Shown: piece by piece, positions 1 through 64,000 of the stretch | How positions within the stretch are numbered: the first letter of the stretch is position 1 | Layout of the letters: every line of letters starts with the position of its first letter | NCBI GenBank assembly: GCA_964304625.1 | Contig: OZ199839.1 | Coordinates: 9,965,201-10,029,200, forward strand | Direction: 5' to 3' | Source of the DNA: Kudoa neothunni | Taxonomy: Eukaryota; Animalia; Cnidaria | DNA length: 64,000 bases | Made by a program: the position numbers and the translations under genes | The notes under the pieces: model-generated | Database searches by the model: none | Seen by the model: the letters and a program-made list of their open reading frames with translations, nothing else | Told to the model about the DNA's origin: nothing

Positions 1-947
1 TCAACATCTCTACATGGGGCGTAACATTCTTGGTTTTCCTTGTTACCTCCACAATGTGAATAGTAAGATGTCGCCTTGTCGCAACTTTCGCATAAACCGC
101 CTATGCTGAAATGGCAAATATCTGCAGAGATAATATTGGTGAATGATATAATATATTTTTGCTTCTCTGGTGTATGGGTCAAATGAACAGTGTATTGTGG
201 TTGATACATCTGGATAGTTGATCGAATAAATTTGTTGGGCATGTAATAATAGTAACTAGGTTGATCTGTGCATTTCATTTCACTGTGGCTTAAGAGGTTA
301 TCAATGTTCATGATACCGTCGAATTCGCCCTCGTTCGAATGACTGGAACTTTTGCTACTCATTTGTGATACTAAGTCTTTAATATAAATTTCGCATTTTC
401 CGATTCGATAAGTTTTTATGATAATATATAAAGGACTTCCGCTGAGTCTGAGTACCATTTTAGGGTAAATCAAAGGCTCTAAATGACGTAGATATTAAAA
501 ATAAAACTAACAATGATATACGTGTTGGAAAACCAACTATATAGGTGTTATCAGTAGAGCGAACGGATACAATTTCACCTGCTGTAACAATAGCATATCT
601 TGAGTTGGCTGTGATAAATTCATACGCACTAATTCCAGTTTCACATGTAAAGTTGCAATATTTTGACATTTTTATATTGCCACTAGCAGAGCATGGATTT
701 AGGTTAGAAATGTTTTCATCATCGATAAATATAGAAGCCACACAACTTTTTTTTTCTCCAACCTCTGTTGAAGTTTTAATAAGGAACTTAGGTAACTCCA
801 ATCTGTTATCAATGTCGTAGGTGATCAATTTACTTTCTCTGTTCAAGCTGCATTGAATTATGTTGATTGTGATATCTGTAATAATGATTTATTCTTGTAT
901 AAGAATATAACTTTACATATAACAATACTAGTAATGCTATGAACCAT
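1..947 (-). CDS. Surface-protein paralogue A (5' part; runs off the window start)
   Basis: Exons 947-917, 875-522 and 478-<1 are joined by 41- and 43-nt GT-AG introns. They translate MVHSITSIVIYITINIIQCS|LNRESK...GFPTQPLIYPK...YYYYMPNKFIRST...PQY...SADICHFSIGG...CGGNKENQECYAPCRDV, with the same motifs as the other copies. The ORF track misses exon 3 because it is open to position 1. Confidence 0.85.
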
Positions 948-3706
948 GACGTCAAAATTAAAAATTTTTTATTGATGCTGGAAAAATTATGTTTTATTAC
1001 CTGTTCCACTTAAGAGACCAAATATTTCTAATAGGTAGATTTACAGAAAAAATATTGTTAATTATATATATATTTGTTATAATAAATAAGAATTTTATAT
1101 TTAATAATTTATAAAATTCCGTTTAACCAAATTTTAAAATTATTATGAATGTTTAATCAATATTTATATTTTTTTGTATTCTAATTAAAATTTTTATTTA
1201 TTATATCATTAATTACTCCATTTAAAGAGATTCGCATTAGTGTTTGTTTGGTGTGGCTATACGTAATTGACATAGTTAATGATTCGATTATATAAACACA
1301 CCCATATTGATTCCTAAAATAATTTTATAAATTACTACTTATTTCATTCAAAATTAATATTTTAAAATCATATACATACTTGGTTGACCAGATACATTAG
1401 TTATATCGAACAACTTTAATTTTATGAATTGATGTATATTTTTTAGTAATCCAATATAGAAATCCTCAGGATGGAGGATACATATACTTGATAAAATCTT
1501 AGGAGCAGAAAAACAATTTTATATAGTTTTCATTATCCTAGAACAGTTTAAATTATCACTATAATAATAAAGTTTTTAATGAGAAATCTACCTCTCTCTA
1601 ATATTTTAGTATATTTATGTTACTATGTAATAATGAAATAATTGATGTTCCGGGAACTCTTAATGGTTTATTTTAGTTATCTATTATGATTAAGAGTTAT
1701 CAAATGCATGTATTGGCTGTATATTTATTGTCGTAATAAAAATGAACGACGCATTGCATGCAGGGGAATTTTTTAAGACTTCTCTTAAATTTTTGATATA
1801 TAAGACAAACAAATCTCCCTTTCCTCGAATATTAAAAATAAATTAATCCTTTTTTTAAATTATTGAAATATTAGTGATTTTTAGTGAATAATAATAGAAT
1901 ATAATCCTTATAAGAATAGGAAATTAGAAAGTTTAAAAAAAAACTTTCTGAAAAGCATATTAGAGTTTAATCGGCTTAAAGTATTACATATTATTCTACT
2001 ATCAACACTGATTACTTTTACGATGCTTGTTTTCTACATAATCATTCTCCTATCTAGGGATTAAGACGGTTCGGTTTCGGTCTTGTAAATAATTTTTTCA
2101 TTTATCATTGTAAATTTTTTTGCAAACAAACCAAAATTTTTAAAATGCGAAATAAGGAAAGGTTTCATCCAAAAAAAATTATATATTGCATTATTTATTA
2201 AAAAAATAATTATATAAGTGATAACTTTAAAATATTTAACTGAATAAAATATAATTGTTAAATAAATATACAGTCAAAATAAATCGTTGTTCATCCTAGT
2301 GTACATTGAGTATGAAAGAGTTAAATGATTTGAATTAAAATAAACCTCTCATATATTTTTTATCAAAAGTTTGAAAAAAATTAATGTTACCTTTAGTTTA
2401 CGATGAATGAATTGGACAAGTCTATAAAAATTAATTTTATGTAATACATCATCTAATATTTTAGAATTTTTTTATCGCAGAATATAAAATATTAACTTTT
2501 CTTAAATATTCTAGAGACGGTTGAACTAAGACGACAACAACAATATTTGCGATTAAATTTAACAAAGGAATGTTTATATAGTATTTCAGTTTTATTATTA
2601 TAATTGAATATTGACGTATGTATTTGATCTGTGAATTCTTTTTTAATAATTATAAACAAAGATTTTATATAAATATATATATATAGTTATCATAATATTT
2701 GGTAATTTATTTTTTCAATGAATTCCTTAATAATGGAAGTTTTATAAATTTTAACGAATTAGAATGAATTGAAAAAATATTTGTCATAATCCGAAATCGG
2801 TTCCTCCTAATAACAGAAAGGGAAATCGTCGGGCGCCGCACTTATGATAACACATTATAGTCACTGCTACTACCATTACTAACTACCTATCAAGCTATCT
2901 ATTTCAGAATTACGTATCACTGATTTCTTTTCTTGCGAGATACAAAACAATGCTCTTTTAAAATAATAAAAATCGAAAAAAATACAAGTATTGGCGTTGG
3001 TAAAAAAATGGTAATAAATTATGCCTTTATATTATTTTTATAGTAAAAAAGGAAAATTAACACATTTTAACAATTCGATTTAAATTAAAACTAAAAAAAT
3101 AATAATCATTTTAATAAACATTGAATTATTAAAATTTTATAAATAAATTTTATAACAATAGATATTATAAGGAATCGTATTATATTTTGTACGGAAAATA
3201 CGTTTGTTGCGCGTATAACTAAATAAATAATTTTTTAAACTCATTAAAAATGATTAACAAACGTTGATAATTTATGTATCAAAATATATACTCAAATTTG
3301 ATATCAATATTTTAAATATTTAATGTAATTTTTAAATGACCGGGTTTTTATGTAAGGTTATAGGAGAAATTATTATGGACGTAGCATTAATGGAAGGTTC
3401 ATTTTGTCCTTTTTGTATAATATAATAATCACTTTTAATTATAAAGCCACTTTTAACTCTCAAATTATAAAAAAATTATGAACTTATTAAATTAGCCCCA
3501 TAAATTTTGAATTAATTCGTTATAATTAGTAATTCAGAACATTTATGTATTTTTTATACATATTAGGCAACTAAATCTAATAATTACCAAAATAACAGTT
3601 TTTTATATTTAATGTAAATGAATAAATATATTTTTTATATGAACGGAAACAACGAAAATTAACTAGATATAAATAAAGAGAATTATTCCGACGTTTATAC
3701 GTCCCT

Positions 3707-6566
3707 TTATCCTCTACGTCTCCAACACCAGATTCCAACAACGCAAATAAGTATGAGTGTTGCAATGACAATGACGATTAGAATTATTATTCTAAATAGA
3801 GATTAAATATTAAATTTGGAGGATATGATACTTAGTATTCATTCTAGGCCAACAAAATAACTTTAATTTTAGTAATATATATTAAATTTACGAATTTTGT
3901 CCTCCGGATTCAACTTGATTTTTCTTAGTAACAGTTTCTTCAGTTTCTAATTTATAAATAACAACAAATTACGCAGAACGATATAGATTAACGTTTTTCA
4001 ATTATAACAGTTTGTTTTAGGCCTGAATATATTGTGGTGTAAATGGTCAAATTGTAGGTATGCATGTCATTTATGTTGGTAATGGTAAATTCCTCACAAA
4101 TTGGAGCACCATTCGGACAATCTAATTGATTTATTTCTGAACATTGTTTTATCACTGTTAGGTTAGAGGCTTTTTTGAGCGACAAAATCCAATAACATTG
4201 AGCATCTTGTCCCTGGAGGGGTTTTGGAATCACGGTATTAACATTTAGGTGGTTCTTACCACGATTGATTGTTACAATGAAGGTAGTATCTATATTTATA
4301 TATGATATATAAGTAAATGATTTATTTAATTTATTAACAATAAAATAAAAGTTTAGAAAAAATATCATTTTATATAAACAGATGTTCAAGTTACCTTTAC
4401 GAATCATGATACATTTAGTCCTGGATAGTTCAAGAAATGGCCTCACACACACAAGATAATTGTGAGTGTAATAATAGTGGTCTATAAAATCAATTTGTCT
4501 ACAACTAGGTGGTGTCGAACACGAATTTCGAATTTCGGTTTCATCCACATCGAATTTGTAAGCCCTTTTATATAATGGCTTAAGAATTTTTTCATCATTG
4601 AGGCAAGCATAAGCTAGTTTGAATCCTTGTTGATGCTCAATAAAAACATTGAAATGACATTTATAATTGGATGCTTCGATTTTATTGAATTTCCCTTGGA
4701 TTGAAACAGTATTTTGAGCGTGACTGTAATTAAGATGTAGGGAGCCATCAACTACACAATGAGAATAACTAATCATGATGTAGACGTGCATATTTAAATA
4801 CTTGGAATAATGGCTTCCCTAAAATAGTTATCGTGAACTTTTATTTTAATTTTATAGTCAGCGGTTGGTATAATACCAGTTATAGTATATGTATTATGAC
4901 ACAAACCCCAACAAGCATTTAGATTTTCACAAGTGGCTTCGTAAAATAGGTCGTTATCCATGAGACTAATATAAATAGCACACGTATATTTGAGTGGGTT
5001 GCGACCTCTAAATTCCATAAAATTTCCTTTAATCTTTATTGTACGTTCATTGTCAGTTGGCAATACAGAAAAATTTTCAACACAACTACGTCCTTCTAAA
5101 ATAAAGATTAAAAATTAAAACTGGAAGTTTTAAAACCTTTGGTAAGAAAAACTTTTTCAACATGCCGAACCGCGTTGTTATACATTAACTCTATTAGTAT
5201 ATAATACGATATGGCAGAATCTAGAATAATATATTCTGTCCGATTGCAGATATTTTCACAGTCATAATTCTGATAACAGGAAATTCTATCCCATGCTTCT
5301 ATTTTTAAGGAATCTCCTCGATACATCATTGTATTGCAACTATCATACTCGTAACCGATAAAATCCTTCTGATGATTGAATAATTGTTTATCTAAAACAA
5401 CACTGCGATATGTAATAACAGAGACTAGTCCATTTTGTAAATTTTCAGTTTCATTCCAAACTATTTCAAATATAATTCCATTTGGTATTGTTTATAATAT
5501 AAATAATACCAAATTTTTTATCAATAAATCCCGAATTTATATCATTTAGATCATGGAATCTGGTTCTTATATTCACTTTAACAAATGGATAAAACTCAAA
5601 ATAAAGTTCGATATCTCTGCAAGGAGCATAGCACTGGTTTCCTGATTGATTTATACTGCAATTTGAAACATACGTTGTTGTCTGTTCACCAGTTACAGAT
5701 ATTCCCCCAATACTGAATTGACAGATCTCAGCTGAGAACAAATTTGAAAACGCGAGGAAGTATTTATTATTTCCAGCTGAAGATTTGAATGTCACATTGT
5801 ATTGGGGTTTAAACATTTCTATGTTTGACCTTATATATTTGTTGGGCATAAAGTAATAGTAATAAGGCAGGTTCGCACAACTCACTTGGATAAATGGAAT
5901 CAACTTATCAGTTGGAATAAAGGCTATATATTTTCCTCTTCTAATGTCGTTGAATGAAGAAGCCTCAATGTCATGAAAGTTGTTATTATAATATAATTCA
6001 CAACTTCCATATGTGTAAGATATGACTGTAAGGTAAATAAACCTTACTTTTGTCTGTAAAGATATTTCTGGAGTGACCAAATTTACTATATTTATAAAAT
6101 TTAATTAAAAAATTTATTTAATATAAATTACTAGTTTGAACGCCGATTATATTTTTATTTGTTTCAGATATTTGAGAAACTTCTCTTTCAATATTAACTA
6201 ATGCATATATGACATTTTTCGATCGAAAATTATATTCGAATGTGTTTTGTTCGCCACAACGAAGATTGCAATACATATTTCTCTTTGCAGCGCGACGAAA
6301 AGGACAAATTACGTTGTTTTCAATGATTCTTTCAGAAAATAGTATATAATATCTACATTTCAATGTGGCTGCGTTTGGGATTGTATTGAACAATTTCAAT
6401 GTCATCTTATTCCACTGAAGTGAAACCTCGTAGTTGAATTGTGTAGACTGTGAATTGTTGCTATTCATAATGAATAGGTTAAGCAGAAAAACTATATACG
6501 AAAGAATTAGATTTAAAATTACTACAAGTTAATACATAATATAGTCCAAAATATTAGATTATTCAT
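3707..6566 (-). CDS. Surface-protein paralogue B, 10 exons, 796 aa predicted type I membrane protein
   Basis: Exons 6566-6536, 6491-6132, 6085-5510, 5460-5137, 5095-4802, 4751-4395, 4289-3993, 3946-3892, 3843-3832 and 3791-3707 total 2391 nt, are all GT-AG bounded and stay in frame. Signal-like N-terminus MNNLIFWTILFFLLNLFIMNS. C-terminus IIILIVIVIATLILICVVGIWCW-RRRG*. Confidence 0.88.
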
Positions 6567-6838
6567 TATATCGTGTGAATCTATATTTATTCGCCAGTTA
6601 TGCCTTGATAATATTAGAAGAAATATGTAGTGTCTGCCTAGCTCAAGTAATTTATTAAAGTAGATTAATTTAATCCCTTCTAATGATAAATCGTAAAAAT
6701 TATTTAAAAAAACGATTATTTATTTTCTTTTCCCTTTCATATTACAATTAGTCATTCATATATGTATGTATATATATCGTGAGGCGACAACTCTCCGAAC
6801 GCTCACAAAAAAACACATTTTGGTAACATAATTAAATA

Positions 6839-8070
6839 TTAATGAGAGAAATTTTTTGTTAAATTAATCACGTTTCCAATTATATACTTTAGATACTGAC
6901 TCAACAAAGAATGTTTCACAGTATCCCTCAAATTTTCTAATATTGACTTAATTTGTTCCATTTTGAGTTTGTATTTTGAATTTTTGCTTTCGTTTGGATT
7001 ACACATGATGAAGTTGATATCTTGCTCTACCAAGCTCTGAGTTTCTTTTAATTTTTCAATAAAAGTATTTAACCCAGAGTGGTATTGATCGAACCTGGAG
7101 TTGAAATGTAGATGAAACAATTCTGCAGCATTCGTAGTTAAGCCCACGTTGAATCTTACTCTAGAAACGCATTCCATGATGACGCCAAATATTTTCTGGA
7201 TTTTAAAAATTTTTTTTCAAAATACTTGATAAATTCATCGATTTTATTTTCTTTAAAATTTGACGACTCTTTTTTCCAATTTTTCTAACTCTTCTTCAGT
7301 ATGGCCTAGGGGTACGAATGCAAGAGAGTAGAAGCATTTGAGAAATAATCTGAGATTTTGATCATCATAATAATCTTTAGCCAATCTCAGCTTATTAATT
7401 TTTCCTCTAAAATTTTAAGTAATTTTTCGCAGTCTTCCTGATTTTTTCGCGCCATTAAAACATAAATCAATGGAAACGTTTTTTCAAATATCTTTCCATG
7501 TATAATATATAGCTGCTGAAATTCCCTGGGAACTACTTTGAAAGTCCCATCTACAATCCAAACTGAAGAATTTTTCAAATGGCATATGTTGGTATTCGTT
7601 GTAAAGACAATTATTTTTGATTTTGAATCTGAGCCAGAATCAAGATGACAAAATATTTCTCCTCTGTTTGTATTTATTGATTTTTCAAGATTTTCACGGG
7701 TATCAATTATTATGTTATTTCTTTTTCTCCGCGTCTGAATATTTGTATACACTGTACTTTTTGAAATAATGGTTGGATACTGAGTTGTCTACGCCAATAA
7801 TTTAATTTTGTTCATAAATTTAACTTTTCTTATTTCCTCCTCTGAAACAATATGGTTGTGGGAACATTTGATTTCAATGCTTGTGATTTGATCCAAGTGG
7901 AATGTAATAAGTCTGCCCTTACATTTTCTGGTCTCGCATCTCCAATACTGTCGATAACTATTAATCCTATCTTTAACATAGAAGAAGAATTTGTACAGCA
8001 TTTTATCTTTATTATGTTGGGTTTTAAACATAGTATATTTTAAATTTAAATAATCGCCTTCATTTATTGT
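6839..8070 (-). mobile_element. MULE (Mutator-like) transposase pseudogene with FLYWCH-type zinc finger
   Basis: YWRCETRKCKGRL...CSHNH (FLYWCH-like) is followed by an in-frame stop at 7789-7791, then WIVDGTFKVVPREFQQLYIIHG...FPLIYVLM (first catalytic D of MULE). An apparent internal deletion/frameshift lies near 7390, then TTNAAELFH. Termini not resolved. Confidence 0.85.
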
Positions 8071-8767
8071 AAAATTTCACATGCGCATACTTCTTTAGGC
8101 GAGTGCTCGCCCTACCTCTTTAGGTATCATTTTTTATTATTAATGGAAGCAAGAACGCTCACATAAAATGAATTTCATAACAATAGCCGATATGACGAAA
8201 ACTCGCCCATAGCAAACTTGCTTATGTGCTCGTGCATGTTTCGATCAATTTCTCTGCGCTTTCGTTTGTTCTTAACTTTGTTTAGCTAGTATTCCCACGG
8301 ATGAACCCTTAAAGAAAAAAACAGATTTATTATACTAAAAAATTTAGGGGAAAAGATAAAATTTGTTACAGAGGTTTGTTTATGTCAAGAATTTGGAGAA
8401 AATAAATATTCAGTATTGGAAACGTGAAGTAAGAAACTGTAAGGAAGATTGTCTACTTGTCCTCTTGATAACATTCAAAATATTCAGGAAAGAGGTTTCC
8501 ATAGTCACGTTTTTCCTGATGAAAAAGTTAAAAACAGGTCTTGGATAATGACATAAAGTGTCCTTTTGAAAATAATCTCTACCCAACAAGTAAAGTTTAT
8601 TCATTATCGATAAAGAAGCAGAAGATCAACGAGTTTCCTATCGTTAACGAGAAGAATATTTTTAAGAATATTCAAAACGTTAGAAAAAGAAAGAATATTC
8701 TTGTTGATTTGGAATGAATCTATGTGATCAAAATATCTTAACCCATAGACAAGATAAATTTTGTTTA

Positions 8768-10706
8768 TAATGTTTCTCAATTGAACTCGGCACCATTTTT
8801 GTTCCAACAATAATTCATATTTAAACGTTTAAATCACTTAAACGTAACTTTAAATTTAATTTTTATCACGAATAATTAAAAAAATATATATACATATATC
8901 TCGTAACTTAAAATTATGATGACACTTCTATGCTGTACATACTCGAAATATTGTGCTATAAAAATAATGTTTTACAACTAAAAATAATTAATTTTCTTTC
9001 AAATATATTTTTAAATATTATTATATTATTAGAGCGTATATCCATATTAAGTTTGGTATTAAATAGTGTTACTAAATTTCTGGCATAAATAAAAAAAAGA
9101 AACAACAAAAATTTAAATCCGGCATTTATATATTTTTTATTCTAAGATAATTTCTCCACGAGATGACCTGGTAATGTATCCCAACATTTTGCGGTAGAAT
9201 CCATCTCATTGTTGTTGAATAATTTCTTTAAAGCAATCTTTAATGCCCACTCTTAATTCATTTTCATTTTTAGATTGCCTACGGATGCCCAGGTTCTTCC
9301 ATACAGAGAAGACATTTTCTATGGGGTTAAGAAAAGGGCTATAAGGTGGTAAATACCTTATTGGGATATTTTCTCTAGGTACCAAATCTTTTAATCCCGT
9401 GTAATGATGAATTTTGGCATTATCCTTTGCGAAAATCGGTTGATGCACACCTTTCGTTATACAGGAATTCTTAAAGTCTTCCCCTGTAACCGCCTTGTCG
9501 TGTATTTTGCTGTAAATTATTCCATTTTTATTTACATCTGCGATTACAGAAATATTCCTGCTTCTAACGGCCGAAACGAAGCAATTGGCTGACGTTCCTC
9601 TTAACGATCTACCTCTTTTAGGTCGCGTCACAACAGAGGACCCTACTTCATCAAGGAAAACAATACTCTCATGAGTCACCGTCGGTTCCAGTTCCCTGAA
9701 CATTTCTACGTATATCTTTCTTTTTTGAATGGTGGTTTCACAGTTTCTTCTCTCTGACACTCTCACTAAGTTTTTTAGGGTATAGAGAAATTGTCCAATC
9801 ACACTGTCGATTGTATTGAGCGACACGACAATTCCGAAATCCTCATGAACTTTATTTTTTATTTGTTTTAAGGAGATCAGGGAATTTTCGTCTGCCCAGC
9901 TAATAATTTTTTCTTTCTGTTCAGGAGAAAGAACAGGTCGTCTATTTCCGCCTCTAGGTTTCGGTTCAAGAGTTCTACTCATCCTGAATTTGGATAAAAT
10001 AAACCATACTGTACACCGAGTCAGACGCATCTCGGATGCAATATAGGTATCACGCCTCCCCTTTTCAAAAAAGTTGAACAATTGCTCTATCAGTTCAGAT
10101 GATATTGTTTTCCGTTCAACTTGTTTCTTAGGCTCCGAAGTAATTAGAACTTCATTATCATCGGAAATAGAACCATCCGATTTAATACAATTGTTATTTA
10201 TCTCTTCTGGATTCATTGCATTATGGAATTTCTTTGCGACAACACAATTATAATAACCAATGAGATTGGTCAGAAAACGTCACACGTGGTTGACAGAATT
10301 AGAAAATTCTGATGATAAGACTATTATCTGAGATACGAAAGAAACATATTCAGTTTACCGTGTTTTTAATGCGTTGCCTCGATCTTTGACCATGTTTTTT
10401 ATACAGGTCTTTTGTTCCTGAGTCTAAGGTTGATAATATATTGGTTCTTTCTATGATATAATTTTTTTAAAAATAAGTTTTAAAAAAGAATATTGTATGG
10501 TACCTATTAAAGGATACATAAAAATTTGTTGGGGAAATCGAATTGAGTTTGTTTTTAACGTGTAATATATTACGTGTTTTCCATTGGTATTTATTTATTT
10601 TTTTTTACGGGAATAACTAATAAACGTATACATAAAATATCATTAATGTTTAAATATGAATTGTTGTTGGAATCAAAATGGTGCTAAGTTCAATTGAGAA
10701 ACCCTA
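8768..10706 (-). mobile_element. IS630/Tc1/mariner-superfamily DNA transposon with ~55-bp TIRs and TA target-site duplication
   Basis: Left TA|TAATGTTTCTCAATTGAACTCGGCACCATTTTTGTTCCAACAATAATTCATATTTAAAC matches the reverse complement of the right end ...GTTTAAATATGAATTGTTGTTGGAATCAAAATGGTGCTAAGTTCAATTGAGAAACCCTA|TA. TA flanks lie at 8766-67 and 10707-08. Confidence 0.92.
9206..10216 (-). CDS. IS630/Tc1-type DD34E transposase, near-intact
   Basis: 336-aa ORF with an HTH region and GGNRRP linker. Catalytic motifs FLDEVG, DNAKIHH and LPPYSPFLNPIE have 34 residues between the second D and the E. Transposase-like sequence (DGFYRKMLGYITRSSRGEIILE*) continues in frame after the TGA at 9206-9208, so this stop is probably premature. 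Confidence 0.88.
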   Translation of the reverse strand: MNPEEINNNCIKSDGSISDDNEVLITSEPKKQVERKTISSELIEQLFNFFEKGRRDTYIASEMRLTRCTVWFILSKFRMSRTLEPKPRGGNRRPVLSPEQKEKIISWADENSLISLKQIKNKVHEDFGIVVSLNTIDSVIGQFLYTLKNLVRVSERRNCETTIQKRKIYVEMFRELEPTVTHESIVFLDEVGSSVVTRPKRGRSLRGTSANCFVSAVRSRNISVIADVNKNGIIYSKIHDKAVTGEDFKNSCITKGVHQPIFAKDNAKIHHYTGLKDLVPRENIPIRYLPPYSPFLNPIENVFSVWKNLGIRRQSKNENELRVGIKDCFKEIIQQQ

Positions 10707-13671
10707 TATTTGATTCGGATTCTCTTTCTGATAACAGAATGGTTATTTTCGTTACAAATACTAATATTGTCTATTCGAAAAATTGCGATACATGGATCCG
10801 TGATGGCACATTCAAAGTAGCTCCAAAAGAATCTGAACAGCTGTATATAATTCACGGAAAAGTGCTCGGCAGAATTTTCCTACTTGTTTATGTTCTAATG
10901 AGTGGCAAATCGCAAAAATGTTGTTAACTCGTTTTTAATACCTTAAATGAAAAAACAGACATCAGATTTCCGAAATATATTAAAATAGACTTTGAAAAAT
11001 CCTCCATAAATGTCTTTAAAAAATCATCAAGTACTTCTTATATATACTTTTGCCATTTTCATATTGGACAGTGTATATGACTAAAAATCGGAAAACTCGG
11101 GTTGGCTTCAAAATATCAAGATAACCTTGATTTTTGTCTTTATAATAAATGTTTTACTTGGTTATCATTTATGCCGCCTGATAAAGCGGCAAACGAATTT
11201 GAAGTGCTTAAAACTAATTCTTATTCGAATGATTCTTCCGTGAAACAGTTCATAGAGTATTCCGACAAAAATTTCATTAAAAACTTCAAGTAAGAGCGCA
11301 TTCAATGGAACGCCTATGAACGAATAATGGATGAAATTGACCTATCTTCTAATGCGACCGAAATATTTCACCGTAACTTTTATCCTCGATCCGAGCAATC
11401 TCACATTCTGCAGCGGTAACCTTTGTTGAAAAACTGTTATAAACTCATAGTCTTGTGGAGACAGATATAAGTTTTTTATTATGCAATCCAAACTCAAATA
11501 AAAATCCAAAATACAAGGATAAATTAAGAAAACTTAAAGACGTTTGCTCCAATTACGGTCGATACTACGGAGCAATGTACTACAATAGGTGACTGCTCGT
11601 GGGCACCTGCCATGATTTAATGACTTACACAATTCTGTTACTGATTAAAGTAAATCAAGTGAAAGAATAACAATTATAAGAAATTATTAAAACCTTAGTT
11701 TTTGTTTTAATTAGCAGCGAATAAGAATTAGCTCGAATTTACGACTCGTGGGCACATGGAGAGAACCAAGCAGTTTATTTCTTGGAAAGACAAAGTGGAT
11801 ATAATGCCATATTATGAAAGAATATCGAATGGGAATAACAGAAAAACTAAAAATCCTCAATAACTCTAATTTAAAATCTCTGTCCTCTTTAAATTAAATT
11901 TGGGATAATAAAGAATTCATAATGAAGGCTCATAATAAAATGAGAATTACAAAAAACCGCCCAAAATTAAAAGAATTATGATTTCTATGAATAATGCTCT
12001 AATGTATTTAAGTAAAATGTATAAAATTTTCAGAAAAACAAATTATCAAACGTTACCATGTTATCTACGGTCATAGATCTAGAAACGACTATTGACTATT
12101 CATGGTATAAAAGAGTCCAACTTATACCAGTAAATATTAATAACTTTTTCAAACTAAAAATCAACTATTAAATATGATAAAAGTTTTTAGTTATATTTTA
12201 TTAAGTATATTATTGAATTTTATGCAATTTATGCGTATCTTTATACATTAAATTTGTCTTAGTTACTAACTCTTATTGTTACTTCTCTTGAGTACAGAAA
12301 ACAATTTTTTGCTACGCAACACTTTTTAAGATATAATAATTTATTAAGAAAGTTTTCTGAATGTTTTTATTTAAAATCAGCTAAAATTTATGATGAAAAT
12401 AAAAAAATAATGTTTATTGTTTTAATTTTAATAAAATTGCATGAGTCAATTGTATTTAATATTTTTTTAATTTTTGTTTCCAGAAATCATTAGCGTTATC
12501 ATCACGGTGTGTAAATAGTTTGTTCCTACAAATTAAATCAAGGGTCGACTAGATTAAGATTAATCGCACTTAACCTTTACATCATTATTATAAAAAAATT
12601 TGTTTTTATTAATATACTTTTGGGTATAAATGCACATATAGTGATAAATAAGAGAGATTAAATTGCAAAGGCCCACATTTAAATTTTACCTTGTTCGAAT
12701 GCGCCATGACGGCTCGAGGACTCCTTGGACCCAATTCCAATTTTAATGCCTACGAACCGCCACACACTCTATTTAGAAACAATCTCCAAAATATTTAATT
12801 GGAAAATTTGATAGGCAGATATATAAATAGATATAATGAATTTATTATATTTATTGATCTTTAAAATAGTTTTAAAGTATCAAACTATTTACGCGCGCGC
12901 ACACAAATTATGAGTAAGTTTTCGCAATACGAATAGCGAAATTATTATAAGGCATATTAACGAAGAGAATCATGACAAACAAAAATTTTAACCCGTCTTT
13001 AATATTTATTCCAAGAAAATGGGTTGAAAACCAACGTTGTGTACGCAATTTGCCAAAAATTTTGGTGTTAGAACTACCTAGAAAATGTTTGTGAGTCTTA
13101 TTTGCAATAAAAGTGGGTTTTTGTGGCACGAAAATAAGCTAAGGAATTACGTAGATTAATATTTGAATTTTAAAAGTTTTAATTAGAACAACACACAGCC
13201 AATCGAATCTGGATTAAAAACTAATACGACGGTTGTTGACGAAAGTGATATTCGTAGGATTATCCGGATTATTGTCGGATTTATTAGAGCTATAACTAGT
13301 TATTCTTTTTTTGCATCCACCGAAATCTTCAATATTTCATATTACGGAATTTTTTTACAACCAGCGATAAAATAAAAATCTGGGTTTGTTTTTTCCTCAG
13401 AGTATATCGGAGTAGTCGGAGTGCAGTCTATTTTTTGCGGTCCATTAATCCAGAGGGTTAATAACGACGGAAACAGTTCTTGCAGGGCAATCACCTATAT
13501 TTAACACATTTCATAGATATAATGAGAATTATTATTAACTCTTCGAAAATAACGGAAGATTCACATTCCATAAACATCATTAATATTATTTGTACATAAA
13601 AATAAAACCTAACCTTGTGAATTTTACTGGAATTAAAAATCACCCTAACCTGAGTAGTTGAAAAATTTACA

Positions 13672-14606
13672 CCCTCCAAATAAAACTGGGATAGAAATCT
13701 ACCCTTTTTTTATTTGATGAAATTGTCTCAAATAAAATTCAGCATTGACTGACTAATTGTGAGCACAATCCATTGAGTAAATTTTAAATAAACGCCCCAT
13801 TATTAAAATTATATATAATATACGCATGCGAGCATATTAATGTTGTTACATTCCTATGGCGTATGATTGTATTTATAAGTGTATAGGTGTATAGGTGTAT
13901 TTCTGCGGTTTTTTAGTTTTAACATTTAATTCAAATTTTATAACAGCGGTCAATTAATTTTTCTTATTTAAACAGCGCAGTGTAATACTGCACAGAAAAA
14001 CATAAAATAATGGAAGACAGTGCCTATTTCACAAAAAATTACCGTACACGTTTTTAAACTCTTTCTGAAACACAAAACTTGTTCAAATGTTTAACAATTA
14101 TATCGCATGTTTTTAGATGCTATCTACAACGTAGAAAAAAGCAAACTGATGAACAGACATCGTATTTTGAATAACTGGTATTATAATAATAATAATAATA
14201 ATAATAATGAGAGAATGAGGAGCTATCGTTGCATTCTGGAGAGAACGACAAGCTGATATCGATGTTGCGCATGCGGACCACATCTCATGTGTAGTGTATC
14301 GTTATTTATTCATTGTTTACCCTATATAATTTCCGCAAATTTCGTAAAATGATATATATCAATATTTTGAATAATTTTATGAAAGAAAAATGAGGGGTAG
14401 ATTTCCACCCCAATTTTATTTGGCAGGTGTTTTTATATTAACTCTTTTTATATAAGACCAAAAAAACTTTCAATTTATTTTTCCGAAAGCCCTCATAAAG
14501 ATAAATATTACAAAAAGTGGAGAGAAGGTATGTTCCATTTATACATTATAATATTGTTGGCAAAATTCACTTGGGGTACAAATCTACCCCAAGTAAATTG
14601 GAAGGA
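13672..14606. mobile_element. Degenerate non-autonomous piggyBac-like element
   Basis: CCCTCCAAATAAAACTGGGATAGAAATCTACCC at the left is inverted to GGGGTAGATTTCCACCCCAATTTTATTTGGCAGG (~14395-14428) and to a similar copy at ~14573-14606. The left arm resembles the element starting at 53020. No coding remnant seen. Confidence 0.5.
14182..14208. repeat. (AAT)n microsatellite
   Basis: Direct run of about 8 AAT units. A similar run lies at ~62257-62281. Confidence 0.8.
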
Positions 14607-14877
14607 TAAACAGGAAAAAATTAAAATAAACTAACAAATATAGGTATCAATGAAAAGACCACAACAAATTATTAAATTTGCAAAGACTATTGTGTGAATT
14701 AACTAATATGGTATTTCAACACGAATCAATTATTTTTTTATTATCGAATTAATGCAACGACAATAACTGCTGTAACTTTTGAAAAATATATAATTATAGA
14801 ATAGGTAGTTTAAATTGGAAAATATTGTGATCGATATATGTTTGAGATGAAGATAAATAATCTCTTCAGATTTGAAA

Positions 14878-15774
14878 TTAGTTTGGGTAGAATGCTTGGA
14901 CGTGCTCAGAGAGTTAGCGGTATAAACCAAACAATGTCGTCGTGATCACCTAAAGGGAGAAAGGTAAGAAACTAGTGCATTTTTAAGATTTTTATGTATA
15001 CGTTAATTATAATGGAAGCCACATTGCAGTAAAACCATATCAAAACATAATATTGCCTTGGGCCGCAAAGCTTTGCGTCCTTCAGTAAACAGCTTCCTTC
15101 TAACTAAAGATTGTGAGGCACAGTCGAAAAAGTATTTATTTGTTTATTACCATGAGAGGTAGCATCATTTTTCCCCATTCAATACCAACATAAATGACAA
15201 AAGCAATCATTATAGCGCTGTTTAGTCCAGCTGCCACCAGTAAAATCAAATATTTATACAAGCTATTCGAATGACTAATCGACAAAATAAATGGTAAAAA
15301 CAGCGGCAAAATTAATGGGTAAACCCTTACGTAACTATGACACTGCCAAGTCCAAAGATAAAGGTAACGACACCGAGAGCATGCACAACTGAACACGTAT
15401 TTATTACTCCTATTTGATTTAAAGTTAAATATTAAAATACTAAAATATTGAATTGATTAATTTTTATTATTTTTTAAAAAAATGAATTATTAAAGATAAA
15501 AATCTAGTAGAGCGCCATCGTAATAATCGACATTATTACAAGTAGCATAGCATACCTTTCAGTGTGGTAGCGTTCTCTTCAAAAGTATTTGTAAAGGCTA
15601 TTATCTTTAGCGATAGGCTAAAGCATGTCAACAAAACCACCTAATATATAAAGTTAAAGAATCTATCAGCTAATTAACCGAAATCACTATGCATGCAGTG
15701 AAAGATGCCACAAGTATTTCGAACAAATTTCGCCTTCTTTTGCTTAATATAGGAGTAGGATCCACTTCAGTCAT
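14878..15774 (-). pseudogene. Spliced multi-pass membrane protein pseudogene, possibly Frag1/DRAM/TMEM150-like
   Basis: Hydrophobic segments are separated by short introns: MTEVDPTPILSKRRRNLFEILVASFTACIVIS|VVLLTCFSLSL..., GVINTCSVVHALGVVTFIFGLGSVIVT|HSNSLYKYLILLVAAGLNSAIMIAFVIYVG..., QYYVLIWFYCNVASIIIN|VITTTLFGLY. Joining them requires frameshifts and passes in-frame stops. The family guess rests only on the HxxG..F..G helix. Confidence 0.45.
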
Positions 15775-16780
15775 TATATGCGTTCAAATTCTCTTAAATG
15801 ATCGTTAATTTTATTAGGATGTTCGTAATCGTTGTTATCTATAAAATCGACGTCGCATGTTGTTATTTATATTTTCATACTTCTTATTATAAATGTTAAC
15901 TCTCAAAAAATCATTTGGTCTTGGATAATTGAAAAAATAGAGTTAAATCACTTTGTTGATTTTTTATTTTTATTCTTAGGTAGTTTATTTAATATTTTTG
16001 ATCCAAGTCTTGGCAACGATAATAGAACAAAAACAACTACAGATTATCATTTAAAATAAAGGTAATAAGATCATATTTTACGTATAAATTAATATTATCG
16101 TTTAATATATATGTATATAATTAATTTCATGGTTCTGACTCAATGGATTGATAAAATTAAATTAAAAAATTAATTATGTAAATATTAGGATTAAATAATT
16201 CATTTAATTGTTTTAATACGATTAACTACAATTAGATTTAATATAAAAGGAATATATTAATTGATAATATTTAGTTCCATTTATTAATAACTTTTTTAAA
16301 CTTCATAAAGTTTTAATTATTATCCTAATTTTTATTTTTAAAACTTGATTGAAAACAAAATCTTTTTTAATCCTCGTATAAATTAAATTGAGTAATATTA
16401 AAAATTTACCACGTGACTATATTTTGTTCCCAATTCTCATTTTCCACCAAATTTTAAATGTTAATAAGTATTGCTTTGACTAACAATATTTTAAGATAAA
16501 TTACCGACATCTTACGAATAAATTCCTTATTTTACAAAAGAAGTGGCTACTGGCACGGTGAATAATATTCAGGTGTGATTAGTTTTGATTATATTTAATT
16601 CTTTCTTACCCTTAAGAGCGAAGCGTAAAGCTAATATTAATAATATGTATATATATATATATATATTTAAATCTTTATATAAAATTTGAACAGGAGTTGT
16701 TAAGATTAAAAATTTCTACTGAGCAAGCGAACCTTAACTATGCCGTTTAGGATTAAAATTAGCGTGCCAATAGTCTATAC

Positions 16781-18850
16781 CAGGGATGGCCAAACCATAG
16801 CTCGCGAGCCACATGTGATTCTTTGAAAGTTATGGTGTAGCTCCTGAAAAAAATTTGTTAGTTAGATTTTTTTAATTCGACCAGCATGTTAATTCAGAAA
16901 AGTACAAAGCTAAACCTGTTTAATAAAGTGAAGAAATTAAATCTTTAATTATAAGCTAGAAAATATTTTTTAATAGAAAACATAGTTACAAACTATCATA
17001 TAGTTTTAACATATGGTGAGCATTAGAATTATTACTAGTTTTATTAGGAAATAAAATTTAAACTAATGTTTATCCATTACCAATGTGATAGATATCGAAT
17101 GAATAAAACACTAATTAAAGTTTTAAAGATGATTCATAATGCCAACTAACCAAACCAACTTTGGAAATATGTTTCAGAAACTAAATATTAAATATTATAA
17201 GACATTTGCCTCAAAATTGTTTTTATTTTCTGAAAAACTTATTGTTGTATGTCTATTTATTCAACGATGAAGTTTGTAAAATAGAAGCATTACCGTTCCT
17301 TTCCTCACAAACAAACGCCTGACGGAACTAATTCGTACAGCAGCGCTTCCCGATTCATGTTAGTTTCCGAAATCCTTCCCAAACAAGAGATATAAACATG
17401 GATTTATTGTTTGGTGAGGAAAATACCCTTACTAAAATTACATTAAAAAGAAAAAGGCTGCCAATTTTAACTAGAATAACAGATATAACTAAAATAAGTA
17501 CAATTGAGAATAGATTAAATGTTATGACTTTTTTTCTTATCTTTTTTGGACAATAATTAGGTACAAACGAGGTTCTTTGTTAGTTAAACGTATGTGCAAA
17601 TCATAATTTATAAATTAATTACATAAGTAATATTTTAATGAAAAATATCAAGTGTAAATAGTTATGCTTTTTCCGAATGTTGGATTTCGTAATTTTTTTG
17701 TTCTAATTATAAATAACAGATTGAATGAAGATAATAAGCGTATGATCCAATTTCGAATATAAAGTTTAAGCTTATATAATTTTTGAGTGCACATTAATTG
17801 AATTTGAAATACAAAATCTAAAATATTTCAAAAACCAAATCAAATAAACTTAATCTTCACGCTAATCAAAGTTGAATACTTACTTTCCTTATAGTTTAAT
17901 TTAAAAAAATAAATAATATAATTTTTTAAAATTCAGCCCATTTCAAAAAGCTTTTTAAGTCGTTTATGTTTTCAATTAAAAATAAATATTTTATTAGTTT
18001 GTTTGTTAGGATGCTTAAGATATGAAATAATTTATTTATGAATGAAAAGCAATAAATTATTATTTTTATTTCATTTATTAATCAATTTAAAAAAAGTAGA
18101 TTAACAACAAATAAATTTTCAGTAAAATTCATCAAACGATTATTTGTTTATCAGACAACTTTCAGCTTTGATTGCGGACGAATCGCACATGATATTTTTT
18201 TCGAGAGAGATTCTGAATATTAAGAATCAGTACAATACATACAAAACTTGTTCGGCCGTACAATTGTTTCGATGACTCAAGGTGTTATTTTCGGACCTCA
18301 AGTGACTGTCTACCGGACCCCCAATCGGGAAGCACTATCGTACCGCGTAAACAGCATACGAATCGGATTATCGTCCGCTCACTGGTAAGGTGGAAACATA
18401 AAAAACTTGTAACATTAGAAAAAATTAAAAAAAAATCCGAAAGAATTAAATTCTTGTGTTACTACTCTATTCGTAAATATTTAATTTTATTTTTTGCCAT
18501 ACTATCATATATGATTAAATGTGAAAAATATTTTAACATTTTTGCGATCCTTTTCATGGAGAAAAAGTTTTTGGATCGTTAACTACTAATTTACTTTTTT
18601 GGAAATACTATCATAAATTATACCTGTACAAATTATATCCAAATTTTCTAGTGATTAACTGAATAACAAAAAATTAATAAACCTCTATTTAGAATTCTAC
18701 ACATTTTATCTTATTATTTACCAAAAATTTTCCAAAAATGTAATTTTTATATAAGGTAGAAGTACATAATTTATTTTAGTGCCTTGTGGCTCTTGAAAAT
18801 TTAGGAAATCTTAAAGTTGACTCTCGATCTGGGAATGTGTGGCCACCCTG
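16781..18850 (+). mobile_element. Non-autonomous hAT element (Buster/SPIN/Charlie type)
   Basis: TIRs CAGGGATGGCCAAAC ... GTGTGGCCACCCTG. The 8-bp TSD GTCTATAC/GTCTATAA has a central TA. A remnant of the hAT dimerisation domain (KTYCCMSIYSTMKFVK...LTELIRTA) lies at ~17160-17340. Confidence 0.88.
17341..18337. mobile_element. hAT-type MITE nested inside the Buster-like element
   Basis: TIRs CAGCGCTTCCCGATT ... AATCGGGAAGCACTA, with 8-bp TSD TCGTACAG/TCGTACCG. Removing it rejoins the host transposase C-terminus LTELIRTA|*TAYESDYRPL. Confidence 0.8.
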
Positions 18851-20118
18851 GTCTATAAATTTGGTAAATAATAATTTTTTGGAGTCAAATTTGTTAAAAA
18901 AAATACAAAACTTTTAACAACCTGATTAAAATCCGTCTATATCAATTTGATACTATGATGATATTTAAATTTCACCTTATAATAAAAAATCATTTGTTAA
19001 TTTATCCCTTTCATGCCGGTTTTTTTTTCGCGATTTGAAGATAAAATATTACTAATATATATGGTCAGTTTGAACGATTTAAAAAATTATGATGTCTAAA
19101 ATAAATTGTATCATCCATTATCGTCAAATTACGGGAAAAAAGGTAAATTAAAAAAATCATATTTATACGTATCATAACTAATTTAAAATTTCAAAATGTC
19201 GTTAAAAAGCATTTAATATTTATTTTTTATCCGAAGTGAAAACAATAACTTAATACAATCAATATGCTTACATCTATCAATTTTTTTGTGCATGCGCGCC
19301 AGCCAATTTAGATGTGTCGACTTTTCATTTTCCAAACTATTTCATATTGAAAAATGTTTAAACGTAAAAGTTAAAAAAAAGAATAAAACGGAGTGAGTTT
19401 TAGTATATAGATTTTTTTACTTGAAGTAGATATGTTATATAATTATTAATAATAGTAATAACGATTTATATTATAATCTGCAACAATGATCTCTGCATAA
19501 CTCTTTTAAATTAAAAAATTCAAATGTTTTTGAATAATATAATAATTAACAAATTGTACTTTATCAAAAATCTATTAATAGAAAATGATACGATTATACA
19601 CTAATATAAATTTCGTGGTTTAACGTGTTGCTATAAAACATTAAATTGCATTTTTTTATGTTAAAATTGAAACTAATTTTTTCTTTTTTTGGATAAAAAA
19701 AGTCACCATGATATTTTTAAACTAATTTGGAGAATATATTTGAAAGAAAATGCCGTGGAAACTGAATTTTTTCTCCCGTTAATTTAAAATTCATATGATC
19801 ATTAAACACCTAAAGGTTAAACAAACTATAAACCACATTTGTTTAATTATAACCAGTTGTTTGACTTTATATAAATTTTTTAGTCACAATCGACTGGTTT
19901 AATTTGGCATAGGCAGTAAACTTTATGACGCGTAGAAATCAACAGAGTCGAGTATTTTGGAAGCGCGCACAAATTTGACGAATTATTGCTTTATTATAAG
20001 AGTTATATCACGTGAATTAATTATTAAGAGTAATATAAAAAATAATTAAAAATAATTATATAGGACAGAAAAGAGACGGAGAAAAGTACTTATACGAAAG
20101 ATTTGAATGAAAAGCAAT

Positions 20119-23100
20119 TTATAGCTCATATTGAGGCTCCTTTGAGGCACTACGTCGCACACAAATAACTATGCAAATAATCAGAACTAGAACAATGATG
20201 ACGACCACTGGAACTATAATCCTAAAATTACATTAAAAAATGAATACCAAATTCTCTACTTTAGATTTTCTTGTAAACTAAATAATGATTAGTTATTTTA
20301 AGAACAAAAATATTACGATTCATAATTTTCATTAACATCTTCAGGTGTGGGGGTTTCCGATTCAGTCTCTTCATTATCCACAGATGAAGTATCAGTAGAA
20401 ATAGTTGACTCTTCGCTATTCACAGTTGAAATGTCTGGAGATGTAGTTGGCGTTTGAGAAGAAGTTTCTGAATTTGGCACAATAGGTTTAGTTGTGGATG
20501 TTTGAACTTCAGAACCTAAAACACAAATAAAATTTTATTGTTACAGTATTTTTGGAATTAGAAAACTGAAAGCGGAGCGTCACTTTATCATACTTATGAG
20601 GAAAGAAAAAATAATAATAATAAAATAAATATTGATGAAAAAAATATTATTTTCATATAACATATTATAATTACTTTCAATAAATATTAATTCAATGTGT
20701 AAAAATAACAGTAAATACATTTTAACCCTCTAACGATCTAAAAAACAATACCCCTAAAACACTTTTGGGGTAAAAATTAGCCCACATTTTTGTTGCACCG
20801 ATGTGTTCAAAAAATAATTTATTGAGGAATACAAAATATCCTTAAATTTAAAACAGTACAATCATTGGAATATTGTATTAATTAGGCCAAATAATCTCAA
20901 ACTAATACCGAGTATGATATTATGGGGATATATTGACGTTCTCCGTAAGTGTTTACAAAATAAAAATATCGTTATCGGCTTATAAAAAGCTCAATAAAAA
21001 AAATAAGCACGACAGTTAATTTCTGCGCTTCAACATCAACAGAATTTTTAAGCATGAGTGAAGAAATAAAACTTGCAGCAATTATGACACTATTTAGAGT
21101 TTCTCTTATCATTTTATTTTTCGCAATAATCTCAGCATGATGATTTTTTATTTAAAATCGGTTCTTTATTCGAATATAAAATTTATTTAAATTTCTTTTG
21201 ATAACTTTTCTGGAGATTCTATTTACAGTGAATTGTACAATTCTTCAGAAATCTCTTTCAGAAAGTTTATCCTTAATTTTTTCTCTGAATTAAATATGTC
21301 ATTGAATAATGCCAATGCATTAATTAACACAATATCGATCATGTCGAAAAGACGATAAGCAGCCATCATCATTTAAACTTTTGATTAGAAAATAATGTCA
21401 ACACCCTATACACATTATCAACCCCACCCTTGGTTGCATTGTAATGCACTATCTTATGAGGTTTAAAATTTTTAGACACATCGATAACAATATTATCAGT
21501 GACACTTGTCTATCCTTATGAATAGCCATTAGTAATAGAACACCTACATAACCTTTAAATTCAATTTCATTGATATCATGTCACTCATCATTAAAATAGT
21601 AATTTCCAAGCACATTATTGAATACATTATGACAAAACTGTCGATTTCTGAGGTAAAGGATAACAAAAAACAATAAATGAATGATTTTATCTTTGAAGAA
21701 ACATATGAAGTAATACCAAGGATGGAATTCGTTATGTTTTCGGCACAGGTTTCTCTCGTAGGTGACATTGATAAACTTAAAGTAATTCCACTTTTACTTT
21801 TTAAATTTTTATAATTAATATCTATGGGATCTATTTATTCGTCCGATATATCATTTTTATCAATAATTTGATCGTCAAATTTGCTTCCAGACAAGGTATA
21901 TTCGCCAATGAAATCACTTGCATCATTCATTTAGAATTATGCACTACGCGCACATACGCATTGTACCACCTAGTCATTTTGTTCATTGTTTTCTTCAAAT
22001 CTACTCGTTTGATTTAACTAATAATTTATATTTCATTACTTACAAGATACTCTTTACATTAAAGTAATAAAAAATGGGGGGGGGGGGAATTTACCCCAAA
22101 AAACGTTAGAGGATAATATTTAAATAAAATTTTTTCGTTTTCAATAGTCTTTTCCAATTTTTTAGTAAAAGTAAATCATTGTAAGTTCCATGAATACTGA
22201 ATATTTGGTGAGATTTAATAAATTAAATAAAAAGATATGCTCAACACAAAATAGTTTTGGGGTGCATTTACCCCAAAATCGTTAGAGGGTTAATAAATTT
22301 ATATTTAGAAGTAAAAACTAACGTTATTCCTAATGATAATATTAACTAAAATATATTGATTTAAAAAATTAGTTTAAGATGTATATAACAGTGTTAAAAG
22401 TAGAAAAATTAAAAAGGACGAATAACCACGTGCCAATATGAGAACGAAAATGCTTATTTATGGTAAAAATGGCTATTGTCACGGATCATAATATCCAGGT
22501 TGGTATAGTTTTGACTGTATTTAATTACTTTTAATCCCTAGTAGAGATAGAAAAGGGCAAAAAATAATTAAATACAACAGATTCTAAAAAATATACTTAA
22601 TACATCAACTATGAATAGGAGTTAACGGTATTAAAAATGGAAACCGCGCAAGCTTTAGTTATCATTTGGATTTAAAACTCCCGTGTCAATAGCCAGTGTT
22701 TTTATGATATTACTCCTGTATAACATATTTATGATTAAAGGGAAAAATTTAGTTCTAGATATCTATAATTCTATAAGGTTTAAAAAAATAACGTTATACA
22801 TAAAAATTGCTAAAGTTAAATTGTAAAAAATTGATGAAAAGATCATGACTAAATTAGTTGTCACTATAAATATTTTTGAAACTTTATATGTATATATACA
22901 TATATATATTAATTTAGCACACTCAAATAATCAAAGTAAAAACAATGATACTTTATACGATATTATGATATAAATGTAAATATAATTAAAATTACTAATA
23001 ACTACTTTAAAACTTAATAATTCAATAATTCTCTAAAAATGAGAGCTATAAAAAATTTTGTTTTCTGATAATTTAACTTTTTATATAAAAAAATTGAAAC

Positions 23101-25764
23101 ACCGATTTTAATCTCTAGATTTATATGAATTGCCGATGATACTAAAAATGTAAATTAATGCTGCATTTTAGTAAAAATTACCAAAATAAATTTAAAATGC
23201 AATATACCCTTGATAACTATTGTTGTTCCGTTCACAGAGAGATCATTCGTGTAGAATAAAGTCAATTTATAGCTAAGATTGCCATCAAGTTGGTTGATGA
23301 GGAACCATTTGCAGAGCGGTACGAAAGCACTGCAATATTTTCTTTCTGATTTGGAACATTGCTTCACCTTAACATATTCTCCGTTTACTAGGGCTAATAA
23401 CTCGTAGTAACATCTTGTGTTTGACGGTTGAAATCGTTGGGGTACCACCGAAGTGACATTTATATAATTATTTTTCAGAATCGCCGTTACATTTATATTA
23501 TTATCTATTTATATTTATATCTGATTAGCACGTTGAATAATAAATGATAAATCTATCACAAAAAAATAATTTTTATTACCTTTTGATATTAATATGCATT
23601 TTGTCTCCGGTAATTCTACAAACGGTCTCACACATACAAGGTAATCATAAGAGCGAATGTAAGGATCAGAAAATTCGAAAATGTTGCACCAAGGAGGATA
23701 TTCGCATGAGTTTCTCATATCTGTTAAATCGGTTATATATGTGTAAGTATTTATTTTTGTTGGTTTTAGAATTTTATTTCCATGAAGACAGGTATAGATC
23801 AAACGAAATGCTTCATCTTGCCTAACAAAAACATTGTAATCGCATTTATACAGGAATGCTGGACCATATGGGAACTCTCCATAAATAGAAAAGTTTCCAC
23901 TTGTAATGTTATAATGGTTGTTGAGTTGGAGGGAGCCATCCACTAAAACATTAACCAATTAAAAAATTTCATTTACAAATTTTTTATTTAAAATATTATT
24001 GTACTTAGCATAAATATATCATTATAATCTTTATTGATTTCAATTTTTATTTTATAACTTGCAGGAGATAACCCAATAATATTGAAATCATCGTTGCATA
24101 ATCCTAGGCATCGAGAGCCATTATCACAAGTCGCTTCGTAGAACAGATCACTTTCCATAGGACTAACATAGATAGCGCAACTATAGCCAAGTTGTTTGCT
24201 TTCAAATTCTTCGAAATTGCCTCGTAATTTAAGAATGTGTCTATTTTCTTGGGGTACGAAAACAATTTTGTCTGTTCCATCAACACCGTCTATATATTAT
24301 ACATAAAATAATATCAATAAATATTTAAATTATTACCTATTTTGACAAAAACTTTAACTACATACATTAGGATAATCGAGATATACATTTCAATAGACAC
24401 CATGTATGATTTAGCGGGTTGTAACTTATCGTATTTGATCGAATCGCATGCATTCACATTAGAGGTTGTAGGATCCCGGTAAACAGCGACATAATCAGCA
24501 GTTGTATTTGGGGAATCTACTCGATATAATTCTGACCTACATGTGCTGTACTCGTAACCAAAACTATCGCTATTTTGATTGAACAATGATTTATCAAGAA
24601 CGAAGCTAAATTCTTTTATTCTCGAGATTAAACCGCCAGCGGAGTTTTCCATGGAGTTAAATACTAAATGCAAATTACTAAGGTGTAGCATAGTTTAATC
24701 ATACAAAACTTTTTATCGATAAATCCTGAATTAATATCAAGCAATTCATGATATCTTGTTTTTATAATTATTTCAACAATAGGGTAATGAGGCAGTTTAA
24801 GATGAACATCTTTACAAGGGGCGAAACATTGTTGAACTGGCCAGTTACCACCACAATTAGATATGTATTCTTTAGATCGCCTGTCTCTCGAATGTACACC
24901 TCCTATGGTAAAATAGCATATATCGGCAGAGAATGAATTTGAAAACGATATTAAATATTCATTTTCTCCTGATGTTGATGCACTTTTTACATTGTATTGG
25001 GGTATATACATGGGTGAATTTGTTTTCATGTATTTGTTGGGCATGTAATAGAAAAAACTAGGTAAGGTATTGCATATTATTTGAAAAAATGGTATGAGAT
25101 CATAAAATTTAACTGATGCAAAATATTTCTCTCCATGAACACTAAACACTCCAGTGGATTCCATCTGTTTAAGTTCATTTTTGTAGTATATGCTACAATC
25201 TACTTCTCGTTTGGCATTAACAAATGTATGTATATTATAATCAGATTTTTGTATAATTATACGGGGAGTAACCAAAAAAGCTAAATAAATTTGTTTATAA
25301 ATAGATTTAAACAAATTATCAGTTTATACCTCGTTGAAAACCAAGTATGGTATTAGTGTAACTGGTGGATCCAGAAGAAATATAGGAAGTTTTAACCAAT
25401 GCATAGAGGTATGGTTTAGAATAGAAATCATACTCAAGCAATATTTCACGGCCACAGTCAAAATGGCAAAAAGCCGGCGGATATATATTGCCTTCCACAA
25501 AGCACAGTGCTCCAGTTTTTATGATTGTTTCTGGAATAAGTATACTGATTTCGCAGTCCAATGCTTGATCAGTACCACTTATCACGTTCAGGTAAAAATC
25601 TAACGTCCACGCACTTGGGTTAATTCCATACTGGAATGATGTTGTTGGATTCGAAGTGTTATATCCATACATTAAGATAATCATAACTTCAAAATAACAA
25701 ATTTAACACATTGAAAAATTATGTAAATATTACCAATGGTTGTTCTAAATACGAGATGATCCAT
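20119..25764 (-). CDS. Surface-protein paralogue C, with long Ser/Thr-rich stalk and a 2.6-kb transposon-containing intron
   Basis: ATG at 25764 (MDHLVFRTTI|VMIILMYGY). Six domain exons over 25.7-23.2 kb are all open. A possible 39-nt exon lies at 23141-23103. Then stalk exon 20515-20317 (GSEVQTSTTKPIVPNSETSSQTPTTSPD...), micro-exon 20277-20260 and TM exon 20221-20119 (IIVPVVVIIVLVLIICIVICV-RRSASKEPQYEL*). Splice phases are consistent. Confidence 0.82.
20726..22289 (-). mobile_element. Internally deleted piggyBac element within an intron of paralogue C
   Basis: TTAA|CCCTCTAACGAT ... ATCGTTAGAGGG|TTAA. The minus-strand remnant KPHKIVHYNATKGGVD (~21417-21465) is the piggyBac third catalytic-D motif. 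An internal copy of the right terminus lies at ~22091-22113. Confidence 0.88.
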
Positions 25765-26734
25765 TTTAGATGTAAATTTTACCAATTAAACCACCACAAG
25801 TTAACTTTTTGATCTTGAATTACATTAACAATTAAATTTAATTAGATTAATTATTTAATAATCGTAATAATATTAATTTTAATTAATATTACATTTATAA
25901 AATAATTTTTTTCACAAATTAAATGTTTATTTTAGTAGTTGAATAGTTTCAGGCATTTTTGTAATATTAATTAAATATTTCAAAGTATTAATACAGTTGT
26001 TAATTTCATCTAATAAATAATTTAATAATCCTTTTGGATGTTAACATGCGACATTAATTAAATATTAAAAAGATTAAGTATAATTTGTTACCGTTATTGA
26101 ATTGTCACACCTAAAATTAGCCATTTCGTTTCTAATAACTGATTATTATTCAAAAATATAGTATATATTTTGGGTATTTGAGTATGTAATGGTGAATAAG
26201 ATATTTATGATCTTGATACGAAATAATATATCAAGATTGCCTTTATAGAAACATTGGTTAAATAAATACATTACAAGTAGGGTAAAATTACCACTTTATT
26301 TTCGATTTTTATACAGTTAAGAAATAATACATTATGTTTTTTGAATAAGTATCATAATAAAATTAATAAAGAATTGAAAATTTCCTTTTCTAATTAGTGG
26401 AATAATAAATGTTGATTTATTATTTAAAATTTTTAATATTATGAAATATTCTAATTTATTTATTTAAAAACAGCAAATTTTATTAGATAAACACGCAAAA
26501 ATACTTTTATAAATATTAATTGTTAATAGGAGACGTAAATGCGCCATATAATTTATTGTTGGCAATAATAATTTTTTTGAAGATTTCAAAAACAATATGC
26601 CTTTGGAATGAAATACAATTAAATTTTCAATTAAAACATAAAATATAATAATTTTTTGGAAATTAATTACGAAGCTAAATCCTAATCATGATATATATCG
26701 TACATTTACCATCAATGATGTGACATATGGATTA

Positions 26735-27931
26735 CTGTAAGGCCTCGATATTGCGCACTAAATCGGGACCTGAGCTTTTACTGCCCATTAAGAAATCATT
26801 GTCAGAATTTTTTTATTTTTTAATTAAAAATGATCTATATTGTTTTTATTATTGAAATAATGATGTGAGAGACATCGATCCAATAATATACGAACTTTAA
26901 TTTATCTTTCGCTTTGATCAAGAGTTCTCAAAATATCAAGAAGATAGTTGAGGATATCCAACAATTTTTTTCTGTTAATACTTAACAGAAAATTCATTAA
27001 TTCCTTTAAAACAAGGTGTCTCTTTAAATATACCAATGAAAATCTATGGAAATTTTATCCCTTAAAATTAATCACTCTATAATTCTATTTCAGGTTTTTT
27101 CATTATTTCATATTCTTGTAATTCAACTCCTTCTTTATATCGTATTTATATTATATGCTCGTTGAGTGCATTGTTCTTAGGGTAGAGCGTTCTCACCGAG
27201 ATTTAATATGTGTTCGTTTTTATATTTACTTTTTACTTAATCATTAACAATATTATCGTCAACTTTTCTCCCTTATCCGTAAAGAGTGAATTTTTAAACA
27301 ACATGGAATCTTAAAATTTTAAAAGTAGCTTTTGTTCCACTTAAATCAGTGATTTAGGATCATCAGAAAAGTCTTACCTTCTCAGTGATATAAACTCTGT
27401 AATATTTGTCTTTTTTGGTGATCTGATACAATCCAGCCATATAACGCAATTTGAAGTTTAATGTATTTATTAGTTGTAATTTCTTTACTGAGAGTAACAA
27501 CATTGGATTTCATTATATCAGGTTCATTAGATCAAATTCTATTCAGAAAAGAATAACTGAATTTAATCTGAATAAAACTTACAATAACAGAATTCATAAT
27601 ATTCTATGGCACTATAGAGTAATTTTTTGGCATTTCAGATTATGGTAATTGAATCATAATATGGAACAATTCAAATTTTTTACGAAAATTTCTTCTTTCA
27701 TAACTCCGAACGTTCAAATGTGTAATTTAAGGGATTAATCGGATTAAAATTTGAAGTAACGACTGCCTCGTAGCAAGACCCTGAATTTTACAAAAAATAC
27801 ATTTTTAAAATATTATTTCGTATTTTGGGGCATAAAGCTAGAATAGAGGACTATATATATCGAAAGGTTACAATGCTGGTCACAGAAATTTGAAAAAAAA
27901 ACGCCGACTACCCTATATCGAGACCTTACTG
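26735..27931 (-). mobile_element. Degenerate pogo/Tigger-like element
   Basis: TA|CTGTAAGGCCTCGATAT ... ATATCGAGACCTTACTG inverted termini. A weak CENP-B-HTH-like remnant (WLD...KK.NI..FISL) is on the minus strand near 27400. Confidence 0.55.
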
Positions 27932-28267
27932 TTTATTGCATAGGGGTTGTGATACACAAACCAAAGATACGCGATCGAGAGCAGTGCGGTACCTCACCTC
28001 CAAATTCAAAATATGGCTTTCGGGCTCGAACACCGCCCGCGACCAGTCACTACATTTTTATGAAATATAATATTAAATAAATAATATTTGTAATAAAAAA
28101 AATTTTTTAATTTCTGACGTTAAAAATTTAAATGATGATTTGTCAAGTGTGACATCTCATTAAAATATTAATTGATATTTGTATAAAATTAATTCAAATA
28201 AAAAAATACAAAATAAAAATTTTTTTTATGCATATTGAATTGCTTAATGCTTGAATAAAAATGACGT

Positions 28268-31200
28268 TTATATCTGATAAGTGTCATCCTTCGAATATTT
28301 GTACCTCACGAAAGCTGTCACAGCAATTATGATAACAATCACACCAATGGCCACTGGAATTATTATTCTAAAAAAAATTATTCACTTAAAATATACAATA
28401 GTACTTTAATTTCTTTTTAACGCTAAATAAATTTATTAATGAAAAGTATAAAAATAATTACGATTCGGACTTTTTCGACAGAGGCCTCAAAATTGGTTGT
28501 GGCTGAATCAGACGTTTCGGTAGTTACAGTTTGTGACTGCGAAACTATTGTAGATTCAGAAATATTGATTTCTACAGTTTCTCTGTCAATTTCAGATTCT
28601 AATTTAAAAAAAGGAATAAATAATATGAAGATAAAATAAAATCATAGTTTAATTTTTAATTAGATATATTGAAAATATAACTCCATTAAACCTAGGAAAC
28701 TATTGATGGATAAGAATTAATTAAAAAATATATTCGAATGCATAATTCATAAAAGTTAACGACCTTTATTAATCAATACACAGTTACAGGAGTATTAAAT
28801 TTACTTTTGAACTTTGATTTGTAGAAATAAATATTTTGATTGGTTTGGTAGTTATCTTCTGATTTTATATAGTCAGTAATCATTTTTACTCATCTTGAAT
28901 AATTATAAAATTTAATGGATTATGTAAAAAAGATAAAAATATTTTTCATAAAATTTAATTAAATATTTTAGAAGCAAATAATATATTAACTTTAATTTTT
29001 GTTTCAACGTACAGTCACGTGACCGCGTATGTAAGTATTTATCATGCACATTTTGTTTGGAAAATTGATTGATTGAAATAAATAAATGTTAAATTGTACT
29101 CATAAGCATCAAAAATTACAACGAAATATAATTCAGTGAAATAAAGTGACAACATTATTTTTTAGGATAAGCCAAATCTGTTTCTATAAGGGATTTTAAT
29201 ATATTCGCCTTGGGTAGCATATTAAAAAATGAAGAAAAATTTTAAAGCTCAATAAATACATGATAAACGTCAAAATTTATTTTAATTAAATAAGTTATAC
29301 AATAAACATCGATTAATCATATTAGCTTCGTTTAGTGAAGAATATTTTGTAAAAATTGAACTCTGAGTTAAATAATGTAATAGTTTAAATTTAAAACCGA
29401 AAAACAATGATTTACCTTATTTTATATCATTAAATAATTTTAAATAGCGATATGCTTTACTGTAAACTTACCCTAAAAATTTGCTAAGACCGGACATTTT
29501 GAGGGGGGCACAGTTTATAGCAACCCTTAAGGGATTCCACAAGACCTGTTATTTATTGCATTAAATAAAGTAAATAAATGATACTTTCGATCTACGAAAA
29601 ATTAAAGGATATAATAAAACATAAGTTTTGATATATTCGCCATTATATGTGATAAATATATGAGTGTAATTACCTAAAAGTATGATCAAATTGATTTCAC
29701 TAATTAAAACAATCAGTTAAAAAACCAATTACCATTAAATATACTCATAGTTACTAACAAAACCTATTTTTTTTAAACAAAATATATTGTAAAAAATTAC
29801 GACTATAAATACTATATTATTTTTTAATGATATAAAAAATAAACTACATTCATATCTTTCGATAAATCATAGTTTTCTCAGTTCAAAATCAATATTATAA
29901 TCCATAACGTAAATTAAAGTTAATTATACTTTAAACATTCTAAATGTATAAAATAATTGAAACTTATATCTAAATAATTAAAATTTTATTTTTAACTTTT
30001 GTGAATTCCGAAATCGACTTTAACCTCTAACGATACTGAGGTCGAAGATATTGAGGTCGAATCGACCGCGAAGTAGAATTTAATATCGTATAACTTTTCT
30101 CACTTGATTCCAATGTTCTCTAATTCAAGCTATTCTTTTAAATATATTCTTCAATGTAACTGAGGAAAATTGAATGATTTAGGGTTGTTTATACAGCCTA
30201 AATTTGAAGGATACCCTCTAACGATGATTTGATCATTTGATAATTTGTGGTCGATGCGAACCCATCCTTTTATTTCATCATTTTGTACGTATGTTTCATT
30301 AAATTCTTTTTTGTGAGATATTAAAAAAATTATTGGCAGAATTCTAAGGAAAATCAAGATTAATCCTAGTATTAATCTTACGCAACCTCATCGAACATTG
30401 CTTGTGCACAATTTCGACGATCGATTGCACTAGATAAAATAAAATATTTTTCCCTTCAATTTTAATTTAATACCAGAATAATACATATGGATTCTAATTT
30501 TAATATTTTATTCTATAACGACTAGTCTTCTGGTAGTGAATATTAGGATGTTATAATTGAGGATCTCTCAAGAAACTGACAACGACGATAGGGGCATATG
30601 CGATAATTCATTTATTAGCTGATATGGGTTAGTTTAGAATCTTAAAAATGATATACATCAAGGACGAGCGCAGAAAATATATTTTTTAATTTCTCGCCGC
30701 GCTCACCAATGTATACGACGTTGAGAGTAAAATCAATTATTGAATGTTGTTGTTTGCGGATTGAGTAATCGCCATTTTTGAAATGACCATTCAGTTAGAG
30801 GTTGAATTAAGTGCTTAACATTTTAAAAAAATTAAACCAAGAGCAATCATATATCGTGTTGATAGTGTTATGTTATGGATGAACGTTGCAATGCGTTATT
30901 TTTTTAAGTGCACAAAGCCATAAAGCTACATTTTATGTTTGTTTTAATTTAGCTAAAATTTTAATAACTAGAATCATTAAATTAATGAGTATAGATAAAT
31001 TTAATTTCAGAATGTAACCGCCGTTTCCTTAGTATGTAATATTAACAATACGTAGCGAAGTTGTCTGAATCAGTACTTTTACGGATTATCGATGATTATG
31101 GGGTTAGTAAAATTTAATTTACTCAAAACTTCCTCAAAAGACTTCTTACATATTATATAAACTGAAACAAAATATGTTTTAGTAAAGAAAAATAAAATAA

Positions 31201-33883
31201 AAATGTGGGGTCGATTCGACCCCAAATGATCGTAGGAAGTAAGTCGTTTTTATGATAGTTAAAGGATTAAACTACGTAATGATAGACGCAAACAATTAAT
31301 TAAGTTATTTTAAAATATATTCACTTACTGACTATTGTAGACGAATTTATAGAGAGGTCATCCACGTAAAATATAGTCAAATTGTATTCGAGAGAGTCAT
31401 CAACACGTTGAATGATAAAGGATTTGCAAGTTGGAACGCCACCTCTGCAAAATATTATATTATTCTGGAAACATTGCTTAACCATAACATCTTTTTGGCC
31501 GTTGTTGGTTGACAACTGGAAGTAACATTTAGGATTGAGATGTTGAAATCGATGAGGTACTAGAGCTATGACATTTATCTGGTTACTACTCAAAGTGGCT
31601 GTTATGTTTATATTTGTGTCTATTATAATATAATATATTTTTATATATTATTCCAATAGAAAATCAAACTGATAAATTATTTTTATACTACCCTTTGGTA
31701 TGAATATGCATTTGGTTTCGGACAACTCCTCAAGTGGTTTTACGCAAACAACATACTCATGTGAATAATGGTAGTTATCTGAAAATTCAAACATATCACA
31801 TGGTGGTGGTGTTGGGCATGAGACTCTTGATTCTTCTAAATCTATTACGTAGCTGTGAGCGGAATGGTTTTTCGGTGTTAAAACTTTATCATCATCAATG
31901 CAGTTATATATCAGCTGAAATAAACCATCTTGTTCAACAAAAACATTATGGTGACATTTATGAGATGATGCTGTTGTGTAACGAAACTTTCCGTGGATTA
32001 GAATTGATTTTTTATTGTAGTTGTATTGACATTCGAGTTGTAGAGAACCATCAACTAAATAGTTAAATACACATAAGATGATCTAATTGGAGATTTTCGA
32101 AGTACTCCGCATTATTATATCGTTAAAATCCTTGTGAACATCAATTTTTATTTTATAATTAACTATTGGATTAACATTTGTGATTGTGTACTCATTATTG
32201 CAAGTCCCTCGACAAGAAAGTAGATTTTCGCACGTAGCTTCGTAGAATAGGTCATTATCCATTAGACTCATATAATACACACATGTGTAGTCGAGTTGTT
32301 TGTTTTCAAATTTTTCAAAATTCCCCCGGAACTTCAAATTATTTTTATTGTTTTTTGGCAATAAAACTATTTTGTCATCACCATCATATCCATCTATTTT
32401 TAAAACTATAATATAATAAAAACGTAATAGAGTTGCGACCTGTGCGGAAAAATATAGTTTCTACATGATATAATTTATCTGATTTAAATAATTTGATATT
32501 CATTATATAAGATGATCCTGGCTGTAAATCATCGTATTTTATCCATATACATGAACTACCGCAGTCATTTTCATTATCCTGACAAACAACCTTATGTGTC
32601 TCAACTTTTTTATTTGGGGAATCTCCTCGATATAGCTGTGAAAGGCACTTGTCGTATTCGAAACCTGAGATAATTCGATGTTGGTTGAATATTGACTTAT
32701 CAAATTCGACACTATTTTTTTTCGTTTGCAAGCCCAAACTATCATTTGAGCCATTGGTTGTATTAAATACTAAATTGTGTATAAATGTGATGATATATCA
32801 AAACTAGTAATACCAAATTTTTTAGCAATATGCCCAGAGTTAAGGTCTTCCAATTCATGATATCTTGTTTTTACAATTATTTGAATAGTGGGGTAGAAAT
32901 CAAAATAAAGACCAACATCCTCGCAAGGAGCGTAGCATTGTCTTTGTAGTCCATTTCCTCCACAATCCGATTTATATTCAAAAGATATATAGGTATCCAC
33001 AAGTCCATCCCCTATTGTAAAATGGCAAATTTCGGCCGAAAAAGAATTTTTAAACGATAGAATATATATGTTTCCTTTGGATGTTGATTTGCTCAGCACG
33101 CTATATTGAGGCATGTACTTTGGTATGTTTGATTTCATGTATTTATTGGGCATGTGATAGATGTAACTAGGCAGTTCAGGACATATAATTTTGAAAAGTG
33201 ATATGTGATCATAAAAATGTATGGTTATAGTGTCTACGAACCCTTCTGTATCATGCGTTTCAGTTTTTGTCATCCGTATTTTATCATCCTTATAATATAC
33301 ACTACAATTGACATCTCGAAAAGATTTTGCCGAAACAAAAATATCAGAATCAACCGTATTAACTGTTATTTGTGGTGTGATCAAGTGCACTAAGTTTTTT
33401 ATATTTATTTAAACTTCAAAATATCCATAATGTGTACCTTGTTGAAATCCAATTATATAATTTCTTTTTTTCGAAGGTTCCTCAGGAATTTTCTCAATCG
33501 TAACCAAAGCATAGAGAGATTGTTTGGAACGATAATCATAAGAAAATTGTATTTGATTACCACAGAGAAAATCACAATGGTCCGGCGAAGCTAAAACGTC
33601 CTCGATAGAGCATACTTCTCCGGTTTGTATAATATTTTCTGGAATAAGTATGGTAGTTGTGCATTTTTCATTTCTTGAAATGGACGTATTCAGAGTGAAT
33701 CTCGTTGTTTTCACGTTAGGAAGAATTTCATAATAAAATAACCTGCCCGCGGAAGAATGAATATCTCCTGGTGCAAACGCAGTCCAAGCTGTAAATTTAG
33801 TATTTAATTGTATATATTAATTTTTAAATCTTACAGGCGACAATCCAAAAAATCAGAGAATCCAATTCATTTATACATTTCAT
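28268..33883 (-). CDS. Surface-protein paralogue D (long stalk; apparent 1-nt frameshift just before the TM exons)
   Basis: ATG at 33883 (MKCINELDSLIFWIVA|SWTAFA). Six open domain exons over 33.8-31.3 kb, then a 2730-nt intron, stalk exon 28598-28462, micro-exon 28422-28405 and TM exon 28367-28268 (IIIPVAIGVIVIIIAVTAFV-RYKYSKDDTYQI*). The stalk exon is 137 nt where 136 is needed to keep frame. Confidence 0.78.
30024..31239. mobile_element. Degenerate piggyBac-like element in the long intron of paralogue D
   Basis: Left TTAA|CCTCTAACGAT (like the 20726 terminus) is followed by GAGGTCGAATCGACC. The right end GGGGTCGATTCGACCCCAAATGATCGTAGGAAG|TAA is an imperfect inversion. No convincing transposase remnant. 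Confidence 0.55.
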
Positions 33884-34551
33884 GTTTAATTATTGTGACA
33901 ATAACTGATGGATAAATCTTAATATTTAATCCAAGATTTATTAGGATTAATGTAATTAATGGATAATTAGAATATAGTTATAAATTCCGAATATTATTTT
34001 CATTGTCGAATTAATTTTTTTTTAAATTTTACTTTTAAAATAATAACAACTTAAAATTTTATATTTTTACATATATATTTTAATGTGGTAATTAAAGTTT
34101 ATCATTAAAAATATAATAGTAATGCATAAATTGATTATGATTTTATAGTAATATTTTTATTATTTATTTAGTTTTATAACAATTACTTATAATATTTATT
34201 ACTTGAATAAGAGACTGTATAAATTATATTAAAATGTATTTATTTAAAATAATATTAATTTTAATTATTATATAATATAATTAATTTCTACTATGGGCTC
34301 GTTTTAAATCTTATTTAATGATTATATAATAATATTATATATAAAAACATTTCATAAATTATTTATAACAACTTCTGCAAACTAAAAATTAATAATATAC
34401 AAAATTTGTGACGAATATTTTAATAATTGTTTGATTAAATAAATATAATCGATGAATAAGAATATTTTCGAAATAGCTTAAAATTATAAATGAAATTTAA
34501 ACAATTTTTATATCATTTTAAATCTTAAATATTTAAACAGTTTTATTACTA

Positions 34552-36368
34552 CAGCGGGTAACCGATTTTACGTACCAACCCGGCGTACACGCACAAAACA
34601 AAAAAATGATTTTTATATTTATTAAAATTATCTTTAATTTTTACACAATAATGATTCATTTTTAATGTAGTTTCTATAGCATCGAAGAAAACTCTGTTAT
34701 TTTCAATTGTCGTAAATTTTTCAATGATGTTTCATAAATCTTTTCTTCAATTTTACACAATAAATTGTATTTTCTATTACCACTGGTTTTGATATGTGTT
34801 TTTAATTTTGCATTCAATCAATACCTTTTTTTGATGAAACTTTAATGGATGTTATCTTTATCTCATCGTCATCGATAACCTTCTTAGTTGATTACATAAC
34901 GTCTTTATTTTCTTTAATATCATCTATTAAATCTTTCATAATCTCCTATTCGAGTATCATTTCGTCAATTTCGTCCTTTATTTTTGCATGCATATCTGAT
35001 AACTTCGTGGTTCATTCCGGGCTTAAAGTTAAGTCATCTTGATTAAAGAATGCTTTATGAAGAAAAGTGACTATGACTGTTTACATTACTTTCCCCTAAG
35101 GCATTATAATAAGCATGAGTGAATCGAGCATATTTGGAAGAATCACATAAAAGTCATTCTCTATTCATGAAATTTACCTATGAACGCTAGTGTTTTTGTA
35201 GTAAAATTTAAAAGATCATATAATGCCCCGATCCATTTGCTGTGGTAAGGTTGACATATTTTTGAGGAAAAGGACGATTTTGATATCTCATAAATTACAT
35301 TGAGTATGATAAGACGCGTTTTTCATGACCAATGAGAACTTTTCATTCTTACGTTTAAAATATTTGTTGGGATAATGAAATATTTTTTGAATAGAATTAT
35401 AGAAATTTAAGTTTTTCAATATTTTATAGACTAAAGTTAACGAGACAAAGATCTTAAAACTGCTGGGTTTGGCGAACCGACCAATAATAAGCAGGTACAG
35501 TTTTTCTCCTGTAATCTAAGCATCAAACAGTACCATAACTCCGTTTTTTTAATTTTGTATGTGCATCTCTAGTTGATTCGTTTAGCATTACAAAAATTTT
35601 TCCTAAACTAGAATGTTAAACAATTTGTTATAACATTAATACGATGCTTCTGCTGAAAGAAGAGTAATGTTTTGTCAACATTATATACACGACCTGGTGA
35701 ATACTTTTTTGTAATATCATATAATGTAGTTTTCCATTCTTCAATTATTTTGTTATCGACAGTGTCAGACTCGCCTTAGAGGTTGACTTTTTTCAAATTG
35801 GATCGAGACTTGCGACATTTAAAACTACCTATGTTTTCTATAATTTATTTCTGTTAGATTCTACCACTTTGTTATATTTTAAATAATATCGTTGGTTTTT
35901 AGTTAATCATTATTCGATCTTATTAAATTCATATAATCTTAAACATAGACATCTGTTGTAAAATCTTTCCTTTTTGTTAAATTCCTTCACTTCAAGTTGG
36001 CGAAACCAGATTCATATTACGAGGTAACTTTATTCTTTTTGTATTTCATAAAGAGAATATAATTTGAAAATCCTTAATTGATGATTGTATTTGTTGTTGC
36101 ATTTTTAGGGGGGAGTTACAAAGAATTTCACTATTTCATATTTTTCTTTAAATGCTCTATGCCTCTCGTTATCAGTAAACATATCTAGTGATTGCGTAAA
36201 ATACATAGTGACCGACTTTACGTATCTTGGCATTATTTGATATTAAATAAAACTTTTTTGCTTGTAAAATGGAAAATATTCATTATAATAAACCTTAGAA
36301 TATACATATTAAGTATGAATCTCAAAAAATTATTTTTTTTTAAAGTACGTAAAATCGGTTGTCAACTG
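34552..36368 (-). mobile_element. pogo/Tigger DNA transposon, pseudogenised
   Basis: TA|CAGCGGGTAACCGATTTTACGTAC ... GTACGTAAAATCGGTTGTCAACTG|TA. Minus-strand remnants GEKLYLLIIGRFAKPSSFK, LVMKNASYH and IVLFLKNMSTLPQQMDRGII are pogo DDD-domain motifs. Confidence 0.88.
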
Positions 36369-39300
36369 TATTAAAATTACATACAATTTGAATTTTGTTT
36401 ATTTTTAAATAAATAATTTAACAATAATTCTAAGACTTTTAATTCTGTTCGCTGAAGTGAATAATGGGAACGGAACAGTATAATATTTATATGTATGATT
36501 GGATTATGTATTACAATAAGATGGGGTCCGTGATAAGTGCATTAAACAAATTAGGGTTTCGCGAGGAAAAAAGGGGAAGAACCACTGGTTTAGAGTGAGA
36601 TATAATGAATTAGGGAATTCAAATGGTGTAGCGAATATGCACGATGACTCAATACACCAGGAGTCTTCCAAACTCAACATACAATTTTATAATTCTGAAT
36701 AATTGGTAAATAATTAGAATAAACAAGAATTTTTTTCGAGTATTCTTCTATTTAGTTTTAAAAGATAATTACCGATATTGGAGAATAAAATTACCTAGAT
36801 AATATAATTGGATTTTAAATAAATAATTTCAATGAACATAATTAACTTGAAATTATTTAATCGTATAGAAAAGATTATAACAAAAATGATTTTTTAATCA
36901 CGAGACGTAACAAATTATGCCAACACCTTCCTATTAGAGATAATTCTTTACGTTACATTTATTTTCATTATTTTATAATTATTATTGTTGTCATTAAAAT
37001 ATTGATGTTAATGTCACTTTAATACATAAGTAATGCCATAGACGTTAGATTTCTCTTGAAAAGAGTGAGCATGATATTTTGGAAAGGTCATAATTAGGGG
37101 TCGCCGTTTCAGCAGTAATTTTAAAAAAGTTAGACGATCAAAATCAAAGCTTATTTCGGTTGGTTCACAAGTTCGTAAGCGCAAGTTTAAGAACCTTAAA
37201 TATAAAAAAATTGAAAAAAAAAACACACAAACTTTTCTTATCATATAATGACAACGGAGGAACACCGAAAAAAAAAGGAAACTAAATTTATCTCTATTTT
37301 TCATTTTTGCGATCTCTAAAAAATGATATGCAAAGAAATGTCTTGAAGTGCGCTTTTAAACGAAAATTTTTTCATTGACATTATTTTCTCGTAAGTTCTA
37401 TTTCGTCGCAGAGATAATTTCACTTTGCAATATTTGCAGGCGACTTCATTTTCCATCTTCTCTAAGTCGATTCTTTCGTATAGAAAACTATCGATTACTC
37501 TCCGTTTATTTCCAATTTCAAATATTTCCACAAACTTAGAATGTTACCCAAAAATAAACGTCGAAACTATTCTAATAATTAGACGATTAAAATCAATTTT
37601 TATCAAAAACGGCGTACTAAGTCATAATGCATTGAATTATTGTTTATTAGCGCATATATTGACATTAATTATTATTTTTGAACCAATATTCAAATTTTTC
37701 GTTGTCTTTAACGAAACTCTTATTATTTTAGAATTATTTGAAATCCGTGAATTTCACTTGGTCTTCAAAATGCTTAAATAAATACAAAATTTTAAATTAA
37801 TAATAATTTTGAATTAGCCAAGATTAAATAGGATTTGATTGGAAATTGTTATGAACTCATAAATTGGAAACTTTTGAATATCTCTAAATAAAACCATTCT
37901 TGTAGGATCATGGTGGTGATATTACTCTTTCGGAGAGATAAAGGTTTTTTTATAGACATCACATTAGGGATACAAAGTTTCTAGTTAATACTTTTTCCAA
38001 TAAACGTTTAATTAGCTGAAACCATGAAACAAAGCAAATAAGTGAATATTTTAGATAAATTTTTTTCAACAACGAGAACAAGTAATGGTTCAGGGAATGA
38101 ACGACACGTAATGCTAATTAATCAGAAAATTCTGTTTTTGTTAATCAAAAACCTATTAAGTAATGTAAGTAATCAAGTAAGTTTTTAACTTATAAATTTT
38201 ATATTTAGAGGCCTATCATATATATATATATATATAAATATATACGGAATTTTTACATAAAAATATTATAACTCTAAGGTATTTCAGGATGAATTTAGTT
38301 GACCAAGATTTTACTACTTTGTTATTAAATAAATTCGACAAATCGAAAATATTTCATATCTAGTATAAATAAGTTAATTCCATAAATTTCGCAATAAGGG
38401 AAAATATAAAATTCTTACATTTATTGTAAACCAGTTTACAGGCCTAAAATTTCTTTTTTAGATTCGTTACCACTTCTGGCATTTGATAATATTCAAAAAT
38501 CTTAAAATTAATTAAAAAATTCAGATCTATCAAAACCGCATGTGATATAAATATACAATATAATTCATCTTCAATCTAAATGAAAAAATTCATGTTTATT
38601 CATTAACAATAAGACTTTCATTAATTAAATCTAAATTTCAAATTATTTGTTAGAGAAAAAATAACACTATCCGTTTGAAGATTATCACGTAAAATCTCAA
38701 CATTATTTTGTTGAATCTGCTTACTGAAATCAAACTATACATGACTAATAAAATGAGTCTTAAATAATTGAAAAGTATATATATATAGTATTTTTATATG
38801 GGATTTGTTTTTTACTTTTAAATTAAAATTTGGTTGTTAATTCTTCATTGTTATATGAAAAAGTAATAATTCTATTTTTAACATATTTTTTAAATGATAT
38901 TTACCTTTTATATAAAAAATATTAATATTAAAAAAAATTTTGTAACTAGAAATAACTAATTTTTTACGTGTATTCATATTTTAATATCTATAAGAATATG
39001 TCAATATAGATTCATTTAAACAAATGAGTTAGTGGTTATTATTATGCATTTTGACACATTATCAAATTTAATTATTTCAAATTAGGAGAAATCGTGGGTG
39101 TCGATATTAAAATTAATGTATATGAATTATTTACTGTTTCAAAATTATTTTTATGGTAGGTGCTCCAGAAAGCTGGGACAACTATAACGTTTTATTTTAA
39201 GCTTTAAAATGGAACTCATTTTTTGATAAATATTGGCTTTGATATACATTTTTTGTTTTAAAATGGATTATGTAAACATTATAGGATTCTTGGAATATTT

Positions 39301-40635
39301 TACAACCAGGTTGTAAACGTTGGCGGTACTTTATTAACATAGCTTAAGTTTCCATGCCCGAAAAGTTGTTTCTAACAAATTATGGATTAAGTAGGTTAAA
39401 TTATTTTTAATGAGAAAATTTTGAAGGAGCGTTGAATTATTTGAATTGTCCTAAGACCTGGATGAATTCATCGCGAGTGATTTCAAATGTTTTGACTTAG
39501 ATTTATAATAATATGTAATTAGAAACATATTAAATTTAATATTAAAAATTTGTAAGCAATCATCAATAAGATCTCTCTCCTCTTTTAACTACTCTAATTA
39601 TATAACGTTTAATAATGAAAACGGCATTATTTTTCATTTGAGAAACTATAATTTTATAGTTAAAATATTTCAGTGTTCAAAACAAAATATGCTTGGGAAT
39701 TTAAAGTTTTGTTTTGAAATGAGAAACATTTAAAAGTAATTGGAAATTTGGTGGATTTAGCATTACGACATAAGCGAACACGCAAATTTCATATAAAATG
39801 AATTTTCGCCAAAAATTAATGACATAATTTATACTTTAGACTCGATTTTAACGCGTAAATTTTATTCTGTAAAATATTTTATGTTTATTGCATTATTTAT
39901 GATCTTTAAATAATATTATGAATTAATAAACTTTTTTCATAAATCTCTTTGTCTAAAAATTCATTTCATTAGTTATTTATGCATAGTTTAAATATATCAT
40001 TTTGAGAATCTACACCATGTGCATATAAATATGGCTACATTCGACATACTATTGATATGCGAATAGATAAAAGTACAAATCTTTTTTTTTTGTTTAAAAT
40101 GATTTTAACTTTTTTAATTAATTTAGTAATTAATTATTAAGACCTCATTTATAACAGGCTATATTAAAATTACTATATAATGAAATTAACGAAATATGTT
40201 ACGGTAAACCTCTCACTATTTTTCTATTGCAACGTTACATAATAAATATAATAAATGATTGTATTACAATGACTTTTTATAAGTGCGAAGAGATCCTTAA
40301 TTATTGAGTAGTTCGTATTATTATATTTTATATCAATTTATTCATTCAGAATTAATAGATGAAATGTCAAATAAAATGAACCGTCTATATAATTTGAATT
40401 TTTAATGGTAAGTTAAATTATTTTTATGTATCATCGGAGTTTTCTCATACTTAAACTAATATTGAAGAATCTGCAGTCTTATTCGTTATTGTTTTTTCAC
40501 ATCGAAAGGTTAAACGATTCATTGATAATAATAGTGCGATCCCGATTAAGAACCAAACAATGAATTAAATAATTGACGAATTAACTGATACAACTATAAT
40601 CTATCTTTTCTATATAGAAGGTTATTAACCTAAAT

Positions 40636-42205
40636 ATGAAGTTTTACTTATCTGTCTTCATCTATATTATTTCAACTTTCATACCTATTTCATATCTCGC
40701 TGGTTACTCAACTATATAAAAACTTCATTCTCATTAACTTTAGTAGAGACAAAATATAATTTTGAGGATACAAAGAACTATAGAATTCCATTTAGATCAT
40801 ATCCAATAAGATATTATCTTGATAAAACGACAGCTACATGCAAAAAATTTGAGTACAGAGGAGCTGGTGGGATTAACTTCAATAATTTCGCGTCGTTAGA
40901 AGAATGCAACAAAGAATGTACTCTTAGACTTTATAATCTACATCTATAATTATTTAGTTGAATATGACTACGCTAGTCGAGTTGATGTTTGCACAGATTC
41001 TAATACCCCCAAGGTTGACCTTGAAAACGATGGGAGCACTACATTCAACGTTTGCACGAAAACCGCAACCGAGAGATATTATTTCCAAAAACCTGATAGT
41101 AGTACAGGAGAATGCAAAAAGTATAATTATAAGGGATGTAATGAGCCAAAGTATTCGTTTCCAAGCGAAAAAGCATGCAAGGGCATGTGCTTAAGTAGAT
41201 TTGTATTCATTTTTCTTGTATGAAAATCAAATTTAGCAACTGATACATCCTACAAAATACCTAACAATGTTGACTGCGAAGTGGGTGCAATTTTAACTTC
41301 AAATACGGCTACTGCAACAGAAATTAAGATCGTACGCGATAAGGAAAAATCCACATGTGTACACGCGATCGTTGACCAAAAAGCAGGGCTACGTGGAGTC
41401 TTCAGTTCTTTTACTCAGTGTCAACAAACATGTCATGGTAATTCTAAAAAGAAAAATATTTCATTTCAATACATGAATTTAGCTGATGAAACAGCAATTA
41501 AAAGATGCAAATCTGACCCTTACCAACCAACAACCGAAGGACATATAACAATCAAATATTACTATAATTCTAAAAACCAACTGTGTATGCAAATGCTAGC
41601 TGTTGATATTGAAGTAGATTCAACCAAAAATTATTTCGATACAGCAGGAGAATGTATTAGCGCCTGTCCTGCTCGTATGTATCTTTTTTTTTGTTATTTG
41701 TAATTATAATTTAATATTCTAAGTTAACGATAATGATACAGTTGGTACCTTGCCGGATATGCCCACTGTATGTAGTGAATCAAAAGAACCTGGTAACGGA
41801 AATGAAGCAAGCACGTTGCCAAGATGGTATTATGATGATACACAAAAAGCGTGTAAAAGATTTGCATATACTGGAATTGGTGGAAACGCGAATAACTTTG
41901 AAAGCGAAGCTCTTTGCAATTACATTTGCATCGAAGGAGTAAATGAAATTACTTTACCCGAACCAACAACTACTCAAACAACTACAACCGAAACTACTCC
42001 AACTCCTACAAGTAACGACGATTCTGCATCAAACTCTTCAGACGGCCAATCTGACCCACCAGATGGTGATGGTGATGATGATGGTAATGTCGATGAGGAT
42101 GTTGAAGATGATGATTCCCAGAAAAATGAAGCTACAGCAAGTGATCCCCCAGCTGAAAGAGAGGAGGGACTCGAGCAACCGCCTAGCGACCAACATACAA
42201 CCTAA
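40636..42205 (+). CDS. Secreted five-domain Kunitz/BPTI-like protein with Thr-rich and acidic tail, 450 aa
   Basis: Exons 40636-40702, 40744-40917, 40958-41194, 41237-41437, 41483-41674 and 41724-42205 total 1353 nt, with all phase-1 GT-AG introns of 40-49 nt. Signal peptide MKFYLSVFIYIISTFIPISYLA. Kunitz signatures include RYYLDKTTATCKKFEYRGAGGINFNNFASLEEC and RWYYDDTQKACKRFAYTGIGGNANNFESEALCNYIC. Confidence 0.9.
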
Positions 42206-44919
42206 CCTTACGCAATTATTACTCCTAAGATAAAATATTTTACAGAATAATTTTAATATTTTTGTAAATTATTATAAAACATAATTTAGTGATATATTAT
42301 TTATTCTATCTGTTGATGTTTGTATTTTATAGCGAATGCATAGATCTAATGATATTATCATTAGAATATCTTCCTTTTAATTACATAGATTCTTAAATTA
42401 ATTTAAACAAAATTTATATCTTGAATGTTCACAATAATTTTGTTATAATTTAAAAACAAATGACAGAAGTGTTATAATGGAACTATAATGTTCCCAAATA
42501 ATTATTAAAAAGTAATTTCATAATTTATATTTTATTAAATTAGAGAAAATAAATTCTAATTATGTCGTCTTAATAATAATAAGGAATTGTCTATTGTGTC
42601 TGACGCGCTTTTTCTCTTAAAATAACGATTCAGTTGTTATCATTTTTTCCAAAAAATAGTTTTTACTAATGTAGAACATAAATAATGTTCCATTTCTTTT
42701 TTAGTTAACAGTTAGGCATTCAAACGCATCGAGGATATTTTTGATTCTCGTATAAGTATCAATACAATATACTTCAAGTTTTCGATAAATCAATGCATAT
42801 TTCCTTAATAATGCTAAATGTATGTAGTATAGCGGCATATACGAGTAAAATGATCTTTAGAATACATCTGTAACGTTGATAATATCGAGTTCAATCATTA
42901 TGGAAGGAGAGTGATCAAACGCCACTTATGCAAAATATTACACCAGACATTGAGGTCGGTAATGCATTCCTGAATTTTGGAAAGGATAAAGAATCAATGG
43001 AAACGTACTAAAAGCCGATGCACTTTTGTTACTGGATCGGATATTATAGAAAATTTTAAACAATAGAAGGTATGTCAGTGATTAGTTAATTTATTTATCA
43101 AGCATGAGGACTGAGAGGGGGGATCAAGCAATTAGAGAGCTAGCAACTCAAACTGTTGAAAAATTAAACATTAACATAAATATAAGATATAACAAATCAT
43201 TAACGATACAAGCATCAAATATTATAGCAGTTGAAATAAGTAATTAATTCGGATCTTATTCCAATAGTTTTACATGTTTCTTCTACGTAAGTATGAAGTT
43301 ACCATGCAGACGTACTATCCCTACTAGAATAGAAATGAATATGAATTTACGTGACAAAAACCACCTGTAATTGGAAGAGGTACACGAATTATTACCTTTC
43401 ATTTATTAAAATTATCAAAGATATACATATTCATAATCATTTGTGTAATGTGCAGCCAGCAATAACAGAAAATTCGAGTCAATGTTCTAATCCGAATTCT
43501 CCATTTAGGTGATATAGGAAGCTAAAATTCTTTTCAATAAAATAGCATCACTAAGATATGGACAGAAGGACTTAATACGATTTATTAAACAAAATTGTGA
43601 ATGAATTAATCTCGCTTATATTCAATGGGATTCTTTGGATACAGTAGCTCATTTGTTCCACAGTTCATTATATCAACTTAATTTAGTTAAAATTATCGTC
43701 TAAATCTATTATCAGAAACAATCAAGAAATTTTCAGCTCCAAAATGTAATGAGAGTGCCTTTAGTAAAATTTTTATTTACACTTTGTTACTGAGGATCAA
43801 GAACGGAGAGGGCGGATATACAAGAAGCAGTTCAAGATAATAAAACCTCATAAATAACTGATATGTGAATCTTAGATATTGTGGGAGATTCTACCGTTAA
43901 ATATCCGTCTTTGATAGTTATATGAGTTTTTATCCATGTTGCGAAATTCACGAAATTAAAGGAATAAATTTGTCAACAATAATGAAGTTGAGAAGTAGAT
44001 CAAACGTTGCATTACAAACGATTATAGATTTAAGCATAAATTTTTGTTTACTATGTTGATATTAACATTGTAACGACAATGTCCATACATAGGATTCAGA
44101 CATAATTTTACGCGAAGTTACGCCGTACCATGTATTTTTCCATTAAAATATAGGAATATCCAATTTTTTTTAATTTTAAATGTTTTGTAAGTTATTCCGT
44201 GATAAATTTGTTTTATTGTAAGAATTTTAAAAACTAATCGGCCAAATAGTTATACTACACCATGATTTCATTTGGATTTTATTGATACAAATTAATAATG
44301 TTAAAGTACGTCCCTGAATTAGAGAAACAATATTTGTATTATGCATTTATTAAGGATATTTTTCGGAAAAATGATCACTACTGAATTATTATTTAATGGA
44401 AAACAGCGCGTCCGGCAAAATGGACACGGCCAGGAAGAATTCCCAAGCAAACAAATATTATCTGAAAACCTGCTTTAGAATATTTTAAAGTATTTAAATC
44501 ATTTTTTTATACATGATGATACTAAAAATATTATTTTGAATGCAGAAGAAGAGTTGATATTTAATATCATTTCATATAATGAGAGACAAATTAAAATAAC
44601 AAAAATTTTTTCTCGTACATAGTTAACTCGATTTGACACTTGTAACATATATCTATTTCCGGTGTCGAATGATACAGAATTTTTTGAATGAATCGATAGC
44701 AATAAAAAATGAATTTTTTGTTGATGCGTGTGCATTAAAGTGGGGGAATCGACTGTGACCAATTTTACGCACTCTTTTCTCGGTCCACGAAGAACTGCGT
44801 GAAACCGGTTACCTACTGTATCACTCAATTATAAATATGGTACATTAGAATAGCAGAAGGCCATTTAACTTTATTGATTAAAAAAATATGTTGAAAAAAT
44901 TGATGATTAAAAATAAATT

Positions 44920-46541
44920 ATATATTGGCAGTGACTATTCTCATGGAAACGAATAACTCCCCTTTATAGATGACGTTTCAATTCTGACATCAATTTTTAA
45001 TTTAGTTATTTTTAATCTAACTTTTAATGCAAAAAATATTTGAAAATTGAAAGAATAAAAATCCAACAATTTTTCTTCCTTATTTACATTGTTCAATAAG
45101 TACACTATCATTTTTGAACCTAATATTGTGTAATATGAACATTTCAGTTGAAATGAAATGTAAACATATCTAATGGTGGTTAGAAACTTTTAGTTTTATT
45201 ACGTCTCAACACACACAGCTTAACTTAGAATAAGTCATCTCCAATCATTTACAAAACATGCACGCTTCTATCTGAACATTTGTAAATATAAATATAATAA
45301 AATTGTTGTTAATTAAATGAATATTAATTGGATTCGAACTATTTCACATCACTGTAAACCATATTTCATGCATATCTATAAGATTATACCATTACATCGG
45401 GGAATGTTCGTTGTTTTGTACCTACAAATGTATTTACTTTAATCAAAAGTATGAGAAAGGTTTTTATGGTGCCTATTCGTGAATACAGAACCTATAAATA
45501 CAGGAATCTATGAGCTTAACTATACGAGTAAACCAATACATCTTAATTTAAACTCATTTATCAATTTTTAACGAGCAGTGTGATCCTGAATTTTCCGTAT
45601 TAATTCCTTTGGAATTTCTCAACGGGTAAATTTATAAAATGAAAATTTTTTAATAGTGATTTCTGGGATATCTTTTTTATGACTTTCCTAAAAAAAGCCA
45701 ACGAAGAAATGTAGTAAGTATTATAATAAACAATGTTGGAGTTAAAATAACGGTTAATTCGTCCTTGAGCATGTAGAGTTATTCTGAAAAATTTCATTTT
45801 AAAATTGCAAATATTTTCTTCCGGATACTGAGGAATGTGTAATTTTAATTGTTCAGAAAAATCAATTTTCACTCCAATGAAGATTGATCAACTTTACAGT
45901 AGCCATGGTTGTTTAGCCGTCCGCCCAAGAAATTTCTCCAAAATAACCACATTTTAAATTTTAACAATACAATAATATTTTTTAATAAACGGTATAATTT
46001 TGAGCAAATCAATTTAAATACGCTTCATAGGAAGCAATAACGACACCACTTTTCAGACTTATTCCATGCACTTGATATTTTATATCTTACAAAAGCTTTA
46101 ATTTCTCTTCTACAATTTAATGTAATATATAAACATATCCTTCAGATTTCAGTTATTTCAAAGTTCTATAAAACTTAGAAATAGTCTCACGAAATTGAAC
46201 GCCCAATAATCGAACATGATTCATGTGCATATTCCGACATGGTGGGTGATACAAGAATTCATGAACAGAACAGTTTCTACTTATTATTAAATATTTTTAC
46301 TTTTTGTTTCAACAAAAATTTTCATATTATACAATATTAGACATTAAAATGTGAATTTATTTATTGAACAGTGTAAATAGAGCAAACAGAGTGTTTAATT
46401 TCTATTCTTTAAATTTTCAAACAATTTTTTTATAAAAAATATGACTAAAAATATCTCAATTAAAATATAATGTCGGATGTGTAGTATCATCCATAATAGA
46501 GGAGTTAATCGTTTCTATGAGAATAGCCACAGTCATATATA
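44920..46541. mobile_element. Old element with long (~190 bp visible) imperfect inverted repeats, possibly Tc1/mariner-derived
   Basis: ATATATTGGCAGTGACTATTCTCATGGAAACGAATAACTCC (44920) is inverted at ~46500-46541. The similarity continues to TATTTACATTGTTCAATAA (~45080) versus ~46361-46379. True termini not found. Confidence 0.55.
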
Positions 46542-49084
46542 TTACTGAAAAATATTCCAAACAAAATAATTTTATACAGATTGCGACACTGAAACGTAAT
46601 TTACATTAAGATTTCTCAACTAAGGTTTTAATGAATTCCATCTGTCAAACAATGACGTGATTGTTATTTGGGCTTCAACAAAACGAGGGTCAAGTATTGA
46701 CTTCAAGGATCCCCGACCCTCGAAAATTCTCCAAACCCTCGAAATTTCGAGGGGATAGGGATTATCCTCTAGTCCGAAGAGAGTAAGTCAATGTATTAAC
46801 AAGATTGTGAGATTCGTTCACGGTGGATTTTTGTAATCAATGTTAGGAGAAATTTTTTCATCATAATTCATCAGTGCATTATTATTTTGAATAAACTATT
46901 ATATATCTATTAAAATATCAGCTAAACAACAGTACTGCAGCGTCTGTGTAGAACTTCGAGCGGTGTCGCATACAAAATCGGAAATAAAGTCGTTTCCTAC
47001 AATTCGTCTGTTATTTCATTTCTATTAAAAAAATTTTTAATTTTTAATCTTATCACAAAAAATTACATTTTATAGTTAATTTTAGCTCAAAAAGAAACAA
47101 CCTATAAACTGAAAATAAAACTTAAGTCGAGTAGTACTTTTGGATTCAACATGGAACCTCTGTTGTTTATAAATACGTCAAAAAAATATTATTTCTCTAT
47201 AATTTTAACAAATTTGAAGTCTTTGATTGTTCAATGAATTTTTATTTATCTTTATCTGTTAGTAAAAGTTTGTAAATTTTCAATCATGACTTTATATTTT
47301 AAAATCAGAACTTGCTGATTTATTCTATTCAAAATTAGAATGAAGATGTTTCAACTTAACTTTGGCGTAAACTTATATGTTTTGTAGTTAATAAATTTTT
47401 TTGGTTAGTTTATTCATGATTAACAACATTTTATAACTAAATTTTTTATTATATTTAGACAAGAAAATTTTTAATTTATTTTATTAAGTTATCTTTTTAT
47501 TTACATCCATTAATTAACTAAAAACAAAAATAGTAAATAATTATTTTTTAATAAAAATTAATTTAAAGTAGAATAATCGTCACAAATCTAAGTAAACCAT
47601 TTTTAAAAATTTTAAATTAAATCATTTATGAACATTTATAAGCCTAAATAATTAATTTATTATTTATCTCCATATTATAAAAATAGCGAAAAACCTATGA
47701 ATAAACATTTATTATCTAATTTTTGAATATAAACTGAAATATTACGTCATTTTATAATCTACTAAATATTTTTATATGGTTGGATGTTTAAAGCATTTTA
47801 AACTAACATAATTAATCTATTGAGATGTACTTTCTATCAAAATTTCTGTAAAAACTAGTAACAACCACAAAACGTTAACACCATGAAATCTCTAATCAAA
47901 TCTGTAATAATCCTCACTTCAACATATAATCACCCTCAATTTTTTAAAGGCCTAATTGTTATCATTAATCTGTTATTATATTACTTCAATAGCTATGATT
48001 TTGAGATTATTTGAGATTAAACTGGTCATTTTACACCAAATTATCGAATAAATAATTATTATTCGTTTAAAATAATATATCGAGCTTTAAAAAACTATAA
48101 TTTTTAATTAATTCTCTAATTTATTTGAAAAAAAATCGCGTTCATACGACCATAGGGGATAAAACTACTGTATTTTTTTAACGATAAATATTTCATTATA
48201 ATTATTTAAAAATAATTTGTTTATTTCATTCCCGATAATCCAATTCGGTAAATTTATCATATTTCATGGAATTTTTTAAATATCATAAACATCAAGGAAA
48301 GTGGCAATTAATTCCGATCATAATATCTAAATGATTGATATTGAGTGTTTGAAAATATTTTTCCTCTAAAAGTTGTAATGAGGAACCAAAAATAACCAAA
48401 TAGGGTCCAAACTTCACTCCACTAAATATTATGATCGGAGTTAATGTCCACTTCTTTTGGTGATTGGTGTGAGTAAGTTTTAAAAAAATTAAAAACAAAC
48501 TTAATGAATTCCAATATGAAAATATAATGCCCAATATATTAGAAGGAACCCACTATATTGATACAGAAAAAAATTTTTTTTGTATTAAAACATCGTTTGA
48601 GAATAGAACTAAAAATAATTTTTTGTAACGATGGTAAATGTGTTTTTGAAATTTAATTTACTTCCAAATTGTTGATTATTTAAAATACATTTTTCCACAA
48701 TAATAAAATAAGAAAATATATATTTTTAATAAAGTCATAATTCAGATTATAATATAAATTAAACACATTTCTTTATAAATATAACAATATTGGTAGTTTA
48801 ACGTAATATTGATTTGTTGAAAAAAAAATATTTTATTTTATTATTCAATCTAAATAATGATAATAACGATAATTGATTTTATTAATTAAACTTAGAATAT
48901 TTTTGTAATTTTGAAATACATTTATTAATAAAATTACAAATTTATTGATACATTAAATATTATGAGGATAAATATTCTCACACAGATTACAAATAGAATC
49001 TATTTTAAAAATAAAAACTATGAAATAAATAAACATAATATTCTTCGACTTGATGTATAATTAATATTATATAATTAATTTGAG

Positions 49085-51868
49085 TTAAATCTCATCATCA
49101 TTCCTAAAGAAATACCAAATTCCAGTTACGAGACATATAATTGCAAGAATTGGCAAAACCGTTGCGAGAATTATTATTCTAAATCAAATTTTATTAAAAT
49201 GAAAGATTTTATACTTTGTATTATTTCGAGCTCTAAACGATTATACAGTTTGTAAATAAATCATAAAATTAATTGACGGACCTTTGTGTCCCTTTTTCTA
49301 CATCAGATTCTAATACTCCAGGTACCACTAACACACCAAACATCAGTGAATGAAAATATAAAATAAAAATTTTACCTATTGTTTTAGTTCCATTAATATT
49401 TTGGTCTTTGATATAATAAACGGTTAAAGTGTAATTCTGAGGGCCTTCGATATTATTAATCAAGAAATTGGTACAATCGGGGACATTATCTCCACAATCT
49501 GTTCTATTATCTCTCGAACATTGCTTATATGTAATATTCCTTCCATCCTCAAGGTATGTTAGGATCCAATAGCATTTAGCTTCGGTCCCCTCCAGTAGTT
49601 TGGGAAGTACAGAAGTAACATTCGTAACATTTTTACTCCGTATTATTGATAACTTTATTCTAATTTCTATAATTTCAATTTACAATAAATTAAATAAATA
49701 ATATTTTAATCACCTTTCGAAATCTGTAAGCATTTTTCTTCAGTTAATTCTACACAAGGTTTGACACAAATAAAATAATCTTTAGACCGGTAATATTCAT
49801 CAATAAAATCAAATCCGTCACAAAATGGAGTTGTTAAGCATACACCTGGCATGTTCTTTTTATCGGTGGTGAAGTTAAATTTTCTTTCACTTTTTGGTAC
49901 AATGATATCTGTTTCATCAAGACATGTGTAAACCAGTTTAAAATCTTGAGAGTATTCAACAAAGATATTGTACACGCATTTGAATTTTGAAGCTGCTGCG
50001 TACGGGAATTTTCCGCGAATTCTTAATATCTCATCAATGTATTCGTACTGAAGTTGAAGCGAGCCATCAACTAAAAGTTTATATATAGTTATTTCATTCT
50101 TACAAGTAGTTTCGTGCAGTACTAGCAACCATGGTGTATTTGTAATCTCTATGAAAATTAATTTTGATTTTATATTGAATAATGGGAATAATATCCGTGA
50201 TTGTATATTCATCTGTGCATAATCCACGACAAGAATAGACATTGGCACATTTCGCCTCGTAGAACAAACTGCTTTCCTGCAGACTAATATAGAAGGCACA
50301 TGTATATTTTTGTTTATTTTCTGGACCATGAGCAAAAACCCCTTGTATATTCAACCCGCGTGGAACACTTTTTATGTTTAGAGAAAAATCTTCACTTTCA
50401 CTTTCTATGTTTGTGTCTGTAACGATTAAATATGATGACAATATTTTGTATAATACCTGTTACAAAGAAAATATTTTCAACATGGTGAACTAAATCATCA
50501 TTAACCAATTTGACGATTAATTGATATGATCTTGCTGATTGTAAATGTTTAACTTTTATCCGAGTACACAGTGTTTCGCAACCAACAAAGTATTTACATT
50601 CAACCTCCAAAAATAATGATCTTTGAAATGTATCAGCTTGATATAATTCTGTGACGCATCTATTGAACTGAAAACCTGTAATATTGTAATTTGGTTGATT
50701 AAACAGAGTTTTATCAAGAATAACGTATGAATATGTAATTTCACTAATTAAGCCAAATAAATAATTGCTTTGAGTTTGAAATACTAAAATAATAAGATTG
50801 AGAGGTGATAACAAAAAGAGATGTTTACCAAATTTTCTATCAATATATCCAGAATTGTTATCTATTAGATCGTGTTCTCTTGTTTTAATTAATATTTCTA
50901 CAACTTGATAGGGTTGCAGGTGTAGGTTAACATCTCTACAAGGTGCATAACATTCATCTACTTCAGCATTCCCACCACAATAGGATTTGTATTCTTTGGG
51001 CAGTTTTCCTTCTGAGGATATACCCCGTATACTAAAGTGACAAATATCGACAGAAAACGTATTTTTGAAGTTTAGAAAGTATCTTTCGTTTCCAGTTGAA
51101 TTCGAGTAAGTAACAATGTATTGTGGCCTATAAGCTTCTATATTTGACCTCATGAATAGGTTGGGCATGTAGTAATAATAATAAGGCTGGCCTGTACACC
51201 TCATTTCAATCCACGGTATGAGAAGGTTACTCTCGATTATATAATAAAATTCATCTCCATTCGGGTCATGTATATTCCTCATGCTCATTATATGTGATGC
51301 ACCCATCAAAAAAAGTTCACAGCCACCTTTTCGATAGGTTTTTGTCCTAACATAAAAATTATAGGTCCTATTTTGCATTACCACATGCGGCACAACCAGC
51401 CGACCTAAGTATTACATATTTACTTAAAATTAATTATAAATGAATAATACTTATTTGAAATCCCAATATATATTTTTTGGCTGGATTCAGATCATATGTA
51501 TACATTTCTTCCACAACTAAGGCATATAATTTCGCTTTAGATCGAAAATCATATTTTATAATTATTTCGTTGTCACATTTGAAGTAGCAATACTGTGGTC
51601 TTTGAGTATTTATTTTACGATTACATACATCCTTGTTTTTTAGTAGGATTTCAGGAATCAATAATGTAATAGAGCATTCGAAATTGTTATGCTTAGTATT
51701 CATGTTTTTCAAAATAAATTTTGTGATATTCGAATGAGGAGTAATATCATATTCATAGAATTGAGGATCCATAGCCAAACTACCGCCACATATTCCTATA
51801 ATAAAAACTAGAAGAAATTAATATCTTAAAAATGTATTTTATTCAATATTACTAAATATTATCAGCAT
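49085..51868 (-). CDS. Surface-protein paralogue E, 10 exons
   Basis: ATG at 51868 (MLIIF|IFIIGICGGSLA, signal-like). Six open domain exons, a short stalk exon (VVPGVLESDVEKGTQR), micro-exon 49232-49215 and a TM exon IIILATVLPILAIICLVTGIWYFF-RNDDEI*. Confidence 0.86.
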
Positions 51869-53019
51869 TAATTAATGTATAATTTATTTCAGTGGTCAAG
51901 GGAAAACTAGTATTATTAATGCAACACCTATAAACCCTTAAGCGTTCTTATTAAGCTTATAATAGTTAATCAGACTAATAAATAATAAAGATATCTATAT
52001 TTATAATTTTCATCTTAATTATATAAAACAGTATACAAAATTTTGTTTAGTATTAAAAGATACGAATATTAATAATTATGAGATAATAATTCAATTCTCT
52101 AATATAAATATAACGGTATTATTTTTATATAATTTATGAATAAATAGTATTAAGGAGAGTTTTCCTTTGGGAAAAAATAACTAATTTAACCTAATAATTT
52201 TTACATCTTTGTGTTTTGTATAATATTGGTTAAAAATGCCCTTAATAAATTAATTTTTATATGCTTAAACTTTTTTAAACAATTGAAGAGAAAAAATGTT
52301 ACTAACCAACAAAAATAATAAATATATTAAAAAATAAAAATTATTTTATTTATAGAAGGATAATTTAATACTTTAACTTATTAGGCTGTTAATATATAAA
52401 CTGTTATTATTTTCAGGATTCCCCTATGAATTAAAAAATATATAATATCCTCTGAGCTACAAGCTATCTCAATAGATTTAATGTTTCTAAGAATATATTT
52501 TATTAAATTTATTAATTTTAATTAAATTAATTATAGTTATATCAAATATCCTTTTTCTAGATTTTTTTTAAATTTAAAAATTTTCATGATGATAAAAATA
52601 TGTGACTTAGATCAGTCTCAATTTTAAAGAATTAAAAATGTTTTTAATTTAGAAAGAAATCGATAAACGTCTGCAAATTTTAATTAAAAATTTATTGGAG
52701 ACTAAAATTTTGAAACTCATGATAAGTTAATATTTTTTATCGAATCAATCTAATTTATATTGTCAATCATACTTAGGTTTTGATTTATTCTAACAATTTA
52801 TGGTGGTTATATCTATTGCAAAATGTCACGTTATTTAAATTACGCCAAATTAACAGACGATAATTCGTAGTTTTTGGAAGTTCTCTTCGTATCAGACATA
52901 TAAAATTCTTTTTGACCCTACGTATTTCTTAACTTTAGTTTTTGTGTGACATACCAATTTGTTTTCATTTTTTAATAATTTTAGATATTTACTTTTACTA
53001 TTAGGAATTTTATATTTAA

Positions 53020-56000
53020 CCCACCAAGTAAAAATGGGGTAGAAACCTACTCCAGATTTTTTCGATTAAAACAACTTAAAATTTAATGTTATTTAATTTT
53101 GAACAGTATTAGTAAATTCTATTGATTAAATTTTGGGTAAATCTAGAAACGCTACTATTAAGCCACATGTGCACATGCTCTTCTCTCGTTTTGTGATAGA
53201 CGCGTCGTCGTGAGTATTTACCTTTGGTAAGCATTCATTGATTTTACTTCATTATTAGATTACCACGAACTTTGAAGATACCAACAAAATTATAATTACA
53301 AACTTCAAAGCATTTTTACGTTTGATTTAGGAATTTTTAAGAAACTTAAATACTTTAAATTAAATGAGGTAAATAAAACTACGATATACTTCTACTGAAT
53401 TATCTGTAAAAAAAGTCGCTATGTTAAAATGTAACCTCACAATCATTCTTTTTTGTCGCACCAGATAGATTGGAATGTTCCGGTAATTTTATCCAACTAT
53501 TTCTGTAAGTGTGAAAGCTCTGGGACAGATCTACCATCAAAAATAACTTTCATTTTTTTTCGTATGAAAATTTCGAACATGTTTTAAAATCGTTATTATT
53601 TTACTGATTCAGACAGCGTTGTTACAGTAAAAGAAACAAAAATTAATGACTTACTCAGTAAATTGTATTGCTCCGTGTTTTAACAAATAAAATAATTTTT
53701 TTATTAATTTGAGAATGATCAAGCAGCATAAAAGTTGTTTAAACATGTGTATAAAATTTTTATTTTTGAATATCGAATAGAAAGGTCGCGAGATTCAGCA
53801 GAGTCTGCTACCATTAGCCAATAAACCGCCATGCGACACGTGCTAGTTTCGTGCACGCCCCTAAAATTAATAAGACGGCCTGGAGGCAGTGCTTATGCTA
53901 TCGAAAAATTATCAAAATTTTACTATTTTATACAAAACATGCAAATTAATCAATATAACAATACTGATTTAATGTGAAACTAATGTTTTTAAAAAAATTT
54001 TTTTCGTTCTATACCCACCAAAGTTTGCACTGCATACCTTTCACAGACGTGACGTCGCATGTCTGTTATGTGTGCAATGAGTTCGTGAAATACAGTGGAA
54101 GTTGTTTAGATTCGACTCATCGGACACTTATTATTACCTATTAACGAAGAATCATCAGATAAATGCAATTTGGATATAAATCTTCCAGTCGATTGTCTTA
54201 TTGACAAGAATGGAACATTTTAGGAGGCTGGGACTCCATTACCTACTCAAACATCAACTAAAAACTCCTTGTATAATATAATTGTTTCGGTTTCGCCTAT
54301 TTCATAAGATAGAATATTAACTCAATGGTGGAAACATTTCGGTCATTCTGTAATCAACAAGTGTACGGCATGAAAACTGCCCATAAATGTGATGTTTACC
54401 TAGTTTTTTCTTGTAAACAACATTTTTTGATAAATGACACCGTTTACTCGTTATTTTTGTTACGTTTTTGTGTAAATATTGCATATATTAGTGCGTAATA
54501 AACCTTTAAAAATTCTTTTACATTAAAAGACCATTTTTAAGTAAAAAAGAGAGTTTTACTGCAGATAAAACAAGAGCGTACGGCGAAAAATCATAAATAA
54601 GCAAGTAGGTGTGCGTGTGGAATAATGGCTTAACCCTTTCGTGCCCAAAGGTCACCCTAGGGAACAATTGATCATTATGTTCATGACTTTTTAATTATAG
54701 AGAGTTTACAACAGTTTATATGTTTTATAAAATTTGGGGATTTCTTCTATGTTAAAGTATGATAAAACATAAGTTCTTGAAAAAGCATTATATTTTTATT
54801 ACAGCTTACTTTTATAAAATAATGATTGGCAAAGTCATATTTTTGTTGACTTATTACACTATCATTATTAGAGATATTGAAATATAAAAAAATTAAATTT
54901 ATATAACAGCGTAAATATTTATTTTTCAACCATTACATTAAAATTTCAATATGCAACAAATAAATATAAAAAAAATATACGTGTTCCCCAGGATGACCTT
55001 TGGGTACGTGCGCTGATTTTTTTTAACAAAAATGGATCGCAACTTTAACGATACCAAGTTGAATGATAGTCACATTCTAACCGAAATGATTGTTCTTCCA
55101 GACGCCGACTTGTAAGATCCTGACACGGTTTCTGATGATGAGGTTATGTGTTCTACAAACTTTGATGTTGATTTTGAGTGTGATGATGATAACGCAAACA
55201 ATAAATGGACATGTGAAGGACCCTGACCCTCTGTTACGTGCGATATCGTTACGGTTGATGAACTTGAAGATGTGGAGGAGTTGTTTTCTCCAATCGATTA
55301 TTTCAAATTCTTTTTTAGCGAAGCATTGATCGAAATGATTACAAACGAAACTAATGTTTATGTAGTTCAATGTGGTATTAATTTTCTAACAGATATGGAT
55401 GAAATTCAAAAGTTTCTTGGTGTAATTAGGTTGATAGGAATTGTAAGAATGTCGCGTTATCGCTGCTATTGGAGCGGATCATTTGATTACCCCCATGTTT
55501 CGAACGTCTTCTCAAGAAATCGTTTTGATATAATCTCAAGATTGCTTCATTTTATCCATAATGAGAGTATAACAAATGATCAAGTATCACCCAATTATGA
55601 TCGATTCGCTAAAATCCGACCCTTCTTGGAATACCTACGGTCCGCGTTGTTAAAAGTTAAACACGAAGTTTATCATTCAGTTGATGAGCAAATGATACTT
55701 TTCAAAGGGAAGTACAAAGCCAAACAATACCTTCCTAAGAAACAAACTAAATAGGGGTTTAAAGTATTTGCAAGAAGCAGAACTATTGGTATGATGTATG
55801 ATGGAAAAGCTCCAGAGGTTGATAATTCATGTGGTCAGGTTTCTGGTGATTTTGTGATCAAATTGTGCAAGACTCTTCCAAGTCGCAAAACATTTTTCGT
55901 GTATTTTAATAAGTTATTCACCTCTTTTCCCTTGAAAAAAATTTAAAAGAGCGCGATATCTACTCCGTCGGAACGATAAGAAGAAATTGAATCGGAAATT

Positions 56001-57043
56001 GTCCATTAACACCTCTAAATCAATTTGGCAAAAAAGGTCGTAGGTCACACGAAAGTTTCCAAGATAATACAAACGGAATAGTGGTAACCCAATACTATGA
56101 TAACTCTGTAGTTACACTTTCTTACACACATTCTTCTTCAGAACCAGTTGGAACAATAAAGAGATTTGACAGGCGTACAAAAAGAATGATTACTATTGAA
56201 TGCCTAATGTTGTGCCGAAGTACAACATAAATATGGGTGGGGTAGACCTATCAGATATGTTGATGGTGTTATATAACCAAAACCACAAGTTACGTAAATT
56301 TTATACGAAGATATTCTTTTATGGTTGTTACATCGCCGTAATTCCAAAATCAGAAAAATTTCCAATAATGAATTAATGGATCTGTTTTTTTACACAGTCA
56401 ATCAGTGAACATTTAATTCATTTAAAGAATCAAATTTAGCAACAAAGCGTGGACATCCTTTCTATGACATATTAAGGAATACAGAGTCAGTAAGTTATTC
56501 TACTCAGAATAGAATTAACAACTTATCTTAATCGATAATATCTGACAATGTCGGTCATTACCCCGAAATGTTAGACAAAATAAGCAGATGTTGATTATGC
56601 AAAAGAAAGACACAATTTGTGTGTTTAAAATGCAATACCTTATGTTGCTTGCATAGTAAAGGAAAGGAATTGTATCTATTATTTTCATAATGAATAAAAC
56701 TATATTACTGCGTAACAATCTATTTTGAGCCACGATTATTGTTTAAATTTTTTTTTGCACGGGTACCCACGATGGAATATGTAAAAAATTTGCATTTAAA
56801 CATTTTATTTAAATTTAAAATTTTTACAGGTAAGATAAAAAAAGTTAATCTTATTAAATGTAATTTTTTAAACTCTAAATAAAAATTTGGGCATGAAACG
56901 GTTAATCATTATTTTTTTTATTTACTCTAAACCTAACCTATAGAATTTATTAAAGCTATTCGAGATTATATAACTTTATATTTTAAACAATTTTGTTCAA
57001 AAAAAATGGGGTAGATTTCTATACCATTTTCACTTAGAAAGTA
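53020..57043. mobile_element. Outer non-autonomous piggyBac-like element (same family as 13672) enclosing the 54634 piggyBac
   Basis: TTAA|CCCACCAAGTAAAAATGGGGTAGAAACCTAC at the left. A degenerate inversion GGGGTAGATTTCTATACCATTTTCACTTAG lies at ~57008-57037. The right boundary is uncertain because another GAGGGTTAA occurs at 57062-57070. Confidence 0.45.
54634..56901 (+). mobile_element. Full-length piggyBac transposon with pseudogenised PGBD-type transposase (~55032-56690)
   Basis: TTAA|CCCTTTCGTGCCCAAA ... TTTGGGCATGAAACGG|TTAA, with an internal inverted copy of the left subterminal at ~54982-55007. Motifs include SPIDYFKFFF, SRNRF, SVDEQMILFKG...QYLPKK.TK*GFKVF, YNINMGGVDLSD and a C-terminal Cys-rich remnant. 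Multiple stops and frameshifts. Confidence 0.92.
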
Positions 57044-57399
57044 TAAATTATCATGGAACTTGAGGGTTAATAAAATATCTTTAATAAAAATTTTATGTAT
57101 ACACTTAAATTATTTAAAATAAACAGAGAATTATATTAATACATTACAAAAAAGAAACGGGTTCTTTATTATGTACAATGAAAAATGAAGTATAATTTGT
57201 TTAATTTAATTTAATTTAAATTAATTAAAATAAATTTAATTAATTCGTAATTTTAATAAGTTTTATAAATATTCCTATGGGAATTTTTTTAACCCAACTT
57301 AAATAATCCTAAAACTAATAATATTGACTTCCAATACAAATCTACACTATATCAAAGACACGAATGTATAATTGTATAAACTCCCACTTGTCAGCAGAT

Positions 57400-58330
57400 T
57401 TTTAACACGACTAATCACGTTTGACACGTTGTTTTCTATAAAGTCGATATAGTTCTATCAACTTAACCCCAACGGCCATATTATAGAATACGTGTAATTT
57501 CCTAACGAAATTTTTGCTCGCTCAAGAAAAGCCAGGCATATATTTAATTTTCAAATATATTCATTACATGTTTAGAGAGGGTAATTAATTCCTTTTTTAA
57601 TACTTTATTTAAACAGTCATTGAGATATATAGTCTCCCAGATTCTAGGGTTTTTTATTAATGAAATTCCGGTATTTCCGCTTGAATGTTCCTCAAGTATA
57701 TTCTACACGAATTGTATAACTTATTATGAGACAAACTAACTGTCTTTAATGTATAAAAGTTCCATGGATTAATCTCAAACATTTTATATTATTGTAATCA
57801 CGCCAATTGTTCGTCCGTCCGTACAGTCGAGCCCAAATTGACATTATTTAAAATAATATTTTCAAGAAGTTATCTGTGTCGAATCATTTTGATTTTTAGA
57901 AATCGTCTCCTTTTTCATCGAGTCCACCTACAATTTAATATTACTGACGCTTTAAAAGCTTTCCTACGCCGTATTTTGTATTTTCTTGTTGAGAAGGCGG
58001 TTTCATGAATTTTGACGATTATTTCTTCTTCCCGATTTCACGGGGTTATTCGTCTAATTTGAAAATCATTACGTTATCAACAATGGGTTATAATTCTACT
58101 ATTGTCGAATTTGTGGATATATATCCAAATGCTGATGCAAAGCTTCATATGCCGTATTTGAATGATGGCATCAATCGCAATAATAATTATCCACAAAGGA
58201 ATCCTCGAAATTTCAAATATTTTCCTATTATCAGTGAATCATCATTTCCTGCAAACAATGCACTTAAATAGATTATCGTCGTTTACATCCTTCCAAACCG
58301 TCTTGTACATAATCTCACCGTACACATATG
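57400..58330 (-). mobile_element. Merlin (ISXO2/IS1595-like) transposase pseudogene
   Basis: Minus-strand fragments FEISRIPLWIII, IVKIHETAFSTRKYKIRRR (cf. VEIDESKFGKRKYNRGR), IVGGLDEKG and LLENIILNNVNLGSTVRTD occur in the expected order. Termini not resolved. Confidence 0.7.
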
Positions 58331-58802
58331 TATAAAAATAATGCAAAAATCCCCTATGTTGGAAAATATTTATAATATATTAAAGGTAAAATCTAGAATA
58401 ACCACAATCAAATATTAAACTGGTTTCAGTACCTCCGAGGATGAATATTTTTGCAAAAATACTTATAATACGAACTTTTTTGAATGCTCGTGACAATCGG
58501 TGAAGATTACACGTATACTGGTAATTTTGCGTATTATTCTTATGCAGAGTTTATTTAATAAATATATTTTCAAAGTTACATTTTTAATAATTCAACCTGT
58601 AAAATATATATTTGATATATTGTAATAACTTATCAAGTAGCGTACTATTATTATTCCAAATAAATAACTTTAAATCTGATTGCGTGATCTTTTATAAATA
58701 TTAATAAGGACAATAAAAATTAAAACAAATTAGATATTGAATTGAACAAAAACAACAAATAATGAATAAACTGAGGATAAATAATGAAATAACATTTTCT
58801 TT

Positions 58803-61673
58803 TCATAGTTTATGCTTTGATCGAATTAAGATTACATATATAGCAACAACTGTCAAAATTATTCCAATCACAATTGGGATAATGATCGCGGGAATTATTA
58901 CTCTAAAAAAATAACGTCAGATGTTTATAAATTATTTTACTTTATGTTTTTCCTAAAAAATAATTAAGTTTAAATATTTAATTAATCAAAACTTTGATTC
59001 TGATGCAACTGCAACTGAGCTAGATATTTGTGTGACAACATCCTCTTCTTTATCAGTATTCCTTCGTTTCACTAATAACCCAATAATTAACACCGTAATT
59101 GGAAATCAGTGCATACTTATTCCATAAACAATTTCCGTTCCACTTATATTTTCGTCATCCGAGTAGTATATTGTTAAATTATAGTCATAATAGTCTCTAA
59201 GATTGGGAATAAAAAACTTTCTACACAGTGGGACGCTATTTCCACAATCAGATTCATCATTACGTACACACTGTTTCAAAAGTATTGAATTATCTATTCT
59301 ATCAATGGACGTAAGCTTCCAGTAACATGTATTGTCTGATTCTCTAATATCTTTCGGGAGTAGAGCTGTAATGTTAAGTTGATCGTTATCCCAATAATAT
59401 ATTATATTGAGTTTTTTTGAATCTATTATATGAATATGTTAATTTTGTACATAAAAATTAATTTTAAATGTCATGCACCTTGTGCAACTGTTATACATGT
59501 TGTTTCGGATAGTTCTATTTGAGGTTTCAAACAGATGATATACTCCTTCGAGCGATCGAAAGAGTCATAAAATTCAATGACATCACAAGAAGAATAACGT
59601 TCGCACCCAGTTTTATACTTCATCTTATTTTTTATAAAGTTATAAATATCAGTCTGCGTCGAACTGAGAGGAGAATTATCATTAAGACAATAGTGAAGAA
59701 GTCTGAATCCTCCAATATCTTCAACAAAAATTTCAAATTGACAGAGCATCTGGGACGCTATTAGGCATTGAAAATTCCCATATATCTGAACATCTTGGTT
59801 TTTATAACCGGAATATAGTCGGTAGCCACAATCAACTTATGAATAAAATATGTTAAACAATATAAGTAAAAAAAATTAAATTCACATACTAGGGATAATT
59901 GTGTTGTTGTAGTAAGTATTAATATCAACTTTTATTTTATGATCAAAACTTGGAATAATTCCTACAACTTCATATTCTTTATTACATAATCCACGACACG
60001 TTTTAAGACCGATACATGATGCTTCAAAAAACAAGTCGCTCTCCATCAGACTTATATAGTAAACACACGTCATTCCATGTAAGCTGATGTGAGGACTCAA
60101 AACATTCCCTTTTATCTTGAATATACCAGGTTGTTTCCCTGGGATTAATTCAAAATAGTCATTCGAATTATATCCTTCTATATTTATAATATTTTAACTA
60201 TATGACCATAAATAATAAGTAATGTTACTAGTTTCGAAGAATATCTTCTCGACATGCTCTATTTCTTCATTATTACCCAACTTAATGAATAAGGTGTATT
60301 TTTTACCCTCATGTAAACCTTCTATTTTTATACGACTACACAAAATTAGGCATTCTGTATTTCCTTCGCACGTAGTCACGATATCATGCTCTTTTATAGG
60401 AATATCTCTCCAATATAATGTGGAATTGCAAATATTATACTGAGATACATTCTCATTTTCATCATTATCATGTTGTAATGTGAATAATGTATTATCTAAT
60501 ACTATACTGTTGGTTGTTATATCAGAAACCAACCCGTAAGTAAAGCTTTTTTGTGGTCTAAAAACTATAAAAATAATAATTAAGGTATTAATAATAGAAT
60601 AATTATACCAAATTTGTGATCGATAAACCCAGAATTTTCTACGTTCAAGTCATGGTTCTTTGTTCTTATTCTTATCTGTACTATAGGAAATAGCTCATGA
60701 TAAATTTCAACATCCCTGCACGGTGCGTAGCATTCTTTATCTGTTTCTGTTCCGCCACAATTAGATGTGTATTCGTCATTGTTAGCGCCATTCGTTGATT
60801 TAGCTCTAATACTATAGTGACAAATATCTGCTGAAAAATCCTTAGTGAATGAAATAATGTATTTATTTATAGTTGAGGAGGGATTGTACGCCACAATGTA
60901 TTGAGGTTTATAAGTCTCCATAGTAGACCTCATGTATTTGTTCGGCATATAATAAAATAAATTAGGTTGGTAGGTACAATTTATTTCAAAGTAATTAATG
61001 TAGTGATGCATTTCAATAGTGCCGGAATGCTCACCATCATGCACCACATCACCCTCTATTCTAGTCATTTTCTTTTCTGAATTTGCATAATGTACGACGC
61101 ATTTGCCAAAATAATAGGTTTTAACATTAACATTTATATTATTTCCTTCACACATCATGTTCATTCTAAGATGAATCAAAGGAGCTAAATTTTTTCAAAT
61201 ATATTAAACTCAAAAATATATGCTTTACGTATTTGAAAACCAATAATATGTGTTTCCAATTGATGGATGGTATCATCAGACTTGCTTACTCTAATTTTGG
61301 CATATCTTGATTTTTTTGAAAGGAATGTATAGGCATATATTCCATTTTCACATGTAAAACTGCAGTAATTTTTTAAATCTGAAATATTTGTAGGTGGATT
61401 GCATGGATTCCAATCCTTGGTAATTTCGTCCGGTACGAGTATGGAAGCTAAACATTTTTGGTGGTTGTTGTCTACTGTATCCTCTACATTCAACATAAAC
61501 TTGGGGGTTTCCACATTCGTGTCGATTTCATAGGTGATGCTTCTTAATTCAGAGAGACAGCTTCCATACAATATACAGTAAACGATGCCTTTTTAATCAA
61601 TTATTGAAATATTTAGCTGTAAATTATATTTACACAAAATAGTGGAAATTTTAGTGTACGTCGAAGTTATCAT
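58803..61673 (-). CDS. Surface-protein paralogue F, 10 exons
   Basis: ATG at 61673 (MITSTYTKISTIL|CIVYCILYGSCLS). Six open domain exons, a stalk exon (KRRNTDKEEDVVTQISSSVAVASESK), micro-exon 58952-58941 and a TM exon VIIPAIIIPIVIGIILTVVAIYVILI-RSKHKL*. Confidence 0.86.
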
Positions 61674-62662
61674 TCGATTGATATGATATGGTTAATGTAA
61701 TTATTCTTTAGTTAACTATTTTAATAGTCCATATAAGTAGATTAATGAATTATAGCTATTAATATTTTATTGGTTGAATAAAAATTTAAATTTCTTTCTC
61801 CAAATATAATCATTATATTAAAATAACCTGTTTGTCTCTTATTCTCCATATCTAAAATCGAAAATAAAATAAGCCAAGTATTAAGTATTAAATCATTTTC
61901 ATGATTAATTTTTTTAATAAAAATTAGTTAAAATATTTTTACAAAATAATTTTTATTCTTTTAAGTATATATGTAATATGGCGAACTCGGTTATATCTTA
62001 TTATATTATTTAATTAATACCAATAAATTCTTAATTTTAAAAGTTTTAATTTGAATATTACATAATAGCTATAATTAAAAAATAATATTATTTAATTAAT
62101 GCCAATAAAAATTTGCTGCATAAGTTATCATTTTAAATTTTAAAAAATATTGAGATGCTACATCATCTTTCATAATTTAATAATAATAATTTGTTTTGAT
62201 AAACCTTTTTGACTCTTTATGTATTTTGAATATATTAAAGTTATTAGAAGCTTTTATAATAATAATAATAATAATAATAATGAATATTCAATATATTAAT
62301 AGCTTTTGGGGGGTTTCGTTATGTCTTAATTTCTAGGTTGATTTTATAGACTATTTATAATGGACTTCATAATAATATAGATGTAACTAATATAATATAA
62401 TATTAATCAGTTTTTTTAGAAGGTGATTACGTGACTTGTGCCATTTAATTGTTGGATAGTTCATGACTTGCAATCTTCGAATCATCTAATTCCGTGACAT
62501 TCCTTAAAATAGAATTTAATGTAATATAAAATTAATCTTTAAAAATAGTACTTAATAAATCTAATTATTCTTATATTGGGATAAATGTCAGTTAGTTTTA
62601 AATATAATGAGTTTTAATTTTAATATTAAGTAATAACTCTAAATAAAGAATTATACTTCTAA

Positions 62663-62692
62663 ACTAGCGCGAACTGCCCAGCTTCGCACGGG
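62663..62692 (-). mobile_element. Possible Helitron 3' terminus
   Basis: The minus strand reads CCCGTGCGAAGCTGGG (GC hairpin), CAGTTCGCG, CTAG|T, which is the usual Helitron 3' layout. The 5' end was not identified. Confidence 0.45.
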
Positions 62693-63215
62693 ATTTGAAA
62701 TATTTTATCGTAGAACATGTATATAAAATAAAGAAAAATATGAATTCTTTTCATTAATTTAGAGATAAAATTAAATTAATTCTTTTAATCCATATTTTTA
62801 ACGGCTGTAATAAGCGCAGTTAAAATTAAAATCATATTTGGGAGATCATTCAAATATCAATAACTGTACAACTCGATGATAACTTGCGGCGATTATTTTT
62901 TGTTTCTCAAATTAATATCTCTTTATCCGGCACATTTTCATACACTCTTTTATCAAAACAACGATGTAACACCTAGGTATAAACAAAAATATTTTAAATA
63001 ATTAGAAACTTATAATTTCAATCGATAAATTAAATCTTATTGCTTACAATTAAGTGTCACGAAATTTTAGGATCCAGGTTCAGTATTTAGGGCTTGAATC
63101 TCTCTGATTACAACATACGCAATTAAGTCTTAATTAATGTTGCAAATTTGCATATATATGTTATATCTAAAGTTATCTATAGAACTTTGATAGTGTTGTT
63201 ATAAAGTCGTATACA

Positions 63216-63281
63216 ATAGTGTAGGGTTATTACGCACTTTTTTGGGACAAACCTTTTAGGTGCGTAGTATCCCTGCAGTAT
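63216..63281. repeat. Short imperfect inverted repeat (collapsed MITE-like hairpin)
   Basis: AGGGTTATTACGCAC ... GTGCGTAGTATCCCT separated by about 23 nt. Confidence 0.4.
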
Positions 63282-64000
63282 TCATCCCCCTCCCCGCGCA
63301 TTGTGTCAGATGTATAATACTAACACGCGGTCGAATTTTTTATTTAAAAATTACATTTTCTTTCTTATATTAATGAGAACTCGTAGGCATTAAGACAGGT
63401 TGAACGTTAAACAAAAAACATCGAATAAATACATTGCAATTAATCGAGAATATCTAGATCTGTTTTAAATAGTCAGCTATTTTATTATTCTTTTACTAAC
63501 CGCATCTTATTTTACAGACGGGGAGTTTCAATTTTGTTTTATTTTCTAGCACTGGTGAGTCATGAGCAAAAATATTTTTTCTTAATTTATTTAAATGCTC
63601 AATAATTTCATTAATTGATTAAATAATGCCAGTTTTTTCATAATTTTCATCAGTAAACGAATCATTCTTTGCATCCCATCCACTTGATTATTTATTGAGT
63701 TAACATAGTTATCTTCTTGACCTCTAAATGAAGTAATTTCTTCTTTAACACAATCTTCAAGTTGATTTTCTTGTGAATTACTTCCAATCGAAGGATTAAT
63801 GACTTCTAATCCGCAATTATTAAAAAAGATGATTTCTAAAAACAGTTTTTGGTTAAACTACAGTATCTGTATACGAACTTCGGGCGGCGTCAAGCATATA
63901 ATCTGAAATAACAAATTTATGTTATTCTGTAGATAATATCATTATATTCTTAAAAAGAATGCTTAATTCTGTTTTAGCATATTTTTATAAATAAAAAATT

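What the first reader, a model, noticed from the sequence alone, without database searches (positions are those of the whole stretch)
1..61673. Tandem array of six highly diverged, apparently intact type I cell-surface proteins of an unrecognised family (candidate variant-surface-antigen or recognition locus)
Seen: six same-strand genes share one exon plan (signal, 7 modules, stalk, micro-exon, TM, 4-12 aa tail). Cys residues and a few blocks are near-invariant (YYMPNK..S...PQY, FSADIC.F.IG, CYAPC.DV, H.L.D.NSG.I..KF, YISLM..DLFYEA.C, DGSLQL), while intervening loops, stalks and tails differ strongly. Frames stay open although nearby transposons are full of stops, which points to purifying selection. 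The ORF track shows only fragments, so the family is invisible without splicing. Known: tandem Cys-stabilised beta-sandwich surface families include apicomplexan SRS and 6-Cys proteins and the Hydractinia Alr allorecognition cluster. Inference: this is a lineage-specific, diversified surface coat, adhesin or recognition system. I cannot name a homologue, and the array extends past position 1.
Basis: partly seen in the sequence, partly recalled or inferred. Interest (0 to 1): 0.9.

Follow-up and report, generated by a model that had tools for sequence, protein, structure and literature searches.

The report
Giant orphan surface-protein family in Kudoa
The window holds six diverged copies of a membrane-anchored protein built from Ig/FN3-like modules, part of an undescribed family of several hundred genes in the fish-muscle parasite Kudoa neothunni that is a strong but untested candidate for its variable outer surface.

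Summary
The observation largely holds. Six minus-strand genes share one exon plan: a signal exon, six module exons, a micro-exon and a TM exon. Introns are GT-AG, 40-105 nt, and almost all phase 1.

Three points need correcting:
- Gene 1 is cut by the window edge.
- Gene 3 has a decayed TM exon and has lost two cysteines.
- Gene 4's 3' end is doubtful.

The genome matches Kudoa neothunni (Myxozoa).

The six genes are a long-branched subfamily of a very large family. A search of the window's own genome gave 434-584 candidate exons. All 136-150 that were scored were strong matches, and they lie on all three chromosomes.

No exon of gene 5 (the one tested) matches Pfam, and the family's E_B profile matches no PDB sequence. 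A search of 1.84 billion proteins returned 18 fragments. AlphaFold models of two exons give Ig-like and FN3-like beta-sandwiches.

Close paralogue pairs are mosaics. Tracts of 100% identity, including introns, abut patches with dS about 0.5. This points to segmental gene conversion with old variable segments retained.

The likeliest role is a diversified surface glycoprotein layer. Antigenic variation is not shown. This scan has noted the same family many times elsewhere in this genome.

The parts
1..947 (-). Gene 1 (partial). Signal exon 917-947, E_A 522-875, and E_B from 478 running past position 1.
   Evidence: Motifs; introns of 41 and 43 nt, both phase 1. The genome search shows the match continuing at the window edge.
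3707..6566 (-). Gene 2, complete, 793 codons. Exons: sig 6536-6566, E_A 6132-6491, E_B 5510-6085, E_C 5137-5460, E_D 4802-5095, E_E 4395-4751, E_F 3993-4289, micro 3892-3946, TM plus 4-aa basic tail 3707-3791.
   Evidence: Exon table with all frames open; TM hydropathy 3.8; sequence read directly.
23030..25764 (-). Gene 3. Signal exon to E_F (23155-25764) are open. The terminal part (about 23030-23150) is decayed with no TM span, and E_C has only 2 of 4 cysteines. It is likely a soluble variant or an early pseudogene.
30936..33883 (-). Gene 4. Signal exon to E_F (31321-33883) are open. The micro-exon and last exon are uncertain. The only hydrophobic candidate ends at about 30936 and is interrupted by lysines.
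49085..51868 (-). Gene 5, complete reference model, 786 codons. Exons: sig 51853-51868, E_A 51451-51807, E_B 50829-51404, E_C 50457-50783, E_D 50123-50416, E_E 49714-50070, E_F 49376-49666, micro 49282-49327, TM plus 6-aa tail 49085-49178. The E_B/E_C intron (45 nt) happens to be open in frame.
   Evidence: Sequence read; splice candidates; exon table; no Pfam hit on any exon.
58803..61673 (-). Gene 6, complete, 814 codons. Exons: sig 61634-61673, E_A 61229-61588, E_B 60609-61184, E_C 60229-60564, E_D 59890-60177, E_E 59479-59835, E_F 59117-59422, micro 58993-59071, TM plus 6-aa tail 58803-58902.

Best explanation
The six genes belong to a massively expanded family restricted to Kudoa and its close kin. 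The proteins are type I membrane glycoproteins of about 790-815 aa.

Each protein has a cleavable signal peptide and seven disulphide-stabilised Ig-like or FN3-like beta-sandwich modules. Each module sits on its own phase 1-1 exon, except that two share exon E_B. A short juxtamembrane micro-exon follows, then one TM helix and a 4-6 residue basic tail that cannot signal.

I infer that the proteins stand on the parasite's plasma membrane as an extracellular layer. This layer would mediate or mask contact with the host.

I also infer how the repertoire is kept diverse. Tandem duplication is combined with segmental gene conversion, which homogenises the frameworks and introns but leaves, or imports, old and highly divergent patches inside the modules. 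Some copies (g3, perhaps g4) have lost the anchor and may be secreted or decaying.

Shown: gene structure, family size, fold class, orphan status, mosaic history.
Inferred: surface location, glycosylation, role at the host interface.
For: - Exon plan and open frames.
- Signal-like first exons.
- TM exons with basic tails in g2, g5 and g6.
- 8-12 N-X-S/T sequons per gene, and conserved cysteine columns.
- Family size. The E_B profile gave 584 candidates; 136 were scored, all at E <= 6e-61, and 101 had no stop inside the match. The E_D exon gave 434 candidates; 150 were scored, all open. Hits lie on all three chromosomes, in clusters.
- Fold. The E_B model (pLDDT 74) has two beta-sandwiches, and its first module matches Ig constant-type domains at Z 8.2-8.7, rmsd 2.3-2.5 A over 77-80 residues. 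The E_D model (pLDDT 81) has top lists made up almost wholly of FN3 domains, at Z 6-6.8.
- Orphan status.
- Mosaic evolution in the same array: L051/L052 show introns with 4/187 mismatches, cold exon parts at dS 0.024, and hot patches at dS 0.51 and dN 0.27. L053/L054 and L047/L048 carry 1.3-2.8 kb tracts of 100% identity next to regions 8-25% divergent.
- Organism: 40.26 Mb, contigs of 17.15/12.04/11.05 Mb plus an 18.2 kb contig, and (TAAACC)n at only one chromosome end. These match Kudoa neothunni in PMC12239612.
Against: - There is no transcript, protein or localisation evidence.
- Signal peptides and TM helices were judged by eye and by hydropathy only.
- Two of the five copies that can be judged lack a convincing anchor.
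- The fold matches have middling Z-scores and carry no functional information.
- omega in the variable patches is 0.5, so positive selection is not shown.
- Kudoa plasmodia live inside muscle fibres, where antibody pressure may be low.
- No shared upstream motif was found among the six genes.
Confidence: 0.55

Rival explanations
1. The proteins are parasite-to-parasite adhesion or self/non-self recognition molecules. They would act like cnidarian Alr allorecognition proteins or IgSF cell-adhesion molecules. Their job would be homophilic or heterophilic binding between myxozoan cells (cell-in-cell development, plasmodial fusion), not contact with the host.
For: - Kudoa is a cnidarian. Hydractinia Alr genes are a clustered, highly diverse IgSF family whose Ig domains also escape sequence profiles (PMC9546547).
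- IgSF genes are up-regulated in one stage of Sphaerospora molnari and were proposed to serve non-self recognition (PMC11792419).
- The modules have an Ig/FN3-like fold and the proteins a type I topology.
Against: - Hundreds of copies lie on all three chromosomes, not in one complex of about 41 genes.
- The tails are 4-6 aa and cannot carry ITAM or ITIM motifs.
- There are seven modules, not three Ig domains plus a spacer.
- No sequence comparison with Alr proteins could be made here.
Confidence: 0.2
2. The proteins are structural glycoproteins of the plasmodial wall, glycocalyx or spore valves. The large copy number would serve dosage or stage-specific isoforms, and the sequence diversity would be a by-product of relaxed constraint and concerted evolution.
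For: - omega is 0.3-1.1 and there is no clear positive selection.
- Conversion tracts are typical of any tandem array.
- The short tails and many sequons suit a passive coat.
Against: - The cysteine framework is conserved over 23-55% identity, and hundreds of copies stay open. Both argue for selection on each copy.
- Old, highly divergent patches survive inside frameworks that have been homogenised. Dosage alone does not predict this.
Confidence: 0.15
3. The family is a selfish or decaying repeat, such as a transposon-borne or virus-derived envelope-like glycoprotein or a field of pseudogenes, and has no cellular function.
For: - The genome is about 45% repeats (PMC12239612).
- Transposon ORFs lie beside g2 and elsewhere in the window.
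- 35 of 136 E_B matches contain a stop.
- g3 shows decay.
Against: - The eight-intron structure with conserved phases, a signal peptide and a TM exon is that of a cellular gene.
- Copies diverge to 23-55% identity yet stay open.
- No transposase or polymerase ORF is consistently linked to the copies.
- Some of the single stops may be intron sequence at the ends of the match; this was not checked.
Confidence: 0.05

Closest known systems
Metazoan IgSF/FN3 cell-surface proteins (NCAM, contactins, titin-type FN3, class I cytokine-receptor ectodomains)
   Same: - Type I topology.
- A chain of Ig-like and FN3-like beta-sandwiches, with one domain per phase 1-1 exon.
- These are the best structural matches.
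   Different: - No match to fn3 or Ig sequence profiles.
- No conserved Trp and no WSXWS motif.
- Two to three disulphides per module.
- A tail of 4-6 aa with no signalling region.
- Hundreds of paralogues in a 40 Mb genome.
Hydractinia Alr allorecognition family (PMC9546547)
   Same: - A cnidarian lineage.
- Clustered, very diverse type I proteins whose Ig-like domains are invisible to sequence profiles but clear in AlphaFold models.
- Invariant cysteines, and pseudogenes among the copies.
   Different: - Alr has 41 genes in one complex, three Ig domains plus an FN3-like spacer, and many tails carrying ITAM or ITIM motifs.
- Here there are hundreds of genes on three chromosomes, seven modules and minimal tails.
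- Homology was not tested.
Apicomplexan SRS and 6-Cys (s48/45) surface families
   Same: Parasite-specific, expanded families of cysteine-stabilised beta-sandwich surface proteins arranged in tandem arrays.
   Different: - Those families are mostly GPI-anchored, with one to a few double domains and no introns per module.
- No sequence match.
- The anchor here is a TM helix.
Variant surface multigene families (Giardia VSP, Plasmodium var/rif/stevor, and the VSP- and RIFIN-like genes claimed in Sphaerospora molnari, bioRxiv 10.64898/2026.02.11.705288)
   Same: - A large parasite-specific repertoire of membrane proteins.
- Clustering, partly towards chromosome ends.
- Mosaic sequences produced by segmental exchange.
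   Different: - A different fold and different motifs. Cysteine content is about 3.5%, with no CXXC arrays and no conserved C-terminal pentapeptide.
- Switching or exclusive expression has not been shown.

Membership tests
Pfam fn3 / Ig families (sequence-level IgSF/FN3 membership) | Significant match to the family profile HMM | tested here: not met
   No Pfam family at E <= 0.1 for any exon of gene 5. The family profile has no PDB sequence hit at E <= 10.
Ig-like / FN3-like beta-sandwich fold (structural class) | Seven-strand two-sheet sandwich that superposes on solved Ig or FN3 domains | tested here: met
   E_B module 1 against Ig C-type domains: Z 8.2-8.7, rmsd 2.3-2.5 A, 77-80 residues. 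E_D against FN3 domains: Z 6-6.8, rmsd 2.6-3.3 A, and Foldseek probability about 1 but E about 0.05. The Z-scores are middling. Only 3 of the 7 modules were modelled.
Class I cytokine receptors | WSXWS motif and a cytoplasmic signalling region | tested here: not met
   No WSXWS-type motif in any exon. Tails are 4-6 aa.
Hydractinia Alr family | All members lie in a single genomic complex | tested here: not met
   Matches lie on all three chromosomes, in many clusters.
Hydractinia Alr family | Sequence or profile homology to Alr domains; a V-set first domain | not testable with these tools
Apicomplexan SRS / 6-Cys | SAG or s48/45 domain profile match and a GPI anchor | tested here: not met
   No Pfam hit. 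The C-terminus is a TM helix followed by a basic tail.
Giardia-type VSP | [quoted passage not shown] | tested here: not met
   About 28 Cys in about 790 residues. The tails differ among copies.
Antigenic-variation system (functional class) | Large diverse repertoire with segmental exchange between copies | tested here: met
Antigenic-variation system (functional class) | Surface exposure and switching or mutually exclusive expression | not testable with these tools
No expression data were seen.

The most novel reading that the evidence does not exclude
Kudoa runs a true variant-surface system built from Ig/FN3-like genes. Hundreds of anchored and secreted copies would be expressed a few at a time. 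Mosaic gene conversion would shuffle old hypervariable patches into conserved frameworks. This would be a metazoan counterpart of protozoan antigenic variation, possibly derived from the cnidarian Alr-type recognition toolkit.
Probability: 0.15. Interest if true: 0.9.

Novelty: new variant of a known kind. Interest (0 to 1): 0.62.

Why it matters
How myxozoans persist in immunocompetent fish is an open question, and molecular candidates for their surface are few and disputed.

The published annotation of this genome lists 5,316 proteins and was built from protein hints alone. An orphan family with several hundred members could therefore make up several per cent of the gene set and may be largely missed.

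If expressed, the family gives concrete targets for three things:
- stage-specific expression studies;
- diagnostics for a parasite that spoils tuna flesh;
- testing whether an animal parasite uses repertoire variation the way protozoa do.

It also adds a second cnidarian example of Ig-like domains that only structure prediction can reveal.

Tried and rejected
Two local scripts did read the whole window file on the closed machine.
- Nematode origin. No cuticle-collagen domain and no SL1 RNA, though those controls were uninformative. Settled instead by the match to K. neothunni.
- Rfam on the window: nothing.
- Mitochondrial tRNA scan: nothing.
- Word-indexed protein search with the family profile: no hit.
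- Internal sequence repeat between modules: not supported. The best hhalign pair, E_C/E_D, reached probability 37%.
- Donor copies for two hypervariable patches: each 91-nt patch matches only itself in the assembly.
- Shared upstream motif among the six genes: none beyond AT-rich words.
- Extra family fragments between the genes: none.
- Literature: no paper on this Kudoa family was found in the held library.
- Joined spliced proteins were never built or searched. All searches, folds and alignments were done exon by exon, by reference.
Full report
WHAT IS THERE

I read gene 5 base by base. I then listed all frame-compatible GT-AG introns between neighbouring open stretches in every copy. Each junction between module exons has a short phase-1 intron at the homologous position.

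The resulting exon tables give this plan:
- a first exon of 5-16 codons with an ATG and a hydrophobic run;
- E_A, 351-360 nt;
- E_B, exactly 576 nt in all five complete copies;
- E_C, 324-336 nt;
- E_D, 285-294 nt;
- E_E, 357-363 nt;
- E_F, 291-306 nt;
- a micro-exon of 46-79 nt that ends in phase 2;
- a last exon encoding a hydrophobic span and a 4-6 residue tail.

Models run to 750-815 codons with no stop. The stop frequency outside the genes is 0.077 per codon, so chance openness is about 1e-26 per gene. Pairwise identity per exon is 23-55%, while 27-28 cysteine columns are kept. Each gene carries 8-12 N-glycosylation sequons. No further copy or fragment lies between the six genes.

CORRECTIONS TO THE OBSERVATION

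- Gene 1 leaves the window within E_B.
- Only g2, g5 and g6 have a convincing TM exon.
- In g3 the last exon still begins like the TM exons of its relatives but contains stops and no hydrophobic span. E_C of g3 has lost two of its four cysteines. g3 is therefore either a soluble form or decaying.
- In g4 the micro-exon is unclear, and the only hydrophobic candidate is interrupted by lysines.
- The Tc1/mariner ORF at 9209-10279 is an open 357-aa stretch.

WHOSE GENOME

The window's assembly has 40,260,978 bases in four contigs: 17.15, 12.04 and 11.05 Mb, plus an 18,219-base contig.

A paper on myxozoan genomes recovered from fish data (PMC12239612) describes Kudoa neothunni with:
- 40.2 Mb in span and a scaffold N50 of 12.0 Mb;
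- three chromosomes and a circular mitochondrial contig;
- a median intron of 49 bp;
- a (TAAACC)n telomere at one chromosome end only.

In this assembly the repeat occurs only at the right end of contig 2. The identification is therefore secure. The window lies about 2.0 Mb from that telomere.

The paper reports 5,316 predicted proteins. They were obtained from protein hints because few RNA reads mapped.

HOW BIG THE FAMILY IS

Searching the genome itself with gene 5's large exon gave 352 candidates, of which 119 were scored.

A profile of 46 E_B exons gave 584 candidates. Of these, 136 were scored, and the weakest still had E = 6e-61 over the full length. 101 had no stop inside the match.

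The 95-residue E_D exon gave 434 candidates. Of these, 150 were scored, and all were open.

The lists are cut off by the scoring cap, not by significance. The family therefore has at least about 150 members and probably several hundred.

Copies lie on all three chromosomes, in clusters. Many sit in the outer parts of chromosomes (for example contig 1 at 16.3-16.9 Mb, contig 3 at 0.1-1.9 Mb and contig 2 at 9.8-10.9 Mb), but internal clusters exist too.

In a maximum-likelihood tree of 46 E_B exons, the six window genes sit in a long-branched clade with five other sampled copies (100/100). This clade is apart from a larger clade of 35 rows with shorter branches.

WHAT KIND OF PROTEIN

No exon of gene 5 matches Pfam. 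The E_B profile matches no PDB sequence.

An exhaustive HMMER search of 1.84 billion representatives found 18 proteins. All are short ORF calls on small contigs from a handful of unrelated samples. The word-indexed search found none.

An AlphaFold model of the E_B exon of g4, built on the paralogue alignment, has mean pLDDT 74 and two beta-sandwich domains.
- Foldseek ranks tandem FN3/Ig proteins first, at E about 6e-4.
- The exhaustive aligner matches the first module to Ig constant-type domains at Z 8.2-8.7, rmsd 2.3-2.5 A over 77-80 residues.

A model of E_D has pLDDT 81. Its top lists consist almost wholly of FN3 domains, at Z 6-6.8.

These scores are middling and show a fold class only. 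There is no WSXWS motif and no conserved tryptophan. The tails are too short for any signalling motif. Profile-profile comparison does not support the modules as sequence repeats of one another.

HOW THE FAMILY EVOLVES

The window copies are too diverged for rate estimates, so I used three close pairs elsewhere in the family.

Two genes just beyond the window's end belong to the same subfamily (loci L051/L052).
- Introns 2-5 differ at 4 of 187 sites.
- The 'cold' parts of the exons have dS 0.024.
- Within the same exons there are discrete patches, 204 codons in all, with dS 0.51 and dN 0.27.

A twenty-fold jump in synonymous divergence cannot come from selection on amino acids. It shows that neighbouring segments have different histories. 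Either conversion homogenises the frameworks and spares old patches, or patches are imported from other copies. Two such patches have no second copy in the assembly.

Two other pairs show 2.8 kb and 1.26 kb of perfect identity next to regions 8-25% divergent.

omega ranges from 0.3 to 1.1 by exon. Positive selection is therefore not demonstrated.

INTERPRETATION

Shown:
- a very large orphan family of type I membrane proteins made of Ig/FN3-like modules;
- frames kept open by selection;
- ongoing segmental exchange, with divergent patches preserved.

Inferred:
- the proteins are glycosylated and exposed on the parasite surface;
- their diversity matters at the interface with the host.

Rivals are parasite-to-parasite adhesion or Alr-like recognition, a purely structural coat, and, least likely, a selfish repeat.

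Papers on Sphaerospora molnari propose other surface families and note stage-specific IgSF expression. I found no description of this Kudoa family.

LIMITS

- There is no expression evidence.
- Spliced models were handled exon by exon. The joined proteins were never assembled, searched or folded.
- Signal and TM calls rest on hydropathy and inspection.
- Only three of the seven modules were modelled.

Earlier notes of this scan describe the same family at many other places in this genome. One follow-up reached a similar, cautious reading.

Noticed in passing
window 41281-42205 (+): Two open stretches with Kunitz/BPTI domains (E 2e-6 and 4e-17). They are part of a multi-Kunitz gene sitting on the opposite strand inside the array.
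   Followed up: partly
window 9209-10279 (-): An open 357-aa Tc1/mariner-type transposase with DDE_3, HTH_32 and paired-box-like domains. It looks intact.
   Followed up: partly
window 6842-8076 (-): Pieces with a FLYWCH zinc finger and a weak MULE transposase match, directly upstream of gene 2. MULE expansion is reported for myxozoans in the S. molnari preprint.
   Followed up: no
window 55272-55754 (+): A 160-aa fragment of a piggyBac-type transposase (DDE_Tnp_1_7, E 7e-29).
   Followed up: no
window 20316-20534 and 28426-28641 (-): Two short open stretches very rich in Ser, Thr and Glu, with no Pfam match. They may be mucin-like exons of unmodelled genes or low-complexity noise.
   Followed up: no
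L045 (contig 1, 16,489,800-16,495,300) and L053/L047: Main-clade family members carry a long Pro/Thr/Ser-rich insert inside exon E_E. The window subfamily lacks it. The insert could be a mucin-like stalk.
   Followed up: no
contig 2, 12,039,536-12,040,069: (TAAACC)n telomeric repeat at one chromosome end only, as published for K. neothunni.
   Followed up: yes
L043, L044, L049, L050 (contigs from four unrelated public samples): Diverged homologues of exon E_B occur on small low-coverage contigs. In one of them the E_A/E_B junction is open in frame. The source organisms are unknown, presumably other Kudoa-like myxozoans in fish or environmental samples.
   Followed up: partly
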